This document shows positions 1-64,000 of a stretch of 64,000 bases of DNA, piece after piece; positions within the stretch are counted from its first letter, which is position 1, and the number at the start of each line of letters is the position of its first letter. Under the pieces are notes generated by a model, which saw nothing but the letters and a program-made list of their open reading frames with translations, was not told the DNA's origin and made no database searches. The DNA comes from a virus (Duplodnaviria; Caudoviricetes): IMG/VR virus record IMGVR_UViG_3300011113_000415; one strand, given 5' to 3'. Position numbers and translations under genes: made by a program.

Positions 1-8
1 ATTTGTAG

Positions 9-740
9 ATGACATTTAAAAAAATTGTAGGATTTGGTGACTCCTGGATGTATGGAGATGAGTTACTGGATCCTGCACTGATTCAACAGCATGCTGACGC
101 ACACTGTTGTTGGCACCAAAATGATCAATATCGCAACAGTCACAATTTTTTGGGACTAGTGGGCCAACACTATAACGTGCCTACAGAAAATTTTGGCATC
201 GCCGGCGGAAGCATGCAGAGTTCCATTTGGACTTTTCTTTGGTGGTTAGAACACGAATCCTGTCCTCAAGACTGTTTGGTATTAATTGGTCACACTGATT
301 CGGACCGTCTGAGTTTTTACAATCCCAATCATCGCAGTTATGCCAATGACCCACCTTGGAACAAATTCATACACTCAACCTGGGTGCAATATGGATCCAG
401 TGTTGTACCAGAAGACTTTCGTCATATGGTCAAACAACAGTTGGTTCTGACCAATTGCTCAGAATTGGCCAGACTCAATCATATGCAAACTCTTTTATTT
501 TTTGATGGAGTGGCGGCTAGGCAAAAAATACCCATGATGCAGTTTCATATCATGCCCGCAGACAATCAGTTGGATCTGCCAACTGAAATTTGGTCAGGAT
601 TTTCAACAACCATATGGTTTAGAGATCATCCAGGCAACCAAAAGCGAGAACTGATCTGTCCAGGAGGCCATCCTAACGAAATTGGGCATCAAATGATTGC
701 TGACAAGTTGATTTTGACCATAGATTCTGCTACAATGTAG
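9..740 (+). CDS. SGNH/GDSL hydrolase-like protein
   Basis: N-terminal GFGDSW block and C-terminal GHPNEIGH block match the SGNH Ser and His motifs. Confidence 0.55.
   Translation: MTFKKIVGFGDSWMYGDELLDPALIQQHADAHCCWHQNDQYRNSHNFLGLVGQHYNVPTENFGIAGGSMQSSIWTFLWWLEHESCPQDCLVLIGHTDSDRLSFYNPNHRSYANDPPWNKFIHSTWVQYGSSVVPEDFRHMVKQQLVLTNCSELARLNHMQTLLFFDGVAARQKIPMMQFHIMPADNQLDLPTEIWSGFSTTIWFRDHPGNQKRELICPGGHPNEIGHQMIADKLILTIDSATM
708..736 (+). promoter_or_regulatory. sigma70-type promoter of primase (probably leaderless)
   Basis: TTGATT-N17-TACAAT with extended -10 TG; ATG lies 6 nt downstream at 743. Confidence 0.5.
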
Positions 741-742
741 CA

Positions 743-1732
743 ATGCTTGATATACTGCAATACTTGCCTGCGAAACGACGACCCAGTCCACAAGGCTGGT
801 TGAGTTTCAATGCGGTATGTTGTAGCCACAATGGACAAAGTGCGGATCGGCGAGGTCGCGGTGGTATCAAGGTCACAGAACAGGGTTGGGGCTATCACTG
901 CTTCAACTGCTCATACACAGCCAATTTTGTTTTAGGACGCACACTAGGATTCAAGGCCCGGCGATTGTTGTCGTGGATAGGCGTGCCAGACACAGAAATT
1001 GACTTGCTCAATCTCGAAAGCCTGCGGTATCGTAGCATTCACGGCATACTAGAGGATCGACAACGAGTATTCAACACACTCAGTGATATCAAGTTTGAAG
1101 AACTAGACGATTTTCCGCCATTCTCAGAAGTGATCACTCCCGAGTTTCCACGATACTGGGATTACATTCGTCAGCGAGGTGTGCCAGAAGATTTTCCTGT
1201 GATGACTGCTATCAAAAATGATGGGGTTCATTGGACCAGACCTTTTGTGCTAGTGCCGTTTACCTATGACAATCAAGTAGTGGGTTGGACTGCTAGATTC
1301 TTGGATGACAAAACGCCCAAATACATCAATCACTCGCAACCAGGTTATGTGTTTGGCACAGACCTCCAACATGCTGACTGGCAACATGTGCTTGTGATGG
1401 AAGGTATATTTGATGCACTGAGTATAGGTGGACTTGCTGTGATGCACAATACTATCAGTGATGCACAAGCAAGATTAATTCGCAGTCTGGGACGCGAAGT
1501 CACAGTGGTGCCAGATCAAGATTCTGCTGGTTTAGAACTGATTGACCGTGCTGTGGAACTGGGCTGGGCTGTGAGCATGCCCGAGTGGCCCGAGGGTTGC
1601 AAAGACGTCAATGACGCTGTGATAAAACTGGGCAGATTGGGAACCTTGCTAACTATAATGCAAGCACGTGAAACATCAAAAATAAAAATTGAAATAAGGA
1701 AAAAGCAACTTGTTAAAAGACTACGGACTTGA
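743..1732 (+). CDS. phage DNA primase (Zn-binding + TOPRIM)
   Basis: CC..H and HCFNC zinc ligands; TOPRIM motifs VMEGIFDAL and VPDQD; directly upstream of helicase. Confidence 0.85.
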   Translation: MLDILQYLPAKRRPSPQGWLSFNAVCCSHNGQSADRRGRGGIKVTEQGWGYHCFNCSYTANFVLGRTLGFKARRLLSWIGVPDTEIDLLNLESLRYRSIHGILEDRQRVFNTLSDIKFEELDDFPPFSEVITPEFPRYWDYIRQRGVPEDFPVMTAIKNDGVHWTRPFVLVPFTYDNQVVGWTARFLDDKTPKYINHSQPGYVFGTDLQHADWQHVLVMEGIFDALSIGGLAVMHNTISDAQARLIRSLGREVTVVPDQDSAGLELIDRAVELGWAVSMPEWPEGCKDVNDAVIKLGRLGTLLTIMQARETSKIKIEIRKKQLVKRLRT

Positions 1733-3155
1733 TGTCCAGCGATTATTTCTAGAAATGATGTTGGAAGACGCACAAAGTTATGTGCGTGTTCAAAACATCT
1801 ATAACCCGCAAAACTTTGACCGGAGTTTGCGACCAGCGGCTGAGTTCATCAAAGAACACACAGACAAACACAAAACCATGCCTGACCGCACACAGATTGC
1901 GGCCACCACAGGCATCAAGTTGCAACTAGTGCCAGATTTGAATGAGGGACACTTTGACTGGTTCATGGGCGAGTTTGAAGCGTTTACTCGGCGTCAAGAA
2001 CTTGAGCGTGCAATTTTAAAATCAGCAGACTTGCTGGAGAAAGGTGAATTTGAACCTGTTGAAAAACTTATCAAGGATGCAGTCCAAATATCACTCACTA
2101 AAGACATGGGTACGGATTACTTTGCTGATCCTAAGGCTCGCATTGAGAAATACTTCAACTCGGGCGGACAAGTAAGCACAGGATGGCCGCAATTGGATCG
2201 ACTGCTGTACGGCGGATTCAGTCGCGGAGAACTAAACATTTTTGCAGGTGGATCAGGATCAGGCAAATCACTTGTGATGATGAACATAGCATTAAACTGG
2301 TTGCAACAAGGACTAAGTGGGGTATACATTACACTTGAACTGTCAGAAGAACTTACCAGTCTACGTACTGATGCTATGCTGACAAACATGAGCACAAAAG
2401 ATATCCGTCGAGACATGGATACCACAGAACTCAAGGTCAAACTTGTGGCCAAGAAGTCGGGCAGTTATCAGGTCAAAGGTTTGCCAGCACAGAGCAACAT
2501 CAATGACATTCGTGCTTACTTGAAAGAATATCAAATTCAAACTGGCAAACGAGTAGACTTTGTGATGATTGACTACTTGGACTTGCTGATGCCAGTGAGT
2601 GCCAAAGTTAGCCCTAACGATTTGTTTGTCAAAGACAAGTATGTGAGTGAAGAATTGCGTAACTTGGCCAAAGAATTAGGAGTGTTGATGGTAACTGCGT
2701 CGCAGTTGAATAGATCGGCTGTGGAAGAAGTTGAATTTGACCATTCGCATATTTCGGGCGGTATTTCAAAGATCAACACCGCAGACAATGTGTTTGGTAT
2801 CTTTACAAGCCGAGCAATGAAAGAACGTGGCAAGTATCAGATACAATGTATGAAGAGTCGAAGTAGTACCGGCGTTGGACAAAAGATTGATTTGGAATAC
2901 AACATTGAAACCATGCGTATCACAGACGAGGGCGGCGACGAACGAGACAACTTCCGCGGTGGCGCCAAGCCCAGTATCATGGATTCAATCAAGGCCCGGA
3001 GCCAGGTCAAGCCCTCGGAAGAAGGTGAGTCTAGTACGCCACCTTGGGAACGGGCTCAGCCACGCGAAGGTTTTGACCTAGAAGAACCCAAAGTCACAGC
3101 AGATGTTCAAAGTGCCAAACTCAAACAGTTGCTCGGGCAAATTAAAAATGCATAG
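1710..3155 (+). CDS. dnaB: DnaB/gp41-like replicative helicase
   Basis: Walker A AGGSGSGKS, VMIDYLDLL, TASQLNR, KSRSS; TTG start overlapping primase end. Confidence 0.92.
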   Translation: MLKDYGLDVQRLFLEMMLEDAQSYVRVQNIYNPQNFDRSLRPAAEFIKEHTDKHKTMPDRTQIAATTGIKLQLVPDLNEGHFDWFMGEFEAFTRRQELERAILKSADLLEKGEFEPVEKLIKDAVQISLTKDMGTDYFADPKARIEKYFNSGGQVSTGWPQLDRLLYGGFSRGELNIFAGGSGSGKSLVMMNIALNWLQQGLSGVYITLELSEELTSLRTDAMLTNMSTKDIRRDMDTTELKVKLVAKKSGSYQVKGLPAQSNINDIRAYLKEYQIQTGKRVDFVMIDYLDLLMPVSAKVSPNDLFVKDKYVSEELRNLAKELGVLMVTASQLNRSAVEEVEFDHSHISGGISKINTADNVFGIFTSRAMKERGKYQIQCMKSRSSTGVGQKIDLEYNIETMRITDEGGDERDNFRGGAKPSIMDSIKARSQVKPSEEGESSTPPWERAQPREGFDLEEPKVTADVQSAKLKQLLGQIKNA

Positions 3156-4308
3156 TTTATCGGATTTTTATTGCCCATTGTACAATCAAGGTTTATATTT
3201 GGAAAAATTAAACCAAACAGAAACTTTGGTTTCAATGTGTTGCTATCAAAAGTCCAGTGATAAATCATATTCAGATGTGGATTTTGTTCACAATGATTAT
3301 TTGTTGAATATTAGGAAAAAGTACGCAAATGGTAAGGCGCCTGTGGAATGTAATGCTTGTTGGAAACTTGAAAATTTGCATTATCAAAGTTATCGCCACG
3401 GCGAAATATTGGCTCAAGAGACTCATCAGCAGTCAAAGTATTCTACTCCGGTTCTTACCAACCTAACGTATAATTGCGAAAATATTTGCAATTTAAAATG
3501 CATAATCTGTGGACCAAGATATAGCAGTTTATGGAAAGAAGATTATAAAAAATTAGGGTATCCAATTGTTAACATAGCCGAATCCAAAATAAAAACCAAG
3601 CGTAATGATATTTTTTTGCAATTAGATTTTTCAAAATTAGAAAAAATACATTTTCAAGGCGGCGAACCTTTTTTAACCGCAGATCACAAAAAAATACTTC
3701 AAAAGGCCTGTGATGACGGATCCATTGGCAATTGCGTCGTGAGTTACAATACCAATGGCACCGTGCTACCTGATCAAGAAACTATTGAACTTTGGAAACA
3801 AGCCAAGTTGATCAAGATTTACTTCAGCATTGATAGCATTGGTGATAGTTTTAACTATGTGAGATTTCCAGCAGATTGGCAACAGGTTGAGAACAATATT
3901 GTAAATGGTTTTTTCACAATTGCTGATCCCAATATTGTTTTTTCCATTGGTCCAACAGTAAACATCACTAATATTTTCTACCTTGGGGATATTATTAATT
4001 GGGTTCAAGACAAGATTGCATACAATATTCAAGGAGATCCAACAAACATTTATATCAATCCCGTCGGCGAATTAAGTTATGGTGGCAAAATCTTGGATCT
4101 TAAAAATTTCAGTTACTCTATGCAACAAAGGGCTTTGGAATACCTTGACAGACTGCAATATCACAAAGCAATATCCCCAATCATAAATTCATTGAGTTCT
4201 ATCTCGCCAAATCCAGGAGACTGGATTGAATATTTAAATAAAATAGATCAAATAAGGGGCACCAATTGGCGAGAATCACTTGTCCATCTCAGTCAACAAA
4301 TTGTATAG
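3148..4308 (+). CDS. radical SAM protein with N-terminal SPASM/Twitch-like region
   Basis: CNLKCIIC, FQGGEPF, YNTNGT, FSIDS; start moved to ATG 3148 (track gives 3103). Confidence 0.85.
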   Translation: MHSLSDFYCPLYNQGLYLEKLNQTETLVSMCCYQKSSDKSYSDVDFVHNDYLLNIRKKYANGKAPVECNACWKLENLHYQSYRHGEILAQETHQQSKYSTPVLTNLTYNCENICNLKCIICGPRYSSLWKEDYKKLGYPIVNIAESKIKTKRNDIFLQLDFSKLEKIHFQGGEPFLTADHKKILQKACDDGSIGNCVVSYNTNGTVLPDQETIELWKQAKLIKIYFSIDSIGDSFNYVRFPADWQQVENNIVNGFFTIADPNIVFSIGPTVNITNIFYLGDIINWVQDKIAYNIQGDPTNIYINPVGELSYGGKILDLKNFSYSMQQRALEYLDRLQYHKAISPIINSLSSISPNPGDWIEYLNKIDQIRGTNWRESLVHLSQQIV

Positions 4309-5352
4309 GTCGGGCAGATATTCTTGCCAGTTGATTCCTTTGGCTATGTCTTGTCTTGCAATTTGTTTGAGGCAAATTTCCCAATTTTGTTGATCCACCT
4401 GGGTATGCTGGGTACCAATGTAGGTCAGGTAATCTGACTCACACATTGCTGTTTTCAAATGTTGTTTGATATGCTGTGGCAATGCACGAGGCTGTAACCA
4501 AGCAGGCTGATAAATGGGGTTGTTGCTGAAATCAATATTGTTTTGTTTGAACCAATCAACAGTCCGACCATGGTACAATATATTTAGATTACTGAGTGTG
4601 TAGTTTGCACTCACATTGTCAGTTATCTCTCGGAAAAATTTCAAATTGTCTACAAGATCCTGCCACTTTAATGGAAATCTAAGATATTCAAACACCGGTC
4701 CAGTTCCATCAATGCTGACACAAAAATTTAAATTTTTAAATTTGCCAAGCACTTGTTTTTGATGTTCACTGAGAACCACACTGCCATTGGTCACCATGCT
4801 TAAAAATACTGTGTTGTTGCCCTGTTCCAACAGATGTTCAAGCAAGGCAAAATTGCGTTTTTCATAAAGCGGCTCACCACCGATGAGACTTAACGTCTTG
4901 AGTTCTTTGAAATCAACTTTTTGTTTTATTGTGTCAACATTTACAAATCTTGAGGGTTGAATTGGAAAAGAAGGATTCATTCGATGATTCAATTGACTCC
5001 AACTGCTACTACTGCCTGCATTGCAACTCACACAGGTGGCATTGCAAGTGTAACTGGTTATCAATTTCAACATCAGTATGCTGGTCAGACCTTGTTTGGC
5101 ATCTTGTTTGATAAGTTCTAAATCTTTATCCCAGTACCAATCCAAAGCAGAGTTTTTCAGTTGCCTATCACTCTGTAGGTTTTGTTGTTCTAGGTTCCAA
5201 CATTTTTGACATTCATTGGGTTGTTTGCCCTCTAACATGTCCGATTTTATTTTTTCTATATCATAATAATCAGGCAACAAACAACAATGTGTTTCTTTTT
5301 GATTCCAGTCTATTTCTCGGCCAAACCAGGGCAATACGCAAAATGTATCCAT
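4276..5352 (-). CDS. radical SAM protein with N-terminal SPASM/Twitch-like region
   Basis: FCVLPW, CQKCW, CNATCVSC, IGGEPL, VTNGS, SIDG. Confidence 0.85.
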   Translation of the reverse strand: MDTFCVLPWFGREIDWNQKETHCCLLPDYYDIEKIKSDMLEGKQPNECQKCWNLEQQNLQSDRQLKNSALDWYWDKDLELIKQDAKQGLTSILMLKLITSYTCNATCVSCNAGSSSSWSQLNHRMNPSFPIQPSRFVNVDTIKQKVDFKELKTLSLIGGEPLYEKRNFALLEHLLEQGNNTVFLSMVTNGSVVLSEHQKQVLGKFKNLNFCVSIDGTGPVFEYLRFPLKWQDLVDNLKFFREITDNVSANYTLSNLNILYHGRTVDWFKQNNIDFSNNPIYQPAWLQPRALPQHIKQHLKTAMCESDYLTYIGTQHTQVDQQNWEICLKQIARQDIAKGINWQEYLPDLYNLLTEMDK

Positions 5353-5411
5353 TCATTATTTAAGTTTAAAAGGGTCAAGATCAAATAAATAACTCAAAGG
5401 TCACCGCCGCA

Positions 5412-5660
5412 ATGCAGAAAAAAACACGCAGTTTGCTAGAAGAATTAGATGCAATGTATATCGAGCGCGAGCGCCATCTAGTGATAGAGAGCCGTGCCAG
5501 CAATATCATAGCCAGTGCTATTAACTTGTTGGAGCAAATTGATGCCACTTTCCCGCCCGAGCAAGCAGAAAATCTCACTAGAAAACTGCTGAATGCTATT
5601 CGCACCCGAGATGCTGGCCGTTTTGAAAGAACAGTGAGACGTACACATGCAGATTCATGA
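5412..5660 (+). CDS. hypothetical phage protein
   Basis: 82-aa helical ORF after TAAATA at 5386-5391; overlaps next ORF. Confidence 0.65.
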   Translation: MQKKTRSLLEELDAMYIERERHLVIESRASNIIASAINLLEQIDATFPPEQAENLTRKLLNAIRTRDAGRFERTVRRTHADS

Positions 5661-6765
5661 ATTGACTAGATCTCAACTGAACGAAGTGGACATTGTTGGA
5701 CCCGGTGGATTATTGTCTAAAATAGGCGCCGCTGGCCGCGCTCTAGTGCAACCGGGTGGAGTAAAAGACGCACTGAGAACAATCACCCCCGGTGCTGGCC
5801 AAGGTGCTTTAAGCACTCATGATCTAACACAGAGTGATTTTGCCAAGCGCATGCAAGCAGTCAAAAACACAGCGGCCATGAAACAAGTGGCAGCCAATCT
5901 ACAGGCACAGTGGAAACAGGTCAGTAAAAGTCTTCGAGCCGCGCAGACTCCTGCCGCTCCGTCTCAAACAACAACTGCTCCAGGTTATAGTTCTGTAAAG
6001 ACTAATGCTCCGGCTGGTATTCCCACAGTTGGTGGCTCAAAATTACCACAACCAGCAGTGGCTACGTCACCTGAATCTAACAAATCTAGAAATGAACTTG
6101 CATTACTAAAAAAAGCAACTGCAAGTTTACAAGGTGGCCCTGCATTATCACCACAAGAATTACAGAAAGTAAATGCAATTCGGGCAAGTAATAGTCAACC
6201 GCCAATACCAACACCAAAAATCGAACCAATAGTAGTTGGCAAAGGACAAAAACCATTGGATCCTAAAAATCCAGCAGATGCCGCATTGATAGGAAAAATT
6301 CAAGCGGCAGGAAAAAAATCACCTATAACTGAAGCGGCTTCACTTGGTCAACTTACCGACTGGTACAAAAAATCAGTGATTCCACAATCAATGGCAGCGC
6401 ACTCAGCCACGTACTTGGCCAATTCTGTTATCAAAAATGCTTTGGCTCAAATTTCAGCCACTGAAAACAACCCTAGCGAACAAGAGAAAGCGTTTCAAGA
6501 TCTTGTGGCTGCCACCAGTGTAGAAAGTCAACAGATCACAGCAGCCAATCCACAGACCACAGCCGCATCGGGTGGTGCTGTTGGACAAACAAAAAGATTG
6601 TCAGGTGGTGCATCTGTGGCTGCCACCGATATTACCAAAGCAGCCGGTATCAGTGCCAGTCAGTTGGAAGCAATTAAAAAAATTACCAGTGCTCTGTCTC
6701 CAGTACGCAGTGCTGACGCCACTACCACAGCCTATCTAGAGGCGTTGGGATTCACAGTATCATGA
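5647..6765 (+). CDS. Ala/Thr/Pro-rich hypothetical protein, possibly virion-internal
   Basis: 372-aa ORF in operon; MQIHEL start; no recognised domain. Confidence 0.5.
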   Translation: MQIHELTRSQLNEVDIVGPGGLLSKIGAAGRALVQPGGVKDALRTITPGAGQGALSTHDLTQSDFAKRMQAVKNTAAMKQVAANLQAQWKQVSKSLRAAQTPAAPSQTTTAPGYSSVKTNAPAGIPTVGGSKLPQPAVATSPESNKSRNELALLKKATASLQGGPALSPQELQKVNAIRASNSQPPIPTPKIEPIVVGKGQKPLDPKNPADAALIGKIQAAGKKSPITEAASLGQLTDWYKKSVIPQSMAAHSATYLANSVIKNALAQISATENNPSEQEKAFQDLVAATSVESQQITAANPQTTAASGGAVGQTKRLSGGASVAATDITKAAGISASQLEAIKKITSALSPVRSADATTTAYLEALGFTVS

Positions 6766-8687
6766 AATTGTTTGAAGGTGGTAATGTATTCAAAGATGCT
6801 GATGGCCGTCCACTTACTCAACGCATCAACCAAACTGATGTGCCCAGCACCGTAACCTGGCTAGAACAACTCACAGGACTAGAATTTCCGCGTGAGCGTT
6901 GGTTAGGTTCCACCGGCAAAGCCGCCACGTCTGGTGACCTGGACCTAGCAGTTGATGCCAGCAAAATTTCCAAAGATGAACTGGCCGCACGACTAGAAGC
7001 CTGGGCCAGAAGTCATGGTCAAGATCCCAAGACCTGGGTCAAGAAGTCGGGGGAAGTACACTTGCGTACTCCCATAACAGGAAGACCCGATCTTGGATAC
7101 GTACAAACAGACTTTATGTTCTTCCCCAATCTTGACTGGGGCACATTCTTCTACAATCAAGTCACACCGTCCTCCTACAAAGGCATGGTCCGTGCTGTGC
7201 TCATGAGTTCGATTGCCAAGCAACTGGGACTCCGAATAGGCGCCAATGGCATGTTCAGCCGTGCCACAAATGAACTGGTGAGTCAAGATCCAGACTACGT
7301 GGCCAGGGCCATACTAGGACCCAAGGCCACTAGAGGTGACTTGGGCAACGTAGAGAGTATCTACGCCTTTTTGGCACGTGATAAAGACCGTGACAGCAAG
7401 TTAGCAGACTTCCGTGAGTACTTGACTCGGGAAGGTCTCAAAGAACCCACACAATTAGAAGAAAGCGGTGATGTTTACTTCCTGGCACGATTGCGTGATC
7501 GTATTGTAAATCAAGGCATGTATGCTCTAGTAGAGGCTGCCAAACCTGCACCTGCTGCCGCACCAGTAGGCGGCCGGGCCAAGGGCATTGAGCACCTGGA
7601 AGATTATGTGTTTAGAAATGGCACAGCCGGCGTCAAAACAGCCCTGGCTATCGTGGATGCATTCAAAGAAAACAGCAAAGTGGCATCGGTGAAATGGGAT
7701 GGCAAACCTGCTGTGGTATTTGGTCGCAAACCTGACACAGGCGAATTTGTTTTAACAGACGGATCAGGATTTGAAGCAGTGGGCTATGACGGTTTGTTTA
7801 CCAGTCCCCAAGCCATTGCAGACAACATGGCACAGCGTGATGCCAATGCGGCTGCCAAAGGAAATGTGGCCAATCGAGTGGAACAACTGTTACCTGTGTA
7901 TCAAGCCATATGGCCATACTTAGAGGCTGCCACTCCCAAAAACTTTAGGGGTTATGTCAAGGGTGATTTGTTGTACATCACAACACCGCCTGTGGTAGCA
8001 GGCAATTTGGAGTTTAAACCCAACACTGTAGAATATCGTATTCCTGTTAAAAGTCGACTAGGCACAGCCATTGCCAACAGCAAAATTGGCGTGGCAGTAC
8101 ATACCATGTATGAAGATGCAGGCGGCGCCAAACAACCATTGGCCAGAGTCAAATTCAACCCTGTGCCTGGCCTATTGTTGATTGAACCCATCTATGCTCA
8201 GCCAGTAGAACTTGAAAATCAGTACGTTAAAAAAATCAAGAGCCTGTTGCGAACCATGGGTCCTGCCATTGACACACTTTTCAATCCTGCAGAACTACGA
8301 GCCATGAAAATCACAGACCTGGCAAAATTGTGTGTTGATTATATCAACCGGCGTATCAATCCCAACTATCCTGCCTACACAGGCGATTTTAGTGATCTAG
8401 TGCCAGGTTTTATGGATTATTTGAAGGCCACACAAACTCCACAAAAGTTTCGCAACATTACTGAATATCTGCGTAGTCCCAGTTCCAACGAAGGCGCATT
8501 AGCCGCTGCCTTTGTGTTGTTTGAATTGCTACATGATTTGAAACTGGATTTGTTGGGCAAACTAGACACCCAAGTGCCCGGCAACGAGGGCTGGGTGTTT
8601 GCAACCCCTGCAGGCTATGGCAAAGCAGTGAGTCGTTTTGATTTTACTGCTAGAAATATCCAGCGAAACAACCCACCAAAAGCCTAA
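6762..8687 (+). CDS. two-domain protein: Pol-beta-like nucleotidyltransferase + KxDG ligase-like domain
   Basis: LGSTGKAATSGDLDLAVD fits hG[GS]x9-13DhD; C-half has GIEHLED and KWDGKPAVVFG (DUF6267-like, from recall). Confidence 0.6.
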   Translation: MKLFEGGNVFKDADGRPLTQRINQTDVPSTVTWLEQLTGLEFPRERWLGSTGKAATSGDLDLAVDASKISKDELAARLEAWARSHGQDPKTWVKKSGEVHLRTPITGRPDLGYVQTDFMFFPNLDWGTFFYNQVTPSSYKGMVRAVLMSSIAKQLGLRIGANGMFSRATNELVSQDPDYVARAILGPKATRGDLGNVESIYAFLARDKDRDSKLADFREYLTREGLKEPTQLEESGDVYFLARLRDRIVNQGMYALVEAAKPAPAAAPVGGRAKGIEHLEDYVFRNGTAGVKTALAIVDAFKENSKVASVKWDGKPAVVFGRKPDTGEFVLTDGSGFEAVGYDGLFTSPQAIADNMAQRDANAAAKGNVANRVEQLLPVYQAIWPYLEAATPKNFRGYVKGDLLYITTPPVVAGNLEFKPNTVEYRIPVKSRLGTAIANSKIGVAVHTMYEDAGGAKQPLARVKFNPVPGLLLIEPIYAQPVELENQYVKKIKSLLRTMGPAIDTLFNPAELRAMKITDLAKLCVDYINRRINPNYPAYTGDFSDLVPGFMDYLKATQTPQKFRNITEYLRSPSSNEGALAAAFVLFELLHDLKLDLLGKLDTQVPGNEGWVFATPAGYGKAVSRFDFTARNIQRNNPPKA

Positions 8688-8749
8688 AATTTTGCTGATT
8701 CGATAAATAAGTGTAGGGCGAAAAGCCTACTTATTAAGGAGATTTTAAA

Positions 8750-9181
8750 ATGGCAGGATTTACAAAAACCAACGGTACCACCCAACCAGTATTCCACATG
8801 GACACTGGCAATGGCAACATTGGCGGTACAGCAAACATCGCGGCAACAGGTAGTGTTAACTTCCAAGGTCCAAAACTAGACTTTTTCTCAGTTGTGGCCA
8901 ATGGTTCTTTGACAACATCTGGCAACGTTAACGGTTACATCAACAATTTGTTGCAAGCAATTCAACAAACTGCAACAGTTGCTATGTATCAAGTTAGCCC
9001 AGCAGCCCCAACAATCTTGAACTTGGCTGTATACCCAACAGGCGCATACACAGCCACAACATTGTTGGCCACTGCTAACACAAGTTCTACAGTTGCTTCT
9101 GGTGGTCAAAACCTACAGTTGAACTCATGTGCAGGTAACGCTGTGTTCACTACAAGCGCAACAAATTTTGCTCCGGTCTAA
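8750..9181 (+). CDS. putative virion structural protein
   Basis: TAAATA at 8704, leader hairpin, strong AAGGAG RBS, Thr/Gly/Asn-rich sequence, followed by terminator. Confidence 0.5.
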   Translation: MAGFTKTNGTTQPVFHMDTGNGNIGGTANIAATGSVNFQGPKLDFFSVVANGSLTTSGNVNGYINNLLQAIQQTATVAMYQVSPAAPTILNLAVYPTGAYTATTLLATANTSSTVASGGQNLQLNSCAGNAVFTTSATNFAPV

Positions 9182-9205
9182 TCAGTCTTAGATTGTGGTA
9201 TGTTG

Positions 9206-9236
9206 ACCCTGGACGTAAAAAATCCAGGGTTTTTTG
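9206..9236 (+). terminator. rho-independent terminator
   Basis: ACCCTGGA-loop-TCCAGGGT followed by T run. Confidence 0.85.
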
Positions 9237-9254
9237 TTGGCTGTAAATACAGCC

Positions 9255-9668
9255 ATGACTACTAGGATTCGTGTGACCACCCACTTTGATTGTACAGTCA
9301 CAGGAGTTACTGGACATTTTAGAGCCACGGCCTTGCCATTTGAAGATCGCGAAGGTCAACCTATTCAAGATCACGCAGCCTGGAACCGATCTAGAAATCA
9401 ACAACGCAACTGGGAAACGCTGTTACAGATCATTGGCTTGTATACACAGGCTCAGGACATTTCACCTACCGCACGTACATCGCAAGGTTGGACATTTGAA
9501 TTCTCCACAGACTTTGATGATGTTTTTGCTGATCGTGGCGATCCATTGGGACTGCTGAAAAAAGCCTGCCACGGCGTTCCTATGTTTGCCGACCTTGACA
9601 ATGCTCCTACTACTGGTATGTTGGATCCTAACAGCAACATTGAGTTTGAGATAGTAGACCATAAATAG
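9255..9668 (+). CDS. hypothetical phage protein
   Basis: ATG 5 nt after TAAATA (9244-9249); track start 9234 lies upstream of that promoter. Confidence 0.6.
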   Translation: MTTRIRVTTHFDCTVTGVTGHFRATALPFEDREGQPIQDHAAWNRSRNQQRNWETLLQIIGLYTQAQDISPTARTSQGWTFEFSTDFDDVFADRGDPLGLLKKACHGVPMFADLDNAPTTGMLDPNSNIEFEIVDHK

Positions 9669-9683
9669 TGCATTGGAGCAATC

Positions 9684-9947
9684 ATGGCCGACACCACCGA
9701 TATCGAAAAGAAAAGTCTAGAAGCACATGTGGAACTGTGTGCTGAACGTTATCGCGCCTTGGAGGCCCGAATAGATGACGTCAAACAGGACACAGCAGAA
9801 CTCAAAACAAGTATCCATGATGTGCATCGAGCAGTGGTACAAATGTCAAACAATCGTAACGCACAATTGATTGGTTGGGGCATAGGACTTATTGGATTTT
9901 TAACAGCCGCCCTGGGCTACATGGTCAGTCACTTTGTTCTAAAATGA
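9684..9947 (+). CDS. coiled-coil protein with C-terminal transmembrane helix
   Basis: heptad-like N-half; hydrophobic LIGWGIGLIGFLTAALGYMV tail; GGAG RBS; TAAATA at 9662. Confidence 0.6.
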   Translation: MADTTDIEKKSLEAHVELCAERYRALEARIDDVKQDTAELKTSIHDVHRAVVQMSNNRNAQLIGWGIGLIGFLTAALGYMVSHFVLK

Positions 9948-10435
9948 AACCCAGTCAAAAACTTGCGGCACTTGCCGAGCAAGAATTACCCAAATTATTG
10001 AATCATGTGATTGTGGCCGATGGTGACAAATATAGGGTGTTTGGATCATATGTATTACGTCAAACACCACGCGGTTACACAGTGACCTATCAAGATCAGC
10101 CAGTGGGCACATTTACCAGCACCAGAAGTGCCATGGCTTGGTGTGTAGCCGATCGAAATCGTCAGTACAATCTAGCACAAGAAATACAACACCTAGATTT
10201 TGCCCTGCTGAGACTACGCAATGATATAGAAATTCGTGGTCAACAGGCTCAAAAAGCCAGCGGAACATTTTGGGAAACAGTCACAGCCAAAACCCAACAC
10301 AAACAAGCACACAGTCAGCACCTACAAAATGAATTGACAAAATGCGTAAATCGGGCTAAATACCTACAACTTCGAGGAAGCAACAATGAAACTGCAAGAA
10401 CTGGCCGTAACACGCCCCACAAAACAAGTCGCTAA
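9944..10435 (+). CDS. hypothetical phage protein
   Basis: ATGA overlap with previous stop supports start 9944 (MKPSQKL). Confidence 0.65.
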   Translation: MKPSQKLAALAEQELPKLLNHVIVADGDKYRVFGSYVLRQTPRGYTVTYQDQPVGTFTSTRSAMAWCVADRNRQYNLAQEIQHLDFALLRLRNDIEIRGQQAQKASGTFWETVTAKTQHKQAHSQHLQNELTKCVNRAKYLQLRGSNNETARTGRNTPHKTSR

Positions 10436-11273
10436 AGTATTTGAAAGTCATTTTGACCAACGTGTGTCTTTTGACTCCATGAATCCCCGCCAAGTGCGTC
10501 ACATGCTACAACGTGTGCGTGGCCTAGTCAATGAGCATAGATCCAGTGCCGACTTCCACCACAGCGAAAAAAATCCTGCCTATCTCAAACTGATCATGAT
10601 GGAGCAGGCATTAGCACAGCAGTTGCGTGAGTATGGTGCTTCAGCCGCCGATGCAGATCCTGCCAAAACTGCTGCCTTGGCCACTGCTCAACAGCAACAG
10701 AAAAAGAAACAAATTCAAGACGAAATCAAACAAAAGCAAAAAGAAATACAAGACTTGCAAAAAGCCATGATGAATCCTACCTTGGGTATGACTGAAAACA
10801 ACACTGGCAACTTCTTGAAAGAATCAGAAATACAACAAGCACAAGTGGTATTGGCCGCTCAAGACATGGTAGACCGTGTGCAGAAAATGTTAGAAGACAC
10901 AACAGAAATGCAATTCAAAGAATTGCCTGCCTTGATTGATTCAATCAAGAATGAAGTTGGTGCTGATCAAGCCGCACAGTTCAATGCCGACGCTGCCGCT
11001 GCCTTGTCAGGCTTGGTGCAAAACTTACAGGCCAGCAAAGGTCAACTGGAGGCCGCACTGGGTGTGGTAACAGGTCAAGGTGGTGCTCCTGTGGTTCCTG
11101 GTGCCGAAGCCGGAGCCGACATTGGTGCCGAAATGGGTGCTGACCTAGGTGCAGACCTAGGAGCCGACATGGGTGCTGGTGCAGAACTTGATGCCGCGGC
11201 TGCCGCCGCCGGTGCCGAACCAGAACCCGAGCCTGCCACACCAGCAGCCAGTTTGGGTCGCGGACGTAGATAA
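10386..11273 (+). CDS. putative head/core (scaffold-like) protein
   Basis: helical Gln-rich body, Ala/Gly/acidic tail ending LGRGRR; in a late operon. Confidence 0.45.
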   Translation: MKLQELAVTRPTKQVAKVFESHFDQRVSFDSMNPRQVRHMLQRVRGLVNEHRSSADFHHSEKNPAYLKLIMMEQALAQQLREYGASAADADPAKTAALATAQQQQKKKQIQDEIKQKQKEIQDLQKAMMNPTLGMTENNTGNFLKESEIQQAQVVLAAQDMVDRVQKMLEDTTEMQFKELPALIDSIKNEVGADQAAQFNADAAAALSGLVQNLQASKGQLEAALGVVTGQGGAPVVPGAEAGADIGAEMGADLGADLGADMGAGAELDAAAAAAGAEPEPEPATPAASLGRGRR

Positions 11274-11611
11274 TGCGCATTGACGAAGTTGGTCATGGTC
11301 ACGATCATGGCACAGCCGCAAAACTCCTGGCCTTGGCCGAATTCTTGTTGGGACGGGCCCGAGACACAGGTGGTCAAAAACAAATCAGCATGCAGAGTTT
11401 TTTAAACCTGGCCAAAGGCATGCAGATTGATCTCACGCCAGACACACTGCAAACCTTGGCCGGTCAACCTCCACTAGATGGTGTGTTTCTGCCTATTGAA
11501 CCCAATTCGGGTGTGATCAAATTCAAAGGCAACAGTTCAGAGCCGGTGGCCATGCCGGTAAACAAAGCACAAGACATTGTGGCTGCCGCGGCCAAACGGG
11601 CAATGAAATAA
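11273..11611 (+). CDS. hypothetical phage protein
   Basis: TAATG coupling to previous ORF; MRIDEV start. Confidence 0.6.
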   Translation: MRIDEVGHGHDHGTAAKLLALAEFLLGRARDTGGQKQISMQSFLNLAKGMQIDLTPDTLQTLAGQPPLDGVFLPIEPNSGVIKFKGNSSEPVAMPVNKAQDIVAAAAKRAMK

Positions 11612-11631
11612 CCAAATCAGTCAACCAAAGA

Positions 11632-11660
11632 TTGACACAAAACGTTAAATATAGTATACT
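11632..11660 (+). promoter_or_regulatory. composite early/late promoter
   Basis: TTGACA-N17-TATACT with TAAATA inside the spacer. Confidence 0.65.
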
Positions 11661-11678
11661 GTCTACAAGGAGAGTACT

Positions 11679-11987
11679 ATGAAAAGACTCATCGCTCTAG
11701 TTCTAATGGCATTCAGTGTGTCAGCAATGGCACAATATCCACATCACAATCATCGCTATGGTGGTTACAACAGTTGGGGCTGGGTGGCGCCTGCTGTGAT
11801 CAGTGGTGCTGTGGTTTATGCCGCAACACGCCCTCAGGTGGTGGTTCAACAACCTCCTGTGATAGTACAACAGCCTCCTGTGGTGATGCAACAGCCCACA
11901 GACATTGTGTATCTTGATGGCATTGCTTATCGCCGACAGTTGATGTTGGTGAATGGTGCCTATCAAGAAGTTTTGATAAGAATGTAA
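11679..11987 (+). CDS. exported Pro/Gln-rich protein
   Basis: signal peptide MKRLIALVLMAFSVSAMA; repeated VVQQPPV. Confidence 0.65.
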   Translation: MKRLIALVLMAFSVSAMAQYPHHNHRYGGYNSWGWVAPAVISGAVVYAATRPQVVVQQPPVIVQQPPVVMQQPTDIVYLDGIAYRRQLMLVNGAYQEVLIRM

Positions 11988-11988
11988 T

Positions 11989-12375
11989 ATGGCCTACTCA
12001 GACAAAGTTATAGATCATTATGAAAATCCCCGAAATGTGGGCAGTTTTGCTACTACTGACGATACCGTTGGCACTGGAATGGTCGGGGCACCTGCTTGCG
12101 GGGATGTGATGCGATTGCAGATCAAAGTTGAAGATGGGATCATAACAGATGCAAGATTCAAAACATACGGTTGTGGGTCGGCCATTGCCAGCAGTAGCCT
12201 CGTTACAGAATGGGTCAAAGGTCGAACTCTTGAGGAAGCAGGATCCATACGCAATAGCGAGATTGCTGAAGAACTTGCTCTCCCCCCAGTCAAAATCCAC
12301 TGCTCCATCCTGGCCGAGGATGCCATAAAAGCCGCTGTAGCAGATTATCGCAAGAAGCATGATCTCGCTCACTGA
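11989..12375 (+). CDS. iscU: Fe-S cluster scaffold IscU
   Basis: YSDKVIDHYENPRNVG, GAPACGD, FKTYGCGSAIASSS, LPPVKIHCS. Confidence 0.97.
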   Translation: MAYSDKVIDHYENPRNVGSFATTDDTVGTGMVGAPACGDVMRLQIKVEDGIITDARFKTYGCGSAIASSSLVTEWVKGRTLEEAGSIRNSEIAEELALPPVKIHCSILAEDAIKAAVADYRKKHDLAH

Positions 12376-12682
12376 CACAGCAAGAAACAAAATACAACGA
12401 TTAGTCACAGCCAAAGGCTACGCTGGCATCCGCCTTGGCGTCAAAACTACTGGTTGCTCTGGGCTTGCTTATGTGTTAGAATATGTTAAAGAATACACTG
12501 ACGAACCCTACACAATAAATTACGCACAACCAGGCTTTGTAGTGTTAGTGAACCAAAAAGATGATGTATATCTACGTGGAATGACCGTAGACTATGTGCG
12601 TCAAGGCCTTAACGAGGGATTTGAATTCTCAAATCCCAATGAACGTGACCGTTGCGGTTGCGGAGAAAGTTTTCGAGTGTAA
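12359..12682 (+). CDS. iscA: A-type Fe-S carrier IscA
   Basis: GVKTTGCSGLAY and C-terminal FSNPNERDRCGCGESF. Confidence 0.95.
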   Translation: MISLTDTARNKIQRLVTAKGYAGIRLGVKTTGCSGLAYVLEYVKEYTDEPYTINYAQPGFVVLVNQKDDVYLRGMTVDYVRQGLNEGFEFSNPNERDRCGCGESFRV

Positions 12683-14343
12683 TGAAAATAAAATTTTGTT
12701 CCTTGGGTCCTGGACCAAAAACACGTTCTAAAGATAACTTTGCCTCGGTAGCAATTAACCCATCATTTTTTTTCTTTAAAAAGTACTACGAACTGCATGG
12801 TCTAAATCCCAAGGTTGATTGGTTATATCCTGAATTGGTAAAACTTGAACCGGCCCAAGATATTATCCAAAGAATTATTAATGAAAAACCAAATCTGTTG
12901 GGGTTGGGAGTTTATGTTTGGAACAATGATCTACAGTTTTTGATTGCTCAATCAGTGAAAAAACACTTGCCCAACACAATTATAGTGCTAGGGGGTCCTG
13001 ATTTGTCTGTGCATAAAGAGTTAGAACAGGACAATGATTTTTTCAATCAGCATCCATATGTGGACTATGTGGTATATGGTGATGGCGAAAAAGCATTTCA
13101 ACAGATCATTGATTATCATTCAGGCTACATGCCCGATAAACAGACGTTGATAAACACTATTGAAAATTTCAATGGCCACAAAATAGTCTATCCTTATGAA
13201 ATACTCGACGACAAATTGTATTTGAGTCAAAGTCCATTTGTAAGCAATGAGTCATTGATAACGCAAATTAGAGATGATCTAGTCCAGCAAGGCATATCCC
13301 GACGGGAACAAAAATGGTCGATTGAATTTGCTCGTGGTTGCATGTACAGTTGTAGTTTTTGTGATTGGTCTCAAAATCTTACCAAGAAAGTCAAACGAAG
13401 AAGTCATGACTGGAAAGAAGACATTGATTTATTCTGGCGATTAGATGTTCCTGTAAGAGAAACTGATGCCAATTTTGGACAATGGCCGGATGACATTAAG
13501 GCCTACGATTATGCCTGTTCACTGTATGATCCCAAACGGAATTTTTCTTTTGTTGTGGGTAACACTCCAAAACTCAAAAAGCACATTACAGAATATATAA
13601 TATACAAAAATTGCATGGTATATCATAATACAGGACACAGGCCAGCAATAAGTTTTCAGGATACCAATGATGACGTATTATCAGCCGTTGATCGTCCTAG
13701 TGTTTCCTGGGCTGAGATTGTCAAAATGATCAATAATCTCAAAGCAAAATTGAGCCCCGAAGTTTTTGGGTCAATAGAAGCAGAGATGATTCTGGGATTG
13801 CCGGAACAGACCATTGACAAAATAATTCACTCCTGCGTGACATTGTTTGACCTGGGTATCACAAAATATAGATATGATAACTGGTATATGTTGAGCAATA
13901 GTCCAGGTGCTGATCCTACCTATCAAAAAATGTGGGGATTGCAAATACACAATGTATATCAACTGCAAACACCCAAAGCATCAATACTAGACTTAGAATC
14001 GACTTATCAAAATCTAGCACTCAACCAAAGACAGGATAACACCCAGTTGTATGACATGTTTCACAAGGTATCTTTTGTTACAGGTCATAAAAAAATGTCA
14101 CTTATTGAACTTTTAACTGCAAAAATTATGCTGAGAAAATGGAACGAACTCAACCAAATTAAAAATACAGTAGAAAAATACGATTCAACACAGATTAAAA
14201 AAATCTTCAGACGATTGTTGATAGAGGCCATGATAGAATCCAAAAAACAATACAAAATTCATCAACAATATATTGACAAGTACAATATTATAGTTTGGGG
14301 ACACTACGACATCAATCAGAAAATACTTTATGAAGATTTTTGA
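12682..14343 (+). CDS. cobalamin-binding radical SAM protein
   Basis: B12-binding-like region (LGVYVWN, IVLGGP, VYGDGE) and RGCMYSCSFCDW; start moved to ATG 12682. Confidence 0.8.
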   Translation: MKIKFCSLGPGPKTRSKDNFASVAINPSFFFFKKYYELHGLNPKVDWLYPELVKLEPAQDIIQRIINEKPNLLGLGVYVWNNDLQFLIAQSVKKHLPNTIIVLGGPDLSVHKELEQDNDFFNQHPYVDYVVYGDGEKAFQQIIDYHSGYMPDKQTLINTIENFNGHKIVYPYEILDDKLYLSQSPFVSNESLITQIRDDLVQQGISRREQKWSIEFARGCMYSCSFCDWSQNLTKKVKRRSHDWKEDIDLFWRLDVPVRETDANFGQWPDDIKAYDYACSLYDPKRNFSFVVGNTPKLKKHITEYIIYKNCMVYHNTGHRPAISFQDTNDDVLSAVDRPSVSWAEIVKMINNLKAKLSPEVFGSIEAEMILGLPEQTIDKIIHSCVTLFDLGITKYRYDNWYMLSNSPGADPTYQKMWGLQIHNVYQLQTPKASILDLESTYQNLALNQRQDNTQLYDMFHKVSFVTGHKKMSLIELLTAKIMLRKWNELNQIKNTVEKYDSTQIKKIFRRLLIEAMIESKKQYKIHQQYIDKYNIIVWGHYDINQKILYEDF

Positions 14344-15089
14344 TTGCAATTCATCTTTTCAGAAAGTTACATTTGTACAATCCACGATTTAATTATCAAC
14401 CCATACCCAGGGTCACAATAGAGGGTCGGCGTTACTACGCCACCCCAGATGGCAACAACTTGCCGTCAGTGACCACAATCCTTGATCGAACCAAGCCTCC
14501 AGAAAAAGTTGAGGCATTGAATCAATGGCGTCGGCGTGTGGGCACAGAACGAGCACAACAAATCACCACAGAAGCCGCCAATCGTGGCACAAGAATGCAC
14601 ACATATCTTGAACACTATGTGCGAACAGGTGAAATCAAAGAGCGTGGATCAAACCCATTCTCATGGCCCAGTCACGCCATGGCTCAAACGGTAATTGAAC
14701 AAGGCCTCAAAAACGTTAGTGAATTCTGGGGCATTGAAGTTCCCTTGTATTTCCCTGCCATTTATGCAGGAACCACAGACGGTGCGGGCATACATTTGAA
14801 TGAAGAAGCCATCCTGGACTACAAGCAAACCAATCGCCCCAAGCGGCGCGAGTGGATTGACGATTATTTTGTACAGTTGTGTGCTTACGCAGAAGCACAC
14901 AATGAACTGCATGGTACCCGGATTCGAAAAGGTGTGGTTTTGATGTGCGTAAAGCCGGACCTAGATGAGCAATACAATATCATAGGACAGACACAGTACC
15001 AGGAATTTGTGCTGGAAGGCGCAGAATTCGACCGATATCGTGACTTGTGGTGGCGAAAGGTCGAGCAGTACTACATGCTAAATACATGA
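14340..15089 (+). CDS. PD-(D/E)xK phage exonuclease
   Basis: LPSVTTIL, RGTRMH, AGTTDG, ILDYKQT, QLCAYA; true start may be TTG 14373. Confidence 0.85.
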   Translation: MIAIHLFRKLHLYNPRFNYQPIPRVTIEGRRYYATPDGNNLPSVTTILDRTKPPEKVEALNQWRRRVGTERAQQITTEAANRGTRMHTYLEHYVRTGEIKERGSNPFSWPSHAMAQTVIEQGLKNVSEFWGIEVPLYFPAIYAGTTDGAGIHLNEEAILDYKQTNRPKRREWIDDYFVQLCAYAEAHNELHGTRIRKGVVLMCVKPDLDEQYNIIGQTQYQEFVLEGAEFDRYRDLWWRKVEQYYMLNT

Positions 15090-15108
15090 TAGCAAGAGGA
15101 CGACCACC

Positions 15109-15669
15109 GTGGCAATTGTACAAGTATCCCGAATCACAAACCGTAAAGGTCTAGCAGAAAATGTGCCGCAATTGGCCGGCGCAGAACTTGGCTGGGCAAT
15201 TGATGAACGTAGACTGTTTATCGGCAATGGCACCCTGCAAGAAGGTGCTCCAGTAATCGGCAACACAGAAGTACTCACAGAGTATTCAGATGTGTTCTCG
15301 GGTCGCACACAATTCTCATTTGGTGACTACATTGTAAATGCAGGAACCACTGCCACCTTGGACAACAATGCCACCACTCAAACAGTGTTTACCATTGACG
15401 CCAACACAATCCCAGCATTTGAAGTAAAATACATGATACGCCGTGGTGTGTACACTAGAACTGGCACTTACATTGTGGTAGGCAGTACAGACGGTACAGG
15501 TGGAACATTGACAACTTCTGATGCCAATGCAGTACAAAACGGATCAACCGGGGTCACCTTCACAGTGACTGAAAGCGCCAGCACAATCACATTTGCTTAC
15601 TCCAGCACCAATACTGGTATCACTGGAACTCTTTATTACTCCATCAGTTACTTTTTACCTACAGTTTGA
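15109..15669 (+). CDS. putative tail/fibre structural protein
   Basis: N-terminal GAELGWAIDERRLFIGNG resembles fibre attachment domains; Thr-rich; TAAATA at 15079 and AGAGGA RBS. Confidence 0.55.
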   Translation: MAIVQVSRITNRKGLAENVPQLAGAELGWAIDERRLFIGNGTLQEGAPVIGNTEVLTEYSDVFSGRTQFSFGDYIVNAGTTATLDNNATTQTVFTIDANTIPAFEVKYMIRRGVYTRTGTYIVVGSTDGTGGTLTTSDANAVQNGSTGVTFTVTESASTITFAYSSTNTGITGTLYYSISYFLPTV

Positions 15670-16094
15670 TGTGGCCTGCTACCTTTGAACAACGCCTGCA
15701 TGCGTGGGGTGTTCTTCGTGAAAGTGTTCAACACGCACCTCTTGAACAAGTCCTTGCTGAAGTCAACACCTGGTGGTTTCAAACTCCTTGGCGAGTGTAT
15801 CATTTGCACTGGGATGATCGGACAAAATGGCCTGATCCCTGGGAACTTTTGAGCGACAATATCTATTGCGATCTTGCTCGCGGGCTAGGAATCCTGTATA
15901 CTATAACTTTGCTGGATCGTGCGGATCTGCAAGATTCGGCACTGGTGGAATCAGATCAGGGCAATTTAGTCCTGGTCGAACAAGGGAAATATATATTGAA
16001 TTGGGACTCGCAACAAGTGTTAAATATCAATCCAGGGCAGATCAAAGCCCAGCACAGCGTGACGCAACAACAAATAAAACAACAACTCGGGTAA
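15666..16094 (+). CDS. transglutaminase-like/hypothetical protein
   Basis: WPDPWELL..NIYCDLARGLG with a conserved-looking Cys. Confidence 0.45.
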   Translation: MMWPATFEQRLHAWGVLRESVQHAPLEQVLAEVNTWWFQTPWRVYHLHWDDRTKWPDPWELLSDNIYCDLARGLGILYTITLLDRADLQDSALVESDQGNLVLVEQGKYILNWDSQQVLNINPGQIKAQHSVTQQQIKQQLG

Positions 16095-16096
16095 CA

Positions 16097-18415
16097 ATGA
16101 AGCAGATAACAGTACAAAAACGTGACGGAACTCGCGAGCCATTGGCATTGGAAAAATGGCAAGCACAAATAGCCAAGGTGTGTGCAGGCACCGCAGATGT
16201 AAGTCAAAGCATGATTGAAATCAAGGCACAACTGCATTTTTATGATGGCATTACAACAAAAGAAATTGATGGCATTACTTTACGTGCTATTGTAGATTTG
16301 ATTGACGTAGAGTCAAATCCTGATGTGGGCCATACCAACTATCAGTATGTGGCAGGTAAACAACGACTATCAATGTTGCGTAAAGATGTGTACGGTTCAT
16401 ATGATCCACCTCACTTGTATGACATTGTAAAGCGAAATGTGGACACTGGCCTGTACACTCCTGAATTGTTGGAGTGGTATTCTGAAGAAGACTGGAATCG
16501 CATGAATGACATGATTGATCATGCCAAAGACGAACAGTATTCCTATGCCGCAGTGGAACAGTTGATTGAAAAGTATCTTGTGCGTAATCGCTCCACCAAG
16601 GAAATTTATGAAACACCACAAGTCAGATACATGGTTGCCGCAGCCACAGTATTCCACAGCGAAGAACCCAACACAGCCAGAATGCGCTACATCCGAGAGT
16701 ACTATAATGCCGCAAGTGATGGCCTGTTTACTCTTGCTACTCCTGTGCTTGCCGGTCTTGGTACTCCTACAAAGCAGTTTTCAAGTTGTGTGCTTATTCG
16801 CAGTGATGATGATTTGGATAGTATTTTCGCATCAGGTGAGATGATGGCCAAGTATGCCTCAAAGCGAGCAGGCATTGGCTTGGAGATTGGTCGACTACGT
16901 CCCTTAGGCTCGCCCATACGTGGTGGAGAAATCATGCACACCGGCATGATACCATTTTTAAAAAAATGGTTCGGTGATTTACGCTCATGTTCACAAGGTG
17001 GTATTCGTAATGCAAGTGCAACTGTTTTTTATCCCATATGGCATCATCAGTTCGATGACCTTATTGTTCTCAAGAACAATCAAGGTACAGAAGAAACCCG
17101 TGTGCGGCACATGGACTATGGGGTTGTTCTTTCCGCATTTTTCTGGAGACGATTCAAGAACCGAGAAAACATAACATTCTTTGACCCTAACGAAGTACCC
17201 GATCTCTACGAAGCATTCTACGCCAACACTGAACGCTTTGAAAAACTTTATACGGAATACGAGAAGCGTCGAGACCTACGTACCAAAGTAATGAGTGCTG
17301 AAGAAGTGTTCAAGTCAGGCATACTCAAAGAGCGCACTGACACTGGACGCATCTATCTTGTGTTCATTGACAACGTTCAGAATCAAGGACCCTTTGACAC
17401 TGAATATCATACCATTTACCAGAGTAACCTTTGCTGTGAAATTCTGTTACCTACCAAACCGTTTAAAAGACTGGACGATGAAACAGGTCGCATTGCACTA
17501 TGCACCTTGGGATCCATCAACTGGGGTGCGTTCCGTAATCCTGAAGACATGCGTCGTGCTTGCAGGATTCTGCAACGCAGTCTCTGTAACATTCTCGATT
17601 ACCAAGACTTCCTCTCGATCCAGAGCCAACTCTCGAATGACGAAATTCAGCCGCTTGGCATCGGCATTACTAACCTTGCTTACTGGCATGCCAAGCGCGG
17701 ACTGCAATATGGTGATAAAGACGCTCTTGCCGAGGTTAAGTCTTGGATGGAGCACCAGGCCTATTACCTTACCGAAGCAACAGTTGAATTGGCAAAGGAA
17801 CGAGGCCGTTGCAAAGATTCTGACCGGACCTGGTACGGTAAAGGTGTCTTTCCTTGGGAGAGACGTAGCGCCGGGGTCAATGAACTCACGGACTTTACAC
17901 CTGAACTGAACTGGGAAGCCCTACGTGCAGAAATGCGATCCTACGGAGTCAGAAATGCTACACTTATGGCCATTGCTCCTGTTGAAAGTAGTAGTGTGGT
18001 TATTAATAGTACCAATGGTATTGAAATGCCCATGAGTCTTATTTCAGTCAAAGAATCAAAAGCAGGTAGCCTTACACAAGTTGTGCCCGAGTATCACAAA
18101 CTCAAGAACAAGTATCAACTGATGTGGGCACAACGAGACTGTGACGGTTATTTGAAAACTGCGGCTGTGTTGGCAGCCTATGTTGATCAATCAATCTCAA
18201 CAAACACATTCTACAATCCAGCACACTTTGCTGAACGTAAAGTTCCAACAACACTAATTGCCAAGAACTTGATGCAAGCACACTATTGGGGATTGAAAAC
18301 ATTCTACTACAGCCTGATCAACAAGCAAGGTAGCAAACAAAAAGATGAAGAAGCGGCGCCACTTGAAATCATTGATTTTGACGATGCGGAAGACTGCGAA
18401 GCATGTAAGTTATAG
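16097..18415 (+). CDS. nrdA: class Ia ribonucleotide reductase alpha subunit
   Basis: ATP-cone start MKQITVQKRDG, QFSSCVL, SNLCCEI, LCTLGSIN, C-terminal CEAC; start moved from 15866. Confidence 0.97.
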   Translation: MKQITVQKRDGTREPLALEKWQAQIAKVCAGTADVSQSMIEIKAQLHFYDGITTKEIDGITLRAIVDLIDVESNPDVGHTNYQYVAGKQRLSMLRKDVYGSYDPPHLYDIVKRNVDTGLYTPELLEWYSEEDWNRMNDMIDHAKDEQYSYAAVEQLIEKYLVRNRSTKEIYETPQVRYMVAAATVFHSEEPNTARMRYIREYYNAASDGLFTLATPVLAGLGTPTKQFSSCVLIRSDDDLDSIFASGEMMAKYASKRAGIGLEIGRLRPLGSPIRGGEIMHTGMIPFLKKWFGDLRSCSQGGIRNASATVFYPIWHHQFDDLIVLKNNQGTEETRVRHMDYGVVLSAFFWRRFKNRENITFFDPNEVPDLYEAFYANTERFEKLYTEYEKRRDLRTKVMSAEEVFKSGILKERTDTGRIYLVFIDNVQNQGPFDTEYHTIYQSNLCCEILLPTKPFKRLDDETGRIALCTLGSINWGAFRNPEDMRRACRILQRSLCNILDYQDFLSIQSQLSNDEIQPLGIGITNLAYWHAKRGLQYGDKDALAEVKSWMEHQAYYLTEATVELAKERGRCKDSDRTWYGKGVFPWERRSAGVNELTDFTPELNWEALRAEMRSYGVRNATLMAIAPVESSSVVINSTNGIEMPMSLISVKESKAGSLTQVVPEYHKLKNKYQLMWAQRDCDGYLKTAAVLAAYVDQSISTNTFYNPAHFAERKVPTTLIAKNLMQAHYWGLKTFYYSLINKQGSKQKDEEAAPLEIIDFDDAEDCEACKL

Positions 18416-18424
18416 TAGGAACCA

Positions 18425-18607
18425 ATGAGCAAGAGAAACAACTCAAAAAAGAAAAAAAGGTATACCCCTGATGAAATTGCAGAATTTAATAGACTTCATG
18501 ATTTAAAAAATCCTGATCCACTTAGCGGTCTTAATTTTCAAACAAGTTATAATTCAAGCGCAGGGCCTGTCAATGCAAAAGTTAGTAAATTTTTTAAGGG
18601 AAAATAA
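18425..18607 (+). CDS. small basic hypothetical protein
   Basis: AGGA RBS; fills the gap between nrdA and aceA. Confidence 0.45.
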   Translation: MSKRNNSKKKKRYTPDEIAEFNRLHDLKNPDPLSGLNFQTSYNSSAGPVNAKVSKFFKGK

Positions 18608-19816
18608 ATGAAAAAACGAAATTACACACAAGACACTGTTTGCAAACTACAAGGTAGCGTACAGATTGAACACACACTAGCCAAGCGTGGCGCATATAAA
18701 TTGCGTGAACTATTAGCCAACGAACCATACATCAATACACTGGGTGCATACAATGGACAAATGGCTGTACAACACGCCAAGGCAGGATTGAAAGCAATTT
18801 ATTTGTCAGGCTGGCAAGTGGCCGCAGCCAACAACACAGCCAATCAAACTTATCCTGACCAAAGTCTATATCCAGTGGATTCAGTGCCCAAGGTTGTTCG
18901 AGGCATCAATAATGCTTTCCGCCGTGCTGATCAAATTGAATACCTAGAAGGCAAGGTAACAACTGATTACTTTTTGCCTATTGTAGCAGATGCGGAAGCC
19001 GGCTTTGGTGGTGCATTGAACAGTTATGAACTAATGATGGCAATGATCGAAGCCGGAGCCGCCGGTGTACACTTTGAAGACCAATTGAGTTCAGAAAAGA
19101 AATGTGGCCACTTGGGTGGCAAGGTATTAATCCCTACAGGGCAAATGATCCGCACACTCAATGCCGCACGTTTGGCTGCAGATGTTGCAGGAGTAGATAC
19201 AGTTATTATGGCACGTACAGACGCAGAGAGTGCTACACTTATTACTAGCGACCATGATCCATTAGACCGGGAATTTATTATTGATGAACGCACCGAAGAA
19301 GGATTCTACAAATTTAAAAACGGCATTGATGCTTGCATTAGCCGAGGTCTTGCTTATGCCCCTTACGCTGATCTCTTATGGTTTGAAACTTCAACACCTG
19401 ATATTGCACAGGCTAAAAAATTCGCTGATGCTATACACGCACAGTACCCTGATCAAATGCTGGCTTATAATTGCAGTCCTAGTTTTAATTGGCGTAAGTT
19501 TTTAAGCGAAGACGAGTGCGAAACATTCCAACGCGAACTAGGCGAACTAGGATTCAAGTTTCAATTTATCACATTGGCTGGTTTCCACTCAGTGAACCTT
19601 GCCACATTTGAACTTGCTGAAGCATATAAGGCTCGTGGCATGGCGGGTTACGCTGAAATGCAACAACGTGAGTTTGCGGCACAGGCTCGTGGCTTTACTA
19701 CTGTGAAACATCAACGCGAAGTCGGCGTTGGATACTTTGACTTGATCAGCGAAGCAGTGGGTGCTACATCAACAGTGGCCAACAAATCATCAACTGAAGC
19801 GGATCAATTCCATTGA
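18608..19816 (+). CDS. aceA: isocitrate lyase
   Basis: catalytic [49 protein letters not shown]. Confidence 0.97.
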
Positions 19817-20004
19817 ACAGTTTTGAAAGAATATGGGCTCGGGCCACCGGGCACTTGATGGGCAAGTCAGATCATGACCGCCCAGATGTGCCCATACTCA
19901 CACTGAAGGAGGCCCGAATAGCCTTGTTCTTCAAAACGTTTTGGGTTATAATACATGTCATCACCTGTGGTTTTATTATAGCAAATACAATCAGACACTG
20001 GTGA
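19813..20004 (+). CDS. small membrane protein
   Basis: TTG start overlapping aceA stop; C-terminal hydrophobic helix. Confidence 0.55.
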
Positions 20005-20019
20005 AACTGAGTAAAATTT

Positions 20020-21159
20020 ATGAATTCAAAAACTTTTTGTTTGGCTCCTTGGGTCAATACCTGTGTTCTGCCTTCGGGACATTTGACGCCGTGTTGTGTT
20101 TGGCAAGAAACGTCAGATGCAACTTTTAAAGATTTTGATACTTGGCATAATTCGGACTATTTGAAAAACATTAGAAAGCGCATGTATCAAGGCGAAAAAA
20201 TTTCAGCCTGTGCCACATGTTGGCATGATGAAAGTATTGGAAAAGAAAGTCTAAGACAAATTTATAACCAAGAATGGTCAAAATTCTCTGTGAGAGATAT
20301 TATCAATAAAAATTGGCATGCTTCACACGGCGTTTGTGCGTTGGATTTAAAATTAGGAAATTTGTGCAATTTAAAATGTGTCATGTGTTCTCCTTCATCA
20401 AGTAGCCAATTGCTTTCTGAATACAAAACAAATACTACAAAATTTAACAATTTGAAATATTATGCTGTCAACTTTTTGGAAAAAGATTTTTCGTGGCCAT
20501 TGACTGATGATTTCAAAGATTTTTTAAAAAAATTCCAAAATCAATTACGGTGGATTAAATTCACTGGAGGTGAACCTACAATTATACCACATGTATTAGA
20601 TGTATTGGACAACTTGAATTGCGATAAAGTCACAGTGACCTTGGCAACCAATGGTACCAGACTTGATCAGCAATTTGTAGACAAGATTAAAAAATTTCAA
20701 ACAGTTTGGCTGACTGTGAGTCTTGAAGGTATACAAGAACATAATGATCAAATTAGATTTTTATCCCAATGGGAAGAGATTGAAAAAAACATTTTATCTG
20801 TTTATAATTTGCCAAACATCTATTTTAGCATTAATCATGTTTTGCAATGTTTTAGTGTGAATACCTTTATACCTTTGTTACAATGGTGTGAAAAATATCA
20901 AATTAAATTAGATGTAAATGTATTATCAAAACCTGAGTATCTAAGCATAAATGCAGTAGGTGTAAATATCATTGAGAAGTTTATAAATCAATTAAAGCAA
21001 ACGCATGTGACAACTAACCACCAGGTTATTCCGCATGTGCTTGGACATTTGAGTAATTATTCATACCGTCCTGATCTTGAAAAACAGCGACACGAATATT
21101 TGCAATTGTTAGATTCAATTAGGCATACAAATACAGATAATATTATTGAGGGTAAATAG
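20020..21159 (+). CDS. radical SAM protein with N-terminal SPASM/Twitch-like region
   Basis: FCLAPW, CATCW, CNLKCVMC, FTGGEP, ATNGT; AT-rich. Confidence 0.85.
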   Translation: MNSKTFCLAPWVNTCVLPSGHLTPCCVWQETSDATFKDFDTWHNSDYLKNIRKRMYQGEKISACATCWHDESIGKESLRQIYNQEWSKFSVRDIINKNWHASHGVCALDLKLGNLCNLKCVMCSPSSSSQLLSEYKTNTTKFNNLKYYAVNFLEKDFSWPLTDDFKDFLKKFQNQLRWIKFTGGEPTIIPHVLDVLDNLNCDKVTVTLATNGTRLDQQFVDKIKKFQTVWLTVSLEGIQEHNDQIRFLSQWEEIEKNILSVYNLPNIYFSINHVLQCFSVNTFIPLLQWCEKYQIKLDVNVLSKPEYLSINAVGVNIIEKFINQLKQTHVTTNHQVIPHVLGHLSNYSYRPDLEKQRHEYLQLLDSIRHTNTDNIIEGK

Positions 21160-21162
21160 ATA

Positions 21163-22263
21163 ATGAGTCAAGCACAATACAATTTAAAACAAAAAACAGA
21201 TTATCTCAGTCGCAAGATGTTCTTGGATCCAGCAGGTCCAGTAACAGTACAACGATTTGAAGAAGTCAAGTACAACAAACTGGTCAAGTACGAACAAGAA
21301 GCACGTGGCTTCTTTTGGGTGCCAGAAGAAATCTCTTTGACCAAAGACGCACAAGACTTTAAAGATGCATCAGAAACTGTACGTCATATCTTTACATCAA
21401 ACTTGTTGCGGCAAACGGCCTTGGATAGTTTGCAAGGTCGAGGACCCAGTCAAATCTTTACACCTGTGATTTCGATTCCTGAACTGGAAAGTCTTGTGTA
21501 CAACTGGACATTCTTTGAAACCAACATTCACAGTCGCAGTTACAGCCACATCATTCGCAACATCTACAATGTGCCCAAGGATGTGTTCAACACAATCCAT
21601 GACACACAAGAAATCGTTGACATGGCGTCAAGTGTGGGCAATTACTATGATCGACTACACATGATCAACTGTCGCAAAGAGTTACTGGAAGAGTTTCCAG
21701 AACGTGAACACATCAAGGCAGTTTGGTTGGCACTCAATGCCTCCTATGCTTTAGAAGCGTTCCGCTTTATGGTTAGTTTTGCTACAAGTTTGGCAATGGT
21801 TGAGAACAAGATCTTTATTGGCAACGGCAACATTATTCAGTTGATCTTGCAAGATGAACTGCTACACAAAGAGTGGACTGGGTGGTTGATCAATCAAGTA
21901 GTCAAAGAGGACACACGTTTTGCGGCCGTTAAGACTGAATGTGAAGCGGAAGTATACCAAATGTATCTAGATGTGATTCGCGAGGAAAAAGCCTGGGCTG
22001 ACTATTTGTTCAACAAAGGTCCTGTGATTGGTCTTAATGCAAACATTCTCAAAGACTTTGTGGACTTCACAGCATTCAACGCTCTCAAAGAGATTGGAAT
22101 CAAGTACACAGAAGAACACCCACGTTCAACACCCATTCCTTGGTTTACCAAACACGTGGACACCAGCAAGAAACAAACTGCACTCCAAGAGTCAGAATCG
22201 ACTAACTATGTTATTGGAGTGATGTCCGATCAACTGGATTACGAGGAGTTACCTGATCTATGA
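21163..22263 (+). CDS. nrdB: class Ia ribonucleotide reductase beta subunit
   Basis: FWVPEE, QTALDSLQ, ETNIHSRSY, LEAFRF, DELLH, QESESTNY. Confidence 0.96.
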   Translation: MSQAQYNLKQKTDYLSRKMFLDPAGPVTVQRFEEVKYNKLVKYEQEARGFFWVPEEISLTKDAQDFKDASETVRHIFTSNLLRQTALDSLQGRGPSQIFTPVISIPELESLVYNWTFFETNIHSRSYSHIIRNIYNVPKDVFNTIHDTQEIVDMASSVGNYYDRLHMINCRKELLEEFPEREHIKAVWLALNASYALEAFRFMVSFATSLAMVENKIFIGNGNIIQLILQDELLHKEWTGWLINQVVKEDTRFAAVKTECEAEVYQMYLDVIREEKAWADYLFNKGPVIGLNANILKDFVDFTAFNALKEIGIKYTEEHPRSTPIPWFTKHVDTSKKQTALQESESTNYVIGVMSDQLDYEELPDL

Positions 22264-22691
22264 GAAACTTAATTAATTTAATGGAAGACCAAGGAGTTAC
22301 TGACGCTTGGTTTCAAGATGGCGGCTTTGAAACATACAAAAAAGACTTGCCTGTGATATATGCTACTGCGGAAACTCCTGGTATAATAAACACTCTAGAA
22401 AATCCTGTAGGGTATCAAGCAGGATACAAAATTATAACAGGACCCAACGGTGAACAGTATCCGATACCTCCAGAGAAATTTGCCGGCCTGTATGATGACA
22501 ACAAGGATGGCACAGCCACTCCTAAGAAGATCATCAAGATGGCCAAGTTAGCAGATAACAGTGGATCAGTTAAAACCTCATGGGGTGAGACTTTGAACTA
22601 CACTCGAGGTAATGACTACATTGTGCGTCATGGCCCTGGAGACTATGGCGTGGTCAAAAAAGATATCTTCCCTAAGACATACCAAACATAA
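22260..22691 (+). CDS. PGDYG-motif protein
   Basis: GPGDYGVVKKDIF motif; internal duplication of a G.Y.I..G..G.Y unit. Confidence 0.6.
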   Translation: MRNLINLMEDQGVTDAWFQDGGFETYKKDLPVIYATAETPGIINTLENPVGYQAGYKIITGPNGEQYPIPPEKFAGLYDDNKDGTATPKKIIKMAKLADNSGSVKTSWGETLNYTRGNDYIVRHGPGDYGVVKKDIFPKTYQT

Positions 22692-22710
22692 CAACTATAA
22701 GGAGAACATT

Positions 22711-22941
22711 ATGAAAGCCATTGTATGGTCAAAGAATCACTGCCCCTATTGCGATCAAGCCAAGAACTTGCTCAAACTAAAAGGCATTGAATATGAAGAA
22801 CGCAACATCAACGACGGTTGGGACAAAGAAGATTTGCTGGCGGCTGTACCAGGCGCGAGAACAGTGCCACAAATTTTTCTAGACGAGGAATTGGTGGGCG
22901 GATTTACAGAACTAAAGAAAAGGTTAACAGATGCTACTTGA
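22711..22941 (+). CDS. grx: glutaredoxin
   Basis: CPYC active site, TVPQIF, GGFTEL; AAGGAG RBS supports start 22711. Confidence 0.93.
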   Translation: MKAIVWSKNHCPYCDQAKNLLKLKGIEYEERNINDGWDKEDLLAAVPGARTVPQIFLDEELVGGFTELKKRLTDAT

Positions 22942-23227
22942 AATTGACAAAGGACTCGCCGAAGGCGACGTGGTCACACTCAAACTCACATCCGGTGAGG
23001 AGATTGTGGCAAGACTGGACAAAGAAACTGACACGCACTACAGGTTGACCAAACCCATGGTCATTGCTATGGGACCAAACGGCCCCGGGCTTTTGCCCTA
23101 CTTGTTCACAGTGAGTCCGGACAAGACCATTGGCTTATCCAAAGGTACTGTGACTGTGGCGGTGACTTCAGACAAGCAGTTTGCAAGCCAGTACATGCAG
23201 AGCACAACCAACATACAAATGGTTTAA
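22931..23227 (+). CDS. hypothetical phage protein (Sm-like?)
   Basis: LKLTSGEEIVA beta-rich motif; in operon. Confidence 0.55.
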   Translation: MLLEIDKGLAEGDVVTLKLTSGEEIVARLDKETDTHYRLTKPMVIAMGPNGPGLLPYLFTVSPDKTIGLSKGTVTVAVTSDKQFASQYMQSTTNIQMV

Positions 23228-23258
23228 AACACCGGCTTTTCTTTTCCATAAATAATCA

Positions 23259-23474
23259 ATGGGACATCGCTTTGTGATCATGCAGGATGATACGTTGTAT
23301 GAATACACAGAATATGATCAGATTCCTAATGAATTTGATCATGTGATTGAATTTGCTCCTGAAATTCCGCCCGGTCCTCATACTGACGAACAGCATGATG
23401 AAATTGATCAGTGGCAAGTTAAGTTTAGTAGATTAATGGAAATAGAATATGCCAGCAGCCGCAAGAAAGAATGA
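23259..23474 (+). CDS. hypothetical phage protein
   Basis: ATG 4 nt after TAAATA (23249-23254). Confidence 0.6.
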   Translation: MGHRFVIMQDDTLYEYTEYDQIPNEFDHVIEFAPEIPPGPHTDEQHDEIDQWQVKFSRLMEIEYASSRKKE

Positions 23475-23832
23475 TAAATGTGTGCCTCACTGTTCACCTT
23501 TTAACATAAAAGGCGCCAGCACCAGTGTGTTCGTAAACAACAAAGGGGCATCTCGTGTGGGAGATCCAGTTGTGCCACACAAAGAAGGCGGAGGTGCCGC
23601 TGGAGCAGCCGGAACAGCGGCATCCATAGGATCAAGTTTTGCACCGCCACCATACAGCGTTGCAATTGCAGTTGTTGGAAAATTAGTAAAGTGTAAAAAT
23701 CACGCTCCAAGCATTGCAACAGGATCAAGTTCAGTTTTTATCAACGGAAAAGCAGCCGCGTTTGTTGGCAGTAGTATAACTGGATGCACCAGTGTTGCGG
23801 CCGGTAGCACAACTGTTTTTATTGGTAAGTAA
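23449..23832 (+). CDS. PAAR-like baseplate spike tip protein
   Basis: PAAARKND, HC, GSxxVFxNxKxAxRVGD-type repeats, terminal TVFIG. Confidence 0.75.
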   Translation: MPAAARKNDKCVPHCSPFNIKGASTSVFVNNKGASRVGDPVVPHKEGGGAAGAAGTAASIGSSFAPPPYSVAIAVVGKLVKCKNHAPSIATGSSSVFINGKAAAFVGSSITGCTSVAAGSTTVFIGK

Positions 23833-23834
23833 CC

Positions 23835-25124
23835 GTGCCTTCAATATTGACCCCACTGCAGATGATTGCCGGAGCCACGCTCAGTAACAATCAAGGTGTG
23901 GCCATTGCTACAAATTTTACCAATGCTATCTCCTCTTATACCGGTACTACACTACTGACACCATTGTTTGGGGCCCTTGGAAATAGTGCAAGTGCAAATC
24001 TAACTCCCACAACTCTTATCAGTTTAGAGACCATGGCAGCCAACAGTTGCCCTGCTTTAGCAGATAGCACACCCGAAGCGTATGCCAGCAATATAGGTAA
24101 CATACTAGGCCCTAGAGTAATTGCAAATTTCACCACCAACTATACCACATTTAGTGGCAGTATTGCTGGAAACACGTTGACGGTGACTACAGTTCCTGAA
24201 CCAAATTTGATATATGTTAGTCTACAACTTGGTGCTGTTGGCCTTACTGCAAATACTTTTATCACTGCTGATCTAACAGGTGGTGGCGGAGTCGGAGATT
24301 ACGAAGTAACACCTGAACAGACTATTCCTTCCTCTACCATAGTTGCCAACCCATCGCTGGCTTCTTATGGTAACAGTATCAATGGATTCACCGGAGTTAT
24401 TACCGACATTGGTAATACCTATCTTGGTCAAGGTAACACCACAGTTTTTGCACAAGTGTTTACAGGAGCACAGAGTTATATAAATCAGAACAATGATTTT
24501 ATTAACACCGCCTACAATAGTCAAACCTACTTGGGTAGTACATTTACCTCCATGAACAGTTTGATCACCGGCAACTTGACTGACGTAAACTTGGCACTAC
24601 CTGCATTTGGTAGCGATTTAGCACGACTTGGTTTTCTTATTGATTTAAATAATCTTGGCAACTTTGGCCTACCTAGTTCGGTATTCCGACAATTAGCCAC
24701 AGTGACCAACTTGACTCCTAGAATTACTGTGGCACTCAAACAGGTAGGATTCACCACGGCTCAAATTGAAAGCATTACCGATCCTGATGCTACGTTAACT
24801 GATACACTAGAGGCCAAGTTGTATCGAGCCATGCTGTTGATCACAGGCCAGGCACTCCAGCAGGTTTGCAACATCCTTGGAGTCACGTTACCAGTGTTTG
24901 GGGTCAACACAACCCAACCTCAGAGTCCTGGGCTCGAAACAATGGCTGATCTGTTGAATCCTGTAAAAATATTCCCTACCAGTTTTGCCAGCCTCACGGT
25001 AAGGACCTACAATCAAAACACAACCAGTGAGTTGAGAGCAATCTATCTAGACTCAATTGGTACTATCAACAGCAAGTTGTTACAGTACTTGCCAAGATAT
25101 GTTCTAACAGTGGTGCCAGCATGA
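23835..25124 (+). CDS. putative baseplate/tail structural protein
   Basis: Thr/Asn/Gly-rich; follows PAAR gene in late operon. Confidence 0.45.
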   Translation: MPSILTPLQMIAGATLSNNQGVAIATNFTNAISSYTGTTLLTPLFGALGNSASANLTPTTLISLETMAANSCPALADSTPEAYASNIGNILGPRVIANFTTNYTTFSGSIAGNTLTVTTVPEPNLIYVSLQLGAVGLTANTFITADLTGGGGVGDYEVTPEQTIPSSTIVANPSLASYGNSINGFTGVITDIGNTYLGQGNTTVFAQVFTGAQSYINQNNDFINTAYNSQTYLGSTFTSMNSLITGNLTDVNLALPAFGSDLARLGFLIDLNNLGNFGLPSSVFRQLATVTNLTPRITVALKQVGFTTAQIESITDPDATLTDTLEAKLYRAMLLITGQALQQVCNILGVTLPVFGVNTTQPQSPGLETMADLLNPVKIFPTSFASLTVRTYNQNTTSELRAIYLDSIGTINSKLLQYLPRYVLTVVPA

Positions 25125-26062
25125 TTACCTATGAACGTCTAAGTAGAATTATACCCGCAGATCAAGCCTTGGCTTGCAAGGCCATGAGTGTGAGTTTACA
25201 ACAAGTAAAAAACATCGATACGTTGAGTTTGCCACAATTGGCCGCTGCCTTTGTCGACACAGTGACTACCAAAGACCTAGATCAAATCAATGCGCTTACT
25301 ACAGCAGTGCCACCTGATGTGGCACAATTTTATACTGATTACTATGCTACAGGAACAGGTACAGGAAACACACTGGTATTAACTGACCTGTTGGGTGCCG
25401 CTGTCGGAGTGACTTATATTGATCAGTTGAACAACGTTGTGACCACGCTTAATTCAATAGGCAATGGTTTATCAAATCTCACAACCATTTACACTAGAAT
25501 GGAAAACACAGTGAATGGTGTGTATGGCAATGCAGTAACAGGACCAGTTGTGATTCCTGCAGGATATGCCGCTGGTACCTATGCCAATGCAGACGCGGCA
25601 TTTAGCAACGCATTGATTTCTAATGCAGTGATTGAAATTGGCAACATTGTCACTGCCTACCCGACACAGACCACGTCACTCAACTCAGAATTCAATACCA
25701 TGGCGCAAAAGATCATCAGTGAAACTGATAATTTAACTTTGGCCACTATAAACATAGCCGAATTAAACACTGACGATCGTAGTCCTGTAATGAGTTTTGT
25801 TGAAAGTCTACCCGAATATGGAGTCAACAAAGAAGAAAACGGGCCCACATGGTTCCTGGAACAAGTGGCCGATCTTACCACACTAGGCGGGCAAGCCATT
25901 GTGGGTTGTTTGAGAGAAGGGCAAAATCTAGCAGTGCTCAACAACGTAGGAATTGGTGTAGATACCAACATTCCAAGCGAGCCCAGTTCGCCCAATCCGG
26001 TTGCAAATCTCATTCCGGCCACGTATACTGAGTCACAAGCAGCCAATTTAGTGGTGATTTAA
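25121..26062 (+). CDS. putative baseplate/tail structural protein
   Basis: Thr/Asn-rich; ATGA-coupled to previous gene. Confidence 0.45.
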   Translation: MITYERLSRIIPADQALACKAMSVSLQQVKNIDTLSLPQLAAAFVDTVTTKDLDQINALTTAVPPDVAQFYTDYYATGTGTGNTLVLTDLLGAAVGVTYIDQLNNVVTTLNSIGNGLSNLTTIYTRMENTVNGVYGNAVTGPVVIPAGYAAGTYANADAAFSNALISNAVIEIGNIVTAYPTQTTSLNSEFNTMAQKIISETDNLTLATINIAELNTDDRSPVMSFVESLPEYGVNKEENGPTWFLEQVADLTTLGGQAIVGCLREGQNLAVLNNVGIGVDTNIPSEPSSPNPVANLIPATYTESQAANLVVI

Positions 26063-26138
26063 TCACGTAAAGCGTGATTCCGCTAAATATTATTCTGTGT
26101 TTGTAACAAGACACTATCTTTTTAAAAGGAAAAACTAA

Positions 26139-26681
26139 ATGAAGAAAATCTTCGCAATCTTGGCCGTGGCCATCTCCGGTACTGCTTTTGCAGCCGATTA
26201 CGTATCAGTTGACGTTGACCACGTCAAGAGCAATCAAGGCTATGCCAACAGCACCGTTCAGTATGTTCGTGCTGGTAAAGAAATTGGTGGCATCCAAGCC
26301 GGCCTACAAAGCCGTACTGCCGTATCCAGTTCTGGTGGCATGTACAATAGTCTTGAATTAACTGGTGGCAAGGCAATTAGCGGATTCACACCATTCGTTG
26401 GTATGGGTTTTGACAATGGTGCTAGTGGTGCCAAGAACGGTGACTATCGTTACACATTGGCTGGCGTAACAACTGGTACTCCAGTGTTAGGCGGATATGG
26501 GTTGGTAGGTTTGAAAACCCGCTTGACCAGTTCAGAAGCAAACATGACTCATCAAACAGTCGCATTTGGTACATATTCGTATCCAGTGTTAAAAGGTGTT
26601 GCAGTCAATTTGAACTTGAGCAAATCATATCAAGACATCAAGGAAAACACTTGGGGTCTAGGAGTTGGCTTTGCATTCTAA
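26139..26681 (+). CDS. outer-membrane beta-barrel (porin-like) protein
   Basis: signal peptide MKKIFAILAVAISGTAFA; alternating amphipathic strands; C-terminal GLGVGFAF ending in Phe. Confidence 0.7.
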   Translation: MKKIFAILAVAISGTAFAADYVSVDVDHVKSNQGYANSTVQYVRAGKEIGGIQAGLQSRTAVSSSGGMYNSLELTGGKAISGFTPFVGMGFDNGASGAKNGDYRYTLAGVTTGTPVLGGYGLVGLKTRLTSSEANMTHQTVAFGTYSYPVLKGVAVNLNLSKSYQDIKENTWGLGVGFAF

Positions 26682-26711
26682 AAAGTAACACTTTTTTGTT
26701 ACCCTAAAAAG

Positions 26712-26729
26712 GTAATACTTTAGTACTAT
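26712..26729. repeat. 18-bp palindromic motif, copy 1
   Basis: GTAATAC-TTTA-GTACTAT; degenerate extra copy at 26685-26702. Confidence 0.7.
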
Positions 26730-26730
26730 A

Positions 26731-26760
26731 AAACCCTGCCATGTGCAGGGTTTTTCTTTT
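26731..26760 (+). terminator. rho-independent terminator
   Basis: AAACCCTGC-CATGT-GCAGGGTTT plus T run. Confidence 0.85.
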
Positions 26761-26762
26761 GG

Positions 26763-26791
26763 TTGACTCGAAATATCCAAAATGTTATAAT
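26763..26791 (+). promoter_or_regulatory. sigma70-type early promoter
   Basis: TTGACT-N17-TATAAT. Confidence 0.85.
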
Positions 26792-26797
26792 CATAAT

Positions 26798-27031
26798 ATG
26801 AAGTTAGAAATCAATGAAATACTACAGTGGACCGGAGCGGTGTTTATCATTGCAGGCCACAGTCTCAATGCTGTGGGTCCTAGTGTGTACCCTTACAACA
26901 TTCTTGCATTTTTCCTAGGAACAATTTTGTTCATGGGCTGGAGCATTCGTGTTGCAAATAAACCACAGTTGATGGTGAACATTGTGGCCCTGTGCATTGG
27001 AGCATCAGGACTAGTAAAAGCATTTGGTTGA
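26798..27031 (+). CDS. small membrane protein
   Basis: three hydrophobic stretches; ATG 6 nt after -10; track start 26741 reads through the promoter. Confidence 0.65.
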   Translation: MKLEINEILQWTGAVFIIAGHSLNAVGPSVYPYNILAFFLGTILFMGWSIRVANKPQLMVNIVALCIGASGLVKAFG

Positions 27032-27056
27032 CTCGAAATAGCCGATTTGCTATAAT
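27028..27056 (+). promoter_or_regulatory. sigma70-type early promoter
   Basis: TTGACT-N17-TATAAT; -35 contains the upstream TGA stop. Confidence 0.85.
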
Positions 27057-27087
27057 ATAGGCATAGTAAGACAAAAAGGAATCCAAA

Positions 27088-27243
27088 ATGAAAGATGAGA
27101 TACTTACAAAGTTGGCAGAAGTTGAAGCCATGCTGTTAGAGGCTACACAAGATGGCCGCCAACTGGCAGAACTAGATTGTTTTAAAGACGTAGAGGATGC
27201 TATGAGCACCCTAATACAAACAGTTGACTATTACGTTGATTGA
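27088..27243 (+). CDS. small acidic early protein (51 aa, not in ORF track)
   Basis: AAGGA RBS; MKDEILTKLAEVEAMLLEA...YYVD. Confidence 0.6.
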   Translation: MKDEILTKLAEVEAMLLEATQDGRQLAELDCFKDVEDAMSTLIQTVDYYVD

Positions 27244-27268
27244 CTCGAAATTACCGATTTGTTATAAT
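27240..27268 (+). promoter_or_regulatory. sigma70-type early promoter
   Basis: TTGACT-N17-TATAAT. Confidence 0.85.
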
Positions 27269-27297
27269 ACTTGTATAGAAACTAACAGGAGCCCACA

Positions 27298-27558
27298 ATG
27301 ACAGAGCAAGAAAACCGTGAAGTCCGTATGTACGGTACCACTGAAGCCGCATTGCGTGAAAGTATTGAGCGTTCAATGACATTCAAAGTCTCTGGGCCTA
27401 CAATGATTGTAGCCGGCATGTTGAGCGATGTACAAGAAATGATGGCATATGGTCCGTATGATAGCGATACACTTGCTAACATCCAGGAAGACCAGCGTCA
27501 ACAACTTAACCGTGCCAAGTGGGTTTTATTTGAATACATGAGCGAGGAAAGAGTATGA
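27298..27558 (+). CDS. hypothetical early protein
   Basis: AGGAG RBS; downstream of promoter. Confidence 0.65.
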   Translation: MTEQENREVRMYGTTEAALRESIERSMTFKVSGPTMIVAGMLSDVQEMMAYGPYDSDTLANIQEDQRQQLNRAKWVLFEYMSEERV

Positions 27559-27704
27559 GCAAAATGAGCGATATCGAAATACAAATCGAAGAACTATTAG
27601 ACCAAGGGCAAACCCCTTTCATGATTGCACAGATGCTGGACATTCCAATTGCATGGGTCTATAGTGTAGAAGAAAATAGCCCTTTTGCAACATCAAACAG
27701 TTGA
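27555..27704 (+). CDS. small early protein, possibly HTH-like (49 aa, not in ORF track)
   Basis: ATGA overlap; GQTPFMIAQMLDIPIAWV resembles a helix-turn-helix. Confidence 0.5.
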   Translation: MSKMSDIEIQIEELLDQGQTPFMIAQMLDIPIAWVYSVEENSPFATSNS

Positions 27705-27729
27705 CCAGAAATTCATTTTCGGTTATAAT
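27701..27729 (+). promoter_or_regulatory. sigma70-type early promoter
   Basis: TTGACC-N17-TATAAT. Confidence 0.85.
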
Positions 27730-27760
27730 ACATTTTTAATTCATCAACTTAGGAGATTTT

Positions 27761-28129
27761 ATGTCTTATTCTTTTGCAGGTACTTCTGTACTAAAAGGTG
27801 AACTCAAAGTTCGTTTTGCTAACTCAGACGCTCGTGCCAAGCAATTGGCCAAACTGGGCGACACTGATGTAAACATTGTTCAGTTGCCACGTGCAATGGA
27901 CAAGGCCGAAGCCGTTGCATACTTGCTAGAGTCTGGCTTTGCCAAAGATGTACTAGTTCGTGCTGTGCTGGAGGCAGAAGTGGCTCCTAAGACCAAAGCC
28001 AAGGCACCTCGTACTGTTCGAGTACGTGCAAAGTCAGTCAAGCCCAAAGCAAAGTCCAAGGTAGATCGCACTGACGCTACTGAAGCCGAAGTAGATGCCT
28101 TGTATGAGGCAGTTTACGGCAACCAGTAA
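27761..28129 (+). CDS. early protein with Lys/Arg-rich tail
   Basis: AGGAG RBS; PKTKAKAPRTVRVRAKSVKPKAK segment. Confidence 0.65.
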   Translation: MSYSFAGTSVLKGELKVRFANSDARAKQLAKLGDTDVNIVQLPRAMDKAEAVAYLLESGFAKDVLVRAVLEAEVAPKTKAKAPRTVRVRAKSVKPKAKSKVDRTDATEAEVDALYEAVYGNQ

Positions 28130-28278
28130 TGATCGTCAACGCCTTTTTTGTTTGGCTCAATTGGCGTATTGCCGATTGGTGCTTTGAAAACAACAGCCCC
28201 GGTTGGGGCTGGGCCAACATCTTTTTCAGTGCCTACAATGGTGCTATAATTGCCTATCAATTGTTTGGTAACATATGA
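28129..28278 (+). CDS. small hydrophobic protein (49 aa, not in ORF track)
   Basis: TAATG coupling; Trp/Phe-rich. Confidence 0.5.
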   Translation: MIVNAFFVWLNWRIADWCFENNSPGWGWANIFFSAYNGAIIAYQLFGNI

Positions 28279-28439
28279 AAATGTCTTTTAGATCTTGGTT
28301 GCAGGAACGCTGGTATGCCCACTGCCTTGAAGTAGAAGAATGGACAGGGCGATTGCCAACTTATCCCATGCAAGAATATTTTGCCAAGTACAAATATTGG
28401 CTCAAACGTGAATATCGTCATCAACAAGGAGAACAGTAA
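28275..28439 (+). CDS. small hypothetical protein (54 aa, not in ORF track)
   Basis: ATGA overlap at start; stop coupled to the next ATG. Confidence 0.55.
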   Translation: MKMSFRSWLQERWYAHCLEVEEWTGRLPTYPMQEYFAKYKYWLKREYRHQQGEQ

Positions 28440-28882
28440 TGGGTCTTGACATGTATGCTTACACTGCCGCTCGCGCAGGCCAACAAAATGAATTCTATGA
28501 AGGCGCGGAGTGGGACGCCGAACGCAAAGAGAGTGTGAATCCTGATGTTGCTAAACCACGTGAAATTGCCTACTGGCGCAAGCATCCTAACCTGCATGGT
28601 TGGATGAAACAACTGTGGGAAGACCGTTTGGCCGCCCAGGGCCGAACGCCGGGTCAAAGCCATTTTGGTAGCACCTTTAATGGTGTTGAATTAGAACTCA
28701 CCAGAGAGGATATAGATGCACTTGAGGCGGATATACTTAAAAAACGACTGCCCTCCACATCGGGTTTTTTCTTTGGCGAAGACGCAGATGATTACTACCG
28801 AGAACAAGATCTTGAATTTGTCAAGAAAGCCCGTACAGAATTGTTTATGGGCTTAAAAGTGTTTTATAACTCGTCATGGTAA
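28439..28882 (+). CDS. conserved-type hypothetical phage protein
   Basis: MGLDMY...YWRKHPNLHGWM...SGFFFG pattern; AAGGAG RBS. Confidence 0.7.
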   Translation: MGLDMYAYTAARAGQQNEFYEGAEWDAERKESVNPDVAKPREIAYWRKHPNLHGWMKQLWEDRLAAQGRTPGQSHFGSTFNGVELELTREDIDALEADILKKRLPSTSGFFFGEDADDYYREQDLEFVKKARTELFMGLKVFYNSSW

Positions 28883-28892
28883 TGCAGTAAAT

Positions 28893-30263
28893 ATGATAGA
28901 CTATACACAAGAAAGGTTCGTGAGAACTGTGAGTTCAGGTTGGATTCGCGATCTTGAATCAAGCGACAGCCGGATTCACAAAGAAAAAACTATCGAAAAG
29001 GCCTTGATGGCCTCTAGGCTGGGTAGTGCCGACGCACAGGCTTTTTTGTTCAACTGCTATCAAGCCTACAATCCTTTCTACACATTCCATGTGAAACAAG
29101 TTCCTGAAGTGTCGGCACAAACAAATCGATCCAATGACTGGCCCAAGTTCTGGGGCTTGTTGGAAAGTTTGCGCACCCGTAGTGTGACAGGTGATGCGGC
29201 TCGACTGGCCATTGAAGAATGCTCCAAGTTGTTTGATACTGATGAATGGAACATGGTATGCCGTCGAGTGATCATTAAAGATCTGCGTTGCGGCATTTCA
29301 GAAAAGACCTTGAACAAAATACTGAGCAATACAGATTGGAAGATTCCGGTGTTTACTTGCCAACTGGCTCAAGACTCCACAGACCAACCTCGCAAACTGC
29401 TAGGTGTCAAACGACTAGAACCCAAATTGGATGGTGTGCGTGTGCTGGCAATGGTACAAGGCATGAACGTGAGTTTGTTCAGTCGCAACGGCAAAGAATT
29501 TGCAAATTTTCCGGAGATTGCTCGAGACATCATGAGACACAGAGATGTGTTTCAACGAAATCTTGGATCCGGTGGCCGCTTTGTGCTGGATGGCGAAGTC
29601 ACCGGAGAAAGTTTCCAGAAACTCATGCGGCAGGCACATCGTAAAAGCGATGCCAAAACCGAGGACATGGTGTACAACATTTTTGACATCATACCCTTGG
29701 ATGACTTTCAACGTGGTTACTGGAATGCACAACAGTACAAACGATTTGAAATTTTGGAACAAGCCTGGGGTCGACTGCAAGACAATCCTTGCAGTTTGAA
29801 AGTGGTCTCAGGCCTGGAAGTGAATTTGGACACAGCAGAAGGTCATGACATCATGCAACGCTATGCTGAAGATTGTGTGGCTGAAGGTTTTGAAGGCATC
29901 ATGATCAAAACTGTGGATGCGCCTTATATCTGCAAACGTTCAGACTATTGGATGAAATGGAAACCGGTTATATCGGTTGATTTGGAAATTGTGGGTTTTG
30001 AACAAGGTACTGGTCGCAATGCCGACCGGTTGGGTGCTATAATTTGTGAAGGAGAAGACAATGACCGTAGAATTCGTGTTAATGTTGGTAGTGGGTTTAG
30101 TGATACTGTTCGTGATGAGTATTGGGCCAATAGGGATCAGTTACTTGGTCACTTGGTTGAAGTCCAAGCGGACGCAGTTACCCAAAACCAAGACGGAACC
30201 TACAGTCTCCGATTCCCAAGGTTCTTGAGATTCCGTGACTTTGAAGCAGGGGAGAAAGTGTGA
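28893..30263 (+). CDS. lig: ATP-dependent DNA ligase
   Basis: motif I EPKLDGVR, LDGE, FDI, EGIMIK, WMKWK, OB-fold VGSG and RFPRF; start may be GTG 28929. Confidence 0.95.
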   Translation: MIDYTQERFVRTVSSGWIRDLESSDSRIHKEKTIEKALMASRLGSADAQAFLFNCYQAYNPFYTFHVKQVPEVSAQTNRSNDWPKFWGLLESLRTRSVTGDAARLAIEECSKLFDTDEWNMVCRRVIIKDLRCGISEKTLNKILSNTDWKIPVFTCQLAQDSTDQPRKLLGVKRLEPKLDGVRVLAMVQGMNVSLFSRNGKEFANFPEIARDIMRHRDVFQRNLGSGGRFVLDGEVTGESFQKLMRQAHRKSDAKTEDMVYNIFDIIPLDDFQRGYWNAQQYKRFEILEQAWGRLQDNPCSLKVVSGLEVNLDTAEGHDIMQRYAEDCVAEGFEGIMIKTVDAPYICKRSDYWMKWKPVISVDLEIVGFEQGTGRNADRLGAIICEGEDNDRRIRVNVGSGFSDTVRDEYWANRDQLLGHLVEVQADAVTQNQDGTYSLRFPRFLRFRDFEAGEKV

Positions 30264-30454
30264 TGACACCTTTACATGATATTGTACTAGTAGCGGTCAT
30301 GGTAGCACATAGTGCTTTTGGCCCGGCACAACTGGAATACCAATCAGTTGATTATTATAATTCTTGGGCTCGATGTAACCAAGAACAAAAACGATTGAGT
30401 CAAAACAAAGATAAAAAAACTGCATATATTTGTCTAAAAGTTGATAGGTCATAA
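30260..30454 (+). CDS. small exported protein
   Basis: hydrophobic N-terminus; two Cys. Confidence 0.5.
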   Translation: MMTPLHDIVLVAVMVAHSAFGPAQLEYQSVDYYNSWARCNQEQKRLSQNKDKKTAYICLKVDRS

Positions 30455-30682
30455 ATGACAGCACAATCAGCCAATGGTGTTCGCGGACATCTACTAAACT
30501 TGATCGACGGAACTGTAGTGTTTCGTGTGTATGATGCTGAACACAACTTTGTGGACTATGATCTGCATCACAGTGATTTGTGTGTGACCATCGACGATCC
30601 TGATGCATATTTTTATCATCGGGATGGTCAGGACATACTGGATCATGCTCCTATGACATTAGGAATTGAAAATGATACTTGA
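30455..30682 (+). CDS. hypothetical phage protein
   Basis: abuts previous stop. Confidence 0.6.
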   Translation: MTAQSANGVRGHLLNLIDGTVVFRVYDAEHNFVDYDLHHSDLCVTIDDPDAYFYHRDGQDILDHAPMTLGIENDT

Positions 30683-30787
30683 AATATTTTTAGCAGGAAT
30701 GATCACTGCCTTTGGGTGGTGGACCAGCACACACTATATTATTGAACCTTATTTTCCACCACCCATTGAAAAGAAAGTGGAACAAAA

Positions 30788-31228
30788 ATGAAAATCGGAC
30801 TCAGTTACAGTCGTTGTGTTCGTGACATTGTGGACGGTACAGTAGACATCGATGATGTTCTTGTATTAATCACTCGTACAGATTTTGATCCGCATGATGA
30901 CAAGCAATGGTCGGGCATTTGGATTGGTTACGGCGGTGGCACGGACAATGGATACACTACAGGATTCTTTAGTCAGAGCAATCCTGAATGGGCTGGTTAC
31001 CACGACGAAGACCGTTTCCGTAGTGTCAGTATCGAACTTTGGGAAACAGGTAAGTTGCACCAACCACGTAAGTTTGGTGTAAAGCCTGCTCGTCGTCCTG
31101 AAATATGGTTGGAAACTGTGTTACCTGATTCAGAGATGATGAATCGTCCCGCAGTGAAAGATGCCTGGGACCAGTTCCAGACCATTGCAGGTTTGACCAA
31201 CACCAAACTGGATCGAGAATACAGATGA
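30788..31228 (+). CDS. hypothetical phage protein
   Basis: MKIGLSYSRCVRDIV start; in operon. Confidence 0.65.
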   Translation: MKIGLSYSRCVRDIVDGTVDIDDVLVLITRTDFDPHDDKQWSGIWIGYGGGTDNGYTTGFFSQSNPEWAGYHDEDRFRSVSIELWETGKLHQPRKFGVKPARRPEIWLETVLPDSEMMNRPAVKDAWDQFQTIAGLTNTKLDREYR

Positions 31229-31240
31229 AGGAGAACAAGA

Positions 31241-32476
31241 GTGCCTAAAAAACCCAAAACAGCAAAAGTAGAAACTGTAAATCCTGAGCATGACAAACTC
31301 CTGGAGGTGCTAAAGTTTACTCCACGTACCTACAAGATCAGCATGTGGGGTTATGGTGGCGAAAAAGTCATGGGCACAGTGGATAAGAAAGTTTGGGACT
31401 ACTGCATGGAGCATCAAGTTGACTTGTCTGACATTGCCTGGGGCGATGAAGATACAGTTACGAGCATGGGTCTTGATCCTGACATGTTGCCATTCTCTGC
31501 AGGGTCATGGTATGAGTGTGACGACCTAGCGCACACCAATGGTGTAAGTCGCGATGCTGGCACATTAGAAATTCAAGACGAGCATGGCAATACAGTTTTC
31601 CAGAGAAGTCTAGAAGATTGTAACAACGACGACGAAGATAACCCGGAGTGGTCATGTAGTGACGAAGTATGGGTTGGTCGAGCCGAAGCAGGTAAGGTTG
31701 TGTTTGTTGGTAGCAGTAACGAAAAAGGCACATTCTATGAGTCGGATGTTGAACTTCGACAACCATTTGATATTACCAAATTAACACTATGCTACGAAGA
31801 AATCGACGGTGAAGAAATTGTCAATGGTGTAATATACGATGGCGAAGAACTTGACAACTGGGGTGGTAGCACAGATGGTAAGAGTTCAGACTTTACCATG
31901 TGTTTGGTCAAAGAAAATGGCGAGTGGGATCGTTACGAACCAGAAGAAAAAGACTGGGGTCATCCTCCACATGGTACTAGTCCAAGTACCTGGGAAAGTT
32001 CACCCAAGTTTGTGTTTAAAAAACAAAAACCTACCATACCAGGTTACTATAGTGTGAACTGGGGCGGTGGCAGTACATATGGTAGTCTGTATTGGAACGG
32101 AGAAGCATTTGGCGAATGGGAATACGGCAAGTTTAATCCAGTAAGACAAGAGGGTGTAAAAACTTGGAGTGGTTACAACTGGGATACCAGCAGTTGGGTC
32201 AATCAACCTCCTGAACCAGCGGACGTCATGTGCGACAATAAAAAATGTGGCTGGGTTGGTCGAAGTGAAGATCGTCGAGAGGATGATGACTACAACGACC
32301 ATTGTCCTGCGTGTGATGGCACATCATTTACCTGGATTGATTACGACCCTAACACCAAAGAAGGTCGTAAAAATCGTGATAAGTATTGTTTAAAGTGGGA
32401 TCCGGTAGTGGCACTAGAAAGAATTGTGGCACCGGTGGATGATACACAGGCCAAATGGCCAACTAATAGACCTTAA
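31241..32476 (+). CDS. acidic multi-domain hypothetical protein with Zn-ribbon
   Basis: AAGGAG RBS and GTG start; CDNKKC...CPAC near the C-terminus. Confidence 0.6.
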   Translation: MPKKPKTAKVETVNPEHDKLLEVLKFTPRTYKISMWGYGGEKVMGTVDKKVWDYCMEHQVDLSDIAWGDEDTVTSMGLDPDMLPFSAGSWYECDDLAHTNGVSRDAGTLEIQDEHGNTVFQRSLEDCNNDDEDNPEWSCSDEVWVGRAEAGKVVFVGSSNEKGTFYESDVELRQPFDITKLTLCYEEIDGEEIVNGVIYDGEELDNWGGSTDGKSSDFTMCLVKENGEWDRYEPEEKDWGHPPHGTSPSTWESSPKFVFKKQKPTIPGYYSVNWGGGSTYGSLYWNGEAFGEWEYGKFNPVRQEGVKTWSGYNWDTSSWVNQPPEPADVMCDNKKCGWVGRSEDRREDDDYNDHCPACDGTSFTWIDYDPNTKEGRKNRDKYCLKWDPVVALERIVAPVDDTQAKWPTNRP

Positions 32477-32487
32477 AGGAGAAAACT

Positions 32488-33171
32488 ATGTTTACTACAA
32501 CTTATAACGATACTTATCGTTCGGCAGAAGAAATCAATACTGCCATGGGCCGTGTTTACGGACACATGAGTCTAGCAGTGCTTGTGTCAATGCTTGTGAG
32601 TTACTTGGTAGGTTCTAGTCCAGAGTTGCTACAGTTCTTTTTTACTGGCGTAATGAAATGGATTGTGATCTTTGCACCCTTGGCGGCCATATTTGGTGTG
32701 AGCATGGTGCTGGGCAACAATCCAAGTAAACCAGTAGCACAGTTATGCCTACACGGCTTTGCGGCATTGATGGGACTGAGTTTCTCAATGATCTTTGCTG
32801 TGTTTGCCATGGGATCGATTGTGAGTGCCTTCATGGGGTCAGCCATCTTGTTTGGTGTCATGAGTGGCTATGGATACTTTACCAAACGCAGTCTTGAGAG
32901 TATGGGACAGTTTATGTTTATTGGTTTGATCGCCATCTGTATTGCCAGTATTGTGAACATCTTTATTGGCAGCACCGTGATGCAGATGGTGATCTCCGCA
33001 TTGGCTATCATTATCTTCTTGGGCCTTACTGCCTATGACACACAACAGATCCGCGAAGAACTCATGTACGAAACCAGCGATGCCGCGGAAGTGCGTGGTG
33101 CGCTAACGTTGTACATGGACTTTATCAACTTGTTCTTGAATTTGTTACAACTGTTCGGAGATAGGAAATAA
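32488..33171 (+). CDS. yccA: Bax inhibitor-1/YccA family membrane protein
   Basis: seven hydrophobic segments; AYDTQQI and GALTLYMDFINLF motifs. Confidence 0.88.
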   Translation: MFTTTYNDTYRSAEEINTAMGRVYGHMSLAVLVSMLVSYLVGSSPELLQFFFTGVMKWIVIFAPLAAIFGVSMVLGNNPSKPVAQLCLHGFAALMGLSFSMIFAVFAMGSIVSAFMGSAILFGVMSGYGYFTKRSLESMGQFMFIGLIAICIASIVNIFIGSTVMQMVISALAIIIFLGLTAYDTQQIREELMYETSDAAEVRGALTLYMDFINLFLNLLQLFGDRK

Positions 33172-33173
33172 TC

Positions 33174-33557
33174 ATGGCAACTTGGGTACTAACAACACTG
33201 GAAAAGAAAAACGTCGTAGAGACTGAGTTCTGGAGCAAGGACGGAAAAACTATCAAACGCAGTACCGGCTTTCGTTGGGGCACAGTCTATTGTGAAAGCG
33301 ATGAACGGCCTGATATTGATTTAGAGAATCCTGATGGATTAGACGTATTCAATACTGACTATGACTTTGAACTAGACAACCTAGATGATGGTTGCTGGGT
33401 AGACGTTGAATATCCTGAAGACATGAGCGAAGAAGAACAAGAACGCATGGATGAACTCTGGGAAGAAGAAGGTTACGATGCCTGGGAAGGCGAAGGCTGG
33501 TCAAACGATGACACAGAGACTTGGTTCAATGGACCATTGGGATTGGAGGAGCAATGA
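33174..33557 (+). CDS. highly acidic hypothetical protein
   Basis: about 30% Asp/Glu by hand count. Confidence 0.65.
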   Translation: MATWVLTTLEKKNVVETEFWSKDGKTIKRSTGFRWGTVYCESDERPDIDLENPDGLDVFNTDYDFELDNLDDGCWVDVEYPEDMSEEEQERMDELWEEEGYDAWEGEGWSNDDTETWFNGPLGLEEQ

Positions 33558-33874
33558 AAACACTAAATGAAGTTTGGGCACTTGCGGAATCTTTAAACGA
33601 AGAAGCACACTCTGATGCATGGGATAGTTGGATAGCCGCCGATGAGATGGAAGAGTCGGAAGAAGATGAAGATGGCACTTCAGCAGAACAACTGCGCGAA
33701 GAAGCCAGTGATGAACAGGCTGGCTACTTTCGAGACTATTACTGGGATCTAAACGCGGAAGATCAAACAGCAATCAAGCATTGGCTTAAAGAGGATGAAT
33801 CGTTTCGAGATCAGTTTAGTACTTGGTTTGGCTACGATGCATTTGAAGAAGAGTTTGACGTAGAAGACAAATAA
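33554..33874 (+). CDS. highly acidic hypothetical protein
   Basis: GGAGG RBS and ATGA overlap give start 33554; about one third Asp/Glu. Confidence 0.65.
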   Translation: MKTLNEVWALAESLNEEAHSDAWDSWIAADEMEESEEDEDGTSAEQLREEASDEQAGYFRDYYWDLNAEDQTAIKHWLKEDESFRDQFSTWFGYDAFEEEFDVEDK

Positions 33875-33878
33875 ATTA

Positions 33879-33908
33879 TTGACACAGCCACCACTTTCCT
33901 TGTATAAT
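33879..33908 (+). promoter_or_regulatory. sigma70-type promoter
   Basis: TTGACA-N18-TATAAT. Confidence 0.75.
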
Positions 33909-33914
33909 GTCTAT

Positions 33915-34080
33915 GTGCATGAGCAAGGAGATTGGTGGCGATCTAATGGTGTGAGCGGGGTGATTCGATAACCCGGGCCCGACACAACCGTGGCAGGTAG
34001 ATATAATGCCCACAAGGTTGAGACACTGTCCAAGACTTAGAAATAGGTCAAAACCGACTGATACTCGGTGTATGCTCAAG
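33915..34080 (+). ncRNA. candidate structured non-coding RNA or long leader
   Basis: ORF-free on +, GC-richer, outer stem TGAGCA/TGCTCA, several internal hairpins including a GAAA tetraloop. Confidence 0.55.
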
Positions 34081-34108
34081 TTGGAAATCACAGTGAAAGG
34101 AACGTTAA

Positions 34109-34435
34109 ATGTCTGTTAAAATAGAAGCCACTGATTCCATGCTTCAATCCCTTGACTCTCTTAGAACAACGGCCTTGCCCATGCACAAATTATATTTCGA
34201 ACTGTCAAGTGTTGACGCATGGTATGCCATCATGCGTGAAGCACGAGCACAGTTCGGGCAGAACTGGCGTTGTCAACGTCATGTCAAACGCAGATTGGAA
34301 CGTGCGCATATCTGGAATCCACCAGGCACCGCAGAGCGTGTTTGGTTTGAAGTGCCAGATCCTGCTTTTGGCACCTGGGTAGCCATTAAACATGCTGTAC
34401 GGGTAGTGGGTGCCCCAATAAATAAAGATCTATGA
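34109..34435 (+). CDS. hypothetical phage protein
   Basis: GAAAGGA RBS. Confidence 0.65.
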   Translation: MSVKIEATDSMLQSLDSLRTTALPMHKLYFELSSVDAWYAIMREARAQFGQNWRCQRHVKRRLERAHIWNPPGTAERVWFEVPDPAFGTWVAIKHAVRVVGAPINKDL

Positions 34436-36063
34436 TATTTGGTTTAGGTATCTTGGCCACTGCACTATTACTGAGTGTGGTGGCCGCTTACTACTCGGTA
34501 GCAGGTTTGACTGCTATCTTCTCAGCGGCCACGATACCAGTTATCATCATGGGTGCCAGTTTGGAACTAGGCAAAATTGTGGCCACAGTATGGTTGCACA
34601 ACAACTGGAAACGTGCCGGCATCATATTCAAACTGTATCTCATACCCGCGGTAGCATTTCTCATGCTACTGACTTCCATGGGTATCTTTGGATATCTCTC
34701 CAAAGCACACTCAGACCAAAGCCTGGTGTCGGGTGATGCTGTGGCCAAGGTTGCCATCTATGATGAAAAGATCAAGATATCCAAAGAAAACATAGATGCC
34801 AACCGTCGCGCTCTCAAACAAATGGACGAAGCCGTTGATCAGGTCATGGGCCGATCAACTGATGAAAAAGGTGCCGACAAGGCCGTGGCCATTCGCAGAA
34901 GCCAGCAACGCGAACGTGCCAGAATGTTGGCCGAAATTGAAACTGAACAGAAAAAGATAACCAGCCTAAACGAAGAACGAGCACCACTTGCGGCCGAATT
35001 CCGCAAGGTTGAGTCGGAAGTGGGTCCAATCAAATACATTGCGGCCTTGGTTTATGGCGACAATCCAGATCAAAACATACTTGAACGAGCGGTACGACTG
35101 GTCATCATCATGATTGTGCTGGTGTTTGATCCACTGGCCCTGACTCTGATTTTGGCTGCCAACAAACAGTTTGAGTGGGCACGACAAGGCACAGGAGGGT
35201 TCATACACGATGATCCCCCACCCCAGTATCCACCAGATGATGGCCCACTCACTGAAGATCAACTAGATCAAATACAAGCCAGTGCGGATCCACATCCACC
35301 CGGTTGGATGTTTAGAGATGATGCGGTCCAACCCGAGCCACCACCACCGCCCGACGATCCTATACCTTGTTACAAATGTGGCACACCTTTGGTAGACGCT
35401 CCCGGCATAGGCCTGTTCTGCCCTAACAAATCCTGTGATGTGATTGACAATGTGTCAGGAGAAGAGCCTGTTGAATTAACGGCACCAGTTAACTATCAAT
35501 TTTTGGATGAGCATCATGAACCAGACCTTCATGTGTATAATGACGAACGCTTGGTCAGTCGCTTTGACAAAATTCAAAGCGCGGAACGTCCAGGCGATTA
35601 TTTGACACCACCTGATGAAGAAACTGATGCTGAAAAAGAAGCCAAACGTCAATGGAAAAGTAAACATCCTGGCGAGACTGTGAAAGAACAAAGACGACTG
35701 CATGAAACAGGTGCAATCAACAGTTTGCCTTGGCAGGACTATATAAATCTGCAGGCCGACAATGACGGCATGCTGTTGAAGACGGGTCAATTGAAAGGCT
35801 TTGGAATTCGTTTCCCTGACAATCCTGTCAAGGGAGATTCATTCATTAGAGTGGATCAATTGCCCAGTGCTTTGTACAAGTACAATGGCATGAAATGGAT
35901 TGAAGTTGACAAAGGTCTCAGTGATCAATATGCCTATGACACAGCCTATATAGATCACTTAATTGACAAACTAACAACAGGCGAGTACGATCCTGAATTG
36001 CTGAATGACGCAGAAAGAGAACAAGTGGCACAACGCTTACAAAACAATACCAAGGGTGCATGA
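34432..36063 (+). CDS. membrane-anchored coiled-coil protein with Pro-rich/Zn-ribbon tail
   Basis: three N-terminal TM helices, long coiled coil, fourth TM, CYKC...FCPNKSC. Confidence 0.65.
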
Positions 36064-37271
36064 TGGCATCTGATTTGCACAACACCTGCAGTTTTTGCGG
36101 CAAACACAAAGACTCAGTCAAAAAACTCATAGTAGGCGAAAAAGTAGGCATCTGCAATGAGTGTGTGGATTTTTGTCAAGGTTTGTTGATTGATGATTCT
36201 CCAAGATCCACAGATGCTGAACAGACACAACCAAGAAAACTGGACCCCATAGCACTCAAACAATATCTAGATCAGTATGTGATTGGCCAAGATTCAGCCA
36301 AGATCATGTTGAGTGTGGCCATTGTAAATCACTACAAGCGCATCAACAAAACTACTACAGAACCCGAACTGGAAAAGGCCAATGTGCTCATGTTGGGCCC
36401 CACAGGTTCAGGCAAGACCTTGTTGGCCAAATCAGTGGCACGCTATCTCGATGTGCCGTTTGCCATTGCTGATGCCACCAGCATAACCGAAGCAGGTTAT
36501 GTGGGCGACGATGTAGAAAGTTTGATCACCAGATTGTACACAGCCGCTGATGGAGATGTAAACAGAACACAACGTGGCATTGTGTTTGTGGACGAAATTG
36601 ACAAGATTGCTCGCAAAGGTGAAAGCACTTCAATCACAAGAGATGTATCAGGAGAAGGTGTACAACAAGCCTTGCTGAAAATGGTGGAAGGCACTGTGTG
36701 TCGCATACCAGCCGGAGGTGGCCGCAAACACCCATCCGGAGACATGATTGAAATTGATACTAGAAATATCTTGTTCATTGCCGGCGGTGCGTTTGTAGGC
36801 TTGGACTCAATTGTTAAGAATCGTGTGCAAGGAACTTCAATTGGATTTGGTGCTCGAGTAGAAAGTGATTCAAATGCTGACCTTGTGTTGACCACGCCTG
36901 ATGACTTGGTCAAGTATGGCATGATTCCCGAGTTCGTGGGACGTTTTCCCAACTGGGTCAGTTTGCAAGAACTCACCAAACAGGATCTTGTACACATTTT
37001 AACTGAGGTCAAAAACAACTATATCGAGCAGTACCAATGGCTATTTGCTGAAGATGGCGTCGAATTGCAATTCTCAAACGATGCTTTAGATACCATTGCT
37101 GAACGCACACTTGAAAGCCGAACAGGTGCTCGAGGACTACACAGCGAACTGGAACGTGTGCTGATGCCACACATGTACAATCTCAAACGCTATTCTGGAA
37201 TGGGAATAAAGTGCGTACAAATTGATCCTGTTTTGGTAAATATTCCTACAGCACTAGAAGGAACAAATTGA
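36060..37271 (+). CDS. clpX: ClpX AAA+ unfoldase
   Basis: CSFCGK..CNEC zinc finger, [17 protein letters not shown] loop, IGF loop, TGARGL. Confidence 0.96.
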
Positions 37272-37489
37272 AACTACACGGAAGATCAGTACTGGTACAA
37301 GATGGCAACGTTGAGCGAGCCCTGCGTAAATTCAAAAAGAAAATTGCAGAATCCAATCTCATAAACGATCTGCGCGACAGAGAATTTTACGAAAAACCCA
37401 CTACCACACGCAAACGCAAAAAGTCAGCGGCTCGAAATCGCTGGCGCAAAAAACTGGCAGAGCAACAACTGCCCCGAAAACTCTACTGA
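37268..37489 (+). CDS. rpsU: ribosomal protein bS21
   Basis: [12 protein letters not shown]...[22 protein letters not shown]; TTG start; TAAATA at 37238. Confidence 0.9.
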
Positions 37490-37746
37490 TGTTTATCGAA
37501 TTCCAACTGCCCACTGGTTCTGCCGGTATGGCAGCAGGGATGGCCCTACAAAGAATACGTCGAGAACTCAAGTCCTGGAGTGATCGCTACGATATTGCCT
37601 ACACCAGCAAAACCGTAAAATACACACATCGAGTGTGTTTTGATTCGGACAGCCTGTACGATTTTTTTGTAATGAGTTGGAATCCCAAAGGCATTGATTA
37701 TTTGAATAGATATGTGGTTGTATCTGACCGAAATAATAGACCATAA
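37489..37746 (+). CDS. hypothetical phage protein
   Basis: TGATG coupling to rpsU. Confidence 0.6.
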   Translation: MFIEFQLPTGSAGMAAGMALQRIRRELKSWSDRYDIAYTSKTVKYTHRVCFDSDSLYDFFVMSWNPKGIDYLNRYVVVSDRNNRP

Positions 37747-37759
37747 ATGAGATTTCGTG

Positions 37760-37829
37760 TATAAATAACATTGTAAGACGCCGATGGTCGGGTTTTACAT
37801 AGTCATAACTTGCTTAATAGGAGAAAAAC
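37760..37829 (+). promoter_or_regulatory. late promoter plus structured hsp20 leader
   Basis: TATAAATA; hairpin TGTAAGAC-G-CCGA-TGG-TCGG-GTTTTACA; AACTTGCTTAATAGGAGAA. Confidence 0.7.
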
Positions 37830-38261
37830 ATGACAAAAATCACATCTTTAGATCTCACCCCTTTCTACCGTAACACAATTGGCATGGACCGCCTGTTTGA
37901 CAGGATTGTCAGTCAATTTGATCATGCTACGCAGACCAACTATCCACCCTATGACATTGTCAAAACAGGGGACGACAGTTATGAAATTCGTGTGGCAGTG
38001 GCCGGCTTTGGCCAAGGTGAAGTTGACGTGACTTTCCATGAAGGTCAGTTGGTTATCACTGGCGAAAAGCGCACGGAAGAAAATGTCAACTATCTACATC
38101 ACGGCATCAGTGCTAGAAAATTTACACGCAGTTTTCAACTGGCAGAGTATGTGGAAGTTAAATCAGCAATTGCCCAGGATGGCATTCTCACAGTGTGTTT
38201 AGAACGCACGGTGCCCGAAACAGCCAAGCCTAAAACTATTGCTATCACCTACACTTCCTAA
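37830..38261 (+). CDS. hsp20: small heat shock protein Hsp20 (IbpA-like)
   Basis: NYPPYDI, VAVAGF, YLHHGISARKFTRSF, DGIL. Confidence 0.93.
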   Translation: MTKITSLDLTPFYRNTIGMDRLFDRIVSQFDHATQTNYPPYDIVKTGDDSYEIRVAVAGFGQGEVDVTFHEGQLVITGEKRTEENVNYLHHGISARKFTRSFQLAEYVEVKSAIAQDGILTVCLERTVPETAKPKTIAITYTS

Positions 38262-38277
38262 TATAATTGTGTAAATA

Positions 38278-38302
38278 CAGTAGCGGGACTGTCCCGCTAC
38301 TG
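38278..38302. repeat. 25-bp near-perfect palindrome right after TAAATA
   Basis: CAGTAGCGGGAC-T-GTCCCGCTACTG. Confidence 0.85.
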
Positions 38303-38320
38303 AATCAACAAGGATCATTT

Positions 38321-38629
38321 ATGTCGCAAGCAGAAACAGTTGTAGCCACAAGAACACGAACTTCAGTTAAAGAACCCTGTTTATATCGGGTTATCTATCT
38401 CAATGACAACACAACCACCATGGAATTTGTGGTAGAAACCTTGATAGAATTCTTTGGATACACAGAAGAAACAGCCGCACAGATCACAGTTGACATACAC
38501 GATGCAGGATCAGCCACTGTGGCAGTGTTGCCATATGAGATTGCCGAACAAAAAGGTGGAGAAGTTACACTCAGTGCTAGATCACAGAACTTTCCGCTTC
38601 AGGTCAGAATCGAGCCCGACACAGCCTAG
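38321..38629 (+). CDS. clpS: N-degron adaptor ClpS
   Basis: YRVIYLNDNTTTMEFVV, IHDAG, YEIAEQK, FPLQVRIE; AAGGA RBS gives start 38321. Confidence 0.88.
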   Translation: MSQAETVVATRTRTSVKEPCLYRVIYLNDNTTTMEFVVETLIEFFGYTEETAAQITVDIHDAGSATVAVLPYEIAEQKGGEVTLSARSQNFPLQVRIEPDTA

Positions 38630-39433
38630 TCACCAGGCAATTTCAATGCGTTTGGGGTAGTACACATGGTTGCGATGCGGAGTGTCTCCGCGACCGCGAC
38701 AGTTGTTCACGTAACGTATGTTGTTCAGAACTCGATCCACGGAACCATGATAATGTCCAAAACACCAGGTATGAATTTTGCGTTCTGTATCATTGGTATG
38801 CACCATGTGCATGAGTCTGTTGCCCATGGCGTTGAAATGATAATTTCCTGCTAGATCTATATCATGCTGTATCAACTGGGCTTCAGGTACTGTATGAGTC
38901 ACAATTACAATTTTTTTCACATCTTGATGAGTTTGTAGTCTTTGCACACTGCTTACCAAATAAGCCGCATCTGTTCTACTGGCATCGAGAATCCTTTGTG
39001 TATCTACTGTGATCTCAGGGTGATGTGCTTCATAACGATTTTTCATCCATTGTTGTGAACCTTCCAGATCTAAATTTTCGTCTAGATCAAAACCCCACCA
39101 GCCATTGGTTCCCAGAATAGCCACACCATCAATCACAACAACATTTTCTTGTAGATAAGTTACTCTTGGTATTCTGCGTATGGCCTGATTCAATCGTGCA
39201 TAACTGGCGCCAAGATCGTCCAGTTGAAACCGATGCTCATCGTTGCCATCTATGTAAAATACTGCGGCATAACACTCAGAAACATGTTTCAGAAACTTCC
39301 TCACTTGAGCATGATCTCGGGCAATATCCCCGGCTACCACGCACACAGGACTGGTGGCCTGACCAGAAAAGTTCAGTTCATCGTTCCAGGTTTCCAAATG
39401 CAAATCGGAAATTAAATCAAATGCCATTGTCAT
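38630..39433 (-). CDS. calcineurin-like metallophosphoesterase
   Basis: ISDLH, AGD, GNDEH, THTVP, FGHYH. Confidence 0.85.
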   Translation of the reverse strand: MTMAFDLISDLHLETWNDELNFSGQATSPVCVVAGDIARDHAQVRKFLKHVSECYAAVFYIDGNDEHRFQLDDLGASYARLNQAIRRIPRVTYLQENVVVIDGVAILGTNGWWGFDLDENLDLEGSQQWMKNRYEAHHPEITVDTQRILDASRTDAAYLVSSVQRLQTHQDVKKIVIVTHTVPEAQLIQHDIDLAGNYHFNAMGNRLMHMVHTNDTERKIHTWCFGHYHGSVDRVLNNIRYVNNCRGRGDTPHRNHVYYPKRIEIAW

Positions 39434-39457
39434 GATACATATTTAAAAGGAAATGCA

Positions 39458-39826
39458 ATGAACATAATATTTGGATTAGATTCGGTAAAGCCGCTCGAAG
39501 AACGTTACACTGTACTGGAATTAGACACCTTTAATTTACTGCCAACCAATGAGGTAATCACTGCCTACTGTCTGGTAGAAACAATACCCTTAGAAGAAAT
39601 GCCGGCGATTGAGAGTCTCAAACAACAACATCAAAATCTCATGGCCGAATACAAAAAACAGAACTGGCGCTACTGTGAAGATGCCATTGCACATTTAACT
39701 GGCAAATGGGGCGGTGAAGTAAACAGTTTTTACGCTGAATTGTATCAGCGTATACAAACTCTCAAACAAGAGAATCTTCCCGAGAACTGGACTGGTCGTG
39801 TTGATAAGATTGTCGAAGTTGTCTAG
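39458..39826 (+). CDS. hypothetical phage protein
   Basis: AAGGA RBS; divergent from the phosphoesterase. Confidence 0.6.
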   Translation: MNIIFGLDSVKPLEERYTVLELDTFNLLPTNEVITAYCLVETIPLEEMPAIESLKQQHQNLMAEYKKQNWRYCEDAIAHLTGKWGGEVNSFYAELYQRIQTLKQENLPENWTGRVDKIVEVV

Positions 39827-41087
39827 CAAATTTGGTATACTCACGCCGTAGTTTGATTTTATCTGTCAATTTGTATTTTTTTACAAGTTTTAAAAATTCA
39901 AAATAATGTTTACATCGAGATTTTGTCACTTGATTATATGCGGCGTGCAAGTTATTTTTTAACTCACAGTCAATAGAATCCCAAAACTTTTGACTGAAAA
40001 AATGTTTTTTATTAAAGTCGGCAATCTTTTTTGTGTTTTGATAAAAGTTTTCGGCCTGTCTTCCTTGTAAATTTTGTATCTGTTTCATAGCATTTAGGAT
40101 TTTTCCTAGACGTTCAAAAGAATTTTGTTCCAAGTCATAAGATTCGTCTATCCAAGGAGCAAATGTTTTGAATCCGTAATCTCTAAGATATTGCAATGAT
40201 CCAGGACCTGCGGCTAGAATAAAAGGATGACCGCAGGCAATGGCCCTTAACGTTTTTTCAGTAAGGTGCACTCTGCTATCATCAAATACTGTTTCTAAAA
40301 TTACACTTATCTCGGTTGAAATGTAATCACTATAAACATACTCAGAACTTTGAGTACTTGAATACTGATTGTTTGGAATTTTGTCAATTAATTCGGGCTG
40401 TGTTAGATTAAAGGCAGCATTTGCAAATTTGTGCTGAGTGTAATGCACATTATCACTATTAGTGTGCATAATGCTGGTCTGACTTTGAGTATCAAGGCCA
40501 TTGGCTACCAACATCTCTAAAAATTTTAATCTATATTCTCTACGATGACTCCAATCTCTGCAATATATTAAAAATTTCTTTTTTGGAGTACATCTGATGT
40601 TTAATCTAAGGTCATGTTCGGCAAATCTATACCAGTCTCTTGCAATTATTGCATGAGCCCAATAGTACACATCAATAAATCCGTGTTTTTGATATTGAAT
40701 CAAGTCATTTGAATTTTTTTCTGAATGAATAATAATAGCATTATCATAATGTGCGCTGTAAGCCAATAATCTAGATAGCAAATTAAAACTTGCGCTGTAT
40801 TTTAATTTTATTTCGTAAATCGGTGAATCTTTCCAGTCTTTCCAGGGATTTTTCCATTTTTTTGATTCTAAATATATCTGCGGATCATTGTAAAAATTCC
40901 AATCCAATGGTTCTTGATCATGGGCAATTATACCTGGATACTGCCAGTATGCACTAAGGTCATAATCATATAACCAATCTAAATTAGAAATTTTTTTACT
41001 TCCGTGTGGAGAGAATACATAAACTAATGCTGGACCGGGCAACATGTTTGAAATCCAGTGGTATAGATTATCTAAAGGAACGCTCAT
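39762..41087 (-). CDS. putative glycosyltransferase-like protein (TEKT family)
   Basis: ILET..HLTEKTLRAI..GHPFI..GFKTF..WIDESYD; start placed at ATG 41087. Confidence 0.5.
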   Translation of the reverse strand: MSVPLDNLYHWISNMLPGPALVYVFSPHGSKKISNLDWLYDYDLSAYWQYPGIIAHDQEPLDWNFYNDPQIYLESKKWKNPWKDWKDSPIYEIKLKYSASFNLLSRLLAYSAHYDNAIIIHSEKNSNDLIQYQKHGFIDVYYWAHAIIARDWYRFAEHDLRLNIRCTPKKKFLIYCRDWSHRREYRLKFLEMLVANGLDTQSQTSIMHTNSDNVHYTQHKFANAAFNLTQPELIDKIPNNQYSSTQSSEYVYSDYISTEISVILETVFDDSRVHLTEKTLRAIACGHPFILAAGPGSLQYLRDYGFKTFAPWIDESYDLEQNSFERLGKILNAMKQIQNLQGRQAENFYQNTKKIADFNKKHFFSQKFWDSIDCELKNNLHAAYNQVTKSRCKHYFEFLKLVKKYKLTDKIKLRREYTKFARQLRQSYQHDQSSSREDSLV

Positions 41088-42326
41088 ATGGAAAAAATTG
41101 GATTTATTGGGATTGGCAAATTGGGTCTCGATTGTGCCGAAGTCATGGCAGAAAAGCATGAAGTCAGAGGCTACGATATTTACCCACGAGTCAGTGACTC
41201 AGTAAAAGTTTGTGACATTGACGAATTGGTCAACGAAAGCGAATGGATTTTTATCGCTGTACCAACGCCACATGCAGAAGGCTATGATGGATCGGTTCCA
41301 TCAAGTCACATGGAACCTAGAGACTTTGGACACGACGCTGTGATTGACGCCATCAACAAAGTGAATACACATGCTTGTTCACCCAAAAAGGTTGTGTTGA
41401 TTTCCACAGTTCTGCCAGGAACCACACGCCGCAAGTTTTTTCCACTATTAGATCCTCAACATCAATTTTTGTACAATCCTTATCTTATTGCCATGGGATC
41501 GGTCAAATGGGACATGGTCAATCCCGAAATGATCATGATTGGCACAGAAGACGGTGCCTGGAACGGCGTGGCTGGCGAACTTAAAGATTTGTATGACACA
41601 GTGATGCAAAACAATCCACGTTATGAAATTGGCACCTGGGACGAGTGCGAATCAGTAAAGATATTCTATAACACATTTATTTCGGCCAAAGTTGGCCTGG
41701 TAAACATGATTCAAGACTTTGCATTACGTATTGGTAATATTGATGTTGATGTGGTCACAAATGCACTGGCACGAAGCACCATGCGTATCATGGGCCCCAA
41801 GTACATGACAGCCGGCATGGGCGATGCAGGTGCTTGTCATCCTAGAGACAACATTGCCTTGCGCTGGTTGGCAGAAGAATATGACATTGGTTATGATTTG
41901 TTTGACACCATCATGTATGCTAGAGAAATACAAGCAAAGAATCTTGCTCACTTTTTGGTTGATCAAGCCAAAGAACGCGGCATGAGTATTGTGATTCACG
42001 GCAAAGCCTACAAGCCCGATGTACCTTATTGTATTGGATCTTATTCTACCTTGGTTGGACACTATGTTAAAGAAGCAGGGTTTGGTGTGCGATATCTCGA
42101 TCCATTAGCAGATGATCCTACAGAAGTTATTTCTGAATTGGTTGGACCAGTTGTTATACTGTGGGCACACAATCGTAAAATCACGTATGAATACACCGGT
42201 GATCAACCTGATACACTGCCTTATTGTGCTATTCCTCAAGGTTGTGTGATTGTTGATCCATGGCGTAAACTTCCCCAGATTGAAGGACTGACTGTGGTCC
42301 ACTATGGCAACACCCGTAAAAAATAA
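41088..42326 (+). CDS. ugd: UDP-glucose/GDP-mannose dehydrogenase family protein
   Basis: Rossmann GIGKLG, AVPTP, ESVKIFYN, catalytic GACHPRD, AYKPD. Confidence 0.9.
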   Translation: MEKIGFIGIGKLGLDCAEVMAEKHEVRGYDIYPRVSDSVKVCDIDELVNESEWIFIAVPTPHAEGYDGSVPSSHMEPRDFGHDAVIDAINKVNTHACSPKKVVLISTVLPGTTRRKFFPLLDPQHQFLYNPYLIAMGSVKWDMVNPEMIMIGTEDGAWNGVAGELKDLYDTVMQNNPRYEIGTWDECESVKIFYNTFISAKVGLVNMIQDFALRIGNIDVDVVTNALARSTMRIMGPKYMTAGMGDAGACHPRDNIALRWLAEEYDIGYDLFDTIMYAREIQAKNLAHFLVDQAKERGMSIVIHGKAYKPDVPYCIGSYSTLVGHYVKEAGFGVRYLDPLADDPTEVISELVGPVVILWAHNRKITYEYTGDQPDTLPYCAIPQGCVIVDPWRKLPQIEGLTVVHYGNTRKK

Positions 42327-42825
42327 TACCTGGGCCCGCGGGCATGTGGCACCTTGGTGGGGGTTACGTCATCGCGAGTTGGCCTATTTCAACGAAGCAT
42401 TTAATGATCCTGTGAGTCTCAGTGAATGGCGCAGTCTAGGTTATACGCAAAAGAAATTCACAGGGGATATGTACGACATGCGCATGCCCGAGCCCGAATG
42501 GATGCGACAGTTCTCAGATATTTTTCCATTTCAACATCTCAGTTGGAGCGTGTATCGCATGACACCAGGTTGTGTGTTGCCCACGCACAGCGACACTTAC
42601 ACTAGGTTCAAAGAAATATATGCTGTGCCACCTTCAGTCACAGTGGTGCGTACTATTGTGTATCTTGAAGACTGGGCAAGCGGTCACTACGGGGAAATGG
42701 CTGGAGAGCCCATCACAGGATGGCGTGCTGGGGATTGGGTAAGTTGGCATGATGACTTTCCGCACTTGGCAGCCAACATGGGCCGAACAGATCGTTATAC
42801 ATTGCAATTAACAGGAATATTATGA
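42304..42825 (+). CDS. 2OG-Fe(II) oxygenase/cupin-like protein
   Basis: HxD (PTHSD), distal His (PHLAAN) and RYTLQ. Confidence 0.6.
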   Translation: MATPVKNNTWARGHVAPWWGLRHRELAYFNEAFNDPVSLSEWRSLGYTQKKFTGDMYDMRMPEPEWMRQFSDIFPFQHLSWSVYRMTPGCVLPTHSDTYTRFKEIYAVPPSVTVVRTIVYLEDWASGHYGEMAGEPITGWRAGDWVSWHDDFPHLAANMGRTDRYTLQLTGIL

Positions 42826-43733
42826 TATCAAGTGTCAACGAATGGAGTCCATTAAAAAAGATTGTAGTAGGCTCAGCCACTGATGCCAACTGGCCTGTTA
42901 ACGATCCTGTGTTCGCCAAAGAAAGTGAAAAAACAACCTGGAAAGAATCGCCTGTGCCACGTGGACCAGTTCCACAGCGTATAATTGAAGAAACCAATGA
43001 AGATCTAGATGTATTAACCACGACCTTGATGAGTCTAGGCGTCGAAGTTGTACGCCCAGATCCACTCAATTTTCAAGTTCACGATGGCATGTACAATTAT
43101 TGCCCACGTGACAGGCTGCTGGTGTATGGATCCACAGTGATCGATACCGCCATGATGTATCCTTGTAGAGACATGGAATTGCAATGTTATCATGACTTGA
43201 TACAAAATGCTGACGTTGTCCGCATGCCACGTGATCAAGGCATGGTGTTGGATGCAGCCAATGTATGCAGATTGGGCGATCGCATGTTGTTCTTGGAATC
43301 AGCGTCAGGAAATCGTAAAGCATACCAATGGTTGTGTGATAAGTTTCCTGATGTAAGCATAGAACTCTGCAATTTCTATGCTGGGGTGCATATTGATTCA
43401 ACCATTGTTCCGTTACGTGAAGGCCTGGTCATGCTGAATTCTAGCCGTGTGACGTTTGACAATGTACCACATGTGTTTGATGGTTGGCACAAGATCTGGG
43501 TCAACGACGTGGTAGCACAGGACTTCTATAAATATCCTTATGCATCAAAATGGATAGCCATGAACATGTTGGTAGTTGACCCCCACACTGTTATTTGTGA
43601 TCGGAACCAAACTGAATTGATTAAAACTTTACGGAGTTATCGATTTGAAGTCATTCCTCTTGAATTACGTCACAGTCGCACACTAGGCGGCGGATTTCAT
43701 TGTGTTACATTAGACCTGCATCGTGAGTCATGA
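42822..43733 (+). CDS. amidinotransferase (StrB1/AGAT-like)
   Basis: NEWSPLKKIVVG, CPRD, LDAAN, HID, GGGFHCVT. Confidence 0.88.
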   Translation: MISSVNEWSPLKKIVVGSATDANWPVNDPVFAKESEKTTWKESPVPRGPVPQRIIEETNEDLDVLTTTLMSLGVEVVRPDPLNFQVHDGMYNYCPRDRLLVYGSTVIDTAMMYPCRDMELQCYHDLIQNADVVRMPRDQGMVLDAANVCRLGDRMLFLESASGNRKAYQWLCDKFPDVSIELCNFYAGVHIDSTIVPLREGLVMLNSSRVTFDNVPHVFDGWHKIWVNDVVAQDFYKYPYASKWIAMNMLVVDPHTVICDRNQTELIKTLRSYRFEVIPLELRHSRTLGGGFHCVTLDLHRES

Positions 43734-44284
43734 ACATCGCATGGTTGTTTGCTGAAAACACCCTGCTACCTCCTGCCACAGACGTACAGGCCATAAAGAA
43801 TGTGGCACCCATATGGGGATCCTGGCGCACACAACGTGGCTATCAGACAGACAATGTGATCTGCTGGGACTCCGAACAAGCCACCCAGTTGGTGTCACAA
43901 GGTTACGGTGCTATCTGCAATCTGTTCATACACCAGACGGTTTATGATAAATTAGGCAAACCGAACAATGTACGTGTGTTTGGTGGAGAATTTGTGCATG
44001 AGGTAGATTCTCACGATGATGTTGTGGGCATGCACTTGGTGGCCAGCGCCGCAGATGTCATACTCATGGTGGGATTCGACTTTACCGAACCAAAGAATCT
44101 CACAGAATCCCGAACCAATTATCTGGGTCTGGCAGCACAAGTGGTACAAGATCACCCGCGACAGCAGTGGGTCATGATTGATCATCCAACCGAATTAGCC
44201 AAACCGTTCGTAGGGCTGGAAAATATCACTTGCGATTCAATGAAAAATGTGTTACAATTACTGATGTTAAACACAACCGAATAA
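43730..44284 (+). CDS. hypothetical protein
   Basis: ATGA-coupled; contains VGFDF. Confidence 0.55.
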   Translation: MNIAWLFAENTLLPPATDVQAIKNVAPIWGSWRTQRGYQTDNVICWDSEQATQLVSQGYGAICNLFIHQTVYDKLGKPNNVRVFGGEFVHEVDSHDDVVGMHLVASAADVILMVGFDFTEPKNLTESRTNYLGLAAQVVQDHPRQQWVMIDHPTELAKPFVGLENITCDSMKNVLQLLMLNTTE

Positions 44285-44287
44285 TGT

Positions 44288-45316
44288 ATGACTGCTAGAA
44301 TTGGTTTTTGTTGTAAATGGCTCAATGATCCTTCAGAATGCGGGGGCATGAAAGTCAATGCAAAAGATCGTGATCTCAACGGCAGATCAACTACCATGCG
44401 TTGGCTTCGTGAGCACCCTGAAGATGCTGATCAGCGCCAATGGGATATTATGAACCACAATGCCTCAGCCGCGGTGCGATTGATTGAGCGTGTGGCTACC
44501 TTGCCCGAGGGTCGTAGAATGGTACGACTTGGTAGTGAGATGCTACAAGGCTACACTGAACCCAATTGGATTGACTGGTGGCAACGCACAGAAATACAAG
44601 ATCATTGTGCAAAAATTTTTGCACCTGTTGGCGAGGCCGCTAGACGGCTGGGTGTGCGACTGAGTTTTCATCCTGGACAGTTTTGTGTACTGGCCTCAGA
44701 ATCGGACGAAATCGTAGAACGATCAATCTTGGAATTTGAATATCATGTGGACATGGCTCGTTGGATGGGCTATGGTAAGACCTGGCATGATTCGGGATTC
44801 AAGATCAATGTGCATTTATCGGGCAAAGGTGGTCCCGCTAAATTCTTGCAGACACTAGGGCGACTCACGCCTGAAGCAAGAAACTTGATAACCATCGAGA
44901 ATGACGAGATGACAAATGGATTGGACACTACTTTGGCTGTGGCTCAGCATGTGGCTCTTGTGTTGGATTTGCATCATCATTTTATCATGACTGGGGAATA
45001 TATTTCGTCAGATGATGATCGAATTTCTTATATTGTTGACTCTTGGCGCGGTGTCCGTCCTGCACTTCATTACTCACTGAGCCGAGAAGATGAGTTGATT
45101 GACCATGATTCTAAAATTCGACCGAATCTTTCTGAACTTCTGGCCATTGGTCATAAGAAGCAAAAACTTCGAGCACATTCAGACTTTATGTGGAACAATG
45201 CATGCAACGAATGGGCCCTTACTCATTTAGATTGGGCAGATATCCAAGTTGAAGCAAAAGGAAAAAATCTAGCGAGTCAACAATTATTTGAGTTCTGGAA
45301 AGGCCTTGAAAAATAA
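44288..45316 (+). CDS. uvsE: UV-damage endonuclease
   Basis: RLSFHPGQF, INVH, TIENDE, LDLHHH, HYS, RAHSD, VEAKGK. Confidence 0.92.
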   Translation: MTARIGFCCKWLNDPSECGGMKVNAKDRDLNGRSTTMRWLREHPEDADQRQWDIMNHNASAAVRLIERVATLPEGRRMVRLGSEMLQGYTEPNWIDWWQRTEIQDHCAKIFAPVGEAARRLGVRLSFHPGQFCVLASESDEIVERSILEFEYHVDMARWMGYGKTWHDSGFKINVHLSGKGGPAKFLQTLGRLTPEARNLITIENDEMTNGLDTTLAVAQHVALVLDLHHHFIMTGEYISSDDDRISYIVDSWRGVRPALHYSLSREDELIDHDSKIRPNLSELLAIGHKKQKLRAHSDFMWNNACNEWALTHLDWADIQVEAKGKNLASQQLFEFWKGLEK

Positions 45317-45464
45317 ATGTGTTCGATTTTTCAACTTGAAGCAGACTCCTCTACCAACACCTAACTGAATAGATACTTGGTCTGCTGAAATTCCTTTGTT
45401 AAAATAACCTGGCCAGCCAACAGTTGTACGACCAAGCCAATAAATAATCATTTAAGGAGCCAGC

Positions 45465-45761
45465 ATGCGTGAATTTGCGCTGGCGTTCCTATTTTGCTTG
45501 ATCAGCACCATAGCCAACGCTCAAATCAACCTAGACAAACCAGTATACTGTGATTCTGCCACAACAATATTGCAGATAATAAAAGACCGATACCGAGAAA
45601 CACCAGTCTGGATAGGCAGTCAAAGCAGTGGTATCATAATGTTGACCTTGAACGAAACCACACAGTCCTGGACCTTGCTGGAACTCTATGATGAATTGGC
45701 CTGCATACTTGGCACAGGAAAAGCATTCAACACTATGCAAAAAACACGCCCTGTTCTGTAA
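45465..45761 (+). CDS. exported hypothetical protein
   Basis: signal peptide; TAAATA and AAGGAG upstream. Confidence 0.6.
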   Translation: MREFALAFLFCLISTIANAQINLDKPVYCDSATTILQIIKDRYRETPVWIGSQSSGIIMLTLNETTQSWTLLELYDELACILGTGKAFNTMQKTRPVL

Positions 45762-45790
45762 CAAAATTGTAACACACTTTGGCCTAAATA
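45756..45790 (+). promoter_or_regulatory. Pho-box-like repeat plus TAAATA upstream of pstS
   Basis: CTGTAAC-AAAA-TTGTAAC (11-bp period), 11 nt, TAAATA. Confidence 0.7.
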
Positions 45791-45812
45791 ATTGTCTAAC
45801 AAGGAGATTCTA

Positions 45813-46814
45813 GTGAAACAATTATTTGCAATCGTATTAGCGGCATTGACATTATCAGCGTCAGCACAGATCACAGGTGCTGGTGCAACATTTCCATACC
45901 CCATCTACTCAAAGTGGGCAGAACTTTATAACCGGGAAACTGGCGTAACACTCAACTATCAATCCATTGGATCCAGTGGCGGCATTCGTCAAATTGATGC
46001 TAAAACAGTCACCTTTGGTGCCAGTGATGCACCTGTTGCCGGAGACAAGTTGGCCGCAAACGGTCAAGTACAATTTCCAGCAATCATTGGTGGTACAGTT
46101 GCTATTGTTAATTTGGATGGTTTCAAACCAGGCGAACTACGTATCACAGGGCCTGTATTAGCAGAAGTATTTTTAGGCGAAATCTCTAAATGGAATGACC
46201 CAAAGTTAACAGCACTTAACCCGGGTAAAAAATTACCTGACTTGGAAATTACTATTGTGCATCGTGCAGACGGGTCTGGAACAACATTCAACTGGACAGA
46301 TTATTTAACAGCAGTAAGTACCAAGTGGGCTGAGAAGGTAGGTAAAGGTGCCGCAGTCAAATGGCCAGCAGCCTCATCAGTGGGTGGCAAAGGCAACGAA
46401 GGCGTGGCCGCCAACGTACAACGTGTTAAAGGCTCAATCGGCTATGTTGAATATGCTTATGTTAAAAAGAACAACTTGACTTTCTTGCAATTGCAAAATA
46501 AGTCAGGCAAGTATGTTAGTCCAGATGACCTAACATTTGCTGCCGCGGCAGCAGGTGCTGATTGGTTCTCAGTCCCTGGTATGGGCGTGAGTATTGTGGA
46601 TCAAAAGGGCGATACTGTATGGCCCATAAGCACAGCCAGTTTCATCATCATGTACCGAGATCCCGCAGACAAAAAAGCCAGCCAGGACGCACTAAAATTC
46701 TTTGACTGGGCATTCAAGAATGGTAAGAAAGCCGCAGAGGAATTGGATTATGTAGCATTACCTGATAGCCTGACCCGACAAATTCGCGAGCGGGTTTGGA
46801 GTCAGATTAAATAA
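45813..46814 (+). CDS. pstS: phosphate ABC transporter substrate-binding protein
   Basis: GAGATFPYP, YQSIGSSGG, FGASDAP, HRADGSGTT, GKGNEGV; AAGGAG RBS and GTG start. Confidence 0.96.
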   Translation: MKQLFAIVLAALTLSASAQITGAGATFPYPIYSKWAELYNRETGVTLNYQSIGSSGGIRQIDAKTVTFGASDAPVAGDKLAANGQVQFPAIIGGTVAIVNLDGFKPGELRITGPVLAEVFLGEISKWNDPKLTALNPGKKLPDLEITIVHRADGSGTTFNWTDYLTAVSTKWAEKVGKGAAVKWPAASSVGGKGNEGVAANVQRVKGSIGYVEYAYVKKNNLTFLQLQNKSGKYVSPDDLTFAAAAAGADWFSVPGMGVSIVDQKGDTVWPISTASFIIMYRDPADKKASQDALKFFDWAFKNGKKAAEELDYVALPDSLTRQIRERVWSQIK

Positions 46815-46817
46815 ACA

Positions 46818-46860
46818 AACCGAGTGCAACGATAGAGTACTGCTGGAACTCGTAACCAGC
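46818..46860 (+). ncRNA. candidate small structured RNA
   Basis: lies between TAAATA (46808) and a terminator; pairings GCTGG/CCAGC, CGAGT/ACTCG, AGTGC/GTACT. Confidence 0.4.
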
Positions 46861-46892
46861 AAATACCCCATTTTTTTTGGGGTATTTTTTTT
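46861..46892 (+). terminator. rho-independent terminator
   Basis: AAATACCCCA-loop-TGGGGTATTT plus T run. Confidence 0.85.
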
Positions 46893-46917
46893 GTACGTAA
46901 CGATTATAAATATCTGT

Positions 46918-47082
46918 ATGAGTTGGTTCAAAAGAATACCGCACAGATATCCACCCACAACTGCCGCACCCACACCCTATAGGTCCAGCCCTGCTACAGA
47001 TCTAGCACTGGAACAAGCCAAAGCGACCCGCCCAAAATCTCGTAAAAAATCAGTCAAAAAACACCCACTAAATAAGGGATGA
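46918..47082 (+). CDS. small basic Pro-rich protein
   Basis: ATG 5 nt after TATAAATA (46905-46912). Confidence 0.5.
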   Translation: MSWFKRIPHRYPPTTAAPTPYRSSPATDLALEQAKATRPKSRKKSVKKHPLNKG

Positions 47083-47723
47083 AACCCACTATAGCACTGT
47101 TCCTACATCATCCTAGGACTTCGGTGCAGAGTGGAAACGCTGTAATGCAAGCCTTGCGTGAGCATTATCATTTCAAAATATTCACACGCCACGAACTCGA
47201 ATCCGAGTTCTTCAATGATGTAGACTGTGTGGCCTTTCCAGGCGGCATAGGCGATTCAGATTCCTATGACTGGTTGTTCAGAGTCAACGGCCCTGTGATA
47301 CGTAACTACATGGCTCGGGGTGGTAGATATCTTGGCATCTGTATGGGTGCTTACTGGGCAGACGCAGACTACTTTGACATACTAGATGGAGTGCGGGCAG
47401 AACAGTATATTCGAAGACCCGGCACAGACACACGTCGTCCACATGCCAAAGCAGCCAGCATAACTTGGCAAGGCAACCCTGAGCGCATGTATTTTTATGA
47501 TGGCTGTGCCTTGGTGGGTGACGAATCTAGATTTGAAACTGTGGCCAGATATGCCAATGGTGATGCCATGGCCATCATACAAAATCGTGTGGGCCTGATT
47601 GGTTGCCATCCTGAAAGTGTTGAGTTTTGGTACGACAAGAGATATTTAAAACAACATTGGCATCATGGTCGCCATCATCAATTGTTACTAAATTTTGTAA
47701 ATCGATTATTTGTAACAAAATAG
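47079..47723 (+). CDS. class I glutamine amidotransferase-like (BPL_N-type) protein
   Basis: FPGG, YLGICMGAY nucleophile elbow, GCHPE. Confidence 0.75.
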   Translation: MKPTIALFLHHPRTSVQSGNAVMQALREHYHFKIFTRHELESEFFNDVDCVAFPGGIGDSDSYDWLFRVNGPVIRNYMARGGRYLGICMGAYWADADYFDILDGVRAEQYIRRPGTDTRRPHAKAASITWQGNPERMYFYDGCALVGDESRFETVARYANGDAMAIIQNRVGLIGCHPESVEFWYDKRYLKQHWHHGRHHQLLLNFVNRLFVTK

Positions 47724-47744
47724 TCACATGATTTTGCCTAAATA
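47710..47744 (+). promoter_or_regulatory. Pho-box-like repeat plus TAAATA upstream of the plcP-like gene
   Basis: TTGTAAC-AAAA-TAGTCAC, 11 nt, TAAATA; same geometry as the pstS site. Confidence 0.62.
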
Positions 47745-47748
47745 CAGC

Positions 47749-48534
47749 ATGCTGAAAACGTATCGCAGTATTTTTATCAGTGACGTACATCTAGGCACAA
47801 GAGATTGCAAGGCAGAAGAACTCAACAACTTTCTAAAACACAACTCATGCGATACCTTGTATCTTGTGGGTGACATTATAGATGCCTGGAAAATTCAACA
47901 AAACAAATGGCGATGGAAACAAACCCACACCAATGTTGTCCGTCGTGTGCTAGGTCATGCCAAGCGCGGTACTCGTGTGGTATTCATAGCAGGCAATCAC
48001 GACGAGTTTTTAAGACCAATGATACCATATGGATTCAGTTTTGGCTTGATAGAAATTGTCAATCAAACTGAACACATAGGTGTAGATGGTCGGCACTATC
48101 TTGTGGTGCATGGTGACCTGTTTGATGGTATCACAAGACTAGCACCGTGGATTTCATTCTTAGGAGATCGAGCATATGACTTTATTCTTGCGCTTAATAG
48201 CCGATTCAATTGGCTACTGCATCGTTTTGGTATTGGGTACTTTAGTCTTAGCCAGTACCTTAAAAAGCGAGTGAAAAAAGCAGTAGACTTTATTTTTCAC
48301 TTTGAAAAAAATCTAGCCAGTTACTGTCGAAAGCGTGGCTACGATGGTGTTATATGTGGACACATACACCACGCAGAAATAAAAGAAATAGATGGCGTGG
48401 TCTACATGAATGACGGAGACTGGGTAGAGTCATGCACTGCCCTGGTAGAACATCACGATGGACGATGGGAGATTGTAACATGGACACGAAGAAATGACAA
48501 AGAAGATATTAATGGTCACGGACAATGTTCCTGA
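47749..48534 (+). CDS. PlcP-like phospholipase C (LpxH-family metallophosphoesterase)
   Basis: IFISDVHLG, LVGDIIDAW, GNHDEFLR, HGDLFD, ICGHIH, NDGDWVESCTALVE; adjacent GT4 gene. Confidence 0.75.
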   Translation: MLKTYRSIFISDVHLGTRDCKAEELNNFLKHNSCDTLYLVGDIIDAWKIQQNKWRWKQTHTNVVRRVLGHAKRGTRVVFIAGNHDEFLRPMIPYGFSFGLIEIVNQTEHIGVDGRHYLVVHGDLFDGITRLAPWISFLGDRAYDFILALNSRFNWLLHRFGIGYFSLSQYLKKRVKKAVDFIFHFEKNLASYCRKRGYDGVICGHIHHAEIKEIDGVVYMNDGDWVESCTALVEHHDGRWEIVTWTRRNDKEDINGHGQCS

Positions 48535-49501
48535 TCAAATAAATGGTGTCAACACAACTTATCAAAATATCGAGAAGTATGCAATTTTGGATGATTATAT
48601 TATCCATACTCTTCATCCCGGGTGCTTCCGCTACATTGATTGTCCTAAATATAACGAAGTCAAACTTGCCATTCCAAGCAAGATGGGACAGAAGATTGAG
48701 GAGATATCTCCGGATTATATACACATCCAAACAGAAGGTCCTCTTGGTCTGTGGGCTAGAAAGTATCTTTCAATATGTGGTTATAGGTACAACACCGCTT
48801 ATCATACTAAGTTTCCTGAAGGGCTAAAGAAACTGTTTGGTATTCCTGAATTGGTGACATGGCCTCTAGTGCGTTGGTTTCACAAACACTCAGGCAAAGT
48901 GTTGACCACAACTGATAGCATGGTAGCGGAATTGCGCTCACATGGATTCCGGGGCGAAATTGTGTCATGGACACGTGGAGTTGATCGTGAGATATTTCGA
49001 CCCGAACTCAGACAAAACTTTCCTGCCAAGTATTTACTGTGCGTAAGTCGTGTGAGCAAGGAAAAAAATCTAGAAGCATTCTTGGACCTGGACTATCCTG
49101 GCTATCAAAAAATCATGGTAGGTGATGGCCCCATGTTGGAAACATATCGCGAACAGTATCCCGATGTCACATTCTCCGGATTCAAAACAGGTACGGAACT
49201 TGCTAGATATTATGCCAATGCTGAAGTATTTGTATTTCCCAGTCAATGGGAAACATTTGGTATTGTCATGATCGAAGCCATGGCCTGCGGAACTCCAGTG
49301 GCTGCTTATCCCGTTCAAGGTCCGGAGGATGTTGTAGATGAAGGCGTGACAGGTTGTTTGAATTCCAATCTCAAGCAGGCAGTTACTGATTGTTTGTTTT
49401 TAAATAGACAACAGGTATGGTCTGGCAGCCAACGTTGGTCATGGCAACGTGCGTGGGAAATATTCAGAGACAACCTAGTTCCAGCAAAGCCACAAAAATA
49501 A
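48494..49501 (+). CDS. Agt-like GT4 glycosyltransferase (putative DAG glycosyltransferase)
   Basis: VTD..PDQINGV, HIQTEGPLG, YHTKFPE, RGVD, RVSKEKNL, ETFGIVMIEAMACGTPV. Confidence 0.75.
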   Translation: MTKKILMVTDNVPDQINGVNTTYQNIEKYAILDDYIIHTLHPGCFRYIDCPKYNEVKLAIPSKMGQKIEEISPDYIHIQTEGPLGLWARKYLSICGYRYNTAYHTKFPEGLKKLFGIPELVTWPLVRWFHKHSGKVLTTTDSMVAELRSHGFRGEIVSWTRGVDREIFRPELRQNFPAKYLLCVSRVSKEKNLEAFLDLDYPGYQKIMVGDGPMLETYREQYPDVTFSGFKTGTELARYYANAEVFVFPSQWETFGIVMIEAMACGTPVAAYPVQGPEDVVDEGVTGCLNSNLKQAVTDCLFLNRQQVWSGSQRWSWQRAWEIFRDNLVPAKPQK

Positions 49502-49555
49502 ATTACTCATATTGTGTGTGCTTTTATTTTTAGCACCCAAGTTTAAATACTGTCT

Positions 49556-49696
49556 ATGAGCAGTATTTTTGAAGAACTGAATGATCTTATAACTAAGTCA
49601 TCAGTAGGCAAGGTATTGGGAGTCACTTTGATGGTCCTTGTTTTCTCTGGAGCCGTTGCTCTTGGTTTTGCCTATTGGATAACCCACAGGCATTGA
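49556..49696 (+). CDS. small membrane peptide (46 aa, not in ORF track)
   Basis: ATG 6 nt after TAAATA; one TM helix. Confidence 0.45.
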   Translation: MSSIFEELNDLITKSSVGKVLGVTLMVLVFSGAVALGFAYWITHRH

Positions 49697-50476
49697 TCAT
49701 CGGCCGGTATAACGTTTGGGTTCTGCTTCATATCTACGTTGTGCTTCAGTCTTGGGAATGATACCAGTGCCCAATTGAGGATACTTTTCGATTCTATCTT
49801 GTATAATAAACGCAAACATCAGACCAATGCTTGCCGCAATAATTATGCCCATTACTCCCCATATGGCATTGGCCCAGATTGCATCTAGTCGACGACGTTT
49901 CCTAACCGCACGAACGTGATCTTGTTGCATTTGCTTGGCCACAAGTAATTTTTGTTGCTTGCCCATGACCTTCATCATCTCTTCCACTTCTGAATGCAAT
50001 GCACCCAGTTCAGGAGGCGATTGATATACCATTATCTCACGCAGTTCAGTGCCCATCTGTTCCAGTTGCTTGCGCATGAGCACACGTTGTAAGGCACGTT
50101 TGCCCAGACTGGCATCACCTTGATAGATTTCGTGTTGGCTGTGCTTTTCTTCTTCTTCAAAGATGGCCATGCACTTGTAGTAGTTGTCATAGTAGGCGCC
50201 CAAGTGCTCACCAAGTTCAGTATAGATACCTGTTGTTTCACCATCACGTTTGTTCAGTTCAATGATGCGATTTTTTTCTTCTACAAATTGTTTCCTGGCT
50301 TCAGGGCTGGGTGTTTTGCCCTTGGCCTCGTATGCGCCATGAAACTGCTCGTCGAGATCCTTGAGCACGGCTTTGACATCTCCGGCAGCACCTTTGATGT
50401 CTTTGTAGAGTTGGCAACCTTTTTTGACAGCAGCCACAGCACCATTGGCCAGGGCAAATAACGTTAACGGATCCAT
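49697..50476 (-). CDS. helical protein with C-terminal TM segment
   Basis: likely start MDPLTLFALANG at 50476; hydrophobic IWGVMGIIIAASIGLMFAFII. Confidence 0.6.
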   Translation of the reverse strand: MDPLTLFALANGAVAAVKKGCQLYKDIKGAAGDVKAVLKDLDEQFHGAYEAKGKTPSPEARKQFVEEKNRIIELNKRDGETTGIYTELGEHLGAYYDNYYKCMAIFEEEEKHSQHEIYQGDASLGKRALQRVLMRKQLEQMGTELREIMVYQSPPELGALHSEVEEMMKVMGKQQKLLVAKQMQQDHVRAVRKRRRLDAIWANAIWGVMGIIIAASIGLMFAFIIQDRIEKYPQLGTGIIPKTEAQRRYEAEPKRYTGR

Positions 50477-50724
50477 TATTTTGCCCCCTTGAGCATGCGC
50501 CACTCCTTACAGATTAAAGTTCTGTTATTGATATCTCCGATCCAGGCTGTTCTAACACATTCAGCCGCGCCTGCAGACAGTTGTACTTGTTTGGGTTTGA
50601 ATTCTTTTGCCACACTTGACTGATTGCCACCGTACAAGGGACTAGATGACACAATCGCAGAACCACATAGTATTAACAATAATACTAGGATTACAGTTCT
50701 GTAGATAGCCCCATATTTTTTCAT
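50476..50724 (-). CDS. small exported protein
   Basis: hydrophobic N-terminus; two further Cys; TAAATA upstream on the minus strand. Confidence 0.5.
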   Translation of the reverse strand: MKKYGAIYRTVILVLLLILCGSAIVSSSPLYGGNQSSVAKEFKPKQVQLSAGAAECVRTAWIGDINNRTLICKEWRMLKGAK

Positions 50725-50812
50725 TGTACTCTGTGCCCTTGTTGATCAGGACTTAAAGTATTTAAACCAATGTTTGTTCTAGATTAAACAGCGGTTAATT
50801 ATTTTGACCAAT

Positions 50813-50832
50813 AAAAAAGCCCCTTGCGGGGC
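50813..50832 (-). terminator. rho-independent terminator
   Basis: GCCCC-loop-GGGGC with a T run on the minus strand. Confidence 0.75.
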
Positions 50833-50836
50833 GGTG

Positions 50837-51157
50837 TTAGTTGGCAGGAGTTTTTTTGACTCTGGGCTTTTTAAGCACAACTGGTTTTTCAACAGGTGCT
50901 TTTCTAGCACGAGGCTTTTTGGGTTTGGCAGGATTGTCTGCATGATTGGCCCATTCTTCAGGGGTCAGCGAGTGAAGGCCAACACAGAATCCTGTTTGGC
51001 TACGCCCACAACCGCATTTGGTCTGGGTACTTGCTTGAGCAGCCACATCTGGTCTGGGGAATGGCCAATTGGTTGTGGACGCCTCAACTTTGTATGGTGC
51101 TTGGGGTGCGGCCTCTTTTGGTCGGCCAAAAAAGAATTCTTTGAACTTGTTAAACAT
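50837..51157 (-). CDS. CDGSH-like iron-sulfur domain protein
   Basis: CGCGRSQTGFCVGLH fits a CxCxxS...CxGxH variant; AAGGAG RBS; TATAAATA at 51181-51174. Confidence 0.6.
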   Translation of the reverse strand: MFNKFKEFFFGRPKEAAPQAPYKVEASTTNWPFPRPDVAAQASTQTKCGCGRSQTGFCVGLHSLTPEEWANHADNPAKPKKPRARKAPVEKPVVLKKPRVKKTPAN

Positions 51158-51246
51158 TGTGTTCTCCTTGAAGTATTTATATTCTAGTGATCGCTCACTA
51201 GTAAAAACCATTGATTTGCACTTGCAATATCATATATAATAGTACA

Positions 51247-51300
51247 TAGGACGCTGGATAGGCCGGGTCCTACAGTAAACTCGCTTTATAGGAGAACATT
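51247..51300 (+). promoter_or_regulatory. structured leader related to the hsp20 leader
   Basis: TAGGAC-G-CTGG-ATAGG-CCGG-GTCCTA then AACTCGCTTTATAGGAGAA. Confidence 0.7.
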
Positions 51301-51576
51301 ATGTTTACAGCAGACGCAATTATCGACACAGTTCAAACTGGTAAAAAAACCATTGTTAACACATTCGTCACAAACGAATCAGTTAAAGAAGCAATGATCA
51401 AGTTCATTGACACACAAGCAGACTATACCAAAAAAGCCACCAAGGTTGGTATGGATACCATGACCACAATTTCAAGCGAATTGGTCAAGCAGATGGAAGC
51501 CGCGGCAAAATTTGATTATGCCAAAGCCGGCCAGGAGTTTTTAAAGCCATTCCAGCCAGCAACTTCTAAAAAGTAA
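51301..51576 (+). CDS. phasin-like amphipathic helical protein
   Basis: 91 aa, all-helical amphipathic pattern, no Cys/Trp; family call is tentative. Confidence 0.4.
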   Translation: MFTADAIIDTVQTGKKTIVNTFVTNESVKEAMIKFIDTQADYTKKATKVGMDTMTTISSELVKQMEAAAKFDYAKAGQEFLKPFQPATSKK

Positions 51577-51590
51577 TACCTTAGTATTAC
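51573..51590. repeat. 18-bp palindromic motif, copy 2
   Basis: GTAATAC-CTTA-GTATTAC; contains the upstream TAA stop. Confidence 0.8.
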
Positions 51591-51597
51591 CATTTGC

Positions 51598-51624
51598 AAG
51601 CCCTGTTCAATGCAGGGCTTTCTC
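51598..51624 (+). terminator. terminator-like hairpin
   Basis: AAGCCCTG-loop-CAGGGCTT followed by TCTC. Confidence 0.7.
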
Positions 51625-51653
51625 TTGACCAATAAAGGTCATTCTGCTATACT
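51625..51653 (+). promoter_or_regulatory. sigma70-type early promoter
   Basis: TTGACC-N17-TATACT. Confidence 0.8.
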
Positions 51654-51659
51654 TGCCAC

Positions 51660-51896
51660 ATGAGATACTTAATACCGTTGATGGTTGTGATAGCAGGCTG
51701 TGCCAATGTTCGCCCACCTGTGGACGTCACGCTCATACCCAATGACTGTGCCAACCAAACTGCTATTGTCAACTGGTTGGAAGAACAAAGTAAAATCTCT
51801 CCTTCAACGTTTTCAGACAAGGATCAATATGCGAGACACCGTGCCTCGATTCGCCAGCGTGTATGGAATATGCGTTATACTTGCAATCCTGTGTAA
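51660..51896 (+). CDS. lipoprotein
   Basis: lipobox IAGC; ATG 6 nt after -10. Confidence 0.7.
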   Translation: MRYLIPLMVVIAGCANVRPPVDVTLIPNDCANQTAIVNWLEEQSKISPSTFSDKDQYARHRASIRQRVWNMRYTCNPV

Positions 51897-52170
51897 TGCA
51901 GGTTGCTCAACTGTACAGCAAACCCCAATGGGATTCCAGGACCTTGACCACTTTAAGATCAATTGCAAGAAAAAAGGTGAACAAATCGCATTCTTACAAA
52001 GTATGCGACCCACTCGAGATGAAAAATTACTTGCAGGGTTCAGTGCTATGTTCCAACCCTGGACCTACATCACAAATCCTTATGAGCATGACAGCAACCG
52101 GGCAGTATCAACAGGAAGATCAGAATGGGTAATAAATCAATTGTTAATGGAACTTCGCGACAACTGCTGA
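51829..52170 (+). CDS. putative lipoprotein (start uncertain)
   Basis: hydrophobic stretch ending NAGC; start either ATG 51829 or GTG 51859. Confidence 0.5.
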   Translation: MRDTVPRFASVYGICVILAILCNAGCSTVQQTPMGFQDLDHFKINCKKKGEQIAFLQSMRPTRDEKLLAGFSAMFQPWTYITNPYEHDSNRAVSTGRSEWVINQLLMELRDNC

Positions 52171-52718
52171 TTGTGAGTTTGTTGGCACCTGTCATGGCCT
52201 TGGCCCAACAGTGTGTGATGCAGACCAAAACAGTTATTCAGAGCCAAGTTCAAATCGAAGAACGTAGTCAAATTACCGCACAGATAGTACCAGTTCCTGG
52301 CGGCGACCAACGATGCATGATCACCATGCGCGGTCGTGTAGGGGCCACGTGGTATACTGGTTTTGGCGATTTTGTTTTTACCAGAACAGGTGTTCCCGAA
52401 CAGGCCTGTGCTTATGCTCGCTCGCGGGCCGAGGCCAGCATTGTGTCACAAGCAGGACCCAAGCAGGTAGCAACAGATAATACTTTGGTTTGCCGGGAAG
52501 ACCCCACACTAGATACAATACGTAAAACGGATCCAGGTACGGTGGCCAAATTGGCACAGTACCGCCCACATCCGGATTACCCGCGAGAATTCCACTACAA
52601 CGGATCACGGTGCCGTTGGTTTTTGGATCCTGCTTGGACCGGACGTGATCTGCGTACAGGACAGGGCATAATTTGTAACCTACAAGAAAACAATTGGGTT
52701 GTGGTTGACAAATTTTAA
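52125..52718 (+). CDS. exported hypothetical protein
   Basis: signal-like LLIVSLLAPVMALA; several Cys pairs. Confidence 0.6.
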   Translation: MGNKSIVNGTSRQLLIVSLLAPVMALAQQCVMQTKTVIQSQVQIEERSQITAQIVPVPGGDQRCMITMRGRVGATWYTGFGDFVFTRTGVPEQACAYARSRAEASIVSQAGPKQVATDNTLVCREDPTLDTIRKTDPGTVAKLAQYRPHPDYPREFHYNGSRCRWFLDPAWTGRDLRTGQGIICNLQENNWVVVDKF

Positions 52719-52733
52719 CAGATCGGTTATACT
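52705..52733 (+). promoter_or_regulatory. sigma70-type promoter
   Basis: TTGACA-N17-TATACT. Confidence 0.75.
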
Positions 52734-52764
52734 ACAAACATCGTTAATCACCAAAGAGGTAGAT

Positions 52765-53514
52765 ATGAAACTTTCAGTAATAGCACTAGCACTTGTTGCC
52801 AGTATCGGAGCCGCCCGGGCTCAAACACAACCGCATCCTTATGCGATGAATCAAGCACCTGTGGTGGCACCACCTGCCGCACCTACCTGGTTCACAAGAC
52901 TGCCTGAGGACACTCCGGACATGATCTTTTCAGCCGCAGTAGGTTCCAGTGTGGACGAACAGATGGCCTATGACAAGGCTCGTATGCAAGCCGAACGCAA
53001 ACTGGTTGAACTCATGAGTTCTAGAGTTCGCAGTAATGTTAAAAGTTACCGCAATGACCGTGGCGACTCCATGCAAGAAAGCACAGAGATCACTATCAAC
53101 AAAACAGCCGATGGCGAGTTGATTGGGGCACAACGTGTGGACAGTCAAGCCACGTTTGACGGTCGTGTGTATCGCGTTTATGTGTTGCTACGCTACCCGC
53201 TGGCACAGAACAACACCTTGCGTAAAGAACGTGAGGGTGCTCAAAGCAAACGTGAAGCAGACTTAAGAGCCGCACGGGCACAACAAGATCTTGAGCGTGA
53301 AACTCAACGTCAGCGTACAGACTCAGAAGCCGCAGATCGTAGACTCCGAGAGGAAATTGGACCACGCTCTGATGCTCCGACATCTGCTACTACAGTAAAC
53401 ACCACTGAAGGGCCGGTAAAGTTGCTGGATGTGGACAATGCTGAGTACAAGCAAAAACGTGCTGACGCACTAGCCAAACCTGGCGCAGTGATTGGACAAA
53501 CAGTCGTCCGATAA
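52765..53514 (+). CDS. exported LPP20-like protein
   Basis: GAGG RBS; signal peptide; AVGSS..AYDKARMQA pattern. Confidence 0.55.
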   Translation: MKLSVIALALVASIGAARAQTQPHPYAMNQAPVVAPPAAPTWFTRLPEDTPDMIFSAAVGSSVDEQMAYDKARMQAERKLVELMSSRVRSNVKSYRNDRGDSMQESTEITINKTADGELIGAQRVDSQATFDGRVYRVYVLLRYPLAQNNTLRKEREGAQSKREADLRAARAQQDLERETQRQRTDSEAADRRLREEIGPRSDAPTSATTVNTTEGPVKLLDVDNAEYKQKRADALAKPGAVIGQTVVR

Positions 53515-53529
53515 ACGGCGTATAAATAG

Positions 53530-53557
53530 AAGCGGTGCCAACAACACCGCTTTTTCT
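53530..53557 (+). terminator. rho-independent terminator overlapping a late promoter start
   Basis: AAGCGGTG-loop-CACCGCTT plus T run; TATAAATA at 53521-53528. Confidence 0.75.
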
Positions 53558-53563
53558 CTTTTG

Positions 53564-54148
53564 ATGAACATGCCCACACAAGAAATCATCACTACTGATA
53601 AAAACCACACTGACTCCCTGGCCGACTCTGGCATGTATGTTTTCATGGGTGACGTGGATGACGAAAACATCCGACCTGTTATCGAGTGGATGTTGTATGA
53701 AAACTATGTGACTAAGAAAAAGAAAAAAGAACTGCTACTAATGATCTGCTCCAGTGGAGGAGACATGGGTGCGGCCTTTGCACTTATTGACGTCATGATG
53801 AGTAGCCAGATCCCTGTGAAAACTGTGGGGCTGGGTACTATTGCGTCAGCAGGCCTACTAATCTTCATAAGTGGCACTCCGGGCCGTAGAGTACTCACGC
53901 CCAATACATCAATCCTAAGCCATCAGTTCTCCTGGTACAACGAAGGTAAGGTGCATGAGTTGTTTGCCACAATGAAAGAGTTTGAACTTACACAGGCTCG
54001 TATGTTGGCACACTATGAATTGTGTACCGGGCTGGGTAGAGAAGAGATACGCAACAATCTACTACCAGCACAGGATGTTTGGTTATCAGCATCAGAGGCA
54101 CTGGCCCTGGGCGTGTGCGATGATATCAGCGTTTTGAATAGAACTTAG
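53564..54148 (+). CDS. clpP: divergent ClpP-like serine protease
   Basis: ICSSGGD, TIASAG (Ser), LSHQ (His), QDVWLSASEAL; start moved to 53564. Confidence 0.8.
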   Translation: MNMPTQEIITTDKNHTDSLADSGMYVFMGDVDDENIRPVIEWMLYENYVTKKKKKELLLMICSSGGDMGAAFALIDVMMSSQIPVKTVGLGTIASAGLLIFISGTPGRRVLTPNTSILSHQFSWYNEGKVHELFATMKEFELTQARMLAHYELCTGLGREEIRNNLLPAQDVWLSASEALALGVCDDISVLNRT

Positions 54149-54321
54149 CCGCCACGTGCGCTTCGTCGGGTGACATTGGCACCACCAAAGCCTTTAGTGT
54201 TTGCTTTGGGACCTTGCTTTTTAGGTGCCCGACCCAGACCAGGATGCAATTCCTGGTTTTTCTTTTTGGCATCCATGGCCATGTTGATAAATGGATTGGA
54301 ACTTTTCTTTGGTTCTGTCAT
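54145..54321 (-). CDS. small basic protein ending RRSARGG (58 aa, not in ORF track)
   Basis: AAGGAG RBS; open frame translated by hand. Confidence 0.6.
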   Translation of the reverse strand: MTEPKKSSNPFINMAMDAKKKNQELHPGLGRAPKKQGPKANTKGFGGANVTRRSARGG

Positions 54322-54330
54322 GTCTACTCC

Positions 54331-55953
54331 TTAGCGTTTTCTTATACCACGACCCAGCACATCCTTGGTCTTCCTGGGTTCTTGTGCCTGTCTAGCGGCC
54401 TTGGCACCTGGGCCAGTCAAACGTTTTTTGTCAGTTTGTGCATCTAATTTGTCGGTGCCGACTCCAGGTCCCATGTAGTCCACAAGTTCTCCGGCTTGAC
54501 TAGGGCCAGGTGCATCTGTTGTAGCCGCCTTCTCAACGTTGTCTATCGCTCGAGGTTCTTTATTGATGTTGAATACCAGTTTACCGCTGGAACTTGAAGT
54601 TGAACTGTAACTCTTTTGTGCTTCCAGCGTGACTTGCGTAAACAACTTGCTGGGCCATATGGTTCTAAAGCCGTCAATCACAAACTCACCGTCTTTGGCT
54701 TTGCTGGCATCAGTGTACATTTGCACAAAGGCCGAGTGATTGAGAATGTCAGCGGCTGCTTCGGAGAAGTTGGTCTTCAAGTTGATTTCGTTGCAGACTT
54801 TGTAGGCAATCGAACTTACCAAGTGATTGAGTGGAACCACCTTTTTAGGATCTTCAGCGGTGCGATCGTGGTACAGTTGTTTGAGATTGTCTGACAACTT
54901 GGTTTTGTTGATATCAAACTTCGCATCACCTGCTGCCTGCTTGAGACTCATCACCTGTGGTATCTCGTCAGCAGTGATAATCCCCAACTGCACGGCCAAA
55001 TCCAGCGGGCCTGAATTGTGATCGCCCCGGTCAATGGTCTTGAGAATCTCAACCACCTCAGGATAATTCTGTGCAAACTCAGGCATGCCGGCGGCTTCAA
55101 GTTCACGCAAGGCAACCAACAAATTCACACTGCTGGCCATGGCACCTTTTGCGCCCTTGCTCGAAAGTTTGATTTGCTTGCCTTCAGGACTGACCAACAA
55201 GGAATCGTATAGGCCACCACTTACATTGGTGTTGAAACTAACAGTGCAACCTGCAAATCCGTTTCGTCCCATGAACAAAGCAGCCGCTTCGCCTGCATTG
55301 CCTTGAACTTTGCCACCATTGATCAGCACACAGGGCTGTAGCATTTCGCAGAAGTAATCGCGGAAACCTTTGAAGTCCATACCTGTACCATCTACTGCTA
55401 CAGGAAATGTAGGTGAGTTCATTATGGTTTTGGCTGCTCTGTATTCAGCACTGTCTGTAGTAAACTTGGCACCAATCTGTGCCAGGATACTTGCAGGTGT
55501 TTGTTTTTTGAGATCGCTCAATACATCACTGGGCTTGTAACCGGCTTTTTCCTTGCTACCTCGAGCATCTGCTTGGCTGAACCCTCCGGGTATGTCTTTG
55601 GTTTGAAAAAATTTGTTAGCATCAAACACAGGTTTGATTTCAGAAGTAAATTTGGCCAGGTATCTTGTGCCCACAGCAGTGTCAAATGCGGCAATACCAA
55701 ATGCTCGTGTGGCGGCAGTGGGTTGATTGACCTTTTCAATTGGGTGGTCAAGTGATTGCTCTGCGGACATCCAAGCATCCATAAAATCGTGAGCATCTTT
55801 ATATTTGCCAACTTTAGGATAAAATGTTAGGGATTTAAACACAATTTTGTCATCGTCGGTGTCTCCTCGAGAGTACACAGCACCGGGTTTTCTACCGCTG
55901 AGTCCACGGCTTTCTGCAATTGAGTCTAGTAAGTTGATTAAATCTCTCATCAT
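54331..55953 (-). CDS. large hypothetical protein, possibly virion-internal
   Basis: MRDLINLL start; YDSLL..IKLSSK resembles a degenerate PD-(D/E)xK; ends LGRGIRKR. Confidence 0.55.
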   Translation of the reverse strand: MMRDLINLLDSIAESRGLSGRKPGAVYSRGDTDDDKIVFKSLTFYPKVGKYKDAHDFMDAWMSAEQSLDHPIEKVNQPTAATRAFGIAAFDTAVGTRYLAKFTSEIKPVFDANKFFQTKDIPGGFSQADARGSKEKAGYKPSDVLSDLKKQTPASILAQIGAKFTTDSAEYRAAKTIMNSPTFPVAVDGTGMDFKGFRDYFCEMLQPCVLINGGKVQGNAGEAAALFMGRNGFAGCTVSFNTNVSGGLYDSLLVSPEGKQIKLSSKGAKGAMASSVNLLVALRELEAAGMPEFAQNYPEVVEILKTIDRGDHNSGPLDLAVQLGIITADEIPQVMSLKQAAGDAKFDINKTKLSDNLKQLYHDRTAEDPKKVVPLNHLVSSIAYKVCNEINLKTNFSEAAADILNHSAFVQMYTDASKAKDGEFVIDGFRTIWPSKLFTQVTLEAQKSYSSTSSSSGKLVFNINKEPRAIDNVEKAATTDAPGPSQAGELVDYMGPGVGTDKLDAQTDKKRLTGPGAKAARQAQEPRKTKDVLGRGIRKR

Positions 55954-55983
55954 GTACTTATCTTCACACTAAGTAAACTCACA

Positions 55984-57015
55984 ATGAATGTCACAATACC
56001 CATAGAAGTCAGCGGAGATATATGGTACAACGAGCAGGCAGTACGACAACAGTTACAAGAGTTAGACGGTTCCACCACGATAACACTAGATCTACGCAGT
56101 GAAGGACCCAGCCTGCATCGCCTGGGTATAGTGGCTGTGATAGATGCTTGGCTAACCCAACACAGTTTGCCTGCGGACACTGTCACAGTCACACGGTGGA
56201 GTAATGCTGTAGAAACAGTTGATTATAAAAAATACCAGTGTAGTGTACCCAGCCACTTTTGGTACTTTGCCCAACAATATCAACGGCCACCGGCACACAA
56301 TTTTGATGGCCCAAGGTCTCAATTGTTTGGCATGTTCTTGGGGCGGGCCACAATACATCGCAATGTAATTCTATACGAAGTATCACAAAGATGGCTAGAT
56401 AGATTTTTAATCAGTCGATTGCCAGCATTCACGCCCGAAGGAACACCTGTGCCAGAACCCTGGCACATAAAAAACATCATGGAATGGCGTCTTCCAGAAA
56501 AACTAGAGGATTGGACATCGACTCCGCAATCTATTGTTGATTGGTTTGATTGTCAAACATTTGCCAGTTTGGATTCTAGAACAGTTAGAGATCAGTATGG
56601 GGACCCGTACAATCATTTTGTACACAACAGCAGTATATTAGAACACTATGATAAGTTTTCAATAGAACTTGTGTGCGAAAGTTACACGCTTGGCCAAACC
56701 TTTTTCCCCACCGAAAAAACTGCCAGACCCATAGCAGGAACTCGACCCTGGTTGATATATGCGGCATCGGGCTATATTCAAAATTTACGTCGCATGGGTT
56801 TTCGCAGTTTTGATTCATTATGGGATGAATCATACGATCAACTGGAAGGACCTGGTAGATGGCGGGCCATGAAAAAAGTAATACAAAATTTGATTGATTT
56901 AGATGCTAGTACATTATATGATGTATTGGTACAAGCACATAAAATTGCCATACATAATCACATGCATCTTGACAATATCAATCCTAACATGAAGATTCAA
57001 TTTCAATTTCAATGA
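55984..57015 (+). CDS. putative glycosyltransferase-like protein (TEKT family)
   Basis: VCES..FPTEKTARPI..GFRSF..WDESYD. Confidence 0.5.
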   Translation: MNVTIPIEVSGDIWYNEQAVRQQLQELDGSTTITLDLRSEGPSLHRLGIVAVIDAWLTQHSLPADTVTVTRWSNAVETVDYKKYQCSVPSHFWYFAQQYQRPPAHNFDGPRSQLFGMFLGRATIHRNVILYEVSQRWLDRFLISRLPAFTPEGTPVPEPWHIKNIMEWRLPEKLEDWTSTPQSIVDWFDCQTFASLDSRTVRDQYGDPYNHFVHNSSILEHYDKFSIELVCESYTLGQTFFPTEKTARPIAGTRPWLIYAASGYIQNLRRMGFRSFDSLWDESYDQLEGPGRWRAMKKVIQNLIDLDASTLYDVLVQAHKIAIHNHMHLDNINPNMKIQFQFQ

Positions 57016-58001
57016 TAACAAAAACATTTGATCAAGGTTGGGGCCAACAATGGCCACTCAAACAATTTGAACAAAGTGTGGTGCAAGATGCGATAAAATA
57101 TTTTGCGGCCAGCAACCAACGTGTGGTCATTATCAACAGCGTATGGTATTCACAGCAGGTGCATGAACAAGTCATGGCATGGTTACGCAACAACGATTGG
57201 GATCAAATTGTGCTGGTGGCCATGTTAGATGCTGCCATACCCCGTGCTGATCAATATGCAGAATTTGACCGTCCTATAACAGGTATAGGCTATTATCCAG
57301 GCGCAGGAAAGGTTGACTTTTGTGCCATGTTTGTTGATCATTTTTTCCAACCACCAGACCAGGACGTTTTACAAAATGCCAGCACTATCGACACTGCCTA
57401 CATGTGTTTGAATCGCAAACCTCATTGGCATAGAAAACAATTGTATGCAAGATTACAGGCGGCAAATCTACTAGACAAAGGTATTGTGAGCATGGGAGGT
57501 GATGGTAAAGCAGTAAAGGCATTGACACAAGACCGTGACCATGACAATTTGGCTCCCAATGCCACACGAGATCACTATGGCATTCCCAACGACATTGTGA
57601 GTCTGGGTCATCCGGGCAATTGGTCTAGACATTTGGTAAACATAGTTACTGAAACCTTTTATGATATCAATCACACAGGATTTGTGAGTGAAAAAATCTA
57701 CAAACCCATTGTGGGGTGCAGACCGTTTTTGGTCTATGATCCTGATGGCGGTACAAAGTGGTTGCAGGATCGAGGGTTTGAACCTTACACGCAAGACTTC
57801 AGCGACATTTCGGATCTAGATCTAGCCTTGCCGCATAACATACCACGATTTCTCAGTGTGCTGTGTGAACAAACTCCTGCTTATTGGCAGAAGAAATTTG
57901 TTGACTTGCAGGAAAAAATCCAGTACAATAAGGCTCATTTTGCTGATTACGTTGCTCAGCAGAACCACATAGTCAAACAAGGAATACCATGCCCAATTTA
58001 G
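57012..58001 (+). CDS. putative glycosyltransferase-like protein (TEKT family)
   Basis: [28 protein letters not shown]. Confidence 0.5.
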
Positions 58002-58585
58002 TGCCAATCGTGCTTGAACAAACAGCCAAAGGCGAACGCAGTTACGACATCTACAGTCGCTTGTTAAAAGACCGTGTGATCATGCTGGACACAGAAGTGT
58101 CAGAACACACAGCCAGTCTGTTGGTGGCACAGATGCTGTTTTTGGAAAGTGAAAACCCAGACAAAGACATAGCCTTGTATATCAATTCGCCAGGCGGAAG
58201 TGTAACAGCAGGCATGGCCATCTATGACACTATGCAGTTTATCAAATGTGATGTGCAAACCATTGTGATGGGTCAGGCCTGCTCCATGGGATCATTGTTG
58301 GCACAAGCAGGTGTCGCAGGCAAGCGCATGATCTTGCCCCATGCTAGACACATGATTCACCAACCTTCGGGTGGTGCTTCAGGCCAGGCCACAGACATTC
58401 AAATTCAAGCCCGTGAGATTCAAAAAATGAAACAGTATCTAACTGAAATCTATGTGCAACACAATACGGCCGGTAAAGACTTTGAAGTTTTAAGTGCAGA
58501 CATGGAACGTGATTTTTTCATGAGTGCTCAAGAAGCCGTGGACTATGGACTGGCGGACAGGATTATTGCAAAACGTGACCTCTAA
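57989..58585 (+). CDS. clpP: ATP-dependent Clp protease proteolytic subunit
   Basis: [44 protein letters not shown]. Confidence 0.96.
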
Positions 58586-59846
58586 CTTACAAAAATATTT
58601 TTGCCCAAGTCCTTGGTTTCACATGCGTATCTTTAATGATGGTGGTATGAATTACTGTCGTTGGGCTGTTAAAGATCAAATACAAACAAACATGCGAGAT
58701 GTTGATCCCAAAATTTTTTTCCAGCAACACATGGAGCACATTAGAACCAGTATGTTACAAGGACATGCTGTTTTGGGTTGCAAAAAATGCTATCAAATGG
58801 ATCAACATCACAAGATCAGTGGCAGACAAAAACAGTTATTGAAAATTGGTGTGCGCACGGAGCATTTTGAAAAATCATTGGCCAGCAGTCCTTGGGTCAA
58901 TACATTTCGATCAGAAAAATTTACACAACTACCGCAAGACTGGCAAATTGATTTGGGAAACTTTTGCAATAGTGCTTGTGTATTTTGCAATCCAAGTGCC
59001 AGTTCGAGACTGGCAAGCGAATGGAAGCAAATTGGTTTCATTGATAAATTGCCCAATGCCAATTGGACTGACGATCCAGAACTGGTGGACAGATTTTTGG
59101 TTATGCTTGAGGCAAGTGCTAACATTCAGTATCTACATTTTATTGGTGGGGAAACACTGATTACTCCTGCTTTTCATACCATTTTAAAAGCATTGATAAA
59201 ATCGGGTCTGAATCGTACTGCTACAATTGGATTCACTACAAATTTAATATCTTGGAATCAACAGGTAGTTGATTTACTGAAACAATTTGCAGGTGTAAAT
59301 CTTGGTATGAGCATTGAAACATTTGATAATATTAATGATTATGTGCGTTGGCCAGCCACAATGTCAAAAATTTATGAAATTCTGGAAAAATGGCTATCAA
59401 TTGCCAAGTCCCACAATTGGCTCATGCAGTTTCGTACCACTCCCACTGTATTGACTATACATAATTTGTTGAGCGTCTACAAATATGCTTGGGACAGGTC
59501 AATTGCTATTGAAAGTTGCGATTTTCTAAATGAACCTGCATTCATGCGCCCATCAGTTTTGCCCATGCTGTATCGAGAACCAATCATTAAATCAATGACT
59601 GCATGGATTGATAAACACAACGCCAGTGATCCACTTATTGTTAATACTCGTAATCCTGGTGTAGCACAACAACAAATAGTGCAAGATTTGCAAAGTTATG
59701 TTAACTATTTACAAACCCAACCAGATGAAAGTTGTAGATTACCAGATCTTGTTTCGTATCTAAAACGACTTGAAAGCAATCGTGGCAATAGCATTTTAAG
59801 TTATCTACCGCAATATGAAGAACTTTTCAGAACTGCTGGCTACTGA
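58524..59846 (+). CDS. radical SAM protein with N-terminal SPASM/Twitch-like region
   Basis: [27 protein letters not shown]; true start is likely slightly downstream. Confidence 0.85.
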
Positions 59847-60063
59847 CCTAAAATTAACCATTCAAGTAAATGGCTGTATCAGAGTGTGTGATTTGCATGA
59901 GCCTTTGTGCTTTAACCATGACGACCATGTGTTAATTGATGGCATTGAAGTTTTGCCAAGATACAGTCACCTAGTAATCAATGGTACTTTACGAATATCT
60001 GCGCCATTTTATCAATGGCTTCACCATGCGTCAGATCAAGGTTGGTTGCTGTTGCCACATTAG
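59815..60063 (+). CDS. hypothetical protein
   Basis: overlaps the radical SAM stop. Confidence 0.5.
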   Translation: MKNFSELLATDLKLTIQVNGCIRVCDLHEPLCFNHDDHVLIDGIEVLPRYSHLVINGTLRISAPFYQWLHHASDQGWLLLPH

Positions 60064-60155
60064 TACATGCCATAACCACGACGTTTGGTCATTTGATAAC
60101 GATACTCGCCTACTGCTTTGAAAAATTTCCAAATTGCGCCAAAAACTTTTTTCAT
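60060..60155 (-). CDS. small amphipathic peptide (31 aa, not in ORF track)
   Basis: MKKVFGAIWKFFKAVGEYRY...; ATGA-coupled to the upstream minus-strand ORF. Confidence 0.5.
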   Translation of the reverse strand: MKKVFGAIWKFFKAVGEYRYQMTKRRGYGMY

Positions 60156-60316
60156 AGATAAACCCCCTGCTTGTTTTTTTGATGATATTCACGTTCATAA
60201 TATTCCACGTCGGCGGCTGACTTGGGATATCGGCTGGAGATGTAGCGTTCTAAACGGGATTGATAATTCTGTCGGGGAAACATCTCAGCCAACCTTTTTA
60301 ATATTTCTGCTAACAT
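60152..60316 (-). CDS. small protein, DUF3563-like (54 aa, not in ORF track)
   Basis: AAGGAG RBS and TAAATA upstream; QSRLERYISS...ADVEYYER pattern; family call from recall. Confidence 0.55.
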   Translation of the reverse strand: MLAEILKRLAEMFPRQNYQSRLERYISSRYPKSAADVEYYEREYHQKNKQGVYL

Positions 60317-60375
60317 AATGGTTTCTCCTTCTCAGTATTTACCACGAGATATCAGTGATTGTACAAATTTTTTAC

Positions 60376-60399
60376 AAATTAGTACATGAGTACTAATTT
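60376..60399. repeat. palindromic motif, copy 3
   Basis: AAATTAGTAC-ATGA-GTACTAATTT. Confidence 0.8.
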
Positions 60400-60405
60400 T
60401 ATAGT

Positions 60406-60435
60406 TTGACCAAAAAATACTCAAAGTGTTATAAT
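60406..60435 (+). promoter_or_regulatory. sigma70-type early promoter
   Basis: TTGACC-N18-TATAAT. Confidence 0.75.
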
Positions 60436-60469
60436 GTAGATATCGATAGTACACCTAAGGTATTCAACA

Positions 60470-61684
60470 ATGAAAATTTGGTCTATATGTGTATGTTTAG
60501 CATTAGTGGCATGCGGAGGAGGTGGAGGAAGTGGCGGGTCAGGAACTCCTGCAAATTCAGCGTCCTTAGGAACCAGGGTGATTAATCAAACTTCTGGTGT
60601 GCATAAGAATACGGTTAAAAATTATGCGGTAGGCGATCTCAATAATGACGGACTGGATGATGTGGTTATAGGAGGATGGAGCGGCACCGGAACATCATAT
60701 TTGGCCTTACTAATACAAAATTCAGACGGAACACTTGTTGATAAAACAACAGAGTTATTAGCAAGCAACACATACCCGGGCAGTGGTCATATTTTTATTT
60801 GGGATTTTGATAACGATGGCCGTGCAGATATTTGGCTGCCAGGCGCTGATGATCATGTTGCTAGTTCTAATAGTGTAATGCTTTGGGGCAGTGGCACCGG
60901 AACCTTTAGTCCACAAATTTTTCCAGAATCAATGGCCAGTGCAGGCGCTTGTGTTTTTGATATCAACAACGACGGTCGTATGGATATGTTGGTGAGAGGT
61001 ACCTATGTGCAGGCAATCAATACTTATGGATATTATCTAAATAACGGAAACAGAACTTTTACATTTGTTGCTGACCAATACGTTAATGGTGCAAGTGCGT
61101 GTGCTGTAATCCGTGATTCTGCCACTGGCCATTTGGCTGTAATGCAAGGAGGCAATAACCAGGCCAGCACTTCAGATACAATTAGCATTGTAGATGCTAA
61201 TCTTAATTTAATTAAGTTAATAGCCATGCCCAAACAAGATTCTAATTTGGCAGGTATGATAGGAGCGACCACAGCGGATGTCAACAACGATGGACTGTTA
61301 GATTTTATCATTGTGTATGAGTCTTATGTGCCAGGATCTCCAGGTCGTAAAGAAGTTTGGTTAAATCAAGGCACAGATAACTTTGAATATGCTTATGCTG
61401 TAGATACCACATACAATAGTACAGGCGATATTGTAAACTTTCGGTATCAAGGTGTTCAATACTGTTTCTTTGATGGTCCCAATGGAGATGCAACATTATA
61501 TCAATTGGCCAATGCCTCGTTGAGTTTATATAAACATGAAGATTTTTTAAGTATGGGTCGATTGTTAGGTGGTAAACCGGACGTCAAAGATTGGAGTATA
61601 ATGAGTGCTACAGTATATCGTGGCAGTAAGGGAATTTACATGCTTCAAGATATCAATGGTACACTCTATACTCAGAAACTTTGA
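60470..61684 (+). CDS. FG-GAP/VCBS repeat lipoprotein
   Basis: lipobox LVAC, Gly/Ser linker, repeats GDLNNDGLDD, DFDNDGRAD, DINNDGRMD, DVNNDGLLD. Confidence 0.85.
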   Translation: MKIWSICVCLALVACGGGGGSGGSGTPANSASLGTRVINQTSGVHKNTVKNYAVGDLNNDGLDDVVIGGWSGTGTSYLALLIQNSDGTLVDKTTELLASNTYPGSGHIFIWDFDNDGRADIWLPGADDHVASSNSVMLWGSGTGTFSPQIFPESMASAGACVFDINNDGRMDMLVRGTYVQAINTYGYYLNNGNRTFTFVADQYVNGASACAVIRDSATGHLAVMQGGNNQASTSDTISIVDANLNLIKLIAMPKQDSNLAGMIGATTADVNNDGLLDFIIVYESYVPGSPGRKEVWLNQGTDNFEYAYAVDTTYNSTGDIVNFRYQGVQYCFFDGPNGDATLYQLANASLSLYKHEDFLSMGRLLGGKPDVKDWSIMSATVYRGSKGIYMLQDINGTLYTQKL

Positions 61685-61747
61685 TCAACTGCGTTGACAA
61701 ATCAATGAAACCTGTGCTAAATTGTTGTAAAATTTGAAAGGATTATC

Positions 61748-61972
61748 ATGAACAATTGGGACCGAGGAAATTTGGACTTTATTTTAAATTCCACCGAGGA
61801 AGACCTAGCAGACTTTTTGTCCTGGGCCACAGATGAAGACCTAGCGTATGCACTGGAACTGCTTCAAACAGCCCGTGCAGAACTCACAACCAAGGAACTT
61901 GAACTGCTAGACAGCGAAACAGTAGAAGATCTATCACAAGCAAGAGCCATACTAGAAAGATTTCGTCTATGA
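61748..61972 (+). CDS. small acidic hypothetical protein
   Basis: AAAGGA RBS. Confidence 0.6.
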   Translation: MNNWDRGNLDFILNSTEEDLADFLSWATDEDLAYALELLQTARAELTTKELELLDSETVEDLSQARAILERFRL

Positions 61973-63042
61973 AAATACGACTGATAGGCAAACGCAACAA
62001 TTTGGGTATTGGTACCCATTTTGCCGCTTTTGCAGACGCCCTCAAGCGAATCAGCCACTGGGGTGCCTGTGTTGAAGAGTTTGATTGCGAGGATCCTGCA
62101 AGACTTCAAGCAGAGGCTCAGGTCAGCAAGTCCGGTGACATCAACATCTGCTTTGTAAGCATACCCTTGCAGGATCATTTTCAGGGCACCAATATTCAAT
62201 GGGTGGTGTTTGAAAGTACTCTAGTGCCGCCCACAGTGATGAGCACCATGATAACCGCAGATCAAGTGTGGGTGCCCAGTTCATGGGGACGACACACATT
62301 GATCGCCAACGGACTGGACCCGGCACGTTGTGAGATCATACCAGAAGGTGTTGATGCTGATCAGTATCATCCTTATGCACCCAGAGTTGACAGTCCGGTC
62401 ATGACCTATCTAATTACTGGCAAGTACGAACTGCGGAAAAGTATCATTGAAACTGTGCTGGCCTGGAGCCAAGAGTTTGGTAATGATCCTGATGTGGAAC
62501 TGGTGATCAAGACCAATCACTTTTGGCACCAAGAAGCCAAGTACAACGAACTGGCCAACTACATTGGTCAACTGGGCTTGACCAATGTGCGAGTGATCTG
62601 GGGTAGCACTGCTCCTGAAGACATGGTCAATCTCTATCAGCAGAGTCATGTGTTTGTGTTGCCCACCAAAGGTGAAGGTTGGGGACTGCCACTTATCGAA
62701 GCCGCGGCTGTGGGTCTACCCATTATCACAACCTGGCACAGTGCTCACACAGAATTTTTACAACACATACAATCCAGTGTGGTGGTAGTGGAGCATGATA
62801 TGACTCCAGTCAACTGTCAAGAGTATCAGTTGTTTTATCCCACAACAGATGGCAATTGGGGTTCCTGGGCACAACCCAGAATTGACAGCATTAGGGCGGC
62901 CTTGAGATCCAGTCGTCAAAATTACACATACCTGCACCGAAGAGCCAAAGAAAATAGTGTGATCATACGCCGGACATTTTCCTGGGCCCAAAGTGCTGAT
63001 CGTGCCCTGCAAACCCTGCAAAAGCATGGGTTACTAAAGTAA
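61969..63042 (+). CDS. GT4-family glycosyltransferase
   Basis: VWVPSSW, IPEGVD, RKS, GEGWGLPLIEAAAVGLP. Confidence 0.85.
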   Translation: MKIRLIGKRNNLGIGTHFAAFADALKRISHWGACVEEFDCEDPARLQAEAQVSKSGDINICFVSIPLQDHFQGTNIQWVVFESTLVPPTVMSTMITADQVWVPSSWGRHTLIANGLDPARCEIIPEGVDADQYHPYAPRVDSPVMTYLITGKYELRKSIIETVLAWSQEFGNDPDVELVIKTNHFWHQEAKYNELANYIGQLGLTNVRVIWGSTAPEDMVNLYQQSHVFVLPTKGEGWGLPLIEAAAVGLPIITTWHSAHTEFLQHIQSSVVVVEHDMTPVNCQEYQLFYPTTDGNWGSWAQPRIDSIRAALRSSRQNYTYLHRRAKENSVIIRRTFSWAQSADRALQTLQKHGLLK

Positions 63043-63056
63043 TACTCTAGTACTAC
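63039..63056. repeat. 18-bp palindromic motif, copy 4
   Basis: GTAATAC-TCTA-GTACTAC; contains the upstream TAA stop. Confidence 0.8.
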
Positions 63057-63062
63057 TTTTTG

Positions 63063-63087
63063 ACCCTGAAAAGATCAGGGTTATTTT
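63063..63087 (+). terminator. terminator-like hairpin
   Basis: ACCCTGA-loop-TCAGGGT followed by TATTTT. Confidence 0.7.
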
Positions 63088-63089
63088 GG

Positions 63090-63118
63090 TTGACTCAAAA
63101 TCGTCCATTTGCTATAAT
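63090..63118 (+). promoter_or_regulatory. sigma70-type early promoter
   Basis: TTGACT-N17-TATAAT. Confidence 0.85.
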
Positions 63119-63148
63119 AATGACATGTTAAGCAAAAAGGAGTTCCAA

Positions 63149-63400
63149 ATGCGTCATGTATCAGGTTTTAGTAATAGCACAAAGATTCGCTATATCGTCA
63201 ACGGTTTTGGCATGTACGGCACCATCAACGACATCTATACAAAAACAGCCACGGTGAGTCATGGTGAGGCTCTACGCCTTGCAATCCAAAAATTGGCTTA
63301 CGATCGCCGTCACAGTAGTTTCAAGGACGAAGGTCGTCCAGTTGGTGTCAGCATCACTCACGAAGGCATTCAAGTGCAGATTGATTTGATGGCCAACTGA
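63149..63400 (+). CDS. hypothetical early protein
   Basis: AAGGAG RBS gives start 63149. Confidence 0.65.
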   Translation: MRHVSGFSNSTKIRYIVNGFGMYGTINDIYTKTATVSHGEALRLAIQKLAYDRRHSSFKDEGRPVGVSITHEGIQVQIDLMAN

Positions 63401-63402
63401 AA

Positions 63403-63420
63403 GTAATACTTGAGTATTAC
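63403..63420. repeat. 18-bp palindromic motif, copy 5
   Basis: GTAATAC-TTGA-GTATTAC. Confidence 0.85.
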
Positions 63421-63429
63421 ATTTTTTGG

Positions 63430-63458
63430 TTGACCCAAAATTACCCATTTGTTATAAT
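63430..63458 (+). promoter_or_regulatory. sigma70-type early promoter
   Basis: TTGACC-N17-TATAAT. Confidence 0.85.
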
Positions 63459-63488
63459 ATACACATAGACATACAAAAGGAGCCCACT

Positions 63489-63764
63489 ATGTTTTACATT
63501 ATTGCTCGAGGTACTGGACTTATTGTTAGCGACGGCCCCAATCGCAGTCGTGCCTACAAAACTTGGGGCGCCGCTAGAGCCACTCGCACTCGACTCTGCA
63601 ACAAGGCAGGTTATAGTGCCAGTGATCTCAGCATCATTGATACCAAATACCACAAACCAAAAATGGTTACACGTACCAATCTTATGACTGGGCAAGAATA
63701 TCAAGAGGACGTTAATACTCCTAGATCTTGTTCGCCAGCCTCAGAACTTTTTTGGAGCATGTGA
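63489..63764 (+). CDS. hypothetical early protein
   Basis: AAGGAG RBS gives start 63489. Confidence 0.65.
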   Translation: MFYIIARGTGLIVSDGPNRSRAYKTWGAARATRTRLCNKAGYSASDLSIIDTKYHKPKMVTRTNLMTGQEYQEDVNTPRSCSPASELFWSM

Positions 63765-63886
63765 TGAATCACACTGTTTGGATCTTGCGTTGGAGCCAGC
63801 CTTATACCAATTGGCAACCCTTTGAATTGCCCATTACAGATTTCACTCAAGCCCGTGAAGTACTTGCAAGGATCATGGCAAAATGA
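63764..63886 (+). CDS. small hypothetical protein (40 aa, not in ORF track)
   Basis: TGATG coupling. Confidence 0.45.
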   Translation: MNHTVWILRWSQPYTNWQPFELPITDFTQAREVLARIMAK

Positions 63887-64000
63887 AATGGTTTGCCGAA
63901 ACAACTGACTATCAAGACTCAGTGCCCAACGGTATCTACTTGTTGGATGACGCCAAGAGCCGAATGTATGCATTCACTCCTGGTGGTGCCAAACAAATCA
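63883..64000 (+). CDS. hypothetical phage protein (partial; runs off the window)
   Basis: ATGA overlap; open to the window end (MKWFAETTDY...). Confidence 0.55.
   Translation, partial: MKWFAETTDYQDSVPNGIYLLDDAKSRMYAFTPGGAKQI

Follow-up and report, generated by a model that had tools for sequence, protein, structure and literature searches.

An 18-bp dyad ahead of early promoters

The window, the whole 64,000-nucleotide stretch of DNA analyzed here, comes from an uncultured freshwater jumbo phage and contains a short palindrome, common to many relatives, that lies between the end of a gene and the next strong early promoter. In full, the element is the 18-bp dyad GTAATACT-NN-AGTAYTAC. A search with the pattern TARTAC-NNNA-GTAYTA gives five matches in the window, at 26713, 51574, 60380, 63040 and 63404, corresponding to 18-mer starts of 26712, 51573, 60379, 63039 and 63403. 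All five copies proposed in the first-pass annotation are present, and their number is not that expected by chance: the same pattern gives 0.00 matches across 100 dinucleotide-preserving shuffles, and allowing one mismatch adds no further site in the window (0.30 expected). The features at these loci are as follows, with the strand given for those that have a direction.

26685–26702: AT-rich inverted repeat GTAACA-N6-TGTTAC, its center 27 bp upstream of dyad copy 1
26712–26729: dyad copy 1, one mismatch to GTARTACTNNAGTAYTAC
26734–26750, plus strand: GC hairpin and T run, intrinsic-terminator-like, between dyad copy 1 and the promoter
26763–26791, plus strand: early σ70-type promoter TTGACT-N17-TATAAT with TG extension, after dyad copy 1
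51573–51590: dyad copy 2; its TAA (51574–51576) ends the conserved 91-aa gene 51301–51576 as stop codon
51600–51618, plus strand: GC hairpin and T run, terminator-like, between dyad copy 2 and the promoter
51625–51653, plus strand: early promoter TTGACC-N17-TATACT with TG extension, driving a 78-aa ORF with a lipoprotein-type signal
60379–60396: dyad copy 3, outer G/C swapped for T/A
60406–60435, plus strand: early promoter TTGACC-N18-TATAAT, driving a 404-aa ORF with a lipoprotein-type signal
63039–63056: dyad copy 4, perfect; TAA 63040–63042 is the stop codon of ORF 61969–63042
63064–63080, plus strand: GC hairpin and T run, terminator-like, between dyad copy 4 and the promoter
63090–63118, plus strand: early promoter TTGACT-N17-TATAAT, after dyad copy 4
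63403–63420: dyad copy 5, perfect
63430–63458, plus strand: early promoter TTGACC-N17-TATAAT, driving the 91-aa ORF 63489–63764

Each of the five dyads stands upstream of a near-consensus, σ70-type promoter of the form TTGAC(C/T)-N17/18-TATAAT or TATACT, in most cases with a TG extension, and the TTGAC boxes that had been noted behind every copy are found at 26763, 51625, 60406, 63090 and 63430. Measured from the 18-mer, the gap from dyad to promoter is 9 nt for the copies at 60379 and 63403 and 33–34 nt for those at 26712, 51573 and 63039, the same values as first reported. The CCCTG...CAGGG hairpin described for the three long gaps is likewise found in all of them (26734–26750, 51600–51618 and 63064–63080), with T runs behind it. 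An upstream stop codon had been placed inside the palindrome in two cases, and ORFs 51301–51576 and 61969–63042, the latter encoding a glycosyltransferase, both end there. Copy 5 begins 3 nt past the TGA stop codon of the preceding small ORF, for which the in-frame TAA of the dyad is a second stop. Copy 1 opens an array of one-gene early cassettes, and copy 3 lies between the start of a leftward gene and a rightward early promoter.

A further, degenerate copy had been suggested at 26685. The sequence at this position is a genuine small inverted repeat that overlaps the end of the intergenic tail of ORF 26139–26681, but it departs from the dyad consensus at 5 of the 16 specified positions and is therefore better named a related AT-rich hairpin. 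A true tandem pair of dyads, 28 bp apart, occurs at the equivalent place in one relative (L203).

Conservation of the dyad in related phages

Relatives of this phage in IMG/VR provide 153 distinct instances of the palindrome with a promoter, although these counts are not independent because many of the copies come from closely related contigs. Related genomes of 250–374 kb carry 2–9 exact copies each, compared with 0 in controls read backwards, and with up to two mismatches the number rises to 4–10 copies per sequence, compared with 0–1 in the controls; the genomes with 4–10 copies are ∼340 kb each. The dyad was not found in 777 kb of replication-gene flanks from relatives, PA5oct (the nearest cultured relative) has no exact copy, megablast against INPHARED returned no match, and a literature search for the motif in several notations found nothing.

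Among orthologues of the 91-aa gene 51301–51576 (46–100% protein identity), the dyad is constant at the stop codon, and at these same loci the terminator stems, promoter boxes and downstream genes all vary. Copy 3 is kept in one relative (L289) although the surrounding spacer has diverged, and genomes G007 and G008 keep the dyad with promoters that have other −35 boxes or none. Every copy with at most one mismatch in the window, G006, G007 and G008 lies at a gene end or in an intergenic spacer beside promoter elements. In 80 of 135 instances (59%), the upstream gene has its stop codon in the TAA within the palindrome, and the dyad is anchored to this stop codon at least as tightly as to the promoter. 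These sequence comparisons support the view that the dyad is non-random and associated with early promoters, and that a large phage clade has retained it in the way expected of a functional site.

The two dyad–promoter distances of the window, first described as fixed, are the two commonest architectures but not a rule. Gaps across the family peak at 0–1, 8–12 and 28–38 nt with a tail to ∼90 nt, and a sample gathered without a promoter condition gives 0–2 nt (4), 7–12 nt (16), 28–38 nt (30) and 18–89 nt (21). What sets the long class apart from the short one is a terminator insertion of ∼23 nt. Because ∼23 nt is not a whole number of helical turns, the two classes are out of helical phase, and strict helical phasing of the dyad to the promoter was rejected on the basis of gap classes that lie ∼10 nt and ∼23 nt apart. 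G008, a more distant relative, has an additional AT-rich hairpin and a terminator between dyad and promoter. Early promoters with a dyad are a minority, and cassettes of terminator and promoter also exist without one.

Positions left free by the search are nevertheless fixed in the collected copies, with the preceding G in 87%, T7 in 84%, A10 in 96% and the following C in 88%, and the sole arm position that varies freely is the R/Y position. Base use in the arms is unequal (A in 86% on the left, T in 52% on the right); at orthologous sites the left arm is a constant A and the right arm has T or C about equally. The central tetranucleotide is found in both orientations, TCAA in 46 and TTGA in 32 copies. 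Many copies of the 18-bp element have an AAAAA extension on the left side and, within the short class, a TTTTT extension on the right. GTANTAC units pair specifically at 11-bp spacing, with 3–7 pairs per sequence and 0 in controls. The 7-mer itself was rejected as the basic unit, as single units are not enriched and only pairs 11 bp apart are; solitary AAAGTA-N-TACTTT palindromes are rare.

Cassette exchange and homology breaks

The cassettes that begin with the dyad behave much as do the promoter-early stem-loop (PeSL) cassettes found in T4-type phages (Arbiol et al. 2010, PMC2839356; Comeau et al. 2014, PMC4122927). Both have an upstream stop codon in an A/T-rich stretch at their start, which for PeSLs is the described starting point (PMC2839356), and 80 of the 135 dyad instances have this codon within the palindrome itself. 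In both, a stem-loop terminator and a near-consensus σ70 promoter are followed by an RBS and an orphan gene, and both occur as many repeats per genome that coincide with insertions, deletions and replacements between relatives. By their sequence, 3 of the 5 window copies appear to combine a strong σ70-like promoter with an adjacent stem-loop. It is structure (G-run/C-run, or A3-4G3...C3T3-4) that defines the stem-loop of a PeSL, and its place varies, whereas the dyad is fixed in sequence. An 18-bp AT-rich palindrome that is fixed in sequence and separate from the terminator is not described for PeSLs (PMC2839356, PMC4122927), and, unlike the PeSL, the dyad is confined to some of the cassettes and has been kept in genomes with differing promoters. 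With the dyad cassettes, the PeSL picture of promoter/terminator cassettes at which shuffling occurs, drawn from T4-type phages, reaches a distant group of jumbo phages and gains a separate conserved component.

Internal ends of homology blocks fall within palindrome cassettes 33 times compared with 4.9 expected, a 7-fold enrichment that must be read with the caveat that many loci were collected via the cassette itself and that intergenic DNA is in any case the fastest to diverge. Early promoters that lack the palindrome are about equally enriched (13 compared with 2.1 expected), and shuffling is therefore a property of the promoter cassette that is not shown to depend on the palindrome. The proposal that these are PeSL-like shuffling modules is borne out to the extent that the cassettes flank orphan genes and coincide with synteny breaks, and that gene content beside the copies does differ among relatives; a role of the palindrome itself does not follow from these data. 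Cases of insertion, deletion or replacement at cassettes include two relatives (L215 and L274) and the series of loci with the 91-aa gene 51301–51576, whose downstream genes differ between relatives. ORFs downstream of the cassettes belong to no Pfam or PHROG family, and the flanking genes are orphans. Homology breakpoints occur on either side of the dyad and within promoters, with no single fixed position.

Part of this evidence would suit a passive role, in which the dyad is only the sequence of a repeated cassette, kept alike by recombination or gene conversion, that supplies homology and a stop codon. In the 58–64 kb region, the cassettes are the main DNA similarity among diverged relatives. 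The 91-aa ORF 63489–63764 that follows copy 5 is found beside the ligase region in several relatives, and in L215 a further cassette starts exactly at the stop codon of this gene. The excess of block ends in palindrome cassettes, the variable genes behind the conserved 91-aa gene, the orphan genes on the flanks and the A/T-rich start shared with PeSLs are all compatible with a linker of this kind. However, concerted evolution should make the cassettes of one genome alike over their full length and allow those of different genomes to drift apart, whereas G006, G007 and G008 share the same palindrome and the promoter boxes and terminators differ both between and within genomes. Homology also needs no palindromic symmetry, and breaks are just as enriched at promoters that lack the dyad. 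We regard a purely passive linker as unlikely.

DNA contigs of four runs contain short-sided joints, 59846>60322 and, in one run, 60345>63422. These joints hint at a strain without the three cassettes that lie between copies 3 and 5, but the signal is too slight to carry weight.

Folding of the dyad

As sense-strand RNA, the 18-mer folds with a mean of −3.0 kcal/mol, compared with −12.8 kcal/mol for the adjacent terminators (the mean for the terminator regions of 64 long-class instances in relatives), and an A·C mismatch is present on the sense strand in 57 of 153 copies. An RNA hairpin or terminator on the sense strand was rejected on these grounds, and the long class also has no U run behind the 18-mer, as an intrinsic terminator would. 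The weak fold and the frequent mismatch are the reason why we read the dyad as double-stranded DNA.

A structural role as a hairpin or cruciform, whether as a weak bidirectional attenuator or terminator formed with the A/T tracts or as a bottom-strand hairpin recognized by an enzyme, seems to us somewhat more doubtful than a passive linker. The short class, with its A run before the dyad and C and T run after it, gives this idea its best examples: up to 13 bp can pair, and one copy folds at −10.3 kcal/mol, with a class mean of −6 to −7 kcal/mol. On the bottom strand, the frequent A/C combination becomes a G·U or G·T wobble, and a mismatching combination remains in 5 of 153 copies. Short promoter hairpins can extrude from supercoiled DNA in phage N4, a precedent for extrusion of this kind. 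Nevertheless, the dyad is far weaker than the terminators beside it, and the terminator stems of the same cassettes vary freely in sequence, which the dyad does not. A hairpin would be redundant in the long class because an intrinsic terminator follows immediately, and bottom-strand RNA has no obvious source because almost all genes are on the plus strand.

Recombinase or host-regulator sites as improbable readings

The location of the dyad at the 3′ ends of genes, with a stop codon inside it in 59% of instances, is reminiscent of many attC sites, which similarly lie at the 3′ end of a gene and include its stop codon. A target for a nuclease or recombinase (attC-, homing-endonuclease- or REP/RAYT-like) that drives gain and loss of cassettes would also be compatible with the bottom-strand wobble, with orphan-gene cassettes on either side and with one cassette boundary in L215 that falls exactly at the first base of the dyad. 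Sequence-conserved palindromes scattered at gene 3′ ends and between genes are likewise typical of the REP/BIME elements of bacteria, but REPs are longer, GC-rich and form stable hairpins, whereas the dyad is an 18-bp, AT-rich element with a weak fold. Recombination by integron attC, IS200-IS605 or REP-RAYT hairpins was rejected because the required enzymes were not found: profiles for tyrosine recombinases (Phage_integrase) and for the RAYT-type Y1 (HUH) transposase (Y1_Tnp) each found nothing in five related genomes (0/5). Breakpoints on both sides of the dyad and inside promoters, rather than at one position, also argue against a recombinase target, which we consider improbable.

Just as improbable in our view is a bolder version in which a novel protein of a lytic jumbo phage binds the dyad, marking transcription-unit boundaries and promoting an integron-like exchange of orphan cassettes by a recombinase or nuclease of a new type. 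The stop codon inside the site, the arm variation compatible with the bottom strand and the boundary at its first base would fit such exchange; no known recombinase family was found, and breakpoints are equally enriched at palindrome-free promoters, both of which speak against it. If it were true that the dyad drives cassette exchange, this would be a new mechanism of phage genome plasticity.

The least probable of the readings considered is a box for a host regulator such as LexA, by which the phage would make certain early or accessory genes respond to the condition of its host. The cyanobacterial LexA consensus is AGTACWNWTGTACT, also given as RGTACNNNDGTWCB (PMC3091678), and dyad copies whose variable arm position is G/C have the sequence AGTAC-N4-GTACT, with the same half-site and the same 4-bp spacing. 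The dyad also outlasts changes in the type of phage promoter, as a site dictated by the host might. The majority of copies, however, read AATAC...GTATT (left arm AATAC in 86%), and the base before the right-hand GTA is A in 96% rather than a conserved T, and the cyanobacterial LexA box was rejected on both counts. The phage PstS groups with Pseudomonadota, and its helicase groups with phages of Pseudomonas, Agrobacterium and Vibrio. A proteobacterium is the probable host, and LexA boxes in such hosts differ from the cyanobacterial box.

A candidate operator for a dimeric factor

The reading that remains the best is that the dyad is an operator, that is, a double-stranded DNA cis site for a dimeric, two-fold symmetric protein encoded by the phage or its host; we favor it tentatively, at a little less than even likelihood. 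From sequence, we infer both that a protein binds and what the sign of its effect would be. The dyad combines symmetry with a sequence, and not only a pairing, that is kept across diverged genomes. A dimer on duplex DNA would fit the two orientations of the center, the pairing of GTANTAC units at 11 bp and the R/Y arm position. The unequal use of bases in the arms is not predicted by a perfectly symmetric reader, and use of the TAA as a stop codon accounts for this inequality in part but not entirely. Distances to the promoter that vary from 0 to ∼90 nt are unusual for a classical activator or steric repressor.

Multi-copy palindromic operators of global regulators include the KorB OB sites of RK2, the φ29 p4 sites and the SPO1 TF1 sites, short dyad sites present in about 5–15 copies per replicon and located at several distances upstream of strong σ70-type promoters. 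The dyad resembles them in being short, multi-copy and placed at several distances from promoters of this type, but its sequence is unrelated and no ParB/KorB-type, HU-type or other recognizable DNA-binding protein was found to be conserved in the clade. A profile search of five related genomes, limited to a few families, found no conserved HTH_3, GntR, RHH_1, ParB_N, DUF6551 or HU protein. ParB_N gave sub-threshold hits in 2 of the 5 relatives and DUF6551 in none, and a ParB/KorB-type system was rejected. The first-pass proposal of an operator for a dimeric regulator is thus upheld by symmetry and conservation, and no conserved binder from the families searched was found in the five relatives.

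The product of the 91-aa gene 51301–51576 was considered as an HU/TF1-like protein and rejected, as its HU hits score 15 bits and Phasin_2 hits are equally weak. Its AlphaFold model (pLDDT 71) has three helices and no β arms, and PDB sequences searched with a profile contained no significant match.

As an operator, the dyad would form the upstream edge of cassettes of stop codon, optional terminator and strong early promoter in this clade of freshwater jumbo phages. A protein bound in the short class would cover about −61 to −46, and with a gap of 0–1 nt it would abut the −35 box; these are positions where the C-terminal domains of the RNA polymerase α subunits and a T-rich upstream element work. 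In the long class, the protein would sit just ahead of the intrinsic terminator. Its most likely job would be to gate a subset of early promoters, ∼1 in 10 and mostly those that open transcription units, and the means might be repression (shut-off), a block to read-through that arrives from the unit upstream, or the two together. A sequence-fixed dyad at the heads of early units provides a handle for a regulator search by pull-down or protein–DNA co-folding. The dyad can also be used to annotate transcription units in jumbo phages that have not been cultured. The present clade is abundant in metagenomes from lakes and rivers, and IMG/VR contains hundreds of its contigs.

Distribution of the palindrome

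The window contains exactly five matches to the 16-nt core TARTAC-N4-GTAYTA, as the first-pass annotation had claimed, whereas dinucleotide-preserving shuffles of the window contain none. No additional site appears in the window when one mismatch is tolerated. A near-consensus sigma70-type promoter lies downstream of every copy.

Palindrome copies in the window, with the downstream promoter and the gap class
Copy 1: match at 26713, promoter at 26763, long gap
Copy 2: match at 51574, promoter at 51625, long gap
Copy 3: match at 60380, promoter at 60406, short gap
Copy 4: match at 63040, promoter at 63090, long gap
Copy 5: match at 63404, promoter at 63430, short gap

The palindrome-to-promoter gaps agree with those annotated (9 or 33-34 nt), a CCCTG...CAGGG hairpin with a T run is present within all three long gaps, and two copies provide, through their TAA, the stop codon of the upstream ORF. 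What had been listed as a degenerate copy at 26685 is instead a different, though related, AT-rich inverted repeat.

The palindrome is real and much wider in distribution than the window. Nine of ten related contigs (47-374 kb) carry 1-9 exact copies each, and the pattern read backwards, used as a control, has zero matches in the ten. With up to two mismatches allowed, the window and three near-complete relatives contain 4, 5, 10 and 10 sites (0-1 in reversed-sequence controls), and all those in this set with no more than one mismatch are at gene ends or in spacers beside promoter elements. The palindrome is absent from 777 kb flanking the helicase genes of 80 relatives, no exact copy occurs in phage PA5oct, and we found no paper describing the motif. 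A scan for the palindrome plus GGTTGAC, together with other loci, yielded at least 153 distinct instances. Among the instances listed, positions left free by the search are still fixed (G before the 16-mer, 87%; T7, 84%; A10, 96%; C after it, 88%), and the unit is therefore an 18-bp dyad, GTAATACT-NN-AGTAYTAC, usually with AAAAA on its left. The reading that we tentatively favor is that this dyad is a conserved duplex-DNA site for a putative dimeric factor, located at the upstream edge of cassettes (stop codon, optional terminator and early promoter) that resemble the promoter-early stem-loop (PeSL) cassettes of T4-type phages.

Placement relative to promoters and stop codons

The proposal of two fixed distances from early promoters holds for the set of sites conditioned on a promoter, where the gaps are bimodal at 10-12 and 32-37 nt from the 16-mer, but not for the set collected without that condition, where they spread over 0-89 nt.

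Palindrome-to-promoter gaps in the set without the promoter condition, measured from the 18-mer
0-2 nt: 4 sites
7-12 nt: 16 sites
28-38 nt: 30 sites
18-89 nt: 21 sites
Without a promoter call: 24 sites, including some chance matches in unrelated phages

A gap-0 copy is found in the related contig L215. In the distantly related genome G008, promoters that lack a -35 box are separated from the element by an AT-rich hairpin plus a terminator. In the short class the site falls at about -61 to -46. Long-class gaps correspond to short-class gaps with an inserted terminator of about 23 nt, and the two classes are therefore out of helical phase.

The element's link to the upstream gene is as close as its link to the promoter. 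Its TAA is the upstream stop codon in 80 of 135 instances, and the stop lies 6-7 nt earlier in 20 more. The copy at 60379 has no upstream gene end and sits between a leftward gene start and a rightward promoter, so the element is more than a mere 3'-end signal. Most early promoters lack it: in the related genome G006, it accompanies four to six of about 45. It is missing from arrayed promoters in which the TGA of the -35 box doubles as the stop codon of the preceding gene. An array of four early cassettes of one gene each, with nearly identical promoters (26763, 27028, 27240 and 27701), occupies 26763-27760 of the window; the palindrome is present only at the first, and the later cassettes have no spacer, the -35 box overlapping the end of the preceding gene.

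Ahead of the leftward gene start (reverse-complement RBS and ATG; window 60325-60350), the sequence GTATTTACC is conserved and is common to L289, L274 and G006 (near 223260). On the opposite strand it reads GGTAAATAC, which resembles the T4-late-type TAAATA box, and copy 3 therefore lies in a divergent late/early control region. A second AT-rich palindrome, TTGTTG-N8-CAACAA-like, recurs in G008, where it separates the 18-bp element from the promoter (L328:15508-15530), and upstream of some G006 early promoters (near 193020 and 329470); the window repeat at 26685-26702 may be a relative of it.

Conservation and exchange of cassettes

The clearest case of conservation is the site after a conserved 91-aa gene (window 51301-51576), for which there are 13 distinct orthologous loci. 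AAAAAG-TAATAC-N4-GTAYTA-C is kept at the stop codon of this gene down to 46% protein identity, while at the same loci the terminator stems have unrelated sequences, the downstream genes differ, the promoters vary (TTGACC, TTGCTC or an extended -10 alone) and the palindrome-to-promoter distance ranges from about 33 to about 85 nt. At 60379, too, the element is kept in L289 and the surrounding spacer has diverged. Such constancy amid a changing cassette is not expected from concerted evolution of whole cassettes, and argues for constraint by a conserved trans-acting factor.

The cassettes themselves shuffle in a pattern that matches the PeSL model, in which stop codon/stem-loop/sigma70 promoter cassettes mediate the shuffling of orphan genes (PMC2839356, PMC4122927). 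The main DNA similarity of the 58-64 kb region to distant relatives is the cassette. The orphan 91-aa gene after copy 5 (63489-63764) clearly illustrates a change in the genomic position of a cassette gene: in the related contigs L215, L244, L255, L257 and L285 it is found some 35 kb from there, immediately upstream of the ligase region. In L215 the stop codon of this gene is also the exact starting point of a further cassette; in the window, a start and a stop codon overlap at that position. Both the copy-3 cassette and its gene of 404 aa are missing from L274. The ORFs flanking the cassettes matched no Pfam or PHROG family. Two ORFs downstream of palindrome cassettes (51660-51896 and 60470-61684) have lipoprotein-type signals, a hydrophobic run ending ..AGC or ..VAC; the latter, of 404 aa, has D-x-N-N-D-G-like repeats that appear typical of FG-GAP/VCBS calcium-binding repeats.

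That the palindrome is a passive recombination linker is, in our judgment, an unlikely reading. Breaks are enriched at cassettes, with 33 internal homology-block ends in five palindrome cassettes against 4.9 expected, but the enrichment is similar at four palindrome-less early promoters (13 against 2.1). Both figures carry two caveats: the cassette itself was the route by which many loci were collected, and divergence is in any case fastest in intergenic DNA. Breakpoints are located on both sides of the element. These data do not identify the palindrome in particular as the place of exchange. Contigs from one lake-water run connect 59846 with 60322 and 60345 with 63422, over matching sides of only 22-24 nt, which hints at a co-occurring strain that lacks the three cassettes between copies 3 and 5 as well as the small ORFs downstream of the radical-SAM gene.

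DNA site or RNA hairpin

That the palindrome is a structural hairpin or attenuator we regard as quite unlikely. The 18-mer has a mean fold of -3.0 kcal/mol in the sense and -4.3 kcal/mol in the antisense orientation, compared with -12.8 kcal/mol for the adjacent terminators. At the sole variable arm position, read in the promoter direction, the 153 instances have A/T (75), A/C (57), G/C (16) or G/T (5), so that, on the transcribed strand, an A.C mismatch interrupts the middle of the six-pair stem in more than one-third of copies. At orthologous sites the right-arm base is T or C about evenly, with the left arm constant, and the central four bases are found in either orientation (TCAA 46, TTGA 32, among the instances listed). 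The weak fold, frequent mismatch, T/C flips and two-way center rule out a selected sense-strand RNA hairpin; a bottom-strand hairpin is possible because A/C becomes a G.T wobble there. The left-arm A is present in 92% of copies whose TAA is the stop codon and in 79% elsewhere, a preference due in part to this double role of the TAA.

GTANTAC units are enriched only when paired 11 bp apart. Taken together, these features would fit a two-fold symmetric protein on duplex DNA, with either purine tolerated at one arm position.

Candidate partners and the host

Searches of five related genomes with HTH_3, GntR, RHH_1, ParB_N, DUF6551 and HU profiles returned nothing conserved. The same was true of tyrosine recombinase and Y1 transposase profiles, and we consider it very unlikely that the dyad is a nuclease or recombinase target.

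At the DNA level no INPHARED phage matches the window closely. Among its genes are those for a DnaB-type helicase, ribonucleotide reductase, an ATP-dependent ligase and radical-SAM enzymes. For the helicase, identity to the protein of Pseudomonas phage PA5oct is 47%, and the Agrobacterium and Vibrio jumbo phage helicases are similar as well; IMG/VR contains hundreds of helicase relatives at 86-96% identity. Because of these relatives, the lake and river metagenomes whose DNA runs contain the stretch, and the grouping of the phage PstS with Pseudomonadota, we conclude that the window is from an abundant, uncultured freshwater jumbo phage, and that its host is probably a proteobacterium. A host-regulator box is the least probable reading of the palindrome: its G/C variant shares the geometry of the cyanobacterial LexA box, but most copies differ from that box and the host is probably not of that group.

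The 91-aa protein encoded at 51301-51576 was considered as an HU-like binder and rejected, since its HU match is weak, with Phasin_2 scoring as weakly, and AlphaFold predicts three long helices without DNA-binding arms. The protein is found clade-wide (46-100% identity in 17 sequences), and its gene is always followed by the palindrome and a terminator.

Follow-up and report, generated by a model that had tools for sequence, protein, structure and literature searches.

The window, by which we mean the whole stretch of 64,000 nucleotides that was analysed (IMG/VR record IMGVR_UViG_3300011113_000415, a virus of the Caudoviricetes), belongs to a 334,901-bp contig. At the locus considered here, a sigma70-type promoter is followed by a stretch lacking evident genes and by an operon of five genes, p108-tm543-ClpX-bS21-orf85 (34109-37746), whose neighbouring members overlap by 4 or 1 nt and in whose interior no strong promoter or terminator was found. 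A preliminary description of the locus had seen no credible plus-strand open reading frame ahead of the operon, and this holds: none is longer than 37 aa within 33879-34108, and relatives do not keep any frame open, be it on the plus or the minus strand. The features are collected in Table 1, where the helices are those of the comparative model presented below.

Table 1. Features of the leader and of the operon that it heads (positions in the window).
Feature	Position	Strand	Remarks
sigma70-type promoter	33879-33908	+	-35 TTGACA 33879-84, -10 TATAAT 33903-08, spacer N18
P0, 5' strand (GUGCAUGAGCAAGG)	33915-33928	+	putative first 14 nt of the transcript; pairs with 34173-34186
Domain I, long bulged hairpin	33935-34013	+	covariation, permutation tests
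P1a	~33935-39 with 34008-13	+	native energy reached in 1/1000 permutations
P1b	33941-45 with 33998-34002	+	5/5 pairs compensatory
P1c	33946-50 with 33987-91	+	supported by covariation
P1d	33951-53 with 33983-85	+	tested jointly with P1e
P1e	33956-59 with 33978-81	+	tested jointly with P1d
Apical loop of domain I	33960-77	+	conserved, 18 nt
Pseudoknot, 5' strand (GGCA)	33992-33995	+	in the bulge of domain I; pairs with UGCU 34073-76
Single-stranded linker (AAGGUUGAGA)	34014-34023	+	highly conserved; columns (near-)invariant in A1 and A3
Domain II, four helices	34024-34095	+	ends 1 nt before the Shine-Dalgarno sequence
P2	34024-29 with 34090-95	+	0/1000 permutations
P3	34030-33 with 34081-84	+	about ten different complementary strand pairs; 0/1000 permutations
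P4	34034-39 with 34044-49	+	covaries
AAAA junction	34050-53	+	3' of P4
P5	34054-57 with 34065-68	+	covaries
GUAUGCU	after P5	+	34073-76 within it are the pseudoknot 3' strand
Open translation-initiation window	34096-34114	+	19 nt, between P2 and Pc; read from sequence
Shine-Dalgarno AAAGGAA and AUG	GGA 34099-101; AUG 34109-11	+	inside 34096-34114
p108 (ORF 34109), 108 aa	34109-34435	+	first operon gene; stop overlaps next start (ORF list)
Pc, irregular 13-bp hairpin	34115-34156 (34115-33 with 34138-56)	+	codons 3-16; RNAalifold, covaries
P0, 3' strand (CCUUGCCCAUGCAC)	34173-34186	+	codons 22-26 (A-L-P-M-H) of ORF 34109
tm543, 543-aa membrane protein	34432-36063	+	overlapping stop/start
ClpX	36060-37271	+	Pfam; overlapping stop/start
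Ribosomal protein bS21	37268-37489	+	Pfam Ribosomal_S21, E 2e-18; starts 4 nt inside clpX stop
orf85, 85 aa	37489-37746	+	1-nt overlap with bS21

The first gene of the operon encodes a small protein whose relatives are annotated only as "hypothetical protein". A tblastn search with p108 against 50,697 phage records gave no match, that is, no relatives in cultured phages, and nothing was found for it in Pfam or PHROGs. Its AlphaFold2 model (mean pLDDT 81.5) contains a ferredoxin-like alpha/beta core from residue 25, preceded by 24 residues of low confidence that are probably disordered. Fold searches (Foldseek against the PDB and AlphaFold DB clusters; VIA-align wide) returned generic ferredoxin-like matches only, with Z up to 6.7, and a fold as generic as this one gives no specific sign of RNA binding. 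A conserved arginine/lysine-rich helix is also present, and with this core and helix the protein could bind nucleic acid.

The organization downstream of p108 is conserved. Among 62 loci retrieved from IMG/VR with the 108-aa product, tm543 follows p108 in 61 (the remaining locus ends before tm543) and clpX is found in 58; the order p108-tm543-clpX holds wherever a locus reaches that far, and the upstream genes vary. ClpX, Hsp20 and ClpS are encoded in the operon and its neighbours, and the order clpX-S21-hsp20 is kept in three distant near-complete genomes of 320-343 kb. Residues 29-244 of tm543 have relatives (25-39% identity), all annotated as hypothetical, in many cultured jumbo or large phages, including Pelagibacter phage Mosig, Xanthomonas phages Xoo-sp13 and XacN1, Salicola phage SCTP-2 and Ralstonia phage RsoM2USA. 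Just 5' of the promoter, at 33174-33874, lie two small, very acidic open reading frames of 127 and 117 aa with many D, E and W residues, whose presence varies among relatives, unlike that of the downstream operon.

The promoter reported in the preliminary description, TTGACA-N18-TATAAT, was borne out: it agrees with the consensus at 12 of 12 positions, and the same promoter is found 6 or 8 nt 5' of a conserved GCAUG in all 45 distinct relatives listed. Since this spacing between a near-consensus promoter and the invariant GCAUG is conserved, we place the transcription start at about 33915. A promoter of its own is a feature that the region shares with independent small-RNA genes. No terminator-like site occurs on the plus strand between 33915 and 34109; with RNA contigs that continue to 34134 and 34170 and a closing helix inside the ORF, the RNA seems to lack a defined 3' end ahead of ORF 34109.

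The RNA defines a family that could be followed in uncultured phages from two sides. Besides the search with p108 as query, a covariance model was built from 23 sequences; it finds a single copy in the window (33904-34111, 199.5 bits) and a single copy in each of 52 loci. Scanning by three short RNA motifs only, followed by filtering with the model, yielded 16 further contigs, each with a p108 homologue immediately 3'. The search from the gene and the search from the RNA motifs alone thus agree that the RNA always precedes a p108 homologue. In total, about 70 IMG/VR contigs carry the RNA, in one copy each and always 5' of a homologue of ORF 34109, and three genomes that are 92-99% complete (320-343 kb) contain one copy apiece. 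The RNA is therefore known solely ahead of p108 homologues, in one phage lineage and at one copy per genome. The reverse does not apply, as three loci (L039, L058 and L062) have p108 without the RNA, which is therefore dispensable for the protein; two of them, L058 and L062, also lack the N-terminal stretch of about 25 codons that bears Pc and the 3' strand of P0.

Conservation is higher in the RNA than in the genes that follow it, with nucleotide identities of 84-94% for the RNA, 78-85% for the p108 coding sequence and 68-82% for clpX. Between close loci, identity in the intergenic stretch amounts to 83-92%, and about 70% is retained even where the protein falls below 50% identity. No match to Rfam 15 was obtained in the whole window, nor in 33850-34150 at E<=10, nor in eight diverse member loci; a blastn search of 33600-34500 against the 50,697 phage records gave no match either. 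The idea of an unannotated, promoter-driven RNA with several helices thus passed the Rfam check, and its distinction from a tRNA was confirmed by ARAGORN, which found no tRNA or tmRNA genes in the window. This is a real, well-supported family of structured leader RNAs, apparently undescribed. Structured cis-regulatory leaders are a known kind of element, whereas the architecture and the setting of this one are new. A homologue of p108 with 81% identity was also met in a 39-kb contig (NZ_JBBAKG010000057.1) binned in a Haliscomenobacter MAG. The contig probably comes from a phage and entered the bin by accident, so that it gives at best a weak host hint; because the binning of phage contigs is unreliable, we rejected it as host evidence.

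Folding of the single sequence shows no excess stability over shuffled sequences (z +0.35 for 33915-34108 and z -1.29 for 33915-34188), and therefore the evidence for structure is comparative. In the alignment of the first model, 97.1% of the cells were paired and 19 of 29 pairs showed compensatory changes, as against 23-39% paired cells and 4-5 compensatory pairs in slid controls. For helices missed by the automatic consensus, a cross-pairing test was applied, in which duplex energies of each 5' strand with the 3' strand of its own sequence were compared with those obtained with the 3' strands of other sequences, over 300-1000 permutations. These permutations support P0, P1a, P1d/e, P2, P3 and the pseudoknot. 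As judged from the aligned sequences, the element spans approximately 33915-34186, about 270 nt. It comprises two domains joined by the conserved linker and tied by the pseudoknot, with many invariant unpaired bases in the junctions, and a long-range closing helix.

The comparative model departs in several places from the pairings drawn in the preliminary description from the window alone. Of its hairpins, GACTTA/TAGGTC (34034-49) and ACCGA/TCGGT (34053-69) are real, covary and correspond to P4 and P5. The outer pairing TGAGCA/TGCTCA, on the contrary, is not conserved, its two strands being engaged elsewhere: the 5' end with 34173-34186, and 34073-76 with 33992-95. In place of AGATTG/CGATCT, the compensatory changes favour P1b. 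The proposed GGGT/ACCC stem had the correct 5' strand and the wrong partner, since this strand covaries with the second CCCG copy (33978-81) to give P1d/e (z -9.6, 0/1000 permutations), and the copy in the loop yields z +0.9. Neither GTGGCA/TGCCCAC nor CAACC/GGTTG was retained, because CCAC pairs with the first GUGG (33935-38) and ACCGU with AAUGG. The size of about 165 nt given for the RNA had to be revised as well, for the element closes inside the ORF.

The pseudoknot joins a GGCAGG bulge of domain I to the 3' part of domain II. Its A95-U73 pair is replaced by U-A in L048, L067 and L142, and also in L083 by one alignment; in L124, U73 is likewise A, although the alignment has no 5' base there. 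The outer pair is G-U in some sequences and G-C in others, and the native energy is reached in none of 1000 permutations, the effect being small. RNAalifold had at first proposed a different closing helix, GCAUG/UAUGC, which was discarded: it never varies, it breaks in GUAAGCC variants that keep the pseudoknot, and for the 5' end a much better partner, with covariation, is available within ORF 34109. The exchange of A-U for U-A in the pseudoknot also speaks against it. At the end of the domain I apical loop stands a near-palindromic CCYRGG (here CCCGGG), which varies together with the sequence of the stem next to it. A kissing dimer or a tertiary contact might be formed by it, and no partner was found for it.

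The partner of the 5' end is the 3' strand of P0, within the p108 coding sequence. P0 consists of 13 bp and one mismatch in the window and is 12-15 bp long in all but one or two of the 52 distinct loci, with many compensatory changes. Its mean energy is -23.7 kcal/mol for native strands and -20.0 +/- 0.36 kcal/mol for permuted partners, none of 300 permutations reaching the native value. The ribosome-binding site of the first cistron thus lies within or beside the fold: the Shine-Dalgarno sequence and the AUG are enclosed by P0 and bordered by P2, with its end at 34095, and by Pc, with its start at 34115, the Shine-Dalgarno sequence beginning 1-3 nt past P2. In the region of Pc, RNAalifold on 18 loci gave 16 pairs, 13 of them in Pc, and 10 of the 16 are changed on both sides.

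This overlap is also visible in the codons. Synonymous diversity is 0.29-0.51 bit over codons 1-27, compared with 0.95-1.17 bit downstream; it is low in the stretch of Pc and lowest, 0.29 bit, in codons 21-27. Codons 1-27 are a clear example of a coding region shaped by selection for RNA structure. Residues 1-24 (34109-34180) combine low model confidence with suppressed synonymous variation and are absent from the two RNA-lacking loci L058 and L062; it looks as if this N-terminal extension is kept for the RNA structure and not for the protein.

A divergent subgroup departs from this arrangement. P0 is kept at the homologous codons in five of seven of its loci, and about 45 nt intervene between the RNA core and the start codon; a Shine-Dalgarno sequence close to P2 is thus no universal feature. 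In the loci concerned (L041, L043, L051-L053, L057 and L059), a conserved spacer with GGAGAUCUCU stands between the core and the start codon; as this spacer aligns with the first 10 codons of the main group, the start codon has moved within the element.

Signals of alternative pairing and of further long-range contacts are weak, and we do not claim any such contact. In a screen of 91 segment pairs, the 5' segment with the linker and the apical loop with the Shine-Dalgarno region each gave z -2.9, and in a screen of coding windows the 5' strand of P3 with coding positions 30-46 gave z -4.1, but only about -1 kcal/mol. The same P3 strand is complementary both to the Shine-Dalgarno-like 3' strand of P3 and to the real Shine-Dalgarno sequence. 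It shows partial covariation (GACCU with AAGGUU; GUCCUU with AAGGAC), and its pairing with the real Shine-Dalgarno sequence has z -2.3 (5/500 permutations, among 91 tests). This weakly hints at a switch with an anti-Shine-Dalgarno strand. Mimicry of the 3' domain of 16S rRNA, an idea arising from bS21 in the operon, found no favour: nhmmer with the family profile gave no match to a full 16S rRNA, and the best local alignment scored 22, compared with 20.2 +/- 2.0 for shuffles.

Metatranscriptomes provide some information on expression. In a freshwater study (X1), a 243-nt contig is 100% identical to 33928-34170, and nothing else reaches at least 95% identity among the 1.4 kb compared. The X1 run contains 0.89 of the words of the element, as against 0.26 for the 901-nt stretch around the element; RNA runs with shares of 0.04-0.26 were not counted as evidence. 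The identical contig starts where the P0 5' strand has its last paired base, and it stops 3 nt short of the 3' strand; these ends could reflect processing at the P0 helix or, at a depth of 2.5, chance. A second study (X12) gave a variant contig covering 33972-34134, which differs at 34057 and 34065, two changes that compensate each other in P5. At their shallow depth of 2.5-3.75, the metatranscriptome contigs give a hint, not proof, of transcription into ORF 34109.

The preliminary description had left the choice between an independent noncoding RNA and a riboswitch-like leader for ORF 34109. The second comes closer, because there is no terminator, P0 lies in codons 22-26, the RNA-library contigs enter the ORF and the RNA is never found without the gene; a free-standing RNA of about 165 nt finds no support. 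The leader embraces the ribosome-binding site of the first gene and most likely controls the translation of p108. In its fuller form, our reading is that a structured 5' leader acts in cis as the translational operator of an early phage operon comprising p108, tm543, ClpX, bS21 and orf85, and we hold it with middling confidence.

According to this proposal, host RNA polymerase would initiate at about 33915, and the first 14 nt of the transcript would later pair with codons 22-26, closing a domain of about 270 nt. The closed domain would consist of the two conserved sub-domains tied by the pseudoknot and of the 19-nt window with the Shine-Dalgarno sequence and AUG. This window would be squeezed between P2 and Pc, and loading of the 30S subunit would need both to be melted, so that a factor stabilizing the fold would lower p108 initiation; an effector that loosens or stabilizes the fold could in this way set p108 translation. 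The 4-nt and 1-nt stop/start overlaps may relay the effect by translational coupling to the membrane protein, ClpX and bS21. The conserved, tertiary-looking core would be the docking site of the effector, most likely a protein, which the strict linkage to one gene favours; p108 itself would be the first candidate, by autogenous control, and a small ligand is less likely. Moreover, the fully paired 5' end probably also shields the mRNA from decay that depends on a free 5' end.

The RNA heads the only conserved operon with ClpX and bS21 in these uncultured freshwater phages of 320-350 kb, and it is a likely control point for the remodelling of host proteostasis and translation by a giant phage early in infection. 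Structured leaders of such size and conservation are rare, and new classes have usually revealed a new ligand or regulatory protein. A bolder version of the proposal, which we consider doubtful, would make the RNA a sensor of a new class, responding as a riboswitch or to a protein, with its aptamer-like core clamped by P0. As P0 joins the 5' end to codons 22-26, such a sensor would be foldable only on untranslated mRNA. It would thereby link the signal of an effector with the traffic of ribosomes and gate the phage-encoded ClpX and bS21 module, the first 26 codons of p108 mainly encoding RNA structure. With about 50 distinct sequences and strong covariation, the RNA lends itself at once to structure probing, to binding assays and to cryo-EM.

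Other explanations share part of this evidence. The paired 5' and 3' strands of P0 recall the terminal helix that is typical of stable RNAs, and the RNA might be excised from the transcript to function in trans or, together with p108, as a ribonucleoprotein. Its strict linkage to p108 would agree with this, as would the only fully identical contig in X1, which nearly coincides with the stretch enclosed by P0. However, the excised product would include the ribosome-binding site and 21-26 codons of p108, and P0 is short for RNase III, whose classical sites are double-stranded stems of about two helical turns, longer than 12-15 bp. The ends of the X12 contig differ (33972-34134), those of X1 may be due to chance at such depth, and p108 occurs without the RNA in three loci, so that we regard excision as rather improbable. 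A new riboswitch class for a metabolite or an ion, in which domains I and II with the pseudoknot would be the aptamer and P2, P3 and the Shine-Dalgarno region the expression platform, would account for the complex pseudoknotted fold with its many invariant junction bases. It would also suit the position in the 5' UTR beside the Shine-Dalgarno sequence, the covariation of a conserved aptamer-like RNA directly 5' of ORF 34109 and the two complements of the P3 5' strand with their partial covariation. Nevertheless, riboswitches of the known classes as a rule serve several genes of a pathway in different taxa, and this RNA is restricted to one gene family in one phage lineage, once per genome; furthermore, an operon of ClpX, bS21 and a membrane protein suggests no ligand, and the alternative-pairing signal (z -2.3) is weak. 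A riboswitch is therefore quite improbable in our opinion.

A passive mRNA element would dispense with any effector: either a folding scaffold that protects the 5' end or a thermosensor like those of rpoH and cspA, giving fixed or temperature-dependent translation of a proteostasis operon. The 5' end paired from about +1, the pairing of the 5' region with the coding region as in rpoH and cspA mRNA, and the presence of ClpX, Hsp20 and ClpS all accord with it. Simple helices would suffice for such a role, though, and the invariant junctions, the pseudoknot and the 18-nt apical loop would be left unexplained; we judge it distinctly improbable. That there is no RNA element and that the region is conserved for a small protein gene is hardly credible. 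The candidates for this would be plus-strand micro-ORFs or the minus-strand ORF 33876-34091, which the preliminary description had named as the possible conserved feature. In the window, as in many close relatives, the region is indeed crossed by a stop-free minus-strand frame, but indels change which frame is open, and 1-5 stops occur in about two fifths of the family, mainly in divergent members. The substitutions are compensatory across helices and not codon-periodic, the minus-strand ORF has no PHROG match, and no plus-strand frame is kept.

Among known systems, the leader proposed here would work most like the autogenous operators that embrace an initiation region, namely the double pseudoknot of the E. 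coli alpha operon bound by S4, the rpsO (S15) pseudoknot and the leader pseudoknot of T4 gene 32. With them it shares a pseudoknotted 5' leader, folded over or beside the Shine-Dalgarno sequence and AUG and extending into early codons, and the service of one specific operon downstream, with the proposed spread by translational coupling. It differs from them in having no sequence or Rfam relation, in its much larger size (about 270 nt), in its two domains, in the clamp from the 5' end to codon 22 and in the lack of 16S rRNA mimicry. In the rpoH and cspA mRNA thermosensors, a 5' part pairs with the coding region of the same mRNA and closes a domain around the start codon. Long-range pairing between 5' and coding regions and genes related to stress and proteostasis are common to both, whereas in the phage leader it is the extreme 5' end, and not the initiation region, that pairs with the coding region, and its conserved junctions and pseudoknot go beyond what a simple melting device would require.

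Pseudoknotted translational riboswitches resemble the leader in their conserved aptamer-like core of several helices with invariant unpaired bases directly 5' of the Shine-Dalgarno sequence, and in the possible competition between anti-Shine-Dalgarno and anti-anti-Shine-Dalgarno pairings; unlike them, it matches no Rfam riboswitch at E<=10 and is confined to one gene in one phage lineage. With the lambda N leader and the T7 RNase III sites it has in common an early phage transcript in which distant leader segments pair, with effects, proposed ones in the present case, on translation of the first gene, although P0 has only 12-15 bp and its 3' strand is coding sequence. Thousands of unnamed candidate cis-regulatory RNAs upstream of phage genes have been described in an IMG/VR survey by Fremin et al. 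(2023; PMC10690425), which also cites T4 gene 32 and whose main text mentions neither jumbo phages nor ClpX. Those candidates come from the same data source as the phage leader, and its motif might be among them.

Follow-up and report, generated by a model that had tools for sequence, protein, structure and literature searches.

Two leaders of one design, located at positions 37772–37832 in front of hsp20 and at 51247–51303 in front of a gene encoding a protein of 91 amino acids (aa), appear to be short two-hairpin ROSE-like RNA elements that would control translation of the respective genes. With a probability of roughly 0.6, we suggest to regard both as putative weak, probably cold-tuned, ROSE-like translational thermosensors. 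Both leaders are from a large uncultured freshwater phage, of which a stretch of 64,000 nt (the window) was analysed as a whole. Each carries at its 5' end a stable hairpin containing a bulged G (hairpin I), followed by a shorter hairpin at the ribosome-binding site (hairpin II). The features of the two loci are:

37760–37767, plus strand: TATAAATA, a promoter-like −10 element of the T4-late type, 4 nt 5' of hairpin I and presumably functioning as a promoter
37772–37799, plus strand: hairpin I of the hsp20 leader, found in the minimum-free-energy (MFE) fold, aligning to hairpin I of ROSE_3 and covarying in relatives
37802–37834, plus strand: extended hairpin II of the hsp20 leader, with the lower stem from the MFE fold and the upper pairing from the alignments to ROSE_3 and to our model R1
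37830–38261, plus strand: hsp20, whose 143-aa product is an IbpA-like small heat-shock protein (Pfam HSP20, E = 4.5e-20)
51211–51240, plus strand: putative promoter for the 91-aa gene, of sigma-70-like type (TTGATT, 18 nt, TATAAT)
51247–51272, plus strand: hairpin I of the 91-aa gene leader, found in the MFE and centroid folds (−13.3 kcal/mol) and showing covariation
51280–51294, plus strand: hairpin II of the 91-aa gene leader, from the MFE fold of the isolated segment and the ROSE_3 alignment
51301–51576, plus strand: gene for a helical protein of 91 aa with no assigned function, from the translation

The shared architecture had been described in an initial annotation of this DNA, and both leaders are present in the sequence letter for letter as given there. 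Hairpin I of the hsp20 leader comprises an 8-bp outer stem (37772–37779/37792–37799, one G-U pair), the bulged G37780, a 4-bp inner stem CCGA/TCGG (37781–37784/37788–37791) and the loop TGG; its counterpart before the 91-aa gene comprises a 6-bp outer stem (51247–51252/51267–51272), the bulged G51253, the inner stem CUGG/CCGG (51254–51257/51263–51266, one U-G pair) and the loop AUAGG. Hairpin I is the MFE fold in both leaders (z = −3.2 for the hsp20 leader). Downstream of it, the leaders have in common a 19-mer box, AACTYGCTTWATAGGAGAA (37807–37825 and 51278–51296), which occurs twice in the window versus 0.03 times expected, a count reached in 0 of 100 shuffles, and of which the window holds no third copy even when up to 3 mismatches are allowed.

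This box bears the ROSE signature, that is, CUYGCU paired with the Shine-Dalgarno sequence AGGAG around a bulged G; the initial annotation had recognised neither the box as the anti-Shine-Dalgarno motif of ROSE nor the separate bulged G within it. In the hsp20 leader, CUUGCU (37809–37814) and AGGAG (37819–37823) form the upper stem of hairpin II with the loop UAAU, while GUCAU (37802–37806) and AUGAC (37830–37834), the latter including the start codon, form a lower stem. In the 91-aa gene leader, CUCGCU (51280–51285) and AGGAG (51290–51294) enclose the loop UUAU, and the isolated segment folds as (((.((....))))) with −2.5 kcal/mol at 37°C. Of 32 hsp20 leaders, 20 possess the lower stem, whose cognate partners form a duplex of −3.3 kcal/mol compared with about −1.0 kcal/mol when partners are swapped or shuffled. 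Counting against the ROSE reading, the MFE fold of the hsp20 leader contains a register-shifted upper stem of 3 bp instead of the ROSE pairing.

Comparison with the Rfam family ROSE_3 (RF02523) yields full-length matches for the hsp20 leader (30.6 bits) and the 91-aa gene leader (19.9 bits), and six further leaders match at 24–35 bits; these matches came from searches with an E-value threshold, and all leaders score below the gathering score of 43 bits. A search of the window at the gathering threshold returned no match. In the Rfam comparison that the initial annotation had proposed, ROSE_3 alone among regulatory families recurs on the leaders, always at full length. We attribute the low scores to the absence of two apical pairs from hairpin II: of the G-C pairs flanking the core, the lower C-G is present, while the upper GA/UC of ROSE_3 is deleted and the stem ends with U-A. 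Otherwise the layout is the one of ROSE_3, with (i) outer stem, closing Y-G pair, bulged G and an inner stem of the GCCG type in this order, so that the stable GC-rich hairpin I has the same bulged-G architecture as the consensus, (ii) ACUYGCU...AGGAG, with the U(U/C)GCU–Shine-Dalgarno pairing at 37809–37823 and 51280–51294, and (iii) bulged G residues at G37812 and G51283. Among 45 distinct leaders, 42 exhibit the CUYGCU box with the bulged G. As to genomic position, the hsp20 copy lies in the 5' leader of an ibpA-type gene, and the second copy precedes a gene without family assignment. The top NCBIfam match of phage Hsp20 is IbpA (118 bits, under its cut-off of 212), and its closest bacterial relatives, mostly alphaproteobacterial, exhibit 40–51% identity.

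Covariation provides the second line of evidence. In the 45 distinct homologous leaders, aligned by fitting to the model, which favours structure, 98.9% of the cells of 15 base pairs are paired and 10 of the 15 pairs exhibit changes on both sides; none of 500 shuffles reaches any of these measures, and shifting the 3' partner by one column reduces pairing to about 55%. The eight pairs of hairpin I are paired to 99.4%, six of them with two-sided changes. In the helix of hairpin II all cells are paired and the box varies together with the Shine-Dalgarno site: the Y position forms C-G in 24 leaders versus U-G in 19, and clades whose site reads AAGGAAA instead have a box to match, UUUCGCUU or UUUUGUCU, with the bulged G retained, although this covariation amounts to few events. 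Hence, the idea that the stems differ between the loci yet keep pairing is borne out, and the covariation whose absence had been named as refutation is found. The stems contain many G-U pairs (at one pair, 32 of 45 leaders have U-G), so that the structure exists in the sense-strand RNA and not in duplex DNA. Identity is 78% in the leader versus 62% in the 60 nt upstream and 57.5% at third codon positions, which indicates that the leader is under purifying selection.

The element is restricted to few genes. A search of the window (filters off) with R1, a covariance model built from relatives, detects the two leaders at E = 5e-16 and 9e-8 (70.2 bits for the 91-aa gene leader), with the next match at E = 0.04. 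In 15 related whole viral contigs and three contaminated MAGs, R1 matches precede only ibpA-like hsp20, the 91-aa family and dnaK, bar one weak match before a 63-aa ORF (L165, 28.9 bits), and this is the list of downstream genes that the initial annotation had envisaged compiling with such a model. Exactly two copies are present in the four contigs that are at least 97% complete (CheckV) or hold both genes. The central proposal of the initial annotation, a shared cis-regulatory 5'-leader RNA acting at the ribosome-binding site and linking both genes, is thus supported by ROSE_3 similarity, covariation and gene restriction. Bona fide alphaproteobacterial chromosomes gave no R1 match in their upstream regions. 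The cultured phages Melnitz, Phosso, S-SKS1 and Mosig possess the leader before hsp20, so that the idea is directly testable.

A hairpin at 8713–8730, upstream of the gene at 8750, is present as described but does not belong to the element: having neither a CUYGCU box nor an R1 match, this supposed weaker relative is, by any criterion that could be tested, not one. Including this hairpin, two genes of the window other than hsp20 and the 91-aa gene exhibit TAAATA followed by a 5' hairpin devoid of the anti-Shine-Dalgarno box (8704–8730 and 38272–38302).

Upstream of hairpin I, nearly all related hsp20 leaders carry (A)TAAATA at a distance of 3–6 nt. The −35 region of the 91-aa gene promoter overlaps with the palindrome TTGCACTTGCAA (51216–51227), and many relatives have TGTTGCA-N3-TGCAACA at the same place, 5' of TATAAT or TACAAT. 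The 91-aa family comprises 2461 protein clusters in metagenomes (90% identity), none with a Pfam domain, and the AlphaFold2 model consists of four helices (mean pLDDT 62). The label 'phasin-like', given to this protein earlier, was not supported by searches of Pfam, NCBIfam and PDB or by a fold search. The protein of the window matches no Pfam family even at E = 10, Phasin_2 (PF09361) matches one of 22 homologues (E = 0.0047), a cluster with 13% Phasin_2 members appears in the Atlas at rank 72 (score 0.88), and a PDB profile search and an AlphaFold DB fold search yielded nothing telling.

How might such a leader operate? Transcription probably starts a few bases 5' of hairpin I, as the −10-like elements suggest, which would place hairpin I at the extreme 5' end of the mRNA. 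Being stable, hairpin I should not react to temperature. Its role may be that of a scaffold for the leader or of protection against mRNA decay, as the analogy to Pseudomonas ibpA suggests. Hairpin II would be the working part, in which the CUYGCU–AGGAG pairing hides the ribosome-binding site and, in the hsp20 leader, the lower stem additionally covers the AUG; warming would then melt the weak stem and provide access for the ribosome. For the 91-aa gene leader, the predicted probability that AGGAG is unpaired is 0.013 at 4°C and 0.23 at 37°C; for the hsp20 leader it climbs from <0.001 to 0.024 at 42°C. Such an increase is not specific, because any weak hairpin opens with temperature. At 37°C the predicted stability of hairpin II is only 0 to −2 kcal/mol, and at 10°C it is −1 to −5 kcal/mol. 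Hairpin II is weaker than the ROSE_3 consensus by 4–6 kcal/mol. For the CUUGCU type the nearest-neighbour energy is about 0 at 20–37°C, and a CUUGCU-type stem alone may therefore not repress. Taken together, the two missing apical pairs and the low predicted stability suggest that the switch is set for the temperatures of a lake instead of 30–42°C.

The same marginal stability, predicted at 0 to −1.9 kcal/mol at 37°C, is what lends weight to the strongest alternative, namely that the leader is a ROSE descendant which no longer senses temperature and acts as a constitutive expression cassette, with hairpin I stabilising the mRNA from its 5' end and the weak pairing setting the translation rate or keeping the Shine-Dalgarno sequence free of other structures. 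The upper G-C clamp absent here is needed in P. putida, where opening it abolished temperature-dependent repression (PMC3669281); moreover, the leader also precedes the 91-aa gene, which has no known link to heat, and the two box-less hairpins behind TAAATA elsewhere in the window point the same way. We nevertheless consider this alternative rather unlikely. A mere cassette does not explain why the box and its bulged G co-change with the Shine-Dalgarno site, nor why the element is confined to chaperone genes and one further family instead of marking highly expressed genes in general. Likewise, deletion of the bulged G is predicted to stabilise hairpin II by 2–4 kcal/mol and yet the bulge is never lost, as expected for selection of a labile stem.

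We regard as improbable that hairpin I and the box constitute a site for a phage or host protein, or for a small RNA, acting as translational repressor or activator of a small regulon without temperature taking a direct part. The role of hairpin I was left open by Krajewski et al. (PMC3669281), and its sequence, including the loop, is conserved within each family well beyond the need of a mere stabiliser (GGACGCUGGAUAGGCCGGGUCC in most 91-aa gene leaders, GCCGAUGGUCGGG in many hsp20 leaders). The same architecture functions protein-free in Pseudomonas (PMC3669281), however, and the loops of the two families in one genome differ (UGG versus AUAGG) while the outer stems vary freely, so that a single protein would have to rely on the bulged G and the inner stem alone. 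We identified no candidate binding protein, and the lack of a conserved GGA in the loop of hairpin I argues against a CsrA-type two-site operator. Finally, although the repeats directly follow promoter-like −10 elements, as do CIRCE-type operators just downstream of promoters (CIRCE and HAIR being operators of heat-shock genes), a function in DNA as operator, or as transcription terminator or attenuator, is disfavoured to the point of being hardly credible, considering that the stems differ between the loci but pair, that the many G-U pairs would be mismatches in duplex DNA, and that neither hairpin is followed by a U run or appears in the terminator scan list.

Returning to the thermosensor, the phage lineage would deploy the element on hsp20, on dnaK where present, and on the 91-aa gene, and its location behind phage promoters would thereby allow heat-responsive synthesis without the host heat-shock sigma factor. 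A more far-reaching version, which we offer tentatively and consider possible rather than probable, is that a cold-tuned minimal ROSE element, shorter than any characterised bacterial one, has spread over a phage-owned, sigma-32-independent heat regulon of hsp20, dnaK and the 91-aa gene driven by phage promoters, and that the 91-aa family represents a new heat-induced, chaperone-associated or holdase-like protein. If the leaders indeed sense temperature, phages carry, along with chaperone genes, a post-transcriptional timing switch joined to phage promoters, that is, a virus-borne ROSE-class RNA thermometer whose short sensing stem would be a natural case of tuning to low ambient temperatures. 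For the very abundant 91-aa phage family, a leader in common with hsp20 and dnaK provides a first functional clue. Our literature search found no paper describing ROSE-like leaders on phage hsp20, dnaK or groES.

Among known systems, the closest are the short ROSE-like thermometers of Pseudomonas ibpA, which consist of two hairpins (Krajewski, Nagel and Narberhaus 2013, PMC3669281), with a stable GC-rich hairpin I of conserved sequence, a U(U/C)GCU–Shine-Dalgarno pairing, and an unpaired G whose deletion locks the switch (PMC3669281). ROSE_3 follows the same layout. The phage leaders likewise (i) occupy, with two hairpins, the 5' leader of an ibpA-like small heat-shock gene, (ii) have a stable GC-rich hairpin I with bulged G and GCCG-type inner stem, and (iii) pair U(U/C)GCU with AGGAG around an unpaired G, the start codon following 6–8 nt downstream of the site. 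They differ in that hairpin II is devoid of the apical GA/UC pairs including the upper G-C clamp, in that phage-type promoters (TATAAATA or TATAAT) replace the sigma-32 promoter, and in being virus-borne and present also on dnaK and the 91-aa gene. They resemble the classical ROSE of Rhizobiales and the ibpA thermometer of E. coli in the U(U/C)GCU motif opposite the Shine-Dalgarno sequence and in the bulged G; classical ROSE also masks the AUG with its last hairpin (PMC3669281), as does the phage hsp20 leader. Those elements, however, possess three to four hairpins, whereas the phage leader has only two and a much shorter sensing stem. ROSE-like elements are also reported upstream of ABC transporter genes (PMC11342760, PMC12857270); these are bacterial and concern another gene class, but they resemble the leader of the 91-aa gene in being recruited to genes outside the heat-shock response.

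The two leaders found at hsp20 (37772-37832) and at a gene for a 91-aa protein (51247-51303) share an architecture resembling that of ROSE, a bacterial heat-sensing RNA switch which masks the ribosome-binding site: a stable 5' hairpin with a bulged G (hairpin I) is followed by a CUYGCU box paired with the Shine-Dalgarno AGGAG (hairpin II). Both leaders read letter for letter as in the initial annotation, and comprise the following features.

Features of the two leaders (window positions, plus strand)
37760-37767: promoter-like element TATAAATA of the hsp20 leader, 4 nt upstream of hairpin I
37772-37799: hairpin I of the hsp20 leader; outer stem of 8 bp including one G-U, bulged G 37780, inner stem CCGA/UCGG, loop UGG
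37807-37825: hsp20 copy of a shared 19-mer, AACUUGCUUAAUAGGAGAA
37830: start codon ATG of hsp20 (stop 38261)
51211-51240: sigma-70-like promoter of the 91-aa gene, TTGATT-18-TATAAT, 6 nt upstream of hairpin I
51247-51272: hairpin I of the 91-aa leader; outer stem of 6 bp, bulged G 51253, inner stem CUGG/CCGG, loop AUAGG
51278-51296: 91-aa copy of the shared 19-mer, AACUCGCUUUAUAGGAGAA
51301: start codon ATG of the 91-aa gene

The 19-mer occurs at these two sites only in the window, even when up to 3 mismatches are allowed (0.03 expected), and the minimum-free-energy fold of each leader contains hairpin I (-13.3 kcal/mol for the 91-aa leader). As the -10-like elements stop 4-6 nt short of hairpin I, transcripts would begin at its base, which would make it a 5'-terminal stem. 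A megablast search of 36000-40000 against deposited phages gave no match.

Homologous loci were collected from IMG/VR viral contigs, many of them 100-364 kb long, via the Hsp20 protein (10 loci) and the 91-aa protein (54 loci); the leader is present at all of the former and at all but one of the latter. A first covariance model, built from 12 cleanly alignable leaders with a hand-given structure and run with filters off, matched nothing in the window besides the two known sites; in the fetched loci it matched 61 sites (45 distinct). In the alignment of the 45 distinct leaders, which is fitted to the model and thus biased toward structure, standard pairs fill 98.9% of the cells and 10 of the 15 pairs are changed on both sides, so that the RNA motif initially proposed to be shared by the two genes does covary across homologous leaders. 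None of 500 shuffles reached any measure of pairing or covariation, and a one-column displacement of the 3' partner reduces pairing to ~55%. Despite the model-fitted alignment the effect is large, and the raw sequences show visibly different outer stems. Hairpin II varies less: its Y position forms C-G in 24 and U-G in 19 cases, and clades with the ribosome-binding site AAGGAAA carry matching boxes, UUUCGCUU or UUUUGUCU, with the bulged G kept. The frequent G-U pairs indicate that the structure is one of sense-strand RNA and not of duplex DNA. Across 34 loci of the 91-aa gene, the leader has a higher mean pairwise identity (78%) than the 60 nt upstream of it (62%) or third codon positions (57.5%).

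A second covariance model, trained on the full set of 61 sites, was used to scan 15 whole viral contigs. Each of four near-complete genomes (300-364 kb) carries exactly two copies 8-17 kb apart, one before the 91-aa gene and the other before an ibpA-like hsp20. A more distant genome of 332 kb (L069) has a single copy, located before dnaK, while at locus L007 tandem dnaK and hsp20 genes each possess a separate leader. The remaining strong matches in the 15 contigs lie upstream of hsp20 or the 91-aa family only; one weak match (28.9 bits) precedes a 63-aa ORF (locus L165 on contig G009), for which membership in the 91-aa family as a divergent protein was not established (16% identity in the alignment). 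In deposited genomes of cultured phages, the leader before hsp20 scores 50.3 bits in Methylophilales phage Melnitz, 27.6 in Sinorhizobium phage Phosso, 22.2 in Synechococcus phage S-SKS1 and 19.5 in Pelagibacter phage Mosig, and S-T4 gave a match at chance level only.

The nearest bacterial Hsp20 relatives share 40-51% identity and are mostly from Alphaproteobacteria. A strong match to the model (31-49 bits) was obtained for only 6 of the 80 bacterial loci encoding them, all six being low-GC contigs from taxonomically scattered MAGs. In three of these MAGs several copies are spread over different contigs, exclusively before hsp20 or the 91-aa gene; for this reason, the leader-bearing contigs are likely phage contigs mis-binned into bacterial MAGs. 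Two bona fide bacterial chromosomes scanned with the model contained no copy. The MAGs combining the leader with phage-type hsp20 or 91-aa genes on low-GC contigs, several per MAG (loci L077, L078, L107, L108, L139 and L092), bear the labels Haliscomenobacter, Polynucleobacter, Rhodobacteraceae, Parcubacteria, Neomarinimicrobiota and Fischerella.

The 91-aa protein, previously labelled phasin-like, is not recognisable as a phasin in Pfam, PDB profile or fold searches. It has no match in Pfam, NCBIfam or PHROGs, chance-level matches only in the PDB profile search, nothing coherent in a search of AlphaFold DB clusters (E >= 0.2), and no homologue among deposited phage genomes; its AlphaFold2 model is all-helical and of low confidence (pLDDT 62). 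The family is abundant, with 2461 clusters at 90% identity and no Pfam domain in any of them. The JGI name 'ATP phosphoribosyltransferase' carried by many members was rejected because the similarity to HisG is at chance level (3 of the 22 members match, the best at E = 0.0058). The sole functional clue to it is the leader, which hsp20 and dnaK also carry. In many relatives (L018, L020, L029, L039, L041, L042, L048, L053 and others), (A)TGTTGCA-N3-TGCAACA(T), an almost perfect palindrome ~25-45 nt upstream of hairpin I, lies in the -35 region of the promoter, with a weaker counterpart in the window (TTGCACTTGCAA, 51216-51227); it is possibly the operator of a DNA-binding regulator. TTGCA-N2-TGCAA is not enriched across the window (8 found, 7.9 expected) and was rejected as a promoter element of general use there. 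On the minus strand (51157-51181), a divergent 106-aa ORF with its ATG near 51157 is preceded by TATAAATA (51174-51181) and AAGGAG, and the spacer 51158-51300 thus seemingly holds two divergent promoters.

The hsp20 gene belongs to a proteostasis cluster (36060-38629), which comprises clpX (36060-37271), encoding zinc finger and AAA+ domains, along with two small ORFs, hsp20 itself and clpS (E = 2e-24 for Pfam ClpS); hsp20 alone carries the ROSE-like leader. Downstream of the hsp20 stop, TAAATA (38272-38277), a perfect 11-bp hairpin (CAGTAGCGGGA-CTG-TCCCGCTACTG, 38278-38302, -19.8 kcal/mol) and AAGGA precede ATG 38322, so that clpS probably starts there and not at TTG 38267; the hairpin may serve as a 5' stabiliser for clpS, as the 3' end for hsp20, or both. 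One relative has a different hairpin in its place (loose end at 38281), and in a related viral contig (L008) two tRNA genes (1740-1813 and 2143-2215) lie ~1 kb upstream of hsp20. The hairpin preceding the 8750 gene, initially taken for a weaker relative, lacks the CUYGCU box, is unmatched by the covariance model and is not a third member. At this locus, TAAATA (8704-8709) is followed by a hairpin with bulged G (8713-8730, GTAGG-G-C-GAAAA-G-CCTAC), TTATTAAGGAG and ATG 8750, which opens a 143-aa protein without family; the layout is that of hsp20 and clpS, i.e. a late-type -10 and a 5' hairpin, minus the anti-Shine-Dalgarno box. A 5' hairpin after TAAATA is not a general transcript feature, the mean fold energies being -6.1 kcal/mol after 44 such sites and -5.9 kcal/mol for random 42-mers, with a strong hairpin at only 3 of the 44.

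Nearest-neighbour energies of hairpin II, computed over the distinct phage variants with a model that handles non-canonical ROSE pairs poorly, range from -1.3 to -5.1 kcal/mol at 10 °C (-10.7 for the consensus of the Rfam family ROSE_3) and from 0 to -1.9 kcal/mol at 37 °C (ROSE_3, -6.2); removal of the bulged G is predicted to add 2-4 kcal/mol of stability. In the hsp20 leader, GUCAU (37802-37806) pairs with AUGAC (37830-37834) in a lower stem, yielding a composite stem that covers both ribosome-binding site and start codon (-5.0 kcal/mol at 37 °C); this lower stem recurs in 20 of the 32 distinct hsp20 leaders, where cognate partners give a duplex energy of -3.3 kcal/mol and swapped or shuffled ones about -1.0 kcal/mol. 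A corresponding stem of the 91-aa leader (GUAAAC 51275-51280 with GUUUAC 51303-51308) appears in the minimum-free-energy fold, yet was not established: its coding partner is invariant, its upstream partner varies without compensation, and the duplex energies are similar (-2.3 cognate, -1.7 shuffled). Folding predictions make a fully unpaired AGGAG more probable on warming, going from 0.013 at 4 °C to 0.23 at 37 °C for the 91-aa leader and from <0.001 to 0.024 at 42 °C for the hsp20 leader. These values would be compatible with a switch in the lake-temperature range, and are non-specific since any weak stem behaves likewise. The habitat is freshwater, the stretch being found in riverine, lake-water and viral metagenomes of several studies; in a comparison over 37600-38400, short metatranscriptome contigs of close relatives from three RNA libraries, uninformative on 5' end, strand and level, cover parts of hsp20.

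Given the marginal stability of hairpin II and the absence of an upper clamp, the leaders may be descendants of ROSE that now merely set a constitutive level of translation; what speaks against this is that box and bulge are strictly retained and that the element is confined to chaperone genes. Hairpin I could also be a site for a protein or small RNA, as its sequence and loop are conserved within each gene family beyond the needs of a stabiliser, but the loops of the two families differ within one genome and no candidate binder was found. The G-U pairs, the freely varying stem sequences and the lack of a U run make a DNA operator or terminator formed by the inverted repeats unlikely.

Comparison with known thermosensors points to ROSE. 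The Rfam search envisaged in the initial annotation gave no match over the whole window at gathering thresholds, but at a permissive threshold the thermoregulator ROSE_3 (RF02523) matches both leaders over its full length, with 30.6 bits for hsp20 and 19.9 bits for the 91-aa gene (gathering score 43). Six more homologous leaders match it, likewise sub-threshold (24-35 bits), and no other regulatory family recurs among the homologous leaders scanned with Rfam. Phage hairpin I equals the ROSE_3 consensus in outer stem, closing Y-G pair, unpaired G and GCCG...CGG inner stem, and the conserved box is the anti-Shine-Dalgarno motif of ROSE. The ROSE_3 sensing hairpin is ACUcGCuGA-loop-UCaGgAG; its two apical pairs, GA/UC, are absent from phage hairpin II, which retains C-G, U-A, Y-G, the bulged G, C-G and U-A around a loop of 4-6 nt. 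A common architecture with two apical pairs deleted accounts for both the likeness and the shortfall in score.

The short Pseudomonas ibpA thermometers likewise consist of two hairpins, the first GC-rich, temperature-insensitive and conserved in sequence and structure, while in the second the Shine-Dalgarno site pairs with U(U/C)GCU; deletion of the unpaired G locks repression, and an upper G-C clamp is required for it (Krajewski et al., PMC3669281). This clamp is missing from the phage leaders. Bacterial ROSE-like thermometers are well established, also on non-chaperone genes (PMC11342760, PMC12857270), and our literature search, which covered few subscription journals, found no paper describing them in phages. 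Particular to the window are the second copy, on the 91-aa family, and the measured shortening of the sensing hairpin.
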